Below, one piece after another: positions 1-64,000 of a stretch of 64,000 bases of DNA. Positions within the stretch are counted from its first letter, which is position 1. Every line of letters starts with the position of its first letter. A program made the translations under genes and the position numbers. The stretch covers positions 44,489,223 to 44,553,222 of the forward strand of contig NC_092391.1 of the NCBI RefSeq assembly GCF_030028105.1. The letters are read 5' to 3'. Origin of the DNA: Mobula birostris (Eukaryota). The notes beneath the pieces were generated by a model. That model was not told the DNA's origin and ran no database searches. It worked only from the letters and a program-made list of their open reading frames with translations.

Positions 1-479
1 ATGAAAAGTAAAAGAGCTGGAGCCAAAAATCAAGTTGCAACAGCCTATGGGCTGGATGCCATAAATACATTCATATCTTTTTTGGGACACAAAAAGCTAA
101 ACAGACTAACTTCCTGCATTTCAGACACGTCCCACGCACTGTGGAGCAGTTCCCAAGTCGCCAAAAGATTTTGGGTGATGTGACCCTAAAGTTAAATCTC
201 CAGCTTTTCATGGTTTGACACAAAGACTTTTGGTGCTTGATAGAAACTTAATTAACTAGATTAAGTTATTTCAGCATCAGAATCAGATTTATCACACTTG
301 ACATGAGATTAAACAACAGTGGTTGCACAAAGGTTACAGAATTAAAATGGGAACATATTAGAGAACAGTATTAAGTTATAATAAAGCCTTGTAGAGTAAA
401 TATTCTCCCATTCTCACTGCAGCCAGCTTTGTGTGAAGGTCAGCGGCAGGATGTGAAGTGTTTACAGACTCTCCTGAAC

Positions 480-2490
480 TTGAGTGTTATTTAGTTGAGC
501 CCAATGCCGTGACCAGCAGCAGAGGAAGATGTGATGAGCTGGCATCTGGCCTGAAGGTAATATGGACTATTGTGTTAAGCCTAAAGCAGATGGAAAAACT
601 TGATGAGCTAAGGCCCAAACAGTAAAAGATAGCAGTTCCCCAAGGAGACATCCCAAAGAGGAAGAAGCAGTCTAAAGGCAAGACGACACAACCACGGCTG
701 GCAAGAGAAGACAAAGCCAACATAAAAGTCAAAGAGAGAGCATGTAATAGAGCAAAAATAAGTGGGAAGTTAGAGGATTAGGAAGCTTTCAAATACCAAC
801 AGAAGGCAACTAAAATAGTTATTAAGGTAAAGATGGAATACAGAAGTAAGCTAGCCAATATATTGGATACCAGATTTCTTCAGATACGTAAAGTGTACAA
901 GAGAGGAGAGCGGATATCGGACCATTGGAAAATGATGCTGGAGAGGTGGTAATCAAGGACATGGAAATAGCGGACGAACTGAATATGTATTTTTCATCAG
1001 TCTTCACTGTGGGAGATACTAGCAGTACGACAGAAGTTCCAGGTGTCAGGGGTCATGAAGTGCAAGAAGTTATCAGTACTAGAGAGAAGGGCCTTCGGAA
1101 ACTGGAAGATCTGAACGTAACTAAGTCACCTGAAGGTGCTCAACCCAGAGTCCTGAAAGATGTGCTGTAAAGATCATGGAGGCATTAGTAATGATCTTTC
1201 AAGAATCACTAGTTTCTGGAATGGATCCAGAAAACTGGAAAATTGTAAATGTCACTCCACTCTGCAAGAAGGGAGAGTGGCAGAAGAAAGGAAACTATAG
1301 GCCAGTTAGTCTGACCACAGTGATTGGGAAAATGTTGGAGTTTATTGTTAAGGACGTGGTTTCAGGCTACTTGGAGGCACATGATAAAATAGGCCTTAGT
1401 CAGCATGGTTCCCTCAAGAGAAAATCTTACCTGACAAATCTGTTGGAACTCTTTGAAGAAATAACAAGCAGGTTGGACAAAGGAGAATCAGTTGATGTTA
1501 GGTATTTTGGATTTACAGAAGGCCTTTGACAAGGTGCCACACAAGGCAGCTTAACAAGCTAAGAGCCCATGGTATTACAGGAAAGGTTCTTGCATGGATA
1601 AAGCAGTGGCTGATTGGCAGGAGGCAAAGAGTCAGAACAAAGGAAGCCTTTTCTGGTTGGCTGCCAGTGAATAATTTTTTACATTATATGTCAATGATTT
1701 GGATGGTGGAATTGATGGCTTTGTTGCAAAGTTTGCAGACAGTATGAAGATAGGTGGAGGGGTAGGTAGTTCTGAGGAAGTAGAGAGGGTACAGAAGGAT
1801 TTAGACACATTAGAATGAGAAAAAAGTGGCAAATGGAATACAGTGTGGGGAAGTGTATGGTCATGCACTTTGGTAGAAGAAATTAAAGGATTGACTGTAT
1901 TCTGAATGGACAGAAAATACAAAAAGCTGAAGTGCAAAAGGACTTGAGTGTTTGTGCAGGATTCCCTAAAGGTTAATTTACAGCTTCAGTCTGTGGTGAA
2001 GGCGGCGAATGCAATGGTAGCATTCTTCTCAAGAGGACTAAAATATAAAAGCAGGGATGTAATGTTGAGACTTTATAAAGTACTGGTGAGGCCTCACTTG
2101 GAGTTTTGGGCCCTTTGTCATAGAAAGGATGTGTTCACGAAAATGATCCCTGGTTTGAATGACTTGTCATATAAAGAGTGTTTGATGGCTCTAGGCCTGT
2201 ATTCACTGGAATTCAGAAGAATTAGGGGTGACCTCCCTGAAACCTATCGAATGATAAAAGGCCTTGATAGAGTGGATGTGGAGAGAATGTTTCCTATGGT
2301 GGGAGAGTCTAAGACCAGAGGACACAGCCTCAGAATAGAGGAGAATCCTTTTAGAACAGAAATGAGGAGGAATTTCTTTAACTAGAGAATGGTGAACCTG
2401 TGGAATTCTTTGCCAAGTCTATATGTATATTTAAGGTACAAGTTGATAAATTCTTGATTGGTCAGGGCATGAAGGGATAAGGGGAGAAGG
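480..2490 (+). mobile_element. Decayed CR1 LINE, 5'-truncated ORF2 (reverse transcriptase) fragment
   Basis: Broken ORFs 925-2385 contain CR1 RT motifs (KKGNYRPVSLTTVIGKMLE, LRLYKVLVRPHLE, LYSLEFRRIRGDL, KTRGHSLRI); many frameshifts and stops. Confidence 0.9.
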
Positions 2491-4226
2491 CTACACGGAC
2501 TTTGCATCAGTCTTTTCTGTAGAAGACACTAGCAATGTTGCAGAGGTCTGTGAGTGTCGGGGAGCAGCAGTGAGTGCTGTTGTTATTACAAAGGAAAAAA
2601 TGATAGGCAAACTGAAAGGTCTTAAGGTGGATAAGTCACCTGGACCAGATGGACTACAGCCCAGAGTTCTGAAAGAGGTTGCTGAAGGGATAGCAGTTGC
2701 ATTGGTCATGATCTTTCAAGAATCACTTGATTTTAGCATGGTTCTGAAGGACTGGAAAATTGCAAATGTCACTCCACTCTTTAAGAAGGGAGGAAGGCAA
2801 AAGAAAAAAAAAATTATAGACCGGTTAGCCTAACCTCAGTGGTTGGGAAAGTGTTGAAGTCCATTATTTAGGATCAAGTTTCGGGGTACTTGGAAAGTAA
2901 TGATAAAATAAGTCAAAGTTAGCACAGTTTCTATAAAGGGAAATCTTGCCACACAAGGCAGCCTAACAAGATAAGATCCTATGGCGTTACAGGAAAGATA
3001 ATGGCATGGATAGAGGAATGGCTGACAGGCAGGAGGCACGAGCGGGAATAAAGGGGGCCTTTTCTGGTGATTACTGGTGTTCCTCAATGGTCGGTATTGG
3101 AACCGCTTCTTTTCACACTGTTTGTCAATGATTTAGATAATGGAATCACAAACAAGAGAGAATCTGCAGAAGTTGGAAATCTGAGCAACACACATAAAAT
3201 GCTGGAGGAACTCAGCAGGCCAGTCAGCATCTATGGAAAAAAGTACAGTTGACCTTTCAGGCCAAATCACTTTAGCAAATAATGAAGTGATGGCTTTGCG
3301 GCAAAGTTAGCAGATGATACGAAGATAGGTGGAGGGGTGGGTAGTGCTGAGCAAGCAATGCAATTGCAGAAGGATTTAAGCACATTGGAAGAATGGGCAG
3401 AAGTGTCAGATGGAATACAGTGTTAGGAAATGTATGATGCAGTTTGGTAAAAGGAACAATAGCGCAGACTATTGTCTAACTGGAGTGAAAATACAAACAT
3501 CAGAGATGCAAAGGGACTTGGGAGTCCTCATGTAAGTATTCCAGTTTAATTTACAGTTTGCATCTGTGGTAAAGGCAGCAAATGCAATGTTGCCATTCAT
3601 TTCAAGGGGAATAGAATATAAAAACCAAGGAGATAATGCTGAGTTTTTGTAAGACACTGGTCAGGCCAGATTAAGAGTATTATCAACAGTCTTGGGACCC
3701 ATATCTCAAAGGATGTGTTGTCTTTGAGAGAGTCCAGAGGAAGTTCATGAGGATGATTATAGGAATGAAGGAGTTAAAATATGAGAAGCGTTTGGCAGCT
3801 TTGGGCCTGTACTCACCAGAATTTAGAAGAATGTGGGGGGGATCTCATTGAAACCTACCAAATGTTGAAAGGACTAGATAGGGTGGATGTGGAGAGGATG
3901 TTTCCTCTGGTGGGGTATCCAGAACTAGAGGGCTCAGCTTCAAAATCGAGGGCCAACCCTCTAGAACAGAGGGAAGGAGGAATTTTTTTAGCTAGTGAGT
4001 GTTGAATCCATGAAATGCTCTGCCACAGACTGCGGTGGAGACCAAGTCTGTGGGTATATTTAAAGCTAAAAATAATAGTTTTCTGATTGGTCAGGGCATC
4101 AAAGGTTATGGCGAAAAGGCAGGTATATGGGGTTGAATGAGATCCAGGATCAGCGATGATGGAATGGCAGAGCAGGCTCGATGGGCCAGATAGCCTAATT
4201 CTGCTCCTATGTTTTATGGTCTTATG
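2491..4226 (+). mobile_element. Second decayed CR1 LINE fragment in tandem, with 3' tail
   Basis: KSPGPDGLQPRVLKEVAE, GVPQWSVLEPLLF, GDLIETYQMLKGLDRVD; ends in a CR1-type tail (ctgctcctatgttttatggtcttatg). Interrupted at ~3148-3278 by a Penelope-derived short repeat. Confidence 0.9.
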
Positions 4227-6739
4227 GAAACACCAACTGTAGGTCACTCGATTCAATGCAACATCCTAAGGACAAAGCAAGGCTACTCAGAATGAAATGA
4301 GAACATTTCCTCACACAAAAAGATAAAGGAAATTGGAACATTCCTACAAGTCTAAAATGGACTTTGTACAAACTGTGTAGAAGGTGTATCTGCAATCTTT
4401 AGACTCGCCCACTATATAGGCATCATGGTGCAAAGTTCGCGGGTCATAACTCAGCCATAAAAAAAAACTCATGGGAAGTTGAGTTTATTTACATTTTGCA
4501 GAAACTGTCAATACAATACTCACTTCAAAGTGGTCTAGGTGAACAGAGTTCAGTTCAGGGTCGTAAAGAAACAGACGGGGGAGAAGTAATTTACAAAAGA
4601 TTGGGAAGTACAGCTGATCAGGTTCTGCTATAAGTATTAATTAGTTCCATGTTATTCTGAGAACTGGGAGAGCTCTGAAGAACAGTCATGCTGTGACAAA
4701 TATTTGGCTGCATTTTATTCCATTGCAATGCCAAAAGGGGATGTAAAATTAAGCTCCAATTTCTGAAATTTCATTAATGGAAACAGGTCCTCAATACTCT
4801 GTATCCCACAATGATTTCTTTAAAACTAAAGCACTAACCTAAACAGCAGTGGTGTTACTATTTCACATCCTAAAAGAGCTGTCTTAAGAATCCTTCAGCC
4901 AAGATTAATGGATTGAAAATATGTCTTAATTTTGCTCAATTTTAGTTCTAACTCAGACTCAGCATTCTTGTTTCAGTGTCACCAGATGAAGATTCAAACT
5001 GCACAGATCAAGTGCACGCAAGTTGCTCTCCTCCTGAGTCACCTGCATTCCAAGAACACAGGTTTATACTCACCGCAGTTCAGTCATCCAGGTACTGAGA
5101 ACTCAAATCACACTCCAGAGAGCATAAATTTTAGGGCTATATACTATACAGTATCACAAATTTCAGAGATCTGTCCCATAACCAGCTGACTTCTTTCAGA
5201 GGGCAGTTAAACATCAAGTGCATTGAGGGTCCCAGTCTAGACAAGTAAGCATTGATTTCCCTAACACCACGGCTGGAATGGAGAGACGTTTATGCAATAA
5301 TTACTGTATATTCATGGCCACAGTCAAGATTCTTAATTCTAGATTTAATTTAATTTCCACCATGGGATTTGAACACCTCTGGAATAAGAAAATTCAACCT
5401 CAGTCATGTCAGACTCGGGTGTAGAATCGTTACCTTTCTTGCAGTTTTACCTTCCTATGCTATCTGGTATTTTTATATAATCACCCACATGCATGTTAAT
5501 GTTCAGAACTTTACTGTACAGTTGCTTCTGAATTTTTCCAGAAACTTTTAAGTTTTCAGTAGCAGGTGTCTGGCCACTTCAGTCTGGCTATTTTATGGGT
5601 TAATTGTTATCAGTGGAACAGTCTGAATACGAGATGACCACGGCTACTTTCTCTTTTTTTCCCTCTGTTCTCTCAGTTCTTCCTTCTTTGTTCATTCTTC
5701 GATCTTGCAACACTTAATAAAATGGCTTAGCAAAAAGCTTCCTGCCTCATTCTGGATTTCCAAAGAACCTTTGGATTGCAAAAGCACCAGGATCCAATGG
5801 TAGCTTAGCCAGATGACCTTAACCTCTCCAGTTTCTGATCTTGTCATGTTTAGCTGACTCCCACACTGGATAAGCAGTCATTTCCCATAACCACATACAG
5901 TGAAGACCAGGCTTATGTAAGACCATATGCATTTACTGTCATAGTTGACAAAGGCCAGCTCCAAACACCATCAACAAAACCGCTCAACCGATCTCCTAGC
6001 ACAGCTCAGCTACATTTGAAACCCTTGTCTACGTTTGAGTGTTTTTTTGAAGCTGAAATCACCCAAGCTAGTGGAGAATATTTCATACTGACTTGTACAT
6101 AGTACATTTGAGGTTTCAGGAGTTCAGTGACTCATCGCAGATTACCATTCTCTGCTCTTCTAGCCATGGTATTTGTGTGGCTGGTCCAGGTGAAATTCTA
6201 ACCAGTGGTAATTCCCAGAAAGTTGATGATGGGGATTCACCAAAGTTGAAGCCACTGGACATCAGCGATGGTGGGCTCAATTGCCTCTTGGTGGAATTGA
6301 TAGATATATATCTTCATGGCAAAAACATCAGCTGTCATCTTTCAGACCTTGACTTAATGTTGTCTTTAGTTTACTTCATGCAGGCATCAACTATTTCATT
6401 TGGTAACAGAATAAATGTAATTAAATATTGTACAATCAGCAAATCTCCCCATTTCTGACCTTATGATAGAAGAAAGCCATTAATTAGGCATGAGTAAATG
6501 GTTAGGCTACAAGTCCCAAAAATATAAAACATGCGACAATAAGCAAATAACTTTCTTTTGTGTAGCAATCCTCAGTTACAACGCTCATATCACTATCAAC
6601 ACCATATAGAAGTGATGTAAGTAAAGTAGGAGATTTCAAGCCTGCCTTAACTAGCAGTTTAAAAGCAACTCAGGGGAATGGTGAAGGATTTAGTTTTTCT
6701 GACTGGCTGTTAGGAGAGTGATTGTTCTCCACCTTTCAT

Positions 6740-7180
6740 CAAGTTCAAGTTTGTTTAATGCCGTTTCCTGTACACATGTGTAAGGAGAATGAACGAACTG
6801 TTACCGTGGATTCGATGCAACACAAGAAAAAACACAAAAGATAAAGAACAATAATGATACTAAAAAGCACACAATAAGGGCAGATACACAAGATACCTTA
6901 AATACATAGATTGAATGTATGTTCATAAAGTGATGCTAGGCTGTACATACAGTGACTAATAGGAAACAAAAAAGTCATGGTGGAGATGGTGAGAGGAGCA
7001 GTCTTACTCTTTGGAATCAAACTACTGTACATCTGTAGAATGACATGTGTATGAATGTGCAAAGTCCAGCTCTCTTCAGAGGTGTTGGTGAGCTTTCTTG
7101 ACTGCGTAGGATGTGCTCTGGGTCCATGAGAGGTTGTGCGTGATGTCCACTGTCAGGAGCTTGAAACTGTTTGCAGTTCT
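6740..7180 (-). mobile_element. Rex1/Babar-like LINE 3' remnant
   Basis: Starts with the caagttcaagtttgtttaatg tail typical of these repeats on the - strand; degraded RT-end sequence near 7050-7170. Confidence 0.5.
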
Positions 7181-9385
7181 AATTAACTTGTTAATTTGCT
7201 TTTAAATCAGAAAATTATGTTTTACATAGAATATCAGGCAGTATCTTTGAATTAATGACCCTTTATCATACTCAAATGAATCAGAGATGAACAAATCTTA
7301 GAAAGTAGAAACAGAAGACAAGAGAGAAAAAATAGTGGCCAGGTAGAATACAGAAAGATTATATGACCAGAATGGGACTCTGTCTGACAAATGTAGGCAA
7401 AACTGAGTTAATGGAGACAAAGCAGGTACTCATTCTCCAAAGTTATTTTATGGTGCTGTTTCCAGAAAGCCATAATGAGCTAACGTGCCAACGAAGATGA
7501 TCACAAACCTCATCTTTTAACCAAGCAGATTACAACTTCTGTTTTTAACACAGTAACTCCACAATGATCCAGTACTCTTGGGACTTTTGTAGTACCAGAC
7601 CAATAGATTTCCCAGATCAGCCTTATTAATATGCTTTTATTTTCACTTTTTAAAATATGCAGTATGCTAAGTTTTCCAGTAAACCTGGCAAATTTAAAGG
7701 GAGTGAGAAACAGAGGAGAACTCCAGAGTCTGACTACGACAAGTTACCTGACCCCAGCACAAGCTCTAACCGTGACTGCATTGCAGATCTCTGGTCTGGC
7801 TACCCATTCCATCTGCATTCTGAACTCCCAGCTCACACGGGGCAGATACCAAACCATCTGGATTTAAATCTAATACCAAGTTCAACAGCCAGATAGTGAT
7901 TCTGCTACTCATTTATACCTCCTCTCCATCTCACTGCTTTAGTTACCCCTCTTTTGCCTTGCCACATCATCCTTGTCATCCAAGCACTAGTCTCTCCTCC
8001 ACGGTTCCTTTTTGTTGCTTGGAGGAACAGCTGTTGGAAGATGACACAACACACAATCTGCTGAAGGAACTCAACAGGCCCAGCGGCATCTGTGGGGAAA
8101 GGAAATGTCTGTCCTCACGAAGGGTTTTGACCCAAAATGTCAACAATTCCACTTCCCTCACAGATGCTGCCAGAGTTCCCCAGCAGATTCTTCGTTCCTT
8201 CCTACCATTTCCCCAACTGCGGGAAACTTGTTACCTTTCAGATTTGTTCTAGTTATAATTAAAGGTTATCAACTTTAAACATTTGTAATTGTAGTTCATT
8301 CCCATAGATGTTGCACAACTCATTGAGTACCTGCAAATATTTTTGACCTTTACTTCAGATTTCTGGCATCAGCAACATCTATTTTAATCTTGCTATGTAC
8401 TTTTCACACATTCCACTAATGTGACACATCCCATTTTAACAATATCCCACTAACCCCAAAATAATTAGCAGTATACATCCTTGTAGGGTGAAAATCAGAC
8501 AATCTTGGTTGACACTCAATGTTAACATCAAATTTGGGGTGGGACGAACAAAACTGAAATCAGCCTCTCACGTAAAGCCTGCAATGCGGGAGATTCAACT
8601 CCTGCGTTAAACCAGCTACTCTCACCTGTTGATGATTGACAAGTGTCAACTCCAATCAAAATCCAGACAGTGAATAGCTATGCTAATCAGACAAAAATCT
8701 GCTAATGCACAAGTAGCTTTGCTCACACGTAGTGAACGGGATAATTCACAACCTTTCCAGGTGAGCCATTTTATTACTTGCTGTGTGATCCAAATAAGTT
8801 ACTGTTCATCAGGAGATATCAGATCACAAATTATCAGCATGTTCACAGCTGTAATAAATGAAAGATACAGTGGTGAAATTAATGTAGAAGATGTAACCAG
8901 TCTAAAATTAAATCCAATTTGCTATACCAATAGGAAGATCATGATAGGTTAAAGAATTCTGTTTCACAATCTCACGCTTCACATCATAGAAAGCCAGGCT
9001 CTTGCACTCAGTCCCAATAATCTCCACTACTACTCACATGTAGAAATAATACATTCCCTCGGTACTCACAAATGGGAATATCATATATACCAGTACGACC
9101 CTCACACGAGATCCAGAATTCTTGCCCAGATAAAGGTGTTCTTCATTCTGCACCTGACCTGCCCTGCCCTGCAGTTACACCGTGTCCATGGTAACTATCC
9201 TTGAATCTGTGGGACTTGTGCAAAAACACAATACATTATCTCCTTTGTCCCACCAAGAATTTAAAGAAATAGTACGGTTTTGGAGATCCTCCAAAAGCTC
9301 CTGCAGAGCAAAGTTTCAAAAACACCAACATCCACATTCTCTGCACAAAGAATCTGAGAGAGTAGAACCTACAAAAAGCAACATA

Positions 9386-9852
9386 CACTCTGTGGCCACT
9401 TTTGAGCTATACCTCCTCATTAATGCAAACATCGAAATCAGCAAATCATGTGACAGCAACAAAATGCATAAAAGCATGCAGACATAGTCAAGAGGTTCAG
9501 TTGTTGTTCAGATCAAACATCAGAATGGGGAAGAAATGTGATCGTAGAATGATTGTTGGTGCCAGACGGGGTGGTTTGAGTATCTCAGAAACATCTAATC
9601 TCTTGTGATTTTCACACACGCAAAAAATGAAAAAAGTTCACTGCAGCAATTCTGTAGGTGAAAGCACCTTGTTAATGGGAGGTCAGAGGAGAATGGCCAG
9701 AATGGTTCAGCTGACAGAAAGGCAACAGTAATGTAAACAGCCATGTGTTACAACAGTAGTGTGCAGAAGAGCATCTCTGAATGCACAACACGTCGAACCT
9801 CGAAGACCACACCAGGTTACAATCCGATATATGATCAAGTGGCCACTGAGTG
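9386..9852 (+). mobile_element. Non-autonomous Tc1/mariner deletion derivative (MITE-like)
   Basis: TA at 9384-85 and 9853-54; terminal inverted repeats cactctgtggccactt / aagtggccactgagtg; internal transposase N-terminal remnant MGKKCD..MIVGARRGGLSISET. Confidence 0.85.
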
Positions 9853-10999
9853 TAGATTGTAGGTTTTTGTGTACAGAAACAAAATATTTCCAGTCTTAAG
9901 CGTGTAGTGTATCTAGCAACTTACTGAACAACCAAGACTCACTACCTCCATTACTGTATGTATCACAATGTTTTTAACATTTCAGCCTATTGCTACCAAA
10001 CCTGTCGGAACCACTTGTAGTCCCACGCAATGCATTAATCTTTATCCAAAATATCAACCACCCCCACCCCCCCCCCCCAAGAATCACCACAGAACTCCTC
10101 CAGCATACTGCTCAAGATTGGTCAAATCATTCAAGCAAAGGCTGGTAGATTCTTGATTAGTCAGGGCATCAAAGGTTATAGCAAGAAGGCAAGAAGATGG
10201 GGTTAAGAGGAATAATACATCAGCCATGATCAAATTGCGAAGCAGCTCAATGGGCCAAATGGCCTATTTTGCTCCTATCACTTATGCCAATGGGTTTGTG
10301 TTTATTTCACACCACTGCTGCTCTCAGACGATTCTGACAGCCTCTAGAAAATCCAACTAATTACAGGGCTCGCAATGAGGGATCAGACTTCTAATCAAGA
10401 AATTCTTTCAACTGAACAAAAATGTATGCTGGGACAAGAATAACATTCATCACCTTGTACAGTGGGCATGTGTATTCAGACGGAAATTGAAACTGTCAAA
10501 AGCCCAGGATTACATCTACTCCCAAGTCTTGCAGGAATTCAAAGATGAAAAGTACTAATATAGCTCCAACTCAAATAAGATTGCAGTTTATAAAATGACC
10601 AAAGCTGATAAACAACAATGCTGAATAATTGGAAAGATTTTAAAACAGCTTTTAGAATGCAGTAAAAACATTTCACAAAAAGAGCACACTAGATACCCAC
10701 GAGAATTTATGGTAACACAAGAACAACTCAGGGTCAGAACAGACACAAACTGTAGCAAAAAAAGTATGTGAACCCTTTGCAATTACCTGATCTACACAGG
10801 TCTCAACTCTTCTTCTGTGCCAGTTCCTCAAACTTTCAAATATTTATCTTTTAAGTATAGCTTATGAACTGGCCTCCCACCATATCTAGATTCCAGAGAT
10901 ACACAACCAAGAGTTTATGAGGGGAATACACTTGCAAGAAAAAGGGAAAATATGAAAAAAATCAGGGATTAAATAGTGAAGAATTGTACAAATGTCAAT

Positions 11000-12210
11000 T
11001 AAAGGATGGGATAGCAATAAGGCAATTAAGAGATAGAAGTATGCCAAAGATTTTAGGGAAATATTGAATGATTAATTTTGCTTCAATACTTAGAAGGAAA
11101 ATAAAACAAGTGGATTGTATTTGAGATGAGTGCTTCTAGTAACAGAAAGAAAGAGATACAGTAAATAATCACACTCATACCATAAAGCAATCCAAGCAGA
11201 TTGCTTCTACTCATCTTGAAAGAACCCAAATGATAGTGGAAACATCACTACACATTTAAAAATGTGTTTTATTGAACCAGAAGACAAACAGATAGCCAAT
11301 GCAATACCTGAATTGGGGGGACTAGAAATCGCCGCAAGAATTACAGGCCAGGTGGTATTAAAACAAAAACACAAGATACAGGAGCAAAATTAGACCATTT
11401 GGCCCATCGAGTCTGCTCCACCGTTTCATCATGGCCAATCCATTTTCCCACTCAGTCCCAATCTGCTACAAGGCCACAGGTAGCAGAAAGATAATGGAAC
11501 TGTCCTCTAAGGAGACGATAGAAGAACTTCCAGTTAGCAGAACGTTAATAAACAAGGAAGTCTCTGACCAAATTTTGTAATGTTTTGAGGAGAAAACAGA
11601 GCACATACACACGACGCAATTTATTTTAATTTTCAAAAGTCCCCGCATAAGATTCCCCATCATGACTAATAAGCCTTGAGAGTGCAGTGAAATGGAGCAA
11701 GCAGCTGAATACATAAAAGTTGCTGGTGAACGCGTGTAAGCAGCTGAATAGATTGTTAGCTCACATATGGACAGAAAGCAGTGTGGAAACAAAGAGTAGC
11801 TTTTCTCAATGCTGGGTAATGGTGTTTTAAGGGAATCATCACTGGGACTCCAGTACTTTAACAATGTACATTCAGTACTAGATGTTGGAACCAAAAGTGC
11901 AACTACCAAATTTGCAGTTGAAACCAAATTTGGGATGGGGTTGGGAGAACAGTGAACACTGAAAAAGAAAATTATACAGAACAACATCAAAACCTTAGAA
12001 CAGGGAAACAAAGTGAAGTTCAATGCAAATAAATTCAAGGGGATGTGTTTTGGTAGGGAAAAAAGGCGAAGTGTGAGATCACAAGTGCAAGTTCTACATG
12101 GGGCAGGCGATCAAAAAGATGCTGAAGCACAAGAAGATGCACTACAGGTTAGCAAGATCATTAAAAGAAAGTAAACCACATGGAGTTATTGTGCTAAACC
12201 TGCACAGAAT
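11000..12210 (+). mobile_element. Highly decayed CR1 LINE remnant
   Basis: Degenerate CR1 RT landmarks (agggaatcatcactgggactcc, accaaatttgcagttgaaaccaaa, gaagttcaatgcaaataaat); a short CR1 3'-tail piece lies at ~11370-11465 on the - strand. Confidence 0.6.
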
Positions 12211-12214
12211 ACTG

Positions 12215-12462
12215 GGCACAACGCTTTACAGTACCAGTGACCGGGGTTCAACTCCCGCCTCTGCCTGTAAGGAGTTTACACATTCTCCCCGTGATTGCAT
12301 TGGTTACCTCCAAGTGCTCTGGTTCCCTCCCACTTTCCCAAGACGCACCGGCTGGTAGTTCAATCGGTCATTGTAAACTATCCCATGATCAGGTTCAGAT
12401 CAAGTCAGCGGTGCAGCTCGAAGGGCCCATTCCACACTATACCTGCATCTCAGTAAATAAAC
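12215..12462 (+). mobile_element. tRNA-derived V-SINE (HE1-like)
   Basis: B-box-like ggggttcaactccc, then V-domain-like ggagtttacacattctccccgtg...tccaagtgctctggttccctcccac; A-rich tail. Related copies at ~29370-29612, ~40310-40590, ~57105-57560 and ~63350-63545. Confidence 0.75.
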
Positions 12463-13432
12463 ATACCCTGCTCAGACCGCACAGGGCTGTGTACAGCTCT
12501 GGATGATATACTAAGGATGAAGGCGCGTAAAATGAAAAGAGGGTGTCCACATCGAGACAGGACAAACATACCGGGCTTTTCAAAATTACAGAAGGTATTG
12601 ATAAAGAGGCAGGAGAACGTAACCAGTGGCAGTCAAGCTCCTCGTATAGAAAGCCAGCAGTGAATTCAGAAGTCACTTCATTATCATTTCAAAGAGTGGT
12701 GAGAATATGAAACTCAGACCCAACAGGGGCTGAAGCTGACCATCTGGGTAAATGCAAGAGGCCAGCAAACAGACCATACCAGGGTGAAGCCCATAGATGC
12801 AGATGAGTAAAAACAAGAGACCTGAATACACAAGCACGAGCGTGGGCTGGCTGAACCACACAGCCTGATTCTGTCCCACATTCCCTGCGTAATCCTACAA
12901 ATCTGCCATGCCTCTCCAAATTATAACTCGCTTCCTAGTAAAATCAGTCATTCACCAGCTTAAGATCAAAACAACCCCTGGAGTGAAACTGTGTAACAAA
13001 GGGAGAGTTATTTTTGGGACAAGAGGCTTGCTGATCATAGTGAACCATTCAGGCAATATGACATGTACAATCCATCCTGTAGGCGATTTCATATAAACCA
13101 CAGGCTTTAACTTTCCAATCTGCTGTGGGAGATTCCATTCCCTTGACAGTCAAAAAGCACCCAGAGACCATGGGGTTTTCATGAGAGCACAAAACCACGT
13201 CAGTAGATTGTGAAATTGGAAAATAAATGTGGACTGGAGAAGGGGCGTTTAAAGAGGCAACCACAGAACTGAATTTAACCCAACTGTTCTTCCAAAACCA
13301 TGCGCAATAGAAGATGAATTGTATAACTCGCCTGGGGCAAATGCACAAAGAATCATTTGGCAATCTTCCCCGCCTTGACACGTAAATTCATCTTGCATAA
13401 AGACAAGTTACCACCTGAAATCAGATGCCTAC

Positions 13433-15829
13433 CTTCTTTCTGGTGGAGCCACTCTTAGATAAACAGGATCTCTCCAACGACAGGTAGCCTCCTATCACCT
13501 GAATATCTTCAGCAGCTGGGTAACGCTTCTTTAATAATGCCCCCAGTTTGGCAAGCTCCTCAGTTGGCTGCACATCATGAGAGGTCTCACTCTTATGGGC
13601 AGGAGCTTCCTGGCTACCGTTTGCCGGCTTTCGCTGAGGAACAACGGTGAAGGTATTTCCACTCTTCCGTTGCATAAAGGGGTGGTGTAACCCACCAAAG
13701 GATTCACTGGGAGACTTGTCCTTCTTTACAGATGGCTTTGCAAAGGCTGATTGTTTCAAGGTTTCTTCCGTAGCTAAAATATCATCTATGTTAGTGACAG
13801 GGAGGTCACCTTTTCTGATCAGTATTACACCAGATTCAGCTTTCTGCTCTGCTTCTGACAACTCGGTGGGCAATATGCTTGATGTTCCTTCACTGGATGA
13901 AAGCTGGGCATTCATGTGCGTGGAATACACATCATAACTACCTTTTGATTTAGGTTTGTTCAAGGTCTCTTTCATCTCAAAATCTGCTTTGGGAAGAGGA
14001 GCTTCTTCATCAGATAGGTCTCCTTTTCTTTCATCGTTTTCCTCTGAGTCACTTGAACTTCTGTCTGTTTGAATCACAGTGGGCGCAGAAGCATTAATGC
14101 CAGGTTTTGGCTTTTCATCAGATTTATTGCTCACTTCCCCGGAACCACAAATATCCCTGGATGCTACAGAGGCATCTGCTCTTTTCTTTGGAATCACAAA
14201 AAATGAGTTCTTGGATTGCTTCTTAAGATTTGCCAACGCTCTTGCTTGGATATCATCCTCTGGAATGGACGCGACATCTGGCGGGGTGGCAGGAACAATC
14301 TCAAAGGAGTTGTTGAGACTCATGGAAGCAGACACGCCATTGCATAGGTTTGGAGTGGTTTTGGCCGCACCTTCCACTTTCCCCAGAGGAGTGGGATTCT
14401 TAGGCAGAGGGGTACGACAAACCTCAGCCACAGTTCGTGAGGGTTCAGGGCACGATTTGGGAGATTTTCCTGAATCCACTTCGCATTTTGGCCCCCATTT
14501 ATCAGTTCCTTTCGAGACTTCCACACCGGATGCTTTAAGAGGAGTGGGCACCCGGCCATTCCCAACATCACTTGCATTTGCCCAATTTTGCTGCCCTGTC
14601 TTCCCATCCTTCACTGAGGTCACATGGTTCCCCACAAAATCAACTTCAGGAAGACCATTCTCTATTACCTTATTTCCCTTGTTGGTGCAATCTTTCACAC
14701 CGTTCTCATTACTCCTCTGTGAAGGGGATTTCCAAGGGAGCAAATCCTTCTGCCATCCATCACTGTGCAAGCCTTCAAACTGCTTACGATAAGACGACAC
14801 AGAGAAAGGTCTGTCTGCAGAAATGCTGGTACCTTGATCCTTTAAGGCAACGTGGGAAAACGAAGACGTAGTGCCTGGAGACGGGGAGGAAGGGTGCCTC
14901 TTGGGGGATGACAATGGGAGTGATTTCGAAAGAGGGGGAGACACGCTGCTCACGACAGGACCAGGCGACCGCCCAGCCTCCGAGAGCGAGCTGCCCCAGG
15001 ATCTAGCCTGGGCATCCGACCGCGCTGGACCTTGGTTGTGTTTGGAGAGGACCAGGGGTTTTGGCATCACGGATGGCTTGCTCTGTCCGTCCTTGGCGGA
15101 TAATCCGTCCAGCAGATTATCCGTGCTCCTCGACCGGGCTGGCTTCACGTAGTTTTGGTCAAACTTCTCGAGCAAACGGCTGACTTTGCCGTGCAGGTGT
15201 CCCGAGCCGGCCTCCTCGGTGGCCAGGGTGCTCAGATTCTCCTCGCTGCGGCTCAACGGCGTCTCGTAGACGAACACTTCGTCGGCTCGGATCTCGGCCA
15301 CGCCGACCTCGCCGTCCCGCGGTAACAGCTCGCTCAAGCTGCCGACGCGAAGCGAGTCGCCGTGCCTGGGGCTGGCCTCGGCGAAGTAGTCGGGGTCGGA
15401 CTCGATGATGATGATGTTGTCGGCCCGGATGGTACGGACGCCCGGGATGTGGCTGTACAGCTCCAGGAGCCGCGGCACCGAGCGGCCTGAAGTCGGGGCC
15501 GCGCCGCCACCCGGCTCCCGGTCGCCCAGCTGCCGCTGCCACCTCTCCCGCTTGATGAACGGGTTTTCCTGGACCGGAGCGATGCTCTCCAGCAGCACGG
15601 AGCTGCCGTCCTCCGTCTGCTCCAGCGGCGGCTTTGACCCACGGCCGGCGTTCGGGCTCTGCGCCCAGCCGCCGGCAGCTGAGGCTCGGGCTCGGTCCCG
15701 GTCCGCCGCCTGCTTGGCCTTCCGTCGCTCCAGAATCTCCCTCTTCCACGCCGGCATCCTAGCCATGGCCTGGGCGTCCAGAACCGGCTCCTGGGCGCGG
15801 GGCGGTAGCCTCTGCTCGCTCACTGACAT
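13433..15829 (-). CDS. TPRN: Taperin, first coding exon (~799 codons; phostensin/taperin family, PP1-associated stereocilia protein)
   Basis: N-terminal PAWKREILERRKAK and ENPFIKRE; IPGVRTIRADNIIIIE; C-terminal RKSGNTFTVVP and KKRYPAAEDIQVIGGYLSLERSCLSKSGSTRKK. A phase-0 donor (AAG|GTAGGC) follows at 13432. First in-frame ATG is 15829; an alternative strong-Kozak ATG (GCCATGG) is at 15766. Neighbours TMEM203 and NDOR1 as in human. Confidence 0.93.
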
Positions 15830-16060
15830 CCCGACCGCTCGCTCGCCCTCACCGCGCCGACTGACTGGCCAGCCCGGAACCTCTGACTCCGGCTCCCCCT
15901 TCCTCCACCATCCCGCCGGCCACCGCGCCTCGGCCCCCGACACGCCCCCGTCTCCATGGCGCCCACAAACACAATCACGGGGAGCGGGGTCCGGGAGTAG
16001 CCCCGCTGCGCCACCTGCCGGGAGACGACGGCATGTTTCCAAGCCAGCCCGGGACAACTT
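14930..16060. promoter_or_regulatory. CpG island over the TPRN 5' end
   Basis: Sharp rise in GC and CpG density covering the 5' region and first ~900 nt of CDS; an ETS-type cacttccggt site lies at 16241-16250. Confidence 0.8.
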
Positions 16061-16939
16061 TTCTCCCGCTTTGTCAAACCAGTGTTAGTTTCCTCCGAAC
16101 TTCAACTGTTCCTCCGGAGTAGTTTGCAGGACTTATTTATTAACATAAGTAAGTCATATTAACATTAGCTAATACAGGAAAGTGGGGATGAGGTAAAAAC
16201 GTCTTATTTTATACTGAAGTAGGAAGGTTGGACAGATGATCACTTCCGGTTTTGTTGTTACTTTATTATTCTTCTCCTTTACCATTTCTGTTTCTATGTT
16301 TATCTGTAACCCTACAGGCAGATAAACGTTATCATTTATGTACGGTCGGCTCATAGCCAAAGCCATTCTTAATTGCACCGAAGAAGTTCGTGAGAGGGAC
16401 AATGAAGATTGCGCTGTTGGATTGGATTCCTCAGCATTTAATCCAGCAGTGGAAGGGGAATCGAGATCAGGATGCTGAGTAAATAAGGTAAAACACTGCC
16501 CATACAGGAAATCTGGTGTAAAACAGTACATGTGTTGACAGAAATGTAATCAGGTAGGACTGGGATGTGCCCTCATAATCATTCAAAAATATGTGCATAG
16601 AAATGCCTGTGCACTTTGTCCTCAATAGCACTGAACAAGATAATACTCCTCCAAAAGCCAGGAAACGTAGCACCCTCTGCATGCCTGCCCTGCCATTAAT
16701 CTAAAGCACCCATTGCTCCCTGCATTCATTTTTGCACACCACATTCAACCACGCCTTGTCCTCCAACTTGATCCTTCTAATAGGCAGACATACTGGCCTG
16801 TGAGGGTTCTGGCCGCAGATGCTGGAAATCTGAAATTAAAAAAACAGAAAATGCTCTCAACACTCAGCAGGTCAGCCAGCACCTGTGGAAAGAGAAACGA
16901 TATTAATATTTCTGGTCGGGGACACCTCCTCAGTGACGA

Positions 16940-17925
16940 TGAGGTGCAGAACAGGTTTACCAGGATGCTGCCTGGATGAGAAGGCATGTGCCGTAATGAC
17001 AGGTCGCACAAAGTTGGATTGTTTTCTTTAGAATGGTGGAGTCAGAAGGGAGATCTGATTGAAGTTTATAAGATTTACAAGAAGCATAGATAGAGTAGAC
17101 AGCTGGTATATTTTTACCCAGGGCTAATATGTCTAATACCGGAGGCCATGTACATAAGGTGAGAGGGGGTAGGTTCAAAGGAGATGAGGGGCCTCCTCTA
17201 CTGTCGAGATGAAGCTACACTCAGGTTGGAGGAACAACACCTTATATTCTATCTGGGCAGCCTCCAACCTGATGGCATGAATATTGACTTCTCAAACTTC
17301 CGCTAATGCCCCACCTCCCCCTCGTACCCCATCCGTTATTTATTTATTATTATTATTATTAATTATTATTTTTCTCTCTCTCTCTCTCCTTTTTCTCCCT
17401 CTGTCCCTCTGACTATACCCCTTGCCCATCCACTGGGCTCTCCTCCCCCTTTCTTTCTCCCTAGGCCTCCCATCCCATGATCCTCTCATATCCCTTTTGC
17501 CAATCAACTGTCCAGCTCTTGGCTCCATCCCTCCCCCTCCTGTCTTCTCCTATCATTTCAGATCTCCCCCTCCCACTTTCAAATCTCTTACTAGCTCTTC
17601 CTTCAGTTAGTCCTGACGAAGGGTCTCGGCCCAAAACGTCAACTGTACCTCTTCCTAGAGATGCAGCCTGGCCTGCTGCGCTCCACCAGCATTTTGTGTG
17701 TGTGTTGCTCAAAGGAGATGAGTTTTTTTTTGACGCGTAGAGTCTGGATTGCACTGCCGGGGGTTGGTGGAGGCATTCAAGCAGCTCTTGGATAGGGTCA
17801 TAAATGTGCAGAAAATGGAAGGAAGTGGACTTTGTGTCGGCAGAAGGGACTAGTTTATCTGGACAGTTATTATTAATTTAATTAGCTTGGGCCAAAAGGC
17901 CTGTTCCTGTGCTGTACTGTTCTAA
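16940..17925 (+). mobile_element. CR1 3' fragment split by a Penelope-like insertion
   Basis: VQNRFTRMLPG...; the CR1 sequence resumes after 17722 and ends in ggcctgttcctgtgctgtactgttcta. Confidence 0.8.
17189..17708 (+). mobile_element. Penelope-like element 3' end (GIY-YIG C-terminus plus pLTR with a mutated hammerhead)
   Basis: Encodes EATLRLEEQHLIFYLGSLQPDGMNIDFSNFR*; flanked by the 14-bp TSD tcaaaggagatgag (17175-17188, 17709-17722); hammerhead-like agtcctgacgaagggtctcggcccaaaacgtc with GAAA changed to AAAA. Confidence 0.8.
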
Positions 17926-18597
17926 TTTCATTATTAATATTGTGGTGTTGACAGCGCCTGATAACGTCCAGCTTTGAACTGCTAGAGTTGGCGTGAACTT
18001 ATCTCATTTAGCACAGTCAGTGTGCCGCACAATACAAGGTTGAGTGTTTTTGTGCAAAGGTAGAACTTGTTTTGCACAAGAATTGTCTGACGGTCACTCC
18101 TACCAACGCTGACTTGGACAGGTTCTTCTATGACAGGAGATGGTTTAGGATGAGGTCGTAGCTTCAACCCTTGCGCTGGTTGTTTCTTCACCTGCCACAC
18201 ATCTAGTCCAGCCGCTAGCTCTTGCTGCTAGTGATGGTGCTACTGAGGCAACCCTGGATAATGAAGTCCACCCCCGCCAAGCAAATTACATTCTGTACAT
18301 TTCTTGAGCTTCCTGCATCATTGTTCTTCCTAGTAGAAAGCAAATGACAATTAGTGCTTCAGCAATGGGAGATTTCAAACTTACGGCAAAACACTCCCAG
18401 AAAGCACTCTCCCCTACCATTGAGTCATCTCATCGGGTGGGTCAGTGATCATGGTACGAGGGATCAAGAAACTAAAAACTGCGGGTGTCAGAGATTTGAA
18501 AATAAAAAGAGAAGATACCAGAAACACTTAGCAAGTCAGGCTACATTTGGTACGCTGCCTGGTATGGTGCTGGAGGCAAATACACCAAAGGCTCTTA

Positions 18598-18705
18598 CAT
18601 AGTCAATGTCCTGCTGAAGGGTCTCAGCCCGAAACGCTGACCGTTTACTCTTTTCCACAGATGCTGCCTGGCCAGCTGAGTTCCTCCGGCATTTTATGTG
18701 TGTTG
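18598..18705 (+). mobile_element. Short Penelope-derived insertion inside a CR1 tail
   Basis: TSD caaaggctctta / caaaggctttta (18586-18597, 18706-18717); degenerate hammerhead gtcctgctgaagggtctcagcccgaaacgctgac. Confidence 0.75.
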
Positions 18706-20291
18706 CAAAGGCTTTTAAGAGACACTTAGATTGGCACATGGATGTGATGAAGATGGAGGGATATGGACATGGTGTAGGTAGGAGGGATTAGTGTTTGGGT
18801 GTTTTTGATTTGCTTTTTAGCTGGTTCACCCACAACATTGTGGAGCAAATGGCCTGTTCCTGGGTTGTACTCTTCTAAGTTCAATGTGCAGAGAGGAAAA
18901 TGGAACTAACTCTTCAGGTGAATGACCTCTCAGAACCCTGTCTAAAGATCATCGACCTGCTGCTCCTCTCACCACAGGTGCTGCCTGACCTGCTGAGTAG
19001 TCCTAGCTTTTTCTCTCCTCATTGTGATCCAAGACTTTTATGTTGGCTGGAGCGCTGTCTCTACGACTTTGTAAGTTTGATACAGAAAATCCATCAAATG
19101 CCAGGTGCTGAAAATCTGAAAATTTAAAAAAAGAGAGAACGTGGTGGAAACATTCCACACTGCCGGTAGTATTTGTGGAGAAGATAAAACAGAGTTAAGG
19201 TTCCAGTGAAAAATTCTTCAAAATAACTAGTAAAATGAGAAATCGAGTTGGTGTTGATTTGCAGAGAGGGTGTGTGTGGGGGGGGGGGGAGGGGATGTTA
19301 GGACAAGGGCTTATCTCCAAAATGGTGTGTCCAGGGCTGCTGAGGTGATTCTGACGACGAGTCTCCACCTGAGTCGTTGGCTCTATTTGCCTTCCCATGG
19401 GTACAGCCTAACCTGTCGCGTATTTCCAACATCCTTTATTTTTGTTTTAGATCTGCAGCATCTGCAGTTGTGCTGGGGTTTTCGCTTACTGAGCTGGTCC
19501 CGCTGTTCACCGAGCCGTCACGGTGCTTTATTAAAAATCCAGAGAGACACCAGTAACGTGATGCGCTTCCAGCGTTTATGTTTTCTATTTCAGAGTGCTG
19601 CTTGAGGAACAACTTCAATACGAGACCCCAAGCGTTCATGGGAGGGACCTTGCCGGTTTGAGTGCATTTTCCACACGGAGGCGTGGAGTCTGTGGCGGGA
19701 ACACGGGCAGCAGGGAGTGCCTGGGGGTTGGAGGGGCAGGGAAAGTAAAATTGCGACAGCCACCCAGTACATCAACAATGACGTGGGGTGCCGCCGGGGA
19801 GAGGCAGTTGGTGAGCGATAAGAAAGTGAGAGGAGGAAGATCTAGTCCCACTGCAGACTATTAGTCACCATGCTGGATACACAAGTCAAAGCCGGTTTTG
19901 TTTAAGTTGTGAGGTGACACAATGTGGCTGGCTGATCTGCAGCTACAGCAGTTAAATGCCAGTCACACAGCTGTGGGTCTGAAATCACGTCTGTATACAG
20001 ACTGGATGATGATAGCATATTTCCTTCCCTAAATGATGCCAGTGAAACAGACTGGTTCCAGCCTCTATTACTGACGCAGCCTTTTCTTTAACAGAAGCCC
20101 AACTGCCGTGGCAGGACTCAGACCATGAATCTGTACTCTAGATTACTGACGGAGTAATCCAGTGGCATGGCCAATATTCTACAATTGTCGTAGATCTTCT
20201 TGCACAGACCTTCTCATCTCTCAGCAGCTCACCGTCCCTGAGATCCATTAAACAGTCTTGCGGTTCTGCTGCTGGTGGTCTTTCCGCCAGC

Positions 20292-20376
20292 CCTCCTCAG
20301 CCCCACTCCAGTGCCCGCACTCCCACCACAAGCTCCTCAGCCCCACTCCGGTGCCTGCATGCCCATCACAAGCTCC
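20292..20376. repeat. ~40-bp tandem duplication
   Basis: ctcctcagccccactcc(a/g)gtgcc..cacaag occurs twice. Confidence 0.75.
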
Positions 20377-20519
20377 TTGCCTGCTCGTCTCTCGGTCCAG
20401 GTCAACAGAGCAAGCCTGGCAAAGGAGGGCTGAAGGCAGCCACAGCAGCCCAGAAGAGAAGGCGCCTGAAAGGACACTGGACGCCAGAAATTACGACAGG
20501 CTTTTGTTTCTGTACCTTC

Positions 20520-21350
20520 ACTCTTTCAAAGGTTCAAAGTACATTTATTGGCAAAGTATGTACAACCATGAGATTCGTCTTCCCAGACACAGCCACGAAA
20601 CAAAGAAAACAATGGAACCCATTCAAAGAGACACACCAACGCTCCCTCACACAAACAAAAACACATCACGCAAACAGCAACAAAAAAAAAGACAAATGAA
20701 AAATACAGAATGTAAAGCACAAGAGTCCTGATATACTCAGTTCAGCTCTGTGTTGGTTATCCGCAGGCTGCCTCGGTTCAAAGTCGTCCAAAATAGCAAC
20801 CAAAAAAGGAGCGACCAGGAAGCAAAAAAACATAACATGAACTGCAGAGCCCGATCCACAGACCGTGTCAATTAAACCCTACCCAAGACCCCAGACTCCG
20901 GCACCATCTACCGACAGCATTGAGGGAGAGAGAGACTATTCGAACACAGGGACTTTCCCTTGGGGAGAGAGACAGGGACCGTCACACGCAGGCACCCTCC
21001 GCTGGCAGCGGTGAGCGAGAGGCTGATAGACGGCGCTGAACGCCGGCTTGCCCTCCGCACTTTCCAAAATTCCTTGGAGCTTTAATTGCCGAGATCGTAG
21101 AGAAGTGGAGTCGATCACGGGCTCACTCCTGTCTCCAGGCTTCTCGGAGCTTTAGTCGTCGAGGTCGTAGGGAAATGGAGTCGATCCCTACCGTCTCCAG
21201 GCTTCTCAATCTCAAGGTCACTCACTTTGCTCAAAGCAAAGCACCAGATCACTCAATAGATCACCAAAATGCCGATCACAGACTCCAACATTTGAAAGAA
21301 AAAAAAAGACAACAATAAGAAATTATAAAGATTTGTCTTTCAGGCTCTGA
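20520..21350 (-). mobile_element. Unclassified interspersed repeat (non-LTR-type 3' tail)
   Basis: Tail ttcaaaggttcaaagtacatttatt; internal ~65-70 bp tandem duplication at 21076-21207; 20941-21065 recurs inverted at 23640-23765. Confidence 0.55.
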
Positions 21351-21485
21351 AGAAAATGCTCCGACCATGGCCATATCTATCTTCTTGATGGGATGATTAA
21401 CTGCCAGAATGCAAAAGAGCTTGCAACACACATCAAAGTTGCTGGTGAACGCAGCAGGCCAGGCAGCATCTCTAGGAAGAGGTAC

Positions 21486-21521
21486 AGTCGACGTTTCAGG
21501 CCGAGACCCTTCGTCAGGACT
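21486..21521 (-). ncRNA. Minimal type I hammerhead ribozyme motif (Penelope pLTR)
   Basis: Reverse complement reads AGUC CUGACGA AGG gucucgg CCU GAAAC GUC GACU: intact core, stem I AGUC/GACU, stem II AGG/CCU, palindromic ACGU stem III. Confidence 0.7.
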
Positions 21522-21919
21522 AACTGAAAGAAGAGCTAGTAAGAGATTTGAAAGTGGGAGGGGGAGGGGGAGATCCAAAATGATAGGAGAAGACAGGAGG
21601 GGGAGGGATGGAGCCAAGAGCTGGACAGGTGATTGGCAAAGGGAATATGAGAGGATCATGGGACAGGAGGCCTAGGGAGAAAGACAAAGGTGGGGGGGGA
21701 ACCCAGAGGATGGGCAAGGGGTATAGTCAGAGGGACAGAGGGAGAAAAAGGAGAGTGAGAGAAAGAATGTATGTATATAAATAAATAACGGATGGGCTAC
21801 GAGAGGGAGGTGGAGCATTAGCGGAAGTTAGAGAAGTCGATGTTCATGCCATCAGGTTGGATCTCCTCCTCCCCCTCCCCCTCCCACTTTCAAATCTCTT
21901 ACTAACTCTTCCTTCAGTT

Positions 21920-21955
21920 AGTCCTGACGAAGGGTCTCGGCCTGAAACGTCGACT
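21920..21955 (+). ncRNA. Minimal type I hammerhead ribozyme motif (Penelope pLTR)
   Basis: agtc ctgacga agg gtctcgg cct gaaac gtc gact: CUGANGA and GAAA boxes, GUC cleavage triplet, paired stems I and II. Confidence 0.7.
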
Positions 21956-24239
21956 GTATCTCTTCCTAGAGATGCTGCCTGGCCTGCTGCGTTCACCAGC
22001 AACTTTGATGTGTGTTGTTTGAATTTCCAGCATCTGCAGAATTCCTGTTGTATGCAAAAGGGCTTGATGGGTTCCCACAACTCTGGAACAGGCATCAATA
22101 ATCACAGTCACAAGTAACAGTAGTTTGTCAATATAGAATTCAGAGCCATAGTATGGACTTCTACACACCAGGGCTGTGCACAGCAGGAGCTGTACCCCGC
22201 AACTCAATTTGAGGGATGAATGCCATTCCTTATCCAAAATAAAAACAAAAAAAAAGCTAGAAAAGCACCACAGGTCATATAGTGTCTGTGTTATATCTGA
22301 AACTCTTCATCAAAACCGAACTTTGATGGTGTCTCGGACTTGAATTATTAACTGTTTCTCTTCTCATGGATGCTGACTGGCCTGCTGAGGTTTTCCAGCG
22401 TTTTCTGTTTTTAATTCAGATATCCAGGATTTTTCTCTTTTTTTGATTTTCATTTCTTATCCAAAGGCTTGCCCTGGGACATCAGTTGGAAACCAGCAGT
22501 TACAGAGTGTGACTTGCAAGGAGTGTCACCTGCCTCACACAGAAACTGCGATTCAGACTTTGGGTACCGGAGGCTGTGGCTCTGAAACTCTACACACAAA
22601 CACAGAGGTCAGCCCCTGACTGGTATACTCCCTCTGCCATTCGAGGGATGTTAGCAGCAAAAGGAGATGTACAAGGAACTGTTTGATCACAGAGGCAAGT
22701 GTAAGAGGTAATGTGCAAGGGGAAAGAGAGTGAGCGGGAGAAAGAGATTCAGGGAGCACATTCTAGAAATCAGAGTTTTGTCAACTTAAGGTAAGTCTAC
22801 CAGCAATGGAATTGGAATTGGTGTATTATTGTCACATGTACTAAGATACAGAGAAAAGCTGTTCGTACAGATCAAATCAGTGCATTGTGTATTGAGGTAG
22901 GACAAAGAAAAACAGAACGTGTTCATGCTTCAGTTAGGGTCATTGCCAGAAATGGAGTGAGCGATTTGGAAAGGAGTTGCTGTGGAAGAGTTTTGATGCC
23001 CGTCTATTTAACCCGGGCGCGAGGCTGGATTCCTCCAAGTGCCGAGCCGATTTGGTGAGGACAAGAACAGTGGCTGGGTGTGTTGTTGCTGTTGCATTCG
23101 GGTCCTGGAATGTGGAACTACCCAGAGCTCGGACGATGTAGACGTCGGCCCAGATAGACTGGAAGCCCAAGGGTCAGGTACAGAGGCAAAGGTAAAGCTG
23201 ACTTTGCTCGCTTTCCCGCGAATGTTCACTTATTTCTCTGCGACACCGAGGCTGTGAACTGATCTGGCTGCCAGGCATTTCTGCCCTGCTGGTGTGATGA
23301 CTGGGGACCAAGGCTTGGCCTGGGCCTACTCCAGCTGCTCTGGGAGTGGATCTGGGATTCAGTCTGGTTTGGAATGCTGTTGGCTTGCTTCAACTGTTTG
23401 CACAGTGTGTTTTTTCCCTCTCCTTCCCTGCACGGTGGTTTTTGGTCTTTCTTTATTGGGTTATCCAGGTCTCTTGCTTTGTGGCTGCCTGTTAGCGGAC
23501 AAATTTCAAGGTGTACATTCTTTTATAATAAACGTGATTTAAATCTTAAATGTTGAATCTTTGAATTACAATGCAAAATAAAGTGCTCTGTAGCACTTCA
23601 CAGCCCGTAACTTGTTATTCAGTGATCAGAGTCTGCTGGCAAAAGTGCAGAGGGCAAGCCAGCATTCAGCACCGTCTGGCAGCCTCTCGCTCACTGCTGC
23701 CAGAGAAGGGTGTCTGCGTGTGATGGTCCCTGTCTCTCTCCCAAAGGAAAATCCCTGTGTTCGAGCTTTTCAAGCTGGCAGAAGCTGGAACTACCTCAGT
23801 CTCCGAAAGAATCCAAGATGAAGCTCAAAGTGGAAGTCTCCAAAGCAGAAGGGAGACAGTCCGTATTCTTTTGTATAAACTCCCTGCGTTCTTGAAATGT
23901 CTTGAGGTGTTTCACAACCAAAGAACCACAGCTGATGTGAGACTACAGTTGACGTGTATCACAGTTGCAAATAAGAAGCATTTTATGTTGGAGGGCTGGA
24001 ATTGACCAAAGAACTTGTTGCTTTGGTCTCAGCTGGGGACATGGAACTTTCTACATCACTTGTACGGCAGACACATAACTTTCTATATCTACAGCAGGTG
24101 GTTTCCTGGCCAAAAAAAAAACATTTGTTGGTATCTCCCACTGTGATGCACTCCTTCAGTTTGGTGGCAGAGTCAGCCTGATGGGGTGTTTGGGTCTAAA
24201 AGAGAGCTTAAGCCTTGGGGTAAGAAATGAAGTGGCCCT

Positions 24240-24945
24240 TAGAGCAAAGAGATTGCATATAGAAGTAGGAAGTCTTGCTGTTACACTGAGAATTGGTGCT
24301 ATCAAACCTGTATACAGCTTTGGTCTTGTTATTTAAAGCAGGAACTAGTTGCATTGGAGGCTGTTCTGAGAAGGTTCACAAGAATCATTCCTCAAATGAA
24401 AGGAGTTTTCTCTACAAGAGGATGAGTAGCCTGAACACTCACTGGACTTTAAAGAGTAAGAGGTGATCTTCTTCCGATAAGGCTCAACAAAGTAGGTGCT
24501 GAGGGATAGACAAACCAAAACTACAGATGCTAGAAACCTAAAAATGCTGGCAACCTTTAACAGGTCAGGCTGCATCCCTGAAATGAGAAATGGGGTTCAT
24601 GGCATGTCTTTGACCTGTTGAGTGTTGAGAGGATGTTTCCCTCGTGGTAGAATCTAGAAGTGGGGCAATAGTTTCAAATTAAATTCTCATCCATTTAAAA
24701 TGGCGTTGAGGAGGAATTTCTCTCAAAGGGTGATGGATCTTTGGAATTATCTACCCTAGAACCATAAAAGCTGAATTGCTCAATATATTCAAAGCAGATC
24801 TGGTCTGATTTTTGGACCATAGTGAGGTTGAGTCTAATGAGGATTAAGCAGAAATGTGGCCATCAGATTCAACCAGACCAGCCATGATCTTATTATGTAG
24901 CAGAGTGGGCTTGAGGACACATAACCTACTCCTGCTCCCATTTCT
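24240..24945 (+). mobile_element. Old CR1 3' remnant
   Basis: gttctgagaaggttcacaaga, gaggtgatctt, gaggaggaatttctctcaaagggtg, tail ctactcctgctcccatttctt. Confidence 0.65.
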
Positions 24946-26127
24946 TACTTTACTATTGAGTAGTAATGTATCCAAAACTTTCTGGTATCTTAGCAGTGCT
25001 GGAAATTATCCACCCCCTTTTCTATTCTTTAGATATTACCAATTCTATTCAGGTAAACAAAAGATGTTATTGTAACATACACACACACACACATTGGAAT
25101 GCAGAAAGCTCTTGAACTGCATGTTCCACACCTTAATTCATGTCACTGACATCTACATCTGTATCCCACACCCTGCATGGTATTTACTAAAACTTGTTTC
25201 CATAACATACAAACAGACATTTTCATTTAAGCTTAGTTTGAAAAACAGATGAACAGCAGAAAATTTAAATAGGGACTTTAATTATTAACCACGATACTAA
25301 AAAGAGCAACTTAAGCAGACACACATTGATTTATAAGTAGTTTCTATGGTCTGTGATGGGTGTGACTGGGTACATGAATTATGTGTGTGTGTGTTAGTGA
25401 GACGAGTATGGTGACATTTGCAGGCACAGCACATTAAACAAGGGAACTGAATGCAGGGAGTAAAGGCAAAGGCTCACAGAAACATGCTGTCCTTCTCAAG
25501 TTTATCACACAATATGCTTTGCTTTTCAAGGTTCCACAATGAGAGGAATCTGTGGTTCTACAGGTTAGAGTGGCAGAGGAGTTTGGACATAGCAGGGCTG
25601 TGAAAACATCAGTGGAAATCATTTACTCCCTAGTTATAACACTGCATCAGCAACATTCACAGAAACCGTGACACGCTTGCACACGTACTTGAGGAGTGGG
25701 CATCATTAGCGCAGCAGGCAATTCTTGCCAGTGTCCAGTCCTGAAGAGGGGTCTCGGATCAAAACGTCAACTGGTTATTCATTTCCTAGGTGCTGCCTGA
25801 CCTGCTGAGTTCCTCCAGCATTTTGTGTGTGTTGCTCTGACGAGCCACCTTGACCAAACAACGATAGCAGTTTTCTTTTCTTAGCTCTTCCTTAAGGAGG
25901 AAGAATTACTTACATTTTAATTCAATCTTAAGGGTTTGGAGTTTCAAGATCTTAGGAATGATCCTCCAATAACCTGCTAGCCAGGAGAATACACATCACA
26001 GTAGTCTCTGTTTTATTATTTCGTACATTATTATTGCACAGTATTGCAAATCGGTAAATTATTATTGTGTATATTATTCTGTACTTATTATTAATTCATA
26101 TTATTATATTTATCATTATTATATTTA

Positions 26128-26562
26128 CAGAGAAAGGTTGAACAAGTTAGGTCTTTATTCTTTGGAGTGTAGAAGGTTGAGGGGGGGACTTGATAGAGGT
26201 ATTTAAAATTATGAGGGGGATAGACAGAGTTGACATGGATAGGCTTTTTCCATTGAGAGTGGGGGAGATTCAAACAAGAGGACATGAGTTGAGAGCTAAG
26301 GGGCAAAAGTTTAGAGGTAACATGAGGGGGAACTTCTTTTCTCAGAGAGTGGTAGCTGTGTGGAATGAACTTCCAGTAGAAGTGGTAGAGGCAGGTTTGA
26401 TTTTGTCATTTAAAAAGAAATTGGATAGGTATATGTACAGGAAAGGAATGGAGGGTTATGGGCTGAGTGCAGGTAGATGGGACAAGGTGAGAGTAAGCGT
26501 TCGGCACAGACTAGAAGAGCCGAGAAGGCCTGTTTCCGTGTTGTAATTGTTATATGGTTATA
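26128..26562 (+). mobile_element. Young CR1 3' end
   Basis: Open frame LIEVFKIMRGIDRVDMDRLFP...TRGHEL...FFSQRVVAVWNELP; tail gttatatggttata. Confidence 0.9.
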
Positions 26563-26949
26563 TTATTATTGCTAAGTGTGTTTTTAAAAGTTGCTGCTGT
26601 AACAAAATAATTTCCCATTCGGGATCAATAAAATGCTTATCATTAAATCCTCACCCACCCTGGACTTTCTCTCTTTTCCCCGTCCCACTGCGATGAAGCT
26701 ACGAAAGCCTGAAAGCAAGTTCAGCTTCTATCCTGCTGCTATAGAACTATTGAACAATTAATTTACTAATCTTCATCGTAACAGTTTTTGATATAAGTTT
26801 TCCAAAATGCTTCGTTAGAACTTGAATACATTCTCCAATCCATTAACAGAACTGCTTCTCTACTATAGTTTGAAAACTTGGCTGACAAGCAGTCACTGAA
26901 AACCTTGCTCTGCTTATTGTGGTAAAGGGTTAAAGTGCAGATGAACATA

Positions 26950-28587
<1,638 letters not shown>

Positions 28588-29640
28588 TATGTCAGTGTCC
28601 TACTCCTGACCTTTGCAAGGTGCACTTTCATCCTGCGTCAATGGCACTGCCCGAGAATCAGCAAATGCTGAGAACATGCAGCATTCCAATTCAGTTTCGT
28701 GGTATGCAATGATGTAGTTTAGTTAATGCATTGGGTGTAACTCTTCCTTTCCAGTTTTCTGCAAATAGATTACACCCGAAATGTTAATCCTGCTTTGCCT
28801 TTCAGCTTCTGGTTATATTATTCAACATTTCTGAAACTTTCTGAAGACTTAAAAGGGAAACCTTTAAATATTAATGATTCTTCAGTTACAGACTTCCAAC
28901 CTGAAAATGGTCAATGTGTCCTAAATATGTTTTCTCTCCAATTCTGTTACTCCAATGCCACAAGCTCTTACTTAGTGCAGTAACCTTTAATGTGGCACCT
29001 TATTAGAAAATCAAATGCACCATACTGTATATACAAAGTCTCATTTATCCATCTCATCCATTACATTCTTAAAGGACTCTAATACAATTATCAAACATTA
29101 CTTTTCTTTGGTAAAGTCATGCTGGATCTGCTTATGGACTTTCCAAATATCCTGCTGCAAAAATTATACTTTTCTGATGACAGATGGCTGGTCTATAGTT
29201 TCCTCGTTTCTCTCTAACACCTTTTCTGAATTATATTTATTTTCCAATCTGCTGGAATCTCTCTAATGTTCAATACATTTTGGAAAATTAGAATCAGGTT
29301 TAATGTCACATACATACATCATGAAATTTGTTGTTCTGCGGCAGCAGTACAGTGCAATATATAAGGGAGTGTAGACAGCAATACTTTACAGTACAAGCAA
29401 CCCGGGATCAATTCCTATCACTACCTGTAAGGAGCTTGTATATTCTCCCCATGACCATGTGGGTTTCCTCCAAGTGCTCCAGTTTCCTCCCACAGTCCAA
29501 AGATTATTGTAACTTGTCCCATGATTAGGCGAGGATTAAATTAGAAGATTGCTGGGCAGTGCGGTTCGAAGGATCAAAAGAGCCTGTTCCACACTGTACC
29601 CAATAAATAAATAATTAAAACTGTAAATTACTCTAAGTAA

Positions 29641-30988
29641 CTATAGAAACCATAGAAACTACAGCACAGAAACAGGCCTTTTGGCCCTTCTTGGCTGTGC
29701 CGAACCATTTTCTGCCTAGTCCCACTGACCTGCACACGGACCATATCCCTCCATACACCTCCCATCCATGTATCTGTCCAATTTATTCTTAAATGTTAAA
29801 AAATAACCCGCATTTACCACCTCATCTGGCAGCTCATTCCATACTCTCACCACTCTCTGTGTGAAGAAGCCCCTCCTAATGTTCCCTTTAAACTTCCCCC
29901 CCCACCCTTAACCCATGTCCTCTGGTTTTCTTCTCCCCTTGCACTCAGTGGAAAAAGCCTGCTTGCATTCACTCTATCTATACCCATCATAATTTTATAT
30001 ACTTCTATCAAATCTCCCCTCATTCTTCTATGCTCCAGGGAATAAAGTCCTAACCTATTCAACCTTTCTCTGTAACTGAGTTTCTCAAGTCCTGGCAACA
30101 TCCTTGTAAACCTTCTCTGCACTCTTTCAACCTTATTCATATCCTTCCTGTAATTTGGTGACCAAAACTGAACACAATACTCCAGATTCGGCCTCACCAA
30201 TGCCTTATACAACCTCATCATAACACTCCAGTTCTTATACTCAATACTTTGATTAATAAAGGCCAATGTACCAAAAGCTCTCTTTATGACCCTAACTACT
30301 TGTGACGCCACTTTTAGGGAATTTTGTATCTGTATGCCCAGATCCCTCTGTTCTACTGCACTCCTCAGTGCCTTACCATTAACTCTGTATGTTCTACCTT
30401 GGTTTGTCCTTCCAACGTGCAATACCTCACACTTGTCTGTATTAAACTCCATCTGCCATTTTTCCAGCTGGTCCAAATCCCTCTGCAGGCTCTGAAAACC
30501 TTCCTCACTGTCTACTACACCTCCAATCTTTGTATCATCAGCAAATTTGCTGATCCAATTTACCACATTATCATCCAGATCATTGATACAGATGACAAAT
30601 AACAACGGACCCAGCACTGATCCCTGTGGCACACCACTAGTCACAGGCCTCCACTCGGAGAAGCAATTCCCTACCACCACTCTTTAGCTTCTTCCATTGA
30701 GCCAATGTCTAATCCAATTTACTACCACTCCATGTATACCTAGCGACTAAATTTTCCTAACTAACCTCCCATGCTGGACCTTGTCAAAGGCTTTACTGAA
30801 ATCCATGTAGACAATATCCACTGCCTTCCCTTCATCCACTTTCCTGGTAACCTCCTCGAAAAACTCCAATAGATTGGTCAAACATGACCTACCACGCACA
30901 AAGCCATGTTGACTCTCCCTAATAAGTCCCTGTCTATCCAAATGCTTGTAGATTCTGTCTCTTAGTACTCCCTCCAATAACTTACCTA
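29641..30988 (-). mobile_element. Young 5'-truncated CR1 LINE nested in an older Rex1-like remnant
   Basis: 277-aa RT frame (SGVPQGSVLGPLLF, KFADDTK, LYKALVRPNLEYC); tail tatagaaaccatagaaac; possible 7-bp TSD ctaagta (29633-29639, 30989-30995). Confidence 0.92.
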
Positions 30989-32684
30989 CTAAGTAGTATG
31001 CATATAGTTTTTAAAAGTTATATTCAGTAAGTAGTGCAAAAAGAGAGGGGAAGAAAGTAGTGAGGTAGTGTTCATGGGTTCAATAGCCATTCAGAAACCT
31101 AAAGGCAGAGGGGAAGAAGGTGTTTCTGAATCGTTGAGTGTGTGCCTTCAGACTCTTGCACCTCCTCCCTGATGGTAGCAATGGGAACGGGGCAAGTCCT
31201 GGGTGATGGGGGTCCTTAATTTGTCTTTTGAAGCATCTCTCCTTGAAGCTGGACGCTGGGGAGGCTCGTGCCCAGGATGGATCTGACTGAGTTTACAAAT
31301 CTCTTCAGCTTATTTTGAACCTGTGCAATGCCACCCTTCTCCCCCCATATTAGATGATGATGCACTTTCTAATCATGTCTAATCTCCCTGTTACATCTGC
31401 ACCCTAGGATGTCGGCCTTCAAGTCTAGGTCAGTCTTTGGTTACAGTGGTCTATCTCGTAACACAGTAAAAAAAATTACAATGTGCTGCCACCTACAGTT
31501 GCTTCTTTGTATGTGCAGGTGCAATAAAAAAAACTTACTTATGATATGCATCTTAAGCAAAATTGCATCAGATAAGTAGCATTCAAGAGAAAATAACGAA
31601 AATACAAACTATGCACAAATTTTACAAGAAATAACATAATAAGAACATAAATATCCACTGTAGTGCAAAATGACCAAAGTGGTCATAGTGTTGTTATACT
31701 GAGGTGGTGATTAGTGTTGTGCAGGTTGGTTCAAGAACTGTGGTTGGCTTCTGTAACTCCTGCCTGATGGTAGCTGCAAGGAGATGGCATGGCCTGGATT
31801 GTGGAGATCTTTGGTAATGGATGTTTCCTTCTCAAGGCAGCGCCTCATGTAGATGCCACCAATGATGGAGTGGGATGTGACCATGATATACTAGGCTGAA
31901 TCCACTATTCGCTCCAGCTTCTTGTGTTCCTGTGGATTCAAATTATATATCACCATGCCTTCAGTCCTCAGTCCTAGAAGTCTTGATTCACCTGCACTGT
32001 TGGATACTTTGACAAGAAGTCCAGCAGTTCTGAAGGTGGCTCAACATATCCTTATCAAAGGGAATTAGGTTCATGTGATAAAAGCTGACCTGGCAAATTG
32101 AACCCATATCTTTATAAATGAAATATATTTAATAAAAAATATTTCATTCAAATCAAAACCATCCCATTCATATGACTGGTACACCATCCTACATCCTACA
32201 ATTCATTTCCTCCACCAGCACCTCAGTTGCTCTGAAAGACCCAAGAAGAAGGGCAGCGTGTATGCATGAAAACATTGCCACTTACAGATTCCTCTCCAAA
32301 TTACACACCAGTTGGACCTGGAAATAGTCTCAATCACAGTAACTTCATCTCTGGAACTACTGCCCAACACTACTACAATGGGACCACCTTTCCTAGAAGG
32401 ACTGCAGTGGTTGGTGATGGTGTCTGATTGCCACCTCTCAAAAGCAATTTGAGATGAGCAATAAGTGCTCTGTAAAAAAAAAGCAAAAGGTACTCAACTG
32501 CTGTTGCCCTTATTTTAAAAGATTTAATATTTTAAAAATACTTCTAATTTCCTCAATCCTTTTGTCACTTGGTTACCTGTTATTTTCAGAATATATTTAG
32601 TACAATGAGAGAATACACCACAAAATAATTGTTTAATTTCTTGAGCACTTCCTTATTTTTTTCATTTATTTCTGTTTCTACTCT

Positions 32685-33085
32685 TAACTTACTTACTCAC
32701 TGCCCATTATACCACTGGTGTTTAAGGCAGGAATGAAGGTTCCCCATCTCTGGAGGTGTTCAGGGCTTCCTTCATCATGTCAGTAGCTTCCTCTCAGTTT
32801 TCATTACTGCCAGTCATGCAAGTCCTGGGTGGAGACTCAGGGATACCATTGCACTCATATGTAGAAGGATTGTTCATTGCTGTTTCTGTAACAAATTTGC
32901 TTTACCAGTCAGGTTTGTTAGCCCCAAGCCGAACCCCTGAACCTGGAGGACCCAGTGGACAACTCTTATTATGCCCTCTACTCTTTGACCTGTTTGGTAT
33001 GGGTGACCCTACCAAGACCCAAAGCATAAAGCCCTGACTCCAGCCAACAGAGCTCTCCGGGTCAGTGAGGCACGCAAATGCAACA
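32685..33085 (-). mobile_element. RTE-related non-autonomous repeat
   Basis: (TAAG)n-type tail (cttacttactcact) and RTE 5'-like segment ttgttagccccaagccgaacccctgaacctggagga. Confidence 0.5.
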
Positions 33086-33824
33086 ACAATTATCACAGTT
33101 TTGTTAACATCACTAAAGTCTTCAAAGGGCCTCATCCTAAAAATGTGCTGAGCTTTTAGCTGGACCTTGAGAGATATTTTCACAGGTAGTGTGAAAATGA
33201 ATGAAAATTTAAGTTCTTGACCTGCCACTACCATTATTCTTTCATCGATTTCTTGTAGCTTCTCTGTCCCATTGTTATTGACATTTCCCTGTAGTGTTCA
33301 TGTTGACAGGTCCTATAAACCTCAAGAACTTTCCCTTTCACCTTTCTCCTTAAGAAAGTAATCCCAGCCCTGCAATTTGTCTCCTCACAAGTAAAATTCT
33401 TCATACCTGTCGACATGCTACATACTTTAAATCTCCACAGCCCTCTAATGCTCTCTCAATACCCTGTAGTAACTAAAATGGTGCAATACTATCGCTAGTG
33501 TTTTACAGTTTCATCATCACCTTTCTGCTCTGGATTTCTAGGCTTTGATCCATAAAAATGTTACCTGCATGTCACATTCATCACCCTAATAAGTGGTTCT
33601 GCTTCTTTTAGGAATCTATGGACATAAACAGCAAGATCACTGTTTCTCCTCATTTAGTATCCTACCAATTAATATAGCTTCTTGCATTGTTTGCATTCCT
33701 TAGATGCATCGACTAATAGTTTTACATTAGGATTGTGTTTTTTCTTTGTGTGCTCTTAAGCCTACATTTTAACCACAACTGGCAAACCTCTTAATACTTG
33801 CCCCTACATTTAAATCTATATTAG

Positions 33825-34165
33825 TAGTTTGTCCGTTGTGTCGTATGTCATGGGCAATCATAGTCTTTCCATGACCGTGACTGTTCTTGGCAAATTTTTC
33901 TACAGAGTGGTTCGCCATTGCCTTCTTCTAGGCTATGTCTTTACAAGACAGGTGACCCCAGCTATTATCAATACTCTTCAGAGGTTGTCTGCCTGGTGTC
34001 AGGGGTCGCATAACCAGGACTAGAGATATGCACCAGCTGCTTATACAACTGACCACCTGCCCCCATGGCTTCACATAATCTTGATCGAGGGTCTAAGCAG
34101 GTGTTATACCTTGCCAAAGAGAGACCTGTAGGCTAGTGGAGGGAAGGAGAGCCTTGTGGTAGTAC
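33825..34165. mobile_element. RTE/BovB-tail-like SINE fragment
   Basis: ttcttggcaaatttttctacagagtggttcgccattgccttct resembles the RTE-type terminal motif. Confidence 0.4.
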
Positions 34166-34189
34166 ATACCACAAAAATCGAGAGATATA

Positions 34190-35766
34190 CAGTTGCAAGA
34201 AAAAAGTTCATGAACCCTTTGCAATTGCATGATTTTCTGCATTAAATACTCATAAAATGTAGTCTGATCTTCATCTAAGTCTCAATAATAGACTAACACA
34301 ATCTGCCTGAAATAAATAACACACAAACATTTGTACTTCTTCTCATCAATACTGAGTACACCATTTAAATAACCACAGTCTAGGTTCAAAAAAGTATGTG
34401 AACCTCTGGGGTAATGCCTTCTACAAAAGCTATTTGGAGTCAGGTGTTCCAATTAAAGAGATGAGATTGGAGGTGTGGGTTGTAGAGGTGCCCTGCCCTA
34501 TAAGAGCGACACACAAAATCAGGTTACTGACAGAGCCTGCTTTTCTCAAGAAAGACCTGTTTATGTGCACCATGCCTCGATTAAAACAACTTTCAGAGGA
34601 CCATGAAAGAATTGTAGAGATGCATGAAGCTGGAAAACGCAACAAAAGCATTTCTAAAGACCTGAATGTTCTTTAGTGCACAGTAAGAGAAATTGTCTAC
34701 AAATGGGGGAAACTCAGTACCATTGCTACTCTCCCTAGGAGTGAGCATCCTGCAAAGATCACACTAAGAGCACAACATGCAATGCTGAAGGAGGTGAAAA
34801 AGAACCCAAGGTTAACAGCAAAAGACCTGCAGAAATCCCTGCAACTTACAAAGATCTCTGTTCATGTGTCCACTATAAGAAAAACACTGAACAAGAGTGG
34901 TGTTCTTGGAAGGATGCCACAGAGGAAACCACTGCTCTCCAAAAAAAAAATTGCTGCACATCTCAAGTTTGCAAAAGACCATTTGGATACTCTACAATGC
35001 TTCTGGGACAACATTCTGTGGACTGACGAGACGAAAGCTGAACTCTTTTTTTGGCCAGAAATGCACATTGCTATGTTTTGGGGGAAAAGAGCACTGCACA
35101 CCAACACCAAAACCTCATCCCAACTGTGAAGCATGGTGGAAGGAGCATCATGGTTTGTGGCTGCTTTGCTGCCTCAGGGCCTGGACAGCTTGCAATCATA
35201 GAGGGAACAATGAATTTAAAGTTGTATCAACATTTTACAGGAGAATGCCAAGGTAGAAGCTAAATGGAAGTTGGATGATGGAATAAGACAATGATCCAAA
35301 ACGCAAGAGTAAATCAACAATAGAATGGTTTAAACAGAAGAAAGTTTGTGTTTTGGAATGGCCGAGTCAAAGTCCAGACCTAAACAGAATTGAGATGCTG
35401 TGGCATGTGGCTGCTTGCGTAAGGTATCACAGAAATATTGATGAACTGAAACAGTTTTGTATGGAGGAATAGTCTTAAATTCTTCCTCACCACTGTACAA
35501 GTCTGATCAGTAGCTACGGGAAATGTTTAGTGAAAGTTATTGCTGCTAAAAGAAGTTCTACCAGTTATTAAATACAAGGGTTCACATTCTTTTCCCAGCC
35601 TGGGCTGTGAATGATTAAATAATAAAGACATGAAAAGTACAATTGATTTTGTGTTATTAGTTTAGGCAGATTGAATTTGTCTATTATTGTGACTTAGATG
35701 AAGATCAGACCACATTTTATGCAGAAAACTAATTGCAAAGGGTTGACAAATTTTTTCTTGCAACTG
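34190..35766 (+). mobile_element. Near full-length defective Tc1 transposon, IR/DR type (Frog Prince-like)
   Basis: TA flanks; cagttgcaagaaaaaa ... ttttttcttgcaactg with ~200-bp inverted repeats; broken transposase from ATG 34572 (MPRLKQLSED, WDNILWTDETKAELF, PTVKHGGRSIMVCGCFAASGPG, DNDPK, EWPSQSPDL). Confidence 0.92.
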
Positions 35767-36464
35767 TAAATCACAATGAATATCTTCAATCACTACAAAG
35801 TCATAGCCATTACCCTTCGTGTTTTCTCAATTTTTTTTCCTTAGTTCCTGTGTGCTTTAATTTCTTGATCAGTGTGTCACATAGAACTTTGTCACACTTC
35901 GGTAGATCCATGCATTCTACATCATAGTGGCTAACCTGATGGATCTACTAATGAAAAATTCAATCCGAATAGACGTACCACTGAGCAAACATACACTAGT
36001 CCCTATTGATTAACTGATGCCTCTTCAAATGTATCTGAATCACTACATTTGTTTAGTCCTCTTCGATTATTTTCACATAGTTGTCATTAGTCTGTGTGTA
36101 CAGTGGTTATATAGTCTATCACTTTCATTCTTTTAAGATTTTGCATCAGTTGTCCTCTGGTTGTTGAATACACAGGCTTTTATAGCAGCATAAACAAGAT
36201 CTGAGTGTTGGTGAGCTTACATCTTGAGTACTATTTGCCATTTTTGGCCTCAGTACTTAAGGAATTCATTTTAAGTGAGAAAGCAACAATGATTCACCCT
36301 AGGATAAGAAAACTGTCCCATGATCGGAAAGTGCTTTATACCCACTGCAGTTTGGAATGGCAGATGTTACCTTACCAAGATTTTCTTCCATGGATTAAGA
36401 GGATAAAACAAGAAAGGGGCTTTCATGGCTGGAGAGCTCAGAATCAGCACAACCGCCCCCATGC

Positions 36465-36960
36465 TAACAATTTTCTACAGGAGCAGTATCCTGTCTGGTG
36501 GGATCATTTTGTGCTCTGGACACTGCGAGCCCTACAGAGGATTGTAAAAACCAGCAAGAGGATCACCTGGGTCTCCCTCCCTCTATTTGTGACATTTACT
36601 GGGAACGTTGTAGATGAAGGGCATGAAGGACTGTTGAGGATCCCTACCACCCATCCCACAATCTCTTTGACCCACTACCATCAGGAATAATGGACAGGAC
36701 CTTCACAACTAGAACTGCCAGACTGGGTAACAGCTTCTTCCCTCAGGCTGTGAGACTAATGAATACCCTGCCACTACAGAGGTCTCATCACTCGGGAGAG
36801 CGAGCTGTTTACTGCTTACCTGTGCTGTGCACTAAGTGCATTTATGAACTTATTGAAGGGAATATTTTGTTTTATGCGCTGAATCTTTCGTGGGTGTGTG
36901 GAGGAACGCTATTTTGTTTGGTTGTATATATGTATAGTCCGATGACAATGAATTTGAAGT
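36465..36960 (+). mobile_element. Rex1/Babar LINE 3' fragment
   Basis: RALQRIVKTSKRI and TRTARLGNSFFPQAVRLMN motifs. Confidence 0.8.
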
Positions 36961-39651
36961 AGATCATCCTTTTGGACAAGTTAGAAAAGAAAATCCACTT
37001 CATATGGCTGTGGATGTTTAGTCATCGTTTAATAGTTAAATAGGTGAATATTCCCTCCATTAAGCTTAATGAATGTATCCAAGACTGAGAATACATTGAT
37101 TTTTGAGCACTATGCTAATGAACAATGAAGGGACAATGGAATTGAAGTTAAATGATTCGGCACAATTGTATTGACTGGCAAGAGAGGCATGATGGATTGT
37201 ATCTCTTTTACTATATTGTTACATTTGTTAATTTTTAATTTTGTTGATGTATATCTAGAAAATAATGAGGAACAAATCTTTATTACTTAAAGTTAGAAGG
37301 TAAACTAGAATACAATGGCATGTGATAACCATGATTAAATGTCTATAAGATCATCTATTTCCAATTCAACCTTATCATCTCTATAAAATTCCTGTCACAA
37401 CACACATTAACTTTCTCTGACTGCAGTATTTAACTGGAACAGGTATGAAAGGAACTGTGTAACTTCCAAGCAGTCAATCGCACCACTGCCAGTGAGCTGA
37501 ATGAATGGCGTCACGAAGAGAAAAGTTACCTTCAGCAAGGTAACTGTGACTGGACTGGGAGAATGTATCAGGTGGCATTGTGATTTTTTTAATGCTGGTC
37601 CTGTGTCCACAGTGATTATAGAGGATGTTGCATTCTCTTCTCGCTGCAGTCTAATCCTATCAGGTTGACTGCAGTACACGGCAAGCATTTATTTTGCCAG
37701 TCCAGCACAAACCCATTATCACAGAAAATTAGGGACTTTGAAATTATAATTACAGAATATTTGATCAGACCTCTCAGTAAGAGCTGAAGCAATGCACCAT
37801 GAATTACTATCGACTGGTTACTGCTGTTCCTTAGGAAACAGGTCAGACAATTAACAACAAAATGAATGACTCTTTGAGCCGTTGTTGATCGAGGAAGGTA
37901 CTTTGCATACGGAAAAGCAAGCCTACTGCTCTTTACACCTCACCTGGAAATACGTACAAGACTTGGGTTTAAACACTGCACCTGTAACATCACCTTCAAC
38001 CTTGCAACACTCCTCTGATATATAAAGGGTGGATCAGGATCAGGTGCAATGCATCTTGAACTTAGTCTTCACACCCAAACGTGAAAGACATAGTGCTACC
38101 AAATACTAGGCTGTTCATAACTGTCAAATATTCTCTTCACCTGGACTTATAATAGTTTTGCAGCCTTCAAATAGTTTTGAAGGGTACTCTCCACTCTGTA
38201 AATACTAACCTCCATCCAATGAGTGGAAGGTACACAAGATCAGGTGAAAGGAGCCCTCTGTACATGTAAATATAAATGTAAATAACTTACCAGTCTCCTT
38301 CCTATAGGTTAGGTTAGTTTCATTCAGGAAATTGCTATAACACAATGTTAACTGGGCCTTGTCTCAACATTCGGCAAAGCAATACTATTGCTGCTAACTG
38401 AACTACCTCTTACCAGCTTTCAAACAGGGATCTTATTCAATCTCCAGATAGCATGGAAAATAATAATCCATTCCTGAAATTCCTTAAAAGGTGTTAGAAA
38501 GATAAAAACAAAAATCAAAACGATAGAAGTGGCAGCTTTCTGAGAGAATCCCAACTCAGGGTGTAAACTAGAATTAACACAGCTTCCCCTCAGGGTGGTC
38601 ACCTTCCACGGTAAATGAATGCACAACACACAAAGAAGCTTGAACACACAACATTAAAACATTCAGCTCATCTGAGTACAGGAAGCTGATCATGTATGCA
38701 GCAACAAACTGATTGCCTGTATTTAACCTGAAAACAATTGGAATGGTCTTTTGACACTAGCAGCATGAGTTGTTAATACAATTAACCTCAAATGCCTCCA
38801 GTGTTGATATACAACTGTGAGTTCTGTAAAGAGGTAAATAAATTACGAGCCAATCACTCAGGACATCAGTCACAGCGACTTGAAATCAAAAGTAGTTTAC
38901 AAATGAAAATTATGAAACTCAATCTACAAAAGGCTGTTTGCATACAAAATCTTTATTACACTCTCCTGGAGTCCAGCCAGGTGACTTGGTAATACAAGAT
39001 AGCATAGGGAGCTGTCAGGTGTTGTTAGGTCATTTAGGAGAGGGAGAAACAAAGAAAGGAGGAATTGGATTAATTTTAAAATTTAATTTAACAATATCTT
39101 TGATTACTTCTATCACTTCTGGTCCAATGAATATATCAGCTAAATCTCTGTAAGAAGTACAGGACATAGAACTCCACTGTATCTTCAACCTTTGGAAAAC
39201 TTGAATGAGTTCCCAAACATAAACCTAGTGAAGGTAAACCTGTGGAGTCATCTATTGATTAAAGTTTCACCAAAATGTTAACACATTCAGAGGAGGGTAT
39301 CTTGGTCCTAAGCAATCACCGCACCCTTTCTCACTGTTGCCTCTGATTAAAGAGCAATGGGGCAAGACCCCACAACCACTTGAGGGTTGTCCTGGCCTCT
39401 GGAGCTGAAGGTTAGTCGTGAACACACTCTTTGTGCTTCTCCTCACAGGGGCCAGCCACCAGGCTCACTGTCTGGTTGTACTGTGCTCAACAGCCGCTGC
39501 GTAATAAAGCAACCACCATGACATCACTGAGACAAGAACCATCATTTAACTCAAGTTTCCCCTCCTCACAGCCATCATCCAACACGCCTGGGACTTGTAC
39601 ATCTGGGAGTCCATTGGTTTGAAAGTGAAAGGCAGAATATGGTTTCAGGGC

Positions 39652-40062
39652 TCAGTTGACCCGGCAGGCTCGTATCATCAACAACTGGAGGAGAATGAAG
39701 ACAGGTGACATGATGAGGCCATACCATAGGTGAGTGCTTTGTTCTACCAGCTTTTGGCACAGCAGCATCTCAAAGACAAACTTGAGGCTAAGGACAGTCA
39801 GGATCCAGAAAAGGCGCATGATGGCCAGGCGTTTCTCCCCGTCCTGGAACAAGCGGACAGAGACGATCATGGTGAAGTAGGTACTGAGCCCATCGGCAGT
39901 GAAAAGTGGGATGAAGACATACCACCAGTCCAGCTGTCCCACAAAGTTGTCCACCTTCACAGCCAGCAGCACCGAGAACACCAGGAAAGCTGTCAGATGC
40001 AGCAGCATTTCAAATGTGGCAAAGCCCAACCACTGTACCAACTCACGCAGCGAGAACAGCAT
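39652..40062 (-). CDS. TMEM203: Transmembrane protein 203 (136 aa, complete CDS in one exon)
   Basis: MLFSLRELVQWLGFATFE...FTADGLSTYFT.IVSVRLFQDGEKRLA...LLQLLMIRACRVN*; synteny with TPRN and NDOR1; splice acceptor (tttctgttctttttcag) ending at 40176, so the exon starts at 40175. Confidence 0.97.
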   Translation of the reverse strand: MLFSLRELVQWLGFATFEMLLHLTAFLVFSVLLAVKVDNFVGQLDWWYVFIPLFTADGLSTYFTMIVSVRLFQDGEKRLAIMRLFWILTVLSLKFVFEMLLCQKLVEQSTHLWYGLIMSPVFILLQLLMIRACRVN

Positions 40063-41007
40063 CTTGGTGCCAGCGTTGCCTGGGCCCCAGAGAGGCCTTG
40101 TCAGTCAACAGGAACCAACAGCTCACATCGGTACAGCAGCAGCTCCTGGTGTCGACTTGCAGTAAATAAACTTCTCTGAAAAAGAACAGAAACATTTTGT
40201 TTTAACAGGGATCATTACTCTCAGTAACGGCACAAAACTATAGCACTTTTACAGAAAAATATTGTACTTTCTGTAACAAACTTTTGTAATCTCACAGTGC
40301 TAAAGACCTGGTTTAATCCCAACACCAGGCGCTGTATGAGGGGAGTTTGCATCCCTCTCCCTCTGACCTTGTGTTTCCAATGAACGCTCCAATTTTCTCC
40401 CACATCACAACGATGTGGGTTGGTGGGTGAATTGGCTGTTGTAAGTTGCCCCTAGTGTGTGGTGTAGAATCTGGGGGAAATGTGGGAAGAACAAACAGAG
40501 TGGGATAATGCCAGATTAATATAAATGGGTAGTTGAAGATCGGCAGGGACTCTGTGGGCCAAAAAGACATTTTCCATTCAGTACCGCTCCATGACTCTAC
40601 TGTCACACAGCACATTACAGCCAATTGAACAGCCTGAAGTCCAGTCAATGTTCTAATTTAGAAAGAAACAGAGCAGTCAACATATGCAAAGCAAACTCCT
40701 GAAAACAGAAATGTAGCAAAGAGCTATTGACGGAACAGGCTCGAGAGGTAAATATTAGTCGAGGCATTGAGTTCAAAGTCAAGGGGTTATGTTACAACTT
40801 TATGGAACTGTTAGGCCACAGCAGGAGTATTGCATTCAGTTCTGGTCACCCCACTATAGGAAGGATGTTGAGGTCGGACTTCCGGGTCATCAAGGGAATG
40901 GCGGCATAAGGAAAAGGTCTCTCGACAAAAAAGAAGGTAAACTGCCCCAGAATCGAATTTAGACAAATACTTAATATTGCATAACTATATTAATAAAAGG
41001 GGCAAGG

Positions 41008-41994
41008 ATGATGTCTAAGAACAAGATTAAAAAGTCCGCTCCGAAGGCTGATAAACACAAAGAGATGCAGCAAGGCAACGGGCCTAGCTCCCCCACGGCA
41101 AGCCAGGACGGAGAGAATGAGGGGGAATCGGTGACTCTGTCTTTGATTCTCGAAGAGATTCGCGAGTTCCGACAAGATAACAGCAAGCAGCTGGAAGATA
41201 TTAAAGGAGAAATAGTAAAAACTAACTCGCGGATAGATGAAGCCGAAGCGAGGATTGTTGGAATTGAAGAGAAGTTACAAAACGCAGAGGAAGTGATAGC
41301 AGAAATGCTGAAGCTACAAGACCAGCTCCAGTGGAAAATAATAGATCAAGAAAGCCGCTCAAGAAGGGAAAATGTGAGGATCTACCGAGTTCCCGAAGGA
41401 ACTGAAGGTAAACCCGGATTGATGATTCCCTTCGTGGAGAAGCTGCTTAGAGAGAACCTTGATATACCGGCCGCAAAAGACCTACAGATAGAAAGGGCTC
41501 ACCGCGCGTTGGCACCACAGCCTCCGGCAGGCACCCAGTCCAGATCGATGCTGGTCAGATTTCTCAGTTACAGAACGAAGGAAGAGGTGCTTAAACGGGC
41601 ATGGCAAAAGAAAGGTTTCATGTGGAGCAACTGAAAAATCAGTTTAGACCACGACTACGCACCGAGGATCCTTGCCAGGCGGAAGGAATATGCGGAAACA
41701 CGGAGGGTCCTGAAGGAAAACAACATCACATTTCAGACCCTGTATCCAGCTCGGCTGAGAGTCTTTTACGACGAAGGGACAAAAACTTACGCTACGGTGG
41801 AGGAGGCAACGTTGGACCTGGTGGACCGGGGACTACCTATTAAAGTTATCACCCAACCGGAGTCACTACTGGAGAGGATTCGGCAGAAGTCGTGGAAGCC
41901 AGTGTGGCGAGGACGCTCCACACGAACCAGAGTGTCAAACTGCAAGGAAAAGCTGCAAATATTCAGACGCGAATGTACAGAGAGTACAGAGTAA
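41008..41994 (+). pseudogene. L1 ORF1p with one premature stop
   Basis: Coiled coil then SRSRRENVRI..VPEG, IERAHR; TGA at 41632-41634, after which the same frame continues (LYPARLRVF) to TAA at 41994. Confidence 0.9.
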
Positions 41995-42353
41995 TTAAGA
42001 GAAATGACCGAAAAGAGCAATTCGGACTTAAAGGTAAAATAAAAGCTGGTATCTGAAAATAAACTAGACGGAATAACTTGAATGATAGCAATATGGTCGA
42101 GACATAAATAGGAGAAAATTCTCTATGATTATTCAAACTGCTGAGGGCCCTCTAACACAGGGTGAAGATAGAGGTTATCCCTCTGAACTGAGGCGGGTCG
42201 GTGCTCAGGCCTCACTGTGGGAAGTCGGGAAAAATTTTCAAATGTTATACATTCAAAAATGCCTAGGGTGTGGTTATATGTCTTGGTTTACTGTTGAGAA
42301 GGGATTGCTTATTTTTTGGTTAGAAAAGGAGAGTTTTTTTCTACTAGAGAAAA

Positions 42354-45300
42354 ATGCAAACTGAATTGGTAAAAATAATTTCCTATAATGTTAATAGGGT
42401 TTTGAATCCAATTAAAAGAAATAAGATTATGTCTAAATTGAAAAAAGAGAGGGCACAAATAGCTTTCCTCCAGGAAACACGTAGGAGCCAATCTGAACAT
42501 GGAAAATTAAAAAGAATGGGCTTTAAGCATGTATTTTATTCATCGTATAAATTGAGCCACAAAAGAGGGGTAGCTACTTTAATATCAAGTACTCTTAATT
42601 ATGAACATATTTCAGAGACTAAAGACAAAGATGGACGGTTTGTAAAAATTACAGGAAGAATAGAAGGTACAGAAATAACATTGCTGAATGTTTAGGCTCC
42701 TCCAGGTTGTGAATGGTCATTTTATAGACACATTTTTGACCTAATGGTCAGTTCTCAAGGGGTAGTAATTTGTGGAGGGGATTTTATTATTAGATTAAAT
42801 CCTGTATTAGATTCTTCAAGAATAGTTACTCAGAATAAATCTCTGACTCGGAAAATGTATTGATGGAGGAGCTGGGAATTATAGATGTGTGGAGGGAATT
42901 ACACCCTACTAGTAAAGATTATACACATTACTCTTTCCCTCATTCAGCCTATTCAAGGGTAGACTATTTCTTTATCTTTAATACAGATAGACTCAGGATA
43001 AAAAACTGTAATATTGCAACAATTGATCTGTCGGATCATAGCCCAGTCTCTATGTCTCTAATCCTGGAAAGGAAAATGAGGAAAACAGTACGGCGGCTAA
43101 ACTCACATATACTCAATAACCCAAAAGTAATGGAGAGATTAAGGGGAAAAATCAAAGAATATCTAGACCTTAATGACACGGGAGAAACATCACCAGTGAT
43201 CCTATGGGATACATTGCAAGCTGTACTCAGAGGGAAAATTATTTCCATTACCATTCACATGAAAAAAAATCAATGCACAAAAATTAGCAGACCTTCAAGG
43301 AAAATTAGAACAACTTCAAGTTGTAGATAGCAACAAAAGTAATTCAAATCTAAAACAGGAAATTAGGAAATTGCAAAGTGAAATTGACGATATTTATACA
43401 TTGGAAACTCAAAGAAATTTTCTTTACCTGAGACAAAAGAATTATGAAGTAGGAGGTAAATCAGTTAGATTATTAGCATATAAATTACGAAAACAACAGC
43501 AGACAATACAATTCATAAAATAAAGAATCCAAAGACAAAGCTTGTGGAGAGTACAATAGGGAAAATTCAAGAGAGTTTTGAAACATATTATCGAGAGCTG
43601 TACTCCCAACCCCAGGCCCCCAATGAGCCCTATATAGACAGTTTATTGAATTCTTTAGATCTATCTAAACTTACAGATTTACAAAATGGAAGTTTATTAG
43701 AACCAGTAACTGCCAAAGAACTGAACGTGGCCATCTCTAGGTTAAAGGCTGGAAAGTCCCCGGGTTCTGATGGGTTTACCTCAGAGTGGTACAAGTCCCT
43801 GAAGACACAGTTAGCCCCATTACTACTTAACACCTTTAATTGGATCTTGCAGAGAGGAGAAACTCCACCTTCCTGGAGAGAAGCGATTATTTCAGTTATT
43901 CCTAAAGAGGGTAAAGATAAACTAGAATGTGGCAATTATGGGCCAATTAGTGTTCTTAATTTAGATTACAAACTATTTACATCTATATTAGCGTGCAGAT
44001 TGGAAAAGCTTTTACCTGGCCTAATCCACTTAGACCAGACTGGATTTATTCAACAAAGACAAACACAGGACAACATAAGGAGAACTCTGCACATATTAGA
44101 ACAGGTTAATAAGAACGAGACAGAGACAATGGTAGTAGGATTAGATGCTGAGAATGCTTTTGATTCGGTTAGTTGGGCATTCCTATACAGAGTGTTAGGA
44201 AGATTCGGCTTTCAAGAAAAGTTTATTAAAGTAATTCAGACCCTATATGACAGCCCTACAGCCCAAATTAAGATAAATGGGGACCTCTCTGACTCTTCCA
44301 TCTTAGAGAGAGGCACTAGACAGGGATGCCCAATTTCTCCGCTCCTTTTTGCGCTATATATTGAACTGCTTGCCCAACTAATAAGACAGAGCGAAATTGT
44401 AAAAGGTATCAAGGTGGCAGGGATTGAACAGAAAGTGACGTTATTCGCAGATGATGTTTTGGTCTATCTGAGTGAACCAGGAAAATCATTTATAGGATTG
44501 TTTACACTGTTGCGAAAATATCAGGTTATAAAATAAATGTAAAGAAAACGCAGGTTATGTCCCTAAATTATACACCATCCAAAAAATTGCAGGATACATA
44601 CGATCTTAAGTGGGAAGCTAAATCATTAAAATATTTAGGAATAACCCTGCCGAAGGATCTTTCAACGCTGTCACAGGTAAATTATGGGCCATTAATCTCA
44701 GAGATAAAAGCAGATATGCATAGATGGAATCTTATCCCCTTTTTAAGTTTAAATTCAAGGATAAATACTATAAAAATGAATATTCTTCCTCGGTTACTGT
44801 ATCTTTTTCGTACTTTACCTGTGGAGGTGGATGATAATCAATTCAGGGAATAGGGCAAATGGATTTCCCGCTTCATTTGGCAAGGAAAGAAATCTAGAAT
44901 TCGATATAACACCTTACAGTTAGGGAAGGAGGGAAGGAAGGAAGGAGGTATGGTTCTTCCTTGCCTGAGAAATTATTTTTATGCCTCACAGATAACCCCT
45001 CTATTATATTGGTGTAATAGGGAATATAAGTCTAGATGGAAGGAAATAGAATTTGGATTAGTTGACAGTTTTCCTCTACAGGCCTCAATAGCTGACAAAG
45101 GATTGATGGCCCAATTGGAAAAATTTAAAAACAGTTGGATAAACCTTACATTAAAAGTATGGCAGAAGGTGATTAATTCGTGTGGAATTAATAACATGTT
45201 AAAACTCTTCAGATGGTGTGCATATGATACCGAATTCCTTCCCAACAGAGGAGATAAAAGATTTAAATTTTGGATAAAGAAAGGTCTTACAACCTACCTC

Positions 45301-46138
45301 TCATTTATAGATAAAAGAGTATTACAAAGTTTCCAAATCCTGCAGGACAAACTTGGCCTAGAACATAATGACTTTTTTAGATACCTTCAAGTACAAAACT
45401 ATGTTAACCAGAGCTGTAGATATACAGACCTATCAACAGTAGAATTAGAATTTTTCAAGATCCTGAATTCGGCTTGCAGTTCAATACCTAGTAAATCAGT
45501 TTCTCAATTATATAATGCACTCTCCCATGCTAAAAAGGTAAACACATTGTATATTAAAGAGAAGTGGGAGAAAGAAGCGGGGTTGGTACTTTCAGAGGAG
45601 GCTTGGGGGGAGAATATGCAGCTTTCAGTGGTCCTCGACTAATTCTTTGACTTGGAGAGAACATGGTTGGAAAAATATTATAAGATACTTCAAGACCCCA
45701 TATCAGGAAAAATATAAAGATACAAACGTGACGTGTTGGAGAAGGTGCGGCTCCAAGGAGGCAAATCATTTTCATATTTTCTGGGATTGCCCTAAATTAA
45801 GTATATATTGGGAAAGTATTCATAGAACATTAGTTAAGGTACTTAGGTCCCAGATACCTCTGAACTTTGAGACACTCTATTTGGGGCATGTATTGTTTCT
45901 TGAACAGAAGGAAGATATAAAGTTGCTGCAGGTCCTCTTAGCAGCAAGTAAGAAATCAATCACTAGAAAGTGGCTAAATCCAATACCACCTACATTAGAA
46001 GACTGGCATGAAATTATCTTGGAAATATTTAAAATGGAAAAGTTGACTTACTCCCTGAGAATTCAAAAAGAAAAAATTTTAACAAATCTGGAATAAATGG
46101 ATTGAATATATAACCCCAATGCGAGCAGACTTTAGATG
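42354..46138 (+). pseudogene. L1 ORF2p (AP endonuclease, RT, CCHC knuckle), several stops and frameshifts
   Basis: IISYNV, FLQET, SRVDYF, SDHSP; KSPGSDGF, GTRQGCPISPLLF, LFADD; CWRRCGSKEANHFHIFWDC. Confidence 0.92.
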
Positions 46139-48199
46139 ACTCTCCTAATGATTTATACTGCTCTTCTCATCAACACAGTAATATTGCTAACGTAAGCACC
46201 CCTAGTCTAAATGTTTACTGTTTTTGTTTTCTTTTGGAAAATAGAGAATTAATACAAGTAAAGGAAAAGATTTGGGAAAGGGATAAAAAATGATAAAATT
46301 AAGTAAATAAGTACATAGGGATTGGATAATTATGTCTGGGGGCAGGAGCAAGCATGAACAAGTTAGGATATAAACACCTACAATGGTTGTTACATAGGCT
46401 TACATACAACATTTTGGACCAGAAGAAATGGTCCAGAAGAGATTTATGGAAACTATTGTTACTATGTTTCTTAACAACTAATACCATTACTTAGCCTAAT
46501 AGATTAGAATTACCACTGTACATAATTATCTATTTAAGTGTCTAATTTCCTTTTATATCATCTCAATGTGTACTTAAGAATGTATAATTATAGTTTTATA
46601 CATATAAAAAAATGGAAAAGGTTATAAGTGTGGAAAAAGTACATGATACTTGTGAATTCCTTATCCAAATAAAAATAAAAATAAAAAAAGGAAGGATGTT
46701 GAGGCTTTGGAGAGGCTGTAGAAGAGATTCACCAGGATGCTGGATGTCTAGAATGTGCTGCCTGGTATAGTAGGAGAAGCAAATACCTTCGAGGCTTTTA
46801 AGAGATGTTTAGATAGCCACATGAATATGTAGAAGACGGAGGGATATGGACATTATATACTAGGAGAGATTAGACTTTGTTTTTTTTTTGATTTACTGTG
46901 GAGCTGGTTCAGCACAACACTGTGGGCCAAAGGGCCTGTTTCTGCTCTGTATGAAGGAGAATTCTCTTGCTTGGTCATCAAAATAGGAACCAATTATAAG
47001 TTCTGTTCCTAAGAATTCAAATAACACCATGGATCTGGGCCATTTATATTCAATTAAATGGAAACACAGTAACCATTAAATACCAGTCTAAGATGCATTC
47101 ATTTATGTGGCTTTCAACCCACATCATGCGGCAAAATCTCAACTGCTGAGCAAGCTATTCAGATGGATCAAATCCAAACATATTAATTAGGACAGCTGCC
47201 CACAGATCAATCAAGCAATAATCTGAAGTAACGATTTCTTTCAGTGAACTTGCCTGGTTAAATCATGTCACATCAGCAGTACAGACAAACCAGGATGCAA
47301 TGATACAGTGATATACAGATTCTGGAAGTACTCAACATCAATTTCATGATGTCGTATGGCATCTGATCAAACAAACCCAGGAAATCTGCTGATTGGCGCC
47401 TATAGTCTTCCCTTGGTGATTGAATTTAAAGCACTTAATGCACAGAGTAGCTAGAACAGAGAACATTTTCAGAGTGGGAGATTTCACTGTCCAGAATAGC
47501 TCTTCAGCACCTCCTCCAACGAAATACCCAAGGACATCATTGGCTTGCAGCAGGTGAGGAAAGAAGCCACAGGAAGGAGAAACACACCTATCCATGAAAT
47601 TGGCAGCTGAACAGGCGATACATTTGCAGTATTAACAATGACTCCTAGTGCACAAGGTCCCATCCCACCTGTACAGCAAGGACCCCCTTCATCACGCGAT
47701 GCCACTTATTGATGAGATAAAAAAATAAGGCAGCTTAAAGCTACACCATGAAACACTATTAACCACTAACATTACAGAAATCCATCATAACCTATACTTG
47801 CTACATTGTAGAGGTAAGCTGCAATATGATACACTGAAATTGAAGCTAAGAATTTATTTCTTGAAGCTTTAACAAAAAGAGAAGCAGAAGCAGTGGTTTT
47901 TAAGACAACATCGGATTACACTGAATAAGAAGTTTTTTCAAAAGTGTTGCTTCCCCAGAATTTTTTGTTTTGTTTATGACAGACCGCTTGAAGCTGAACA
48001 CGAATATATTTTCAGACTACTTGTATCATGATGGAATTTGGAAAAACAAGAAACTAACTTTTATTGAATATAATGTATTTAATTGCATAATGCTTCAACT
48101 AAGCTAAAATATTTTGTTGATGATTTTCATTTGTACTCAGTGTCTTGAGACTTCTCGCTTAAGTGTCCAACAATAATCAGCCAGCATTGATAAGACCTC

Positions 48200-48662
48200 A
48201 AGATATACGTAGGAGCTGAATTAAGCCATTTGGTCCATCGAGTCTGCTCCACCACTTCATCATGGCTTATCTATGTTCCATCTCAGCCACAATCTTCTGC
48301 CTTCTCCCTGTATCCCTTCGTACCCCGATCAATCAAGAACCTACCAACCTCTGCCTTAAATATGTAACAACTTGGCTTCCACAGCCATCTGTGGCAATAA
48401 ATTCCACAGATTCGCCACTCTCTGGTGAAAGAAGTTCCTCCTCATCTCCGTTCTAAAAGGATGTCCCTCTATTCTGAGGCTGTGTCATCGGGTCCCAGAG
48501 TGCCCCACCAGAGGAAATATTCTCAGCACATCCACTCTATCGAGGCTTTTCAACATACTGAATGCCAGTGAGTCCAGCCCAGACCCATCAAATGCTCCTT
48601 ATATGACAAGCTGTTCAATCCTGAAATCATTTTTGTGCATCTCCTTTGAACTCTCTCCAGTG
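48200..48662 (-). mobile_element. CR1 3' fragment
   Basis: CR1 tail (agccatttggtccatcgagtctgctcc) and reverse-strand RT C-terminus. Confidence 0.75.
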
Positions 48663-48664
48663 TC

Positions 48665-49262
48665 AACACATCCATTTCTCCTTGACTGCAATGTCCTGGT
48701 GAAACCTTTCACCATGCTTGTCACTGACAGCACCAAGATTTGCAGGGAAGAAGTCTAAATGGGAATGCTGAAAATTAATCTTTAGTGACATGTTGCACTT
48801 CATGGTTTTGTATGCTTGAAACATGTTGTCATTCAACTGCATGTAGTTTGCCAAGAAAATTTTCAACAACATCCTTGAATGCCTTCCATGCGGTTTTCTC
48901 TGATCCCACGGGAAGTTCTTTGACCTGCCTATCATCGATGACCTGTTTGGTTTGTGGACCAACAAAAATGCCTTCCTTAATCTTGACATCAGTTAGTCTG
49001 GGAAACATCTGTTTCAAATATCGAAACCCTTTACAGAAATTTATAGCCTTTCTAAAGCCTGTCCTGCCACGCAGCATCCACCATAAGCATGCCTGGACAA
49101 GACAGAAAACGTTTCAGCTTACATGTGGGGAACATCTTAATTGACTTAAAATATGAATTGAAATAACAAATATGGGCAATTTTAAAAAATGGTGCATGGT
49201 AGCCCAAAATCAATAAGATACACCCAAAAATATTCAGAAAGCCAAATTTTTGTTGTCTAGTG
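48665..49262 (-). mobile_element. Chapaev3-like (CMC superfamily) DNA transposon remnant
   Basis: FRYLKQMFPRL...KIKEGIFVGPQ...AWKAFKDVVENFLG and MSLKINFQHSHLDFFPANLGAVSDKHGERFHQDI; terminus CACTAGACAACAAAA on the - strand adjacent to TTA. Family call is from memory. Confidence 0.6.
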
Positions 49263-51583
49263 TTATTTAACGGATCAATGGCCCCCAAAATAGGGACACA
49301 TTGGATATATTCACATGTAGGTCAAAAGACAGAGGAAGGTAGAAATTTTCAGAACAGTAAGCTGATACTCAATCTGCAAACCAAGGATCAGTGTTACAAT
49401 CAATGTTAATAGCGCGGATGGAATGGCTCAAGTTTGCTGACAGTACCGAGTTGGATGGCAAAATAAATTTTAAGAAGGGGGCAGAACAGGCTTATTGACA
49501 GACTAAGTAAGTGGATAAGCGTAGTAGATGGAAAGTAAAGGGTAGAAAATAAAAATACATTTAAGTGGTGATAAAATATTAACACGGTCTTCAAAGGGAG
49601 ATTCGAAGTGTTCTTATAAATAAAATACAAAGCAAACATAAGTTATAAGTTTGCAATCTGGAAAGTAAGTGGTATGTTCATTTTTGTTATGAGGGAATTG
49701 AAGTACTAGAGCCATAGTATATAGGATGGCTATTCAACCCATCAGCGTGTTAAGTCCCAGGCGTGAAATCCTAATAGCTCTCCTATTTATCCTGTGCCCT
49801 TGCAAATTACAATTCCCATCCCTTGATTTGTTCTTCCATTAACAGACCATAGGGCAGGTCTTCAGGGCATGACGGAATCCCATACAGTCAGGCACAGATT
49901 TCAAAATCAACACCAAATCTGTAGGAAGAGTTGTACTGACTGCTGCACCACTGTGCCACAGCAGCCTTAGCTCTGATCAAAGTCAAAGTAAAGTTCATTG
50001 TCATTTGCACAGACAGCTGCAATGAAAAACTTATTTGCTGCAGCATCACAGGCACACAGCATCAGAAACATAACGTTCACATGAAAAACATAAATTATAC
50101 AAGAAGGGACACAATTAGAACAAAATAAAACAAAGTCCATTGTAGGTCAAAGTGACCACGGTGTTGCTATACTAAGGTGGTGATTAGGGTTGCTTCAAGA
50201 GCCAAATGCAATTACAAGGATCTCGGGAGGATACACTTCCTGAGAAGTAACACAAAAGTTCACATGAATCCTGGTGTGCAGGATTTGCTGAATAGCAGAA
50301 ATGAAATGAATAGAGTTCCAAAGAATGAGAAATTATATCAATGAAACGTTTAACTCAAAGAGGAATTAACTCACTGGCCAGAGAGACCAAAACCTGTGAT
50401 GTACACCCAACCCATGAATTGGACCCATCACTGCTGCATTCACCATCCTCACAATCTCAGCAACTTTGTTTCGAGCTCAAATGACTGCTTTCCCACCATC
50501 TCGGATTACCAACAGTCTCGCTTGTGAAAGGGATATTGAATTTGCAGCTTGGTGTTAATAACAGATTTCAATTTCCCCATACAATTGTAGAGCCAGGAAT
50601 CCTCAGGACAGCCCCAACAGCTGAAAGGGAGCTACCTGTAAGGTAATCAGACAGTAGTGCATAGGATTTGGAAGGAGCATGGTGCCTGCAGCTGAAGATT
50701 GAAAAGTAGAACTCCCTCCAGTTACCTTGTTACCCAATACTAGGCTTCTTTCCACAGAGCAGATCCAATGCTCTGGTCCCCAACAAATGGGCACAGGTCT
50801 AGATACTGGGGTCGGAAGCAGTATTTCCCAGCTTGTGGCTAATACGTGTGTGGAAGATTTAGATTGGTAAAGTGAATGAGCAATCTGGAAAAACGTGACA
50901 TTATCCACTTTAGCAGAAAGGTCAAATACTTCCACTTTGAAAAATGGTGACAGCCCATTGTTGTATTCAAAGGGACCTGGTACACAAAACACTTAAGTCT
51001 AATATGTCAATACATCAACCAGTTAAGGTGCCAATGGTATGCTGTCCTTTACTGCAATAGAATTTGAATACAAAGGTAAAAGTAATGTATTACTATAATT
51101 ATATAGGATCTTGATAATATCACAGAGCCGATTGTGTACAAGTTTCATCTTCTTACCCCAAAAAATAAGATGTACTTGCTCTAGATTCTGCATCAAAGAT
51201 TCACCAAGAATGACGGGTCTTTCAAGAGACCAAACATGGGGTAGACTAGTCCTGCATTCTCTAGCTTTTAGAACTTGAAATCATTTCGTGGAAATAATTC
51301 TTAGAGGTATGATTCTGGGGTATGACTGACGTGTGGAGAAATTTCCAGATTCAGATCGTTGGGAGTTCCCGACCCCAGCGGTGAGGAGGCTCTGTCAGAG
51401 TTTCTGCAAAGCTCAGATGGACGGATATTGGGAGCAATAAAAAACTATCTGGGGTCGGGGCAGGGAAGCGGCGCTGGAGGTAGATTAGCCGTGGCTGTTG
51501 TTGAATATGGAGCCCAGCATTAGCAACTCCGCTCGGCCCTTCCGGCCGTCTCTGCCCGGCCTCTCCCAGGCCCGCGACCTTAC

Positions 51584-51700
51584 CTACGAATAGCGTCTTT
51601 CCCGGTATCCGATTCCTCGCTCGGGCGCCGCGTCTTTCCCCGACTCTCGGTACCGCGCCAGGCGGAGATTGCGTCCCCGCCGACCAGCGCTCCGCCCCGC
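51584..51700 (-). other. TMEM203: Putative non-coding exon 1 of TMEM203 (5' end approximate)
   Basis: Donor TAG|GTAAGG at 51583 on the - strand within the CpG island; matching acceptor upstream of the CDS at 40176. Confidence 0.6.
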
Positions 51701-51769
51701 CGATGGTCCCACTCACTCTCCCCAGCAACAGCTCCCACTGCGCAGCCGCACGATTGGTCCCTCCTCTCG

Positions 51770-51822
51770 CGAGACTGCGCGCGGGAGCCCGGCGGCGGCG
51801 GTGTCGCAAAACGTCGGGAATC
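51770..51822 (+). other. NDOR1: Putative non-coding exon 1 of NDOR1 (5' end approximate)
   Basis: Donor ATC|GTAAGT at 51823. The NDOR1 ATG sits directly after an acceptor, so an upstream exon is required. Confidence 0.65.
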
Positions 51823-51835
51823 GTAAGTATGGGAA

Positions 51836-52013
51836 AGGAGTGAGGGGTGTCTGAGGGTGACGATAGCGAATGAGTGAGAGTAGGAGAGGAGTGAGGGGTG
51901 TTTGAGGGTGACGATAGGGATTGAGTATCTGAGAGTAGGAGAGGAGTGAGGACTGTCTGAGGGTGACGATAGGGAATGAGTGAGAGTAGGAGAGGAGTGA
52001 GGACTGTCTGAGG
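51836..52013. repeat. Minisatellite, ~51-55 bp unit, ~3.5 copies
   Basis: Unit aggagtgagg(gg/ac)tgtctgagggtgacgatagggaatgagtgagagtaggag. Confidence 0.9.
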
Positions 52014-53635
52014 GAGTTGTGGGTGAGGAAGGGGAAGGGAGGAATGATGGTTGGGGAGGTAAGTGAGGAGTATCTAAGGTGTATGAGGTTTATTTGAGGG
52101 TAGGTGGGACATGCCCGTGTGCGGGTCAGTTGAGTGAGAGTGGCTGAGGTGACCGAGATGAGTGAGGGATGTCTGGAGGGGTGAGTGAAGATGAACGTTG
52201 ATGGGTTCTCAAGTGAGGGAGATCTCGGGTAGGTGAGGATAGTAAGGGGCTTGGATGTGGGACTGTTGAGATAAGTAAAGGGGCTGCCAAGAAGAGTGAT
52301 GAGTGTCTTGGAAGGGTCGAGGGTGATAGAGGGCATGAGGTTCTGGAGTTGGTTGGTGATGAGAGTCAGAGGGAGGTAGAGAGAGTAAAACAGCCCTAGC
52401 ATATTGAAAGTGGTTGGGGAGAGTAGGGAGGTTTAGGATGGTTTGGCAAGTGAAAATGATATGGGGAGAGAAAGGGAGCATGGAGGGTGGGGGGGAAGAC
52501 ACCTGTTCATGTAATCTGGAAAGTGTGACGAGATAATATTGCAAACCTATTTAGTCCATGAACACTAAATGAAAAAGTGACCAATTGTGAAGAACTGTAA
52601 TCTTGTGCACATAATGGGAAGCAAGAGGTGTTACATCTACTATGCTATAAGCAATTGATGTAAACAGTTAAAGTGTTGTGGTTGGTAGATGCCCTTTCAG
52701 GGCAATGTGCACTGTGGAGTTGGAGTGAGAGTGAATTTTACAGTCAGAAGTACTCATGAGTTAAATAGTAGAGTGTGGAAGGTCGAAATAAAGGGCTTGC
52801 ATTTAGTGAAGGATGGGGGATGTTCCAATATTTGCTGGACTATGTGTTACTGATGTCAATAACACGTTCTTTCAACACTGCATGTGACATTATGGGGCTA
52901 TTTTAACAATTGTGCTTTGTAATTGTTACAATCTATATTTGCCTTCAGCTCAAGGACATAATGAACTGAAGAGTCCATTTCTGTGTTGTATGACTGTATC
53001 AGCCAACGTGTACATTTATGGTTTGGTATACACAGCCAGGAGTTGCTGTACACCAAGATAATATGTTTTTTCTTCACTATATGCACCGAACAACTTGTCC
53101 TTAGTGATTGAAACTTGCATCTCAACTTCACTTTCTTTTGCTCTCGATCATCACCCTTCTGTCCTCTCCCTCGTGAACTCTTTTAGCCAGACCTAAGGGT
53201 AGTCCTCAGATGCATTTAATTCAGCAGCTGATTACCAGTTTCGTTCGTTCAGCACAACATCCTGGACTGAAGGGCCTGTTCCTGCGCAAAACTGTTGTAT
53301 ATTATCAATATATAAAATAAATTCCAAGTAGCAATACTGAGATGTGATGTTGACCAACATGTGGTAGTGTCTGGAAATTTGTAGCAAGATATAACGGGTC
53401 TTTAGCAAAGGACATGGTGTTGTTTTTATGATCAACAATCCAACTAAATGTGCATCCAGTTAAGTACTTTATATTCCTGTGCTCAATTATACTAAGATGT
53501 AATTTTCACAGATGTTTTCGTTAATGGCAGCCATTCTTCAAGCAGTTGGTGTAACCAGTTCAGTGATGGTGAATGGTGTAAACGTGGCTAAGTAATCCTG
53601 ACCAGTTCTGCATCAGATATTCAGGTCTTGTCCAT

Positions 53636-54145
53636 AAGACATCTGAGCAAAATTGGGCCATTTGGCCCATCGAGTCTACTCCACCATTCCACTATCTTCC
53701 CTATCTATACCATTCTCCTGCCTTCTCTTATGAACCTCTGACTAATAAACTACATCAACCTCCATTTTAAATATAACAAGTGATGTGGCCTCTACCCCTG
53801 TCTGTGGCAATGATTTGCACGTAATCACCACTCTTTGGTGAAAGAAATTCTTCCTCATCTCGGTTCTAAAGGGACATCCTTGTGTTGTGATGGGTCTGGA
53901 TTTCCCCCCCCCCCCACTATAGGAAACATCCTCTCCATGCCCACTCTTGTTAAGGCTTTTCATTATTCGATAGGTTTCAATGAGAGTCCCCTCCCCAATT
54001 CTTCCAAACTCCAGCCAGCACAGGCCCATGCTCCTCATAGTTAACCCTTTCATTCCTGAGATCATTCTTGTGAACCTCCCCTGGACCCTCTCCAATGCCA
54101 GCACATCCTTTCTTTGATCAGGGGTCCAAAGCTGTTCAGAATACT
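53636..54145 (-). mobile_element. CR1 3' fragment
   Basis: LALERVQGRFTRMISGMKGL...FRTEMRKNFFHQRVV. Confidence 0.85.
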
Positions 54146-54281
54146 ATCACAATGTTACTTATTCAGGTGTTTCTGTTAACTGTTGGCTTTGCATGTTGAG
54201 AGGTGAAATGACTTTATGATGTACAGTGGTATCAAAGATTATGGAGCATTGATGCAAAACGGTGGGAGTTATTTTCATATA

Positions 54282-54772
54282 ACTTGGAGGAGGAACAACT
54301 CTTATTCTGTCTGGGTAACCTCCAAACTGAGGGCATGAATATCGATCTGTTCTCATTCCAGTGAACAAATATTCCCCCTCCCCGCCAACTCATTCTCCAC
54401 TCTGACCTTTCAATTCTTCTCAGCTGCCTACTATTTCCCCTTGGGTCCCCTCCTCCTTCCCTTCCTCCTATTGTCCACTCTTCTCTCCTATCAGATTCTT
54501 CCTTCTCCTGCCAACCTTGCCCACCCACTTGGCTTCACCTTACACCTTCCAGCTAGCCTCCTTCCCCTCACCCTCCTCCCACCTTTTTATTCTGGCATCT
54601 TCCCCCTTCATTCTCAGTACTGATGAAGGGTCTCAGCCCGAAACGTTGACACCATAGGCTCCTCTCCCACTCTCAGACACTCCCTCCATGGAAGCTGCCT
54701 GGCTTGCTGAGTTCCTCCAGCATTCTGTGTGTGTTGCTTTAAATTTCCAATATCTGCAGACTTAGTTATTTT
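54282..54772 (+). mobile_element. Penelope-like 3' end with hammerhead-like motif
   Basis: ttggaggaggaacaactcttattctgtctgggtaacctccaaactgagggcatgaatatcgat (GIY-YIG end); ctgatgaagggtctcagcccgaaacgtt at ~54620-54647. Confidence 0.75.
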
Positions 54773-55552
54773 TATAAGCTGTTACTAAACTCTCATGCAA
54801 GGATTCAGCAAACTGACGTGTACAGAACGGACAGGGTCTGGTTGAGTGAAAATATACTGACTCCTGGGTGTTGCTTCTGGTTTGTACAGTTTCTACCCAC
54901 AACAGACTGACAGCACTCCAGAGTAGGAGAGGCAAGCACAGGCCAGCGTTATTGTAGAGTTCTCACCTTTCTGCCCATTGTCAGTGTCTATGATGAAAAA
55001 TCAAACAGATGAAGTTTCCCTTCTGGAAGCCCGTTCTGAGCCAGGGACCTGTCCTTCCCATGGCTTCACACAGTCTGAGACCTGGCCACTCAGCTAACTT
55101 CAGATGCGATGGCAGAACCCACAGCTCTCTCATTTGTACAAAGGCTGGGCAATTCCTCCCTCTCAGTAACCAGGGGCTGATAAGCCATTGCGAAAGGTCA
55201 CTGGCATGGCACGTGGAAAGCAAGTTCAAGTTTGATTGTCATTCAACCGTACATGAATACACAATACAGCTACTGGTCCATTCTCCAGAGGGGAAGTGTT
55301 GACCACCAGCAGTATCAGTCTGGTGGATGATCCATCTAAATATTACACCCAACTCTAAATCTTAGCCCTGTTTCCGTTGCCACAGATACAGCCTTACCTG
55401 CTGAGTGCTTCCAGCATTTTGATACCTTTTTTTAAAATTTAATATTTTTAGCACCACAGTTTTTTGACATTTTCTAATACTACATAATCTGTTTGTTTAA
55501 TCACATTCTCAGCTGATTTTCAGATTCCTTGACCCTGACAGCTATAGCTGTC

Positions 55553-55679
55553 CTGCCAAAGGGTTTTAGCCTGAAAAGTTGACAGTACTCTTTCCCTAGA
55601 TGCTGTCTGGCTTGCTGAGTTCCTCCACCATTTTGTGTGGGTTGCTCGGATTTCCAGCATCTGCAGATCTTCTCTTGTT
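55553..55679 (+). mobile_element. Short Penelope-derived insertion
   Basis: TSD tatagctgtc (55543-55552, 55680-55689); starts at a degenerate hammerhead. Confidence 0.75.
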
Positions 55680-56984
55680 TATAGCTGTCTCCTTTTCTGG
55701 TGTTTTCCCTGGAATTTCTCTGCCTTCATTCCCTGAATCCTAATGGTTGCACACTCGAGTGGTTTAAAACACAAGTACAGGATGAAGCAATTGGTTGTAG
55801 TCTGATTATTGTTATGTGTCATTTGCTGTTGAAGTGCACAGTCCTCTCTCAGAACTGCCCAGTCCTCCAGAGTTGCCCTGATTGCCTTTGCTCCTTTTCC
55901 CTGCCACCATCAGCTCTTTCCCTTTGATCATCACGAAGTCTGAGGAGCTCATGCACTTATATCATAAATTCAAGAACAATTACAAACTCCGTCTCGAATG
56001 GCAAACCTTTCTCTGTCAGATACACCATGTGTTTCTGTGTTACTGTTCTCTCCTCCTAGCTTGGAACACCAATGAGATCTACTCCATGCTTTTATCTAAT
56101 GCAAGCTCCTACCCCCATACTGACTAATACTGGACGTGACTCCCTCTTCTCTTTCTTTCCAAAATCTCTAGTCTGTCTTCAAATTACTTGAACAACTTCA
56201 CCTGATTGGGGCCTAATTTTCCAACAACTCTACATTTTAACCCTTATATCCCCCTCACCCCTCACCCCTTCTTGCTACAGTTTGGTTCCTCAGTCTGTCT
56301 GAGTGACTGCTAACAAAGTCATATTGATATTTGCTTTAACAGTGTCTTGGTAAACTTCACTCACTCCTTCTGTCCTTGCCTTTGACTTCGTTCAACATCT
56401 GACATGATCGATCATGCCATTCCCTTGCATTGTACAGCTGGGTCGGTGGGAACACATCCACCAAGTCCTATGCTTGCTGTTTGTTGCCAGAGCTTCAAAT
56501 GCAATATTCCTTCACTATTGCCTTTGCGATCTCCTTTACTACCTGACAGCCTCATCAAACAACAGTGCCAGTTTTCCACAACTATGCTTAGCACTCGGTC
56601 ATTTTGCATTCCTCTTGTACCTCGGTCTCCTTCAGGTAAACGCTGATGAAATCGACACTGTGAGCATCAGTCCCTGGCACAGACTCTGCTCCCTTGCTAC
56701 CCCCTTCTACCTCTTTTACTGTGTCAGACTGAATCTGATCATTTGCAAAGTAGCATTCTCTTTGCATGTGGATGGACTTCCAGTGCCGGATTATCTCCAT
56801 CTAAAAGCTGCCTACTTTCCCCTCTTGCTTCAGCCCATTTTCTACTGCAGCACATTTTGATGGTGTTGCTGTCTCTCTACAAATGCTACCTGAGCTAAAG
56901 AGTATCTGTAGATTGTTGTTTATTTATTGAACAAGTAATTTCTCTGCTACTAACAATTCATTTACTGTTTTATTGCTTGCTCAG

Positions 56985-57035
56985 ACAGGACTTTGTTCAA
57001 ATTGTATTCTGAAGCTGATACTGTGGTGATGTATG
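56985..57035 (+). other. Candidate 51-nt 5'UTR exon of NDOR1
   Basis: TACTAAC at 56948-56954, pyrimidine tract, CAG ending 56984, donor ATG|GTAAGT at 57036. Confidence 0.5.
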
Positions 57036-57364
57036 GTAAGTGTTTCATTAGACTGTCACGTTCTGTAGCTATAATTAAACCTGTACACTATTCACAGAAT
57101 GGCAGCACAGCTACTCACTGGTTAGAGCAGCTGCCTCATAGCTTTGAGCATCCAAGTTCAATGCTGACTTTCAGCACAGTCTGGTATGGAGTTGGCTTGT
57201 TCTCCCTGTAACAACACATCTCTGATTTCACACCACGGGCTGATAATGTTTGTTTGGAGGCCAAATGGATACTGTAAATTGCTTGCAGAGTAGATGGGGA
57301 AAATCGGGAGTGGGGTAGGTGGAGTTGATGGGGATATGAGGGGAACACTGCGTTGTGTAGATGT

Positions 57365-57497
57365 AAACAACAGGAATTTTGCAGATGCTGGAAATTCAAG
57401 CAACACACATCAAAGTTGCTGGTGAACGCAGCAGGCCAAGCAGCATCTGTAGGAAGAGGTGCAGTTGACGTTTCAGGCCGAGACCCTTCGTCAGGAC
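57365..57497 (-). mobile_element. Short Penelope-derived insertion with intact hammerhead core, inside a V-SINE
   Basis: TSD tgtgtagatgt (57354-57364, 57498-57508); - strand reads agtcctgacgaagggtctcggcctgaaacgtcaact. Confidence 0.8.
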
Positions 57498-57599
57498 TGT
57501 GTAGATGTGTCAGGCCGTGCAGACTTGTCCTGTGTTTCTGCGCTGTTTAACCCTCACTATGATGACACATTACTAGGGGAAATTTTTCAGTAATCCATG

Positions 57600-60305
57600 C
57601 TGTCGAGTCTCTCAAAAGCAGAGGTGGTGGTGTATGTCTCATGATCAACTCCTTGTGCACTGATGTGTCAGAGACATCCCAATATTGCTAACCAGACCTG
57701 GAATATTTTGCAATTAAGTGCCATCCATTTTGCCTGCTGCAGGAGATTTCAGCGATCTTTTCAGTAGCAGTGTACGTTCCACCTCATCAAAGAGGCTCTA
57801 GATGATCTGTGCGATGAAGTCAACCTGCACAAAACAGCACACCCTGACGCTTCCCCCATCATTTGGGGGGTGGGGGGGAGTTAACCAAGCCAGCTTGAAA
57901 AATTCACTAAATAATTATCATCAACAAACCACTTATAGTACCAGAGGAAACAACAAACTGGACCACTGTTACACTAAGATCATGAGTGCTTGCTCTTCTA
58001 TTCCACATCTATACTTTGGAAAGTCTGTACTTCTACTCCCTGAGTATTGACAGAGACTGAAGACTGCAGCACCAGTAGTGAGGGCCAAGAAGGTTTGGAC
58101 AAGGGAAGCACAGGAGCATTTACAGAACTGCTTTGAATCAGTGAACTGGACTGTATTCAGGGATTCATCTTTGAATCTGGATGAGCATGCTGCAGTTGTT
58201 ACCAGCTTCATTAAAACCTGTGTGGATGAGTGTGTGCCTACAACGACCTGCTGTATAATCCCAAACTAAAAGCTGTGAATGAACCAGGAAGTTTGTCACC
58301 TGCTGAGGGTTAGATCTGTGGCACTTAAGTCTGGTGAGCCAGGTCTGTACAAGAAAACCAGATATGACTTGCAGAGGGCCATTTCAAGAGCGAGGAGAAA
58401 ATTCCGAGCAAGGGTGGAGGTGACATTGGAAGCGCGTCAGCTCTGGCAGGATTTGCAGGACATTACTTCCTACAAAGCGAAACCCAATAGCATGAATGAC
58501 AGCGATGCTTCACTACCAGATGAGCTCAACGCCTTCTATGCCCACTTTCAAAGGGAGAATATAACTGTAGCTGTGAAGGTCCCTGCTGCACCCAATGTAA
58601 TGTGATCTCTGTCTCAGAGGTCGAACTCAGGCTGTCTTTCAAGTGGGTAAACCCTCACAAGGCGGCAAGCCCTGATGGAGTACCTGGTAAGGCTCTGAAA
58701 ATTTGTGCCAACCAACTGGCGAGTATATTCAAGGACATTTTCAACCTCTCATTGATACGGTCGGAAGTTCCCACCTGCTTCAAAAGGGCAAGAGTGCCCA
58801 AGAAGAGTAGTGTGACCTGCCTTAATGACTGTCGTCCAGTAGCACTCACATCTATGGTGATGAAATGCTTTGAGAGGTTGGTCATGGCCAGAATGAAGTC
58901 CACTGCAGTACTCAAACTTCTACAGATGTACTGTGGAGAGCATTCTGACAGGCTGCATCACTGTCTGGTATGGTGGGCGGGAAGGTTACTGCACAGGATC
59001 GAAAGAAGCAACAGTAAGTTTTAAAATTAGTCAGCTCCATCTTGTCGCTTCCGTAGTACCCAAGACATACTCAAGGAGTGGTGCCTCAGAAAGGTGACAT
59101 CCATTTTGAAGGACCCCCATTATACAGGATATGCCCTCTTTTCATTGTTACTGTTAGGAAGAGGATTTAGAAGCTTGAGGCACACACAGTGATTCTGGAA
59201 GAGCTTTTTCCCCTTTGCCATCCGATTCCTAAATGGACATTAAACCAATGAACACTACGTCACTTTTATTATTTCTCTATTTGCACTATTTTTAATTCAA
59301 CTATTTAATATACATATATATACTTACTGTAATTGATTTACTTTAGTACTGCATTGTATATTACGTACCCCGTAACTGGTTTGCCAAACCAGCAGAAATG
59401 GACCACTCAGTTGGAGTCTGGATTACTAGAACTAAGAAGGTTTTATTAAAGAAACAAGCAACACAGTACTCTAATCAAAAGGATAATGAATGCAACAGTT
59501 CAGCAATGATAAACATACATGTACACAGAATTAAGATAACAGGATCAATCAAGCTTTATCATTGTCTAGGGGTAAATGACCAATTTCAAAGTGACACAAA
59601 GTTCAGTTCAATTTAGTTCAGTTCAGTTCGCAGTAATCGCTGCTGTGGCGATGGACAGTGGGGGGAAGGAGAGAGAGACCAAAACGAATGGATATTCAAA
59701 ACGGCTTCCAAACAGACCTTCGCAGTCAGCTTTCGGGCGAGCCCTTTGTGATGTCATCTGAGGTCACCGACCGTGACCCCTCCGTTTCCAGATGCGATCG
59801 TTTCTCTGCGGTGAACCTGGCACCCAGGCAAGGGTGGACACACACCAGGTTCCCGCCGATCGTGCCTTTCCACCCTGTGCGTCTATGGCCCGGTACTTCC
59901 CACCGACTTGTGAGAGATGCACCGCTTCCAGGGTCTTGTTACCTCGGGTGTCGTGTGTGTGTCCTGCCTTAGCGAACCTGTTCCTTTTTATCCCCCTGCT
60001 GGGGTATCGCCTGTCCATCACTTCAAACAGTTCAGGGTTCAAAGGGGGAGCCGATCTTGACAGCTCTCCTTCCGTTACTCTCTCCCGTCCCTTCATTAAC
60101 ATCTCCAAATGCTGCTCCATTGTTTTCCTTATCTCTCTCTGTCTTCTGAAGACAGGTGGCAGACCAACTGTTGATCCCACTGGTGCCAGCACAGGACAGC
60201 TACATCTTAATCTATGTGTATTCTCGTCACATGTACTGCTGCCACTAAGTTAACAAATTTCACAACATATGCCAGTGATACTAAACCTGATTCTGATAAT
60301 TCTGA
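57600..60305 (+). mobile_element. Rex1/Babar LINE, internally deleted; 3' tail interrupted by a solo LTR
   Basis: ASLPDELNAFYAHF, KAASPDGVPGKALKICANQLA, CLNDCRPVALTSMVMKCFERLV; tail ctaaacctgattctgataattctga. Confidence 0.85.
59359..60231 (-). mobile_element. Solo LTR (873 bp; Gypsy/ERV type)
   Basis: Termini tattacg ... cgtcaca (TG...CA with one change); 4-bp TSD tgta (59355-59358, 60232-60235); removing it restores the Rex1 tail tactgcattgta|ctgctgcc; AATAAA on the - strand near 59443. Confidence 0.75.
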
Positions 60306-60457
60306 TGATAGTCATTTTTATTGGCATATCATCATTCATTGGATTTAAGAAAACAAAGTGTGTGGTTAAAGAACGTTGTGTTGAAACTTGCAACTTGTGA
60401 GATGGTGCCCCCTGTACTTGCATCAAGTGTGATGTATATTTTGGTTATTGAAAATAG

Positions 60458-60697
<240 letters not shown>

Positions 60698-61532
60698 TGA
60701 CCGTACTGACCTTGACTTCAAGTGATATAAAATTTGTGTTTTCTTTTTCTGCTGTTACTGCTAAGTGCTAACAGTGGCATGGTTTATCAGAGGCATACTT
60801 CCTCAAAAAATAAATCTGCCTCTGTTGTGTGTGAAATACTTTGGGACCTTGGGGATGTAGGCACAGCAACAAAGAATGCATCTTGCCACCTAAATTAGTC
60901 CCAAGAGTGTTACTGTTGGACTGTAGCCTTTTTTGTAACATAGGAAGCACAGTGTTCACACGGTACATAATACATAGCAAAACCCCACACGCAGCAATGA
61001 GCTAATAAAAAAGATAGTAATCAAAAATGAAAAAAACATAATTTAAACAACGCAAAACTAACCAGGATCAGGCTGCATCTGTGGAGAGAGAAATAGAGTT
61101 AATATTTTAGAATATTGACCTCATCTTAACAGTCGGATTTGTCCTTTTGCTTGTGTGACGTCAAGTGTTGGATTTACCCCAGTTAAGTATTGGGAATTTG
61201 GAAGCCATTGAATTTGTTTCCTGCTAGAAGTTCCATTGCCAGCTCATTGGCTTCATCCCTCTCCCTCTCCCTCTCCTGAAGTAGTTCACGTTTGCCCTTT
61301 TTCTAGGCTTCTAACTACATATCCACACCATCGTTAAGCCCTCCAGCTTTCATCTCTGTAAATATTTCCTAACTCTCTGCCTTTGTCTCAGGTGAATTTC
61401 TGCTGAAATGCACAACAAAATTTCTGTTATTTTCAGATGCTCTATAAAAACAGAAATTGCCTAAGACATATCCCACATAAAGCAGTATCTTTGTGGGTCA
61501 GTGACCTTAAGCGTTATCTCTATTTCTATATA

Positions 61533-62520
61533 CAACCTATCCTCGTTATATGTGGGGGATACGTTCCTCGAAGTTGACGCATAATGTGAAATTGCATCAT
61601 GTGAATAATTATTTAAATGGAGAAAATAGAGATGTGTTCCAGGGGGCTTCCTAAATATGTTTTATCTGTAATTTATTCACATTTTCATACCAATATGACA
61701 CAAAAGCAGTACTACAAGACAGCATTTGTATTATATTTCATCAATTTAAGGTAATATTCAATGTAATAAGTCACAAAGTTAACATCCGAGGGTGTACAGT
61801 ACTCACCAACAATGGCGGGTGTGTTCGCCAGGATCATACCAAGCACAGCAAGGGGTGAAGGAAGACTCACAGAACTCTTAGAACTGCCGGCAGCAGAAGA
61901 TTACACCGATTTAAATAAAGTGGTGAGGGTTGTTTGCTTGGCAGCATTTTGTTTTTCAGCATAAATTTGCTTGTAGGGAAGAAGGGTTGACGGCAGGGAA
62001 CGACTGAAGTGCTGACTCCGTTCTAAACTTGGGTCCATGTCCATCGCCATTTGTGCCAAGTGTTCCGACTTCCACCATTCCCTCACCGTTGGTAAACTCC
62101 TGGGATTTTCAAAATCATCTGTTGCTTGCAGCATCTGAGAGATAGTTCGCCGTAAAAAAAAATACTTTCGCCTTGAATGTGGATTACACCTTGGTCGAGT
62201 GGTTGAATCAGCGATGTTGTGTTAGGCGGCAGGAAACGCACTATTATGTTAGGATGCATACTGTCTAAATGTTTAGGATGGGCTGGCGCATTGTCAAGCA
62301 ACAAAAGAACTTTAAAGGCAAGATTCTGTTTCGGGCAGTAGCGTCCCAGACCTGTGTTACCTTCAGCTGATGCCGCACTGTTTATAATTTCCAACTTTTT
62401 TTCAAGTGTTAAAGCAGTTCTCTGCCACTCGGCTGACAGCCCAAGACATGACATCGGACGCTTAGGAGGCATAGTTAAATATTTCAAGCACAAAATCACT
62501 GCACCATAAGTAAAACCATT
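61533..62520 (-). mobile_element. Tigger/pogo DNA transposon, internally deleted
   Basis: MPPKRP...ALTLEKKLEII, KVLLLLDNAPAHP...FLPPNTTSLIQPLDQGVI; TIR-like cctcgttatatgtgggggatacgttcc after TA at ~61531. The other end was not identified. Confidence 0.85.
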
Positions 62521-63772
62521 GGAAGTTTAAGATTGCGCATCCACACCTTGCCAAAACCAATGCAAGAATGGTGGGAGAGAGATTGTGAAGTGCACGCACC
62601 TGACTTGTGTTGGCAGGAAAGCAGTGCTCCTCGCATAACTGTGAATCCACATAGTCTGAAGACACATATAAGGAGGATAGGGTGTATCCAGCAGTTTTCA
62701 ATTCCCAGTGCCTGCACTTCATTTGCTTCTCTCTCACTATTCCGTAACTATCCTGCCATCTTCCAGCCCTTGTCAGTTCCACTTCGCTAAATCTTCAACA
62801 CACACACGCTGCTGGAGAAACTCAGCAGTTTTCAATTCCTAGCCCTTGTCACTTCTACTTCACTATATCGTCAACAACAACACATTGCTGGACAAACTCA
62901 GCAGGTCCAGCAGCATCTCTGGGAAGGAAGAAAGGTTGATCCCTGAGTTCTTCCAGCAGACTGTATGATGCTTCAGATTTGAACACCTGCAGTTTCTTGT
63001 GTATCACCAAATGTTCTGTTGTGCCCTAGCACACTAATTGCCATTCATCAGCCCAACGCTTTCTGACCAATTTTATCATAACCTACGGCAGTGGTTGTAA
63101 TTTAAAATTCTCGGTTTAGCCCTACATTTTTTCTCATCTTCTGCTTGAACCCTGCGTTTCTGGCTTCGTGTGCCTCACCATTGACAGCCTTTCCTTCCGC
63201 TGCTTGAGCCCAAACCTCTAGCACTCTCTAAATCCTTTCCTTGCTACTTCTCTCTCCGGCTGTATGTAATCCCTGATTCAATTACCTTGATCAAGTTTCT
63301 TGCCACTTAAATAAAGTTACCAGTGTATCTCAGTATCATATATATCCTGCTGCTGTCTGTAAGGAGTTTGTGTGTTCTGTCCATTTCCATGTGAGCTTCC
63401 TGCAGGTGTTGCACTTTCCTCACACATCCCAAAGACATACAGGTTAGTAGGTTAATTGGATGTATGGATGTGCTGTATTTGGGTGATGCTGGCTTGCTGG
63501 GCCAGTAGGACCCGTTACAGTGCTGTAGTCCTAAATAAGTGAATAAAATTTAATAGAAATTTCTGATCCTGCGTCTGGGAGTGCCTGTGAAAGAGTTAAG
63601 GGCACTTGATATAAAAATTATTATCATTGTTTTCAACAATATTTTAAATGTAGTAGACAAGGATCGAGGTACAGGTTCACAGAGCTCTCCTGTGTTACAG
63701 TAGATGAAAATGAATTGCTTTGCATGTTAGAAACTCTCCTGCTATGCTGTACCTTTTATGCTGATATTCTGA

Positions 63773-63988
<216 letters not shown>

Positions 63989-64000
63989 TAATGAAGAATT

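Follow-up and report, generated by a model that had tools for sequence, protein, structure and literature searches.

The window, a stretch of 64,000 nucleotides from Mobula birostris (contig NC_092391.1, positions 44,489,223 to 44,553,222 of the forward strand), contains 19 profile hits to a Penelope-like retroelement (PLE) with a hammerhead ribozyme (HHR). The original prediction had listed seven of these copies, and all seven stand, the five short ones with coordinates and strands unchanged; the list itself was incomplete. Signed positions are counted here from the first C of the HHR core, which makes A-4 the first base of stem I. A young short copy (57365..57498, minus strand; -4/-3 to +130) consists of the HHR and a 5'-UTR "tail", is flanked by an 11-nt target-site duplication (TSD; 57508-57498/57364-57354), and is 98% identical to a long copy. 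Its hammerhead (57463..57498, minus strand) is of the minimal type I, with stem I, core, stem II and a palindromic 2-bp stem III as judged by eye against the available part of PMC4209133, and the predicted cut falls between 57467 and 57466. Two further short copies on the plus strand also have genuine TSDs: an older-subfamily copy at 55550..55679 (-3/0 to +130; 10-nt TSD, 55543-55552/55680-55689, overlapping the element start by 3 nt) and an older copy at 18598..18706 (-3 to +94; 12-nt TSD with one mismatch, 18586-18597/18706-18717). The latter is preceded by 10 extra nt, which by eye may be a very short stretch of +24..+33 in inverted orientation. For the older copy at 25737..25840 (plus strand; -4 to +98 by alignment) and the decayed copy at 3148..3278 (minus strand; aligned from +6 to +129) we found no TSD. 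The proposed 5' boundary at stem I held for four copies, which begin at -4 or -3, and was measured at 31 nt upstream of where cleavage at the GUC is predicted, close to the 30 nt first suggested; for the copy at 3148 it is only approximate, because the core is degenerate and the alignment starts at +6.

Two long copies extend into the GIY-YIG C-terminus, as had been proposed. The first (17189..17709, plus strand; 14-nt TSD, 17175/17709) runs from there through the 3' UTR and the HHR to +95, and its translation agrees with the end of the endonuclease (EN); the second, older one (54282..54764, plus strand; 13-nt TSD, 54267/54764) reaches from the EN end to +130, and an insert follows its HHR. 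The window also holds a young head-to-head twin (21423..22051; minus arm -334..+94, plus arm -55..+127) and an old one with short arms (8023..8190). In the first long copy, a branch-point-like motif, a pyrimidine tract and a YAG ending at stem I occupy 17589..17610 (plus strand), judging by their sequence. The same bases match the initiator consensus, YYANWYY, with its A at -4; both functions are putative.

By sequence, the short repeats correspond to the first 100-135 nt of an autonomous PLE, probably of Neptune type. What had been called a Penelope-type 3' tail is in fact the 5' UTR of the element, which in full-length copies runs on into the ORF at +166. A reverse transcriptase (RT) and then a C-terminal GIY-YIG domain lie in a single ORF: Pfam matched RVT_1 at E 5e-5 (below cut-off) and GIY-YIG at 24.2 bits (above cut-off) in two frames of one long copy, and at one locus a single open frame covers both regions. 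An earlier Pfam scan at E 0.001 gave no match. Upstream of the ORF, an HHR or tail of variable extent was present in 11 of 20 ORF-start loci and in 70 further ones, the arrangement of a partial-tandem pseudo-LTR (pLTR). The optional 30-40 nt tail, inverted 5' copies and TSDs were all found, and the available text of PMC8557442 and PMC3846280 describes a pLTR, an optional 30-40 bp tail and an inverted 5' copy for EN+ Neptune-type PLEs. In the translation, the RT-EN linker contains a Cys-rich C-x4-C-x2-C motif, read against the Neptune/Nematis description in the accessible part of PMC8557442; a Poseidon clade label was abandoned after this check. The minimal-HHR boxes, both stems and the palindromic stem III were recognized by eye, and the minimum-free-energy fold of the monomer differs from the active fold. 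An Rfam scan of the window returned no matches at E up to 1, and a PDB search gave nothing useful.

Genome-wide, the 5' ends form a peak, in line with the earlier view that they are unlike random truncation. Among young tail-anchored copies that reach +8, the 5' end falls within -5..+8 in 35 of 90 (0.028 per nt), against a background over -6..-300 of 22 in 55 (0.0014 per nt), a hotspot about 20 times higher (binomial p 5e-36, with inverted twins counted twice and rows not fully independent); the first 30 loci, ranked by a query beginning at stem I, were left out of the statistics. Plotted against the HHR core, the ends are not uniform: nine copies start at -4, one at -5 and none at -6..-9, which gives a sharp upstream edge. 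ORF-start-anchored copies stop at the same edge (11 of 39 versus 35 of 90, p 0.32). Copies passing -5 number 55 of 95 when tail-anchored and 28 of the 39 ORF-anchored ones that reach +8. Simple self-cleavage does not set the 5' ends, as was foreseen: only 4 of 99 lie near the GUC cut (+27/+28; range +25..+34), and the two exact +28 ends among 100 both fall within the palindrome and are ambiguous.

An extra G often precedes this edge. Before A-4, TG exceeds TA by 343 to 78 genome-wide, with a background TG:TA of 1.26. In a control starting at position 0 the ratio was 51:28 raw and 19:24 once rows templated by inverted arms were removed, as counted by eye (Fisher p against A-4, 0.001 raw and 3e-7 filtered). 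At non-inverted loci G:A was 15:5 at A-4 and 2:7 in the control (p 0.014); inverted arms made up 9 of 20 chosen G rows. The G excess was weak in unfiltered lists read by eye, with C 50, G 33 and A 17 of 100 in one and C 31, G 27, T 26 and A 16 of 100 in another. Untemplated G at L1 and SVA insertions has been ascribed to cap copying (PMC3287187). A-4 likely marks the capped first base of PLE RNA, and A-4 (and A-8) would be putative Pol II start sites. Counting against a start at A-4, the same bases in the M. birostris element resemble a conserved 3' splice site; in Drosophila virilis transcription starts 46+75 nt further upstream, and an intron ends where helix I begins (PMC2377424 and the available part of PMC4209133). 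Contigs from six distinct runs, presumed to be RNA, showed no start or end peak and are uninformative on the start site, and no GT..AG joints occurred among the 15 of 139 and 15 of 16 contig joints displayed, which are equally uninformative on splicing. Contig joints to -4 resembled copies of the older subfamily whose 3' UTR has diverged. A spliced template with a first exon was considered and rejected: the extra bases that separate the TSD from the element usually number 0-4 (13 at most), differ from copy to copy and have no shared sequence.

Rare doubled copies bear on the ribozyme itself. By eye, 36 of 90 sense junctions join A-4 or A-8 to a piece ending exactly at +27, and nine more to +26 plus a G; none lies at +25 or +29, and +30 and +33/34 account for 12 each. 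This genome-wide count covered sites up to +34; at one locus four units end at +57. Two tandems have periods of 32 and 36 bp. At all 30 loci read, the doubled piece begins no further upstream than -13, while normally 54 of 95 copies pass -15 (p 1e-9). These short pieces suggest that RT jumps onto the 5' cleavage product of the ribozyme, and they hint, more weakly, that the hammerhead may cut in the animal, at least in some RNAs. Rare copies do show template switching at the ribozyme, one of the mechanisms first offered; this switching points to a genuine RNA 5' end. A shifted-register cleavage at the GUC at -3..-1 was dismissed, as stem I is by eye unable to form. For PAc, the Poseidon element of Anolis carolinensis, the available text of PMC11167929 reports in vitro insertion even by ribozyme mutants, and no reads ending at the cut site.

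We consider it probable, from the sequence patterns above, that short copies arise when RT begins within the PLE RNA, near +95 or +130, and runs off the capped 5' end at A-4, the first base of stem I. The 3' ends within the 5' UTR (n = 100) cluster accordingly, with 23 at +94..100, 14 at +120..126 and 62 at +127..141, and resemble the two internal RT starts shown for PAc in vitro (PMC11167929, in its available part). Long copies would arise by priming in the downstream repeat or by a jump to a longer RNA, and extension of both nicked DNA strands would yield the head-to-head pairs. In roughly 1-2% of A-4 starts, and as a weaker step, RT would jump from the 5' end to the 3' end of a 32-nt piece (-4..+27), the predicted release product of hammerhead cleavage; some RNAs at least would therefore be cleaved by the ribozyme in vivo. 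Copies that run past -5 require read-through RNA or jumps, which is a point against run-off. More tentatively, vertebrate PLEs might use a strong-stop step, in which RT proceeds from the tail site to the cap and then either inserts the stub or switches to the free 3' end of an RNA that the hammerhead has cleaved.

Other explanations of the edge fared less well. The original prediction had in part suggested that RT, while copying a longer RNA, is arrested by the hammerhead fold or by a bound protein (the PLE protein, or splicing factors that occupy the pyrimidine tract and AG). Such arrest agrees with an edge that coincides with the 5' end of stem I and adjoins a conserved branch point, pyrimidine tract and YAG, with the similar stop probability in tail- and ORF-anchored samples, and with junctions at +30 and +33/34 that flank the pairing base of A-4. 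We nevertheless regard arrest as rather unlikely: RT reaches stem I from its 3' side (+31), where only 4 of 99 copies stop, and the stops lie on the far, 5' side of the structure; a leaky block predicts that about 57% of second passes go beyond the edge, where 0 of 30 did; and the extra G before A-4 is not predicted. A true RNA 5' end at -4 could instead be made by processing, through a 5'-3' exonuclease halted by the fold or a cleavage linked to the 3' splice site. Processing accounts just as well for the sharp edge and for second passes being short, and agrees with the D. virilis layout, with helix I at the intron end (PMC4209133, available part). It remains unlikely, since without a cap no extra G is expected, splice-site cleavage predicts starts at -2 or -6 whereas copies retain A-4 and G-3 after untemplated bases, and neither a spliced genomic copy nor a common first exon was seen.

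A discrete HHR-headed non-autonomous element, retrozyme- or SINE-like and amplifying from its own master copies, is very improbable. Its very high copy number (139 PLE profile hits in 750 kb, ~740,000 by extrapolation), the clean TSD-flanked monomers (9 of 40 short copies) and the net divergence between short and long copies (permutation p 0.07) would suit it. However, short and long copies are intermixed on the tree (young subfamily, 124 columns, low support), where 20 short copies require 18 label changes against a shuffled mean of 17.4 (381 of 500 shuffles as low) and no short-only clade was found; some short copies are identical to long ones, and ORF-bearing copies have the same boundary. 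Of the 40 short copies, 26 belong as arms to inverted pairs and 14 are simple monomers. Tandem HHR-to-HHR units, as in retrozymes, were not seen, the sense tandems being rare stutters, nor was a lineage separate from the autonomous element in the young subfamily over these 124 columns. A SINE-type Pol III head (tRNA, 5S, 7SL) was likewise not found; short copies align end to end with the PLE, without an Rfam match. By these sequence comparisons a discrete element is largely refuted for the young subfamily, the only one compared. Least probable of all is an alignment artefact, in which alignments would merely stop where the conserved HHR adjoins a fast-evolving pyrimidine tract. The risk is real in old copies with patchy upstream homology, and an artefact may apply to the copy at 3148; for young copies it appears refuted, as long copies of the young subfamily align through the tract and TSDs adjoin the boundary (score at least 9 in 22 of 100 real flanks versus 4 of 298 swapped ones).

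The element shares with EN+ Neptune-type PLEs, as far as the available text of PMC8557442 and PMC3846280 describes them, the RT with C-terminal GIY-YIG, the Cys linker, partial tandems, two 3' ends about 35 nt apart, inverted arms and TSDs; their 5' ends are described there as variable truncations, whereas here about 40% of young copies have one 5' edge. With PAc it has in common, according to the accessible part of PMC11167929, two internal initiation sites that define the tail, cleavage and extension of both strands, and an HHR just upstream. The PAc ORF, however, begins inside the HHR and not at +166, and the same text reports no reads ending at the cut site and does not map the RNA 5' end. 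Metazoan pLTR hammerheads show the same minimal type I motif with palindromic stem III and are likewise mostly single dispersed copies tied to truncated PLEs; the available part of PMC4209133 suggests that they cleave and circularise but offers no in vivo evidence, whereas here genomic junctions are found at the cut site. Non-LTR retrozymes, in the available text of bioRxiv 10.64898/2026.07.22.740005, are also type I, pLTR-related and non-coding, but form tandem repeats with an HHR per unit, unlike the dispersed monomers and inverted pairs without their own lineage found here. Our literature search, largely of open-access papers, listed none that describes a PLE 5' edge fixed at the HHR or junctions at the cut site.

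Retroviral minus-strand strong-stop DNA is primed near the RNA 5' end, runs off at the cap and then undergoes strand transfer. Unlike it, the PLE would be primed by nicked target DNA and its run-off product itself inserted, and the analogy is functional only. The fixed 5' edge amounts to a base-exact prediction of the RNA start, and the +27 junctions to one of in vivo cleavage and template jump. How the pseudo-LTR is rebuilt and what the hammerhead does in PLEs have been stated as open questions (PMC2377424; PMC8557442, available part). If the strong-stop reading is true, jumps to long cleaved RNA would regenerate the pseudo-LTR, and the +27 to -4 duplications would be fossils of in vivo ribozyme activity, formed via a 32-nt capped fragment. 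Run-off at a fixed edge would also account for the huge numbers of solitary hammerhead motifs in such genomes, which are liable to mis-annotation as SINEs or retrozymes.

Element positions were counted from the first C of the hammerhead ribozyme (HHR) core as position 0; in this numbering stem I consists of -4..-1 paired with +28..+31, and the predicted cut falls after GUC at +27. Inspection of the sequence agreed with the original prediction on the window's five short copies of the Penelope-like element (PLE), three target site duplications (TSDs) and two long copies. Its list lacked further remnants of related PLE ends, old and degraded, at 16812-16937, 18960-19014, 19349-19481, 22320-22432, 24521-24594, 55368-55421, 61055-61110 and 62872-62941. 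A profile built from ten window copies was run on the window (19 matches) and on 75 evenly placed 10-kb stretches (139 matches), which extrapolates to ~740,000 matches across the 4.0-Gb genome, whose repeats resemble those of a cartilaginous fish. Exact genomic matches numbered 23,358 for a 49-mer of the young subfamily and 11,715 for a 32-mer of older subfamilies. Elsewhere in the window, 110-nt inverted arms (88%, 2.6 kb apart; 20954-21063 and 23642-23751) flank a young PLE twin and are possibly a DNA-transposon remnant. At 26945-28592 lies an element of 1.65 kb whose long ends are inverted (94-95%) and whose internal frame near 27790 resembles a Tc1/mariner transposase, and at 51820-52168 a purine-rich tandem repeat with a 51-55-bp period.

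Since full-length copies extend beyond +130 to an ATG at +166, what had been described as a Penelope-type 3' tail is actually 5' UTR. A 30-mer at +146..+175 had only 295 exact matches genome-wide. Among 100 young copies there were two main 3' ends, with 23 copies ending at +94..100, 14 at +120..126, 62 at +127..141 and one elsewhere; these positions agree with the two internal RT start sites demonstrated for PAc, the Anolis carolinensis Poseidon element (PMC11167929). Among the ORF-start copies (L276-L345), many terminate around +186-202 or +283-306, which may mark additional places where RT starts internally. At the ORF N-terminus, two loci (L041 and L061) carry a ~212-bp tandem repeat of variable copy number at about -3350..-2450.

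The 5' ends were determined in a tail-anchored sample, the first 100 listed matches of a +46..+94 pattern on one chromosome in genome order (102 rows, 2 duplicates removed). Because this pattern lies downstream of the HHR, the sample is unselected for 5' end. Of the 95 copies that reach +16, 40 end at -5..+16, and 35 of the 90 reaching +8 end at -5..+8. The upstream edge is fixed: nine copies end at -4, five at -3, four at -2, one at -5 and none at -6..-9. Farther upstream (-6..-300) 22 of 55 terminate, and only 4 of 99 do so in the cut-site zone, +25..+34. The 40 short copies comprise 26 arms of head-to-head pairs (inverted pairs enter this count twice), 9 simple copies with a TSD and 5 without. 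TSDs exceeded the swapped-flank null (22/100 versus 4/298), and 30 older-subfamily copies, compared by form without TSD quantification, showed the same long, short and inverted mixture. The short-copy pattern is a real feature. A second, weaker cluster of young 5' ends (8/33) lies at -317..-340 near the ORF stop, on a motif similar to the HHR core start.

In the young subfamily the short copies do not form the discrete retrozyme-like element originally put forward as one possibility, and share their lineage with long copies. Among the first 70 listed of the 295 ORF-start matches, 11 of the 39 copies reaching +8 terminate at -5..+8 (Fisher p 0.32 versus the tail-anchored sample). In a weakly supported tree of 104 rows and 124 columns, which omits copies starting after +5 and tail-anchored copies ending before +120, the 20 short rows interleave with long ones: 18 changes are needed, where shuffling gave 17.4 on average. 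Some short rows match long ones exactly, and none of nine columns tested separated the two convincingly (lowest p 0.02). One locus, L439 (G000:C6:156663004-156663153), holds four head-to-tail 62-bp units, each -4..+57 with the HHR core, and is a retrozyme-like tandem born from the PLE front end.

The bases at -4 coincide with the start of stem I, and by sequence match also fit the initiator consensus YYANWYY with A at -4. They fit a 3' splice site too, whose branch point and pyrimidine tract are conserved across subfamilies both old and young; in D. virilis, the beginning of helix I coincides with the end of an intron, at a distance of 121 nt from the start site (PMC4209133, PMC2377424). A spliced template is disfavoured, because in the copies untemplated bases are followed by a retained A-4 and G-3, and the copies read have no upstream exon in common. 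G is enriched immediately before A-4 (TG 343 versus TA 78 genome-wide, background ratio 1.26). At a control start at 0 the TG:TA count by eye was 51:28, which fell to 19:24 once rows that an inverted arm had templated were left out, and non-inverted loci gave G:A of 15:5 versus 2:7. Counting against the excess, C before A-4 is as frequent as G or more so in unfiltered lists, in part owing to subfamilies whose own sequence has C at -5, and 20 hand-picked G rows include 9 inverted arms and two 7-nt stutters. For L1/SVA, such an extra G is ascribed to cap copying (PMC3287187). At L270 and L271, inverted arms are joined exactly through the four complementary nucleotides of stem I (+32 to -4).

Two loci first revealed a sense duplication linking +27 to -4. 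Searching the whole genome with a pattern that admits junctions at +23 through +34 gave 90, which were classified by eye. Exact +27 junctions account for 36 (4 are a single variant copied by segmental duplication, 5 connect to A-8 and 3 to -9); the others lie at +27/+28 (ambiguous, 5), +26 (14, 9 with an extra G), +30 (12), +31/32 (2), +33/34 (12) and +23/24 (3) or are unclear (6), with none at +25 or +29. Joints of +27 with -4 lack microhomology in the young subfamily; those of +27 with -8 have 2 nt of it. Of the 90 loci, 30 were inspected: the doubled piece begins at -5..+16 in 29 of them and at -13 in the other, and in none does it continue into the 3' UTR. A leaky block of RT on long RNA, which should have been passed in over half of the cases, is disfavoured (p 1e-9). 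Most simply, RT would have jumped end to end from a genuine RNA 5' end to a short RNA covering -4..+27, the predicted 5' cleavage product of the HHR. Re-entry inside folded stem I would instead account for the peaks at +30 and +34, and short promoter-proximal RNAs would suit the four-unit tandem at L439.

The PLE itself, the hammerhead it carries and initiation inside the RNA were already known; the fixed PLE 5' edge and the cut-site junctions were not found in the literature searched. We infer jointly that PLE RNA probably has a capped start at A-4/A-8, that RT would run off at the RNA 5' end to give an inserted short copy, and that priming would occur on two strands at the target. That in vivo hammerhead cleavage supplies the end-to-end jumps has about an even chance. 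More tentatively, and rather doubtfully at present, such jumps might regenerate the pseudo-LTR.
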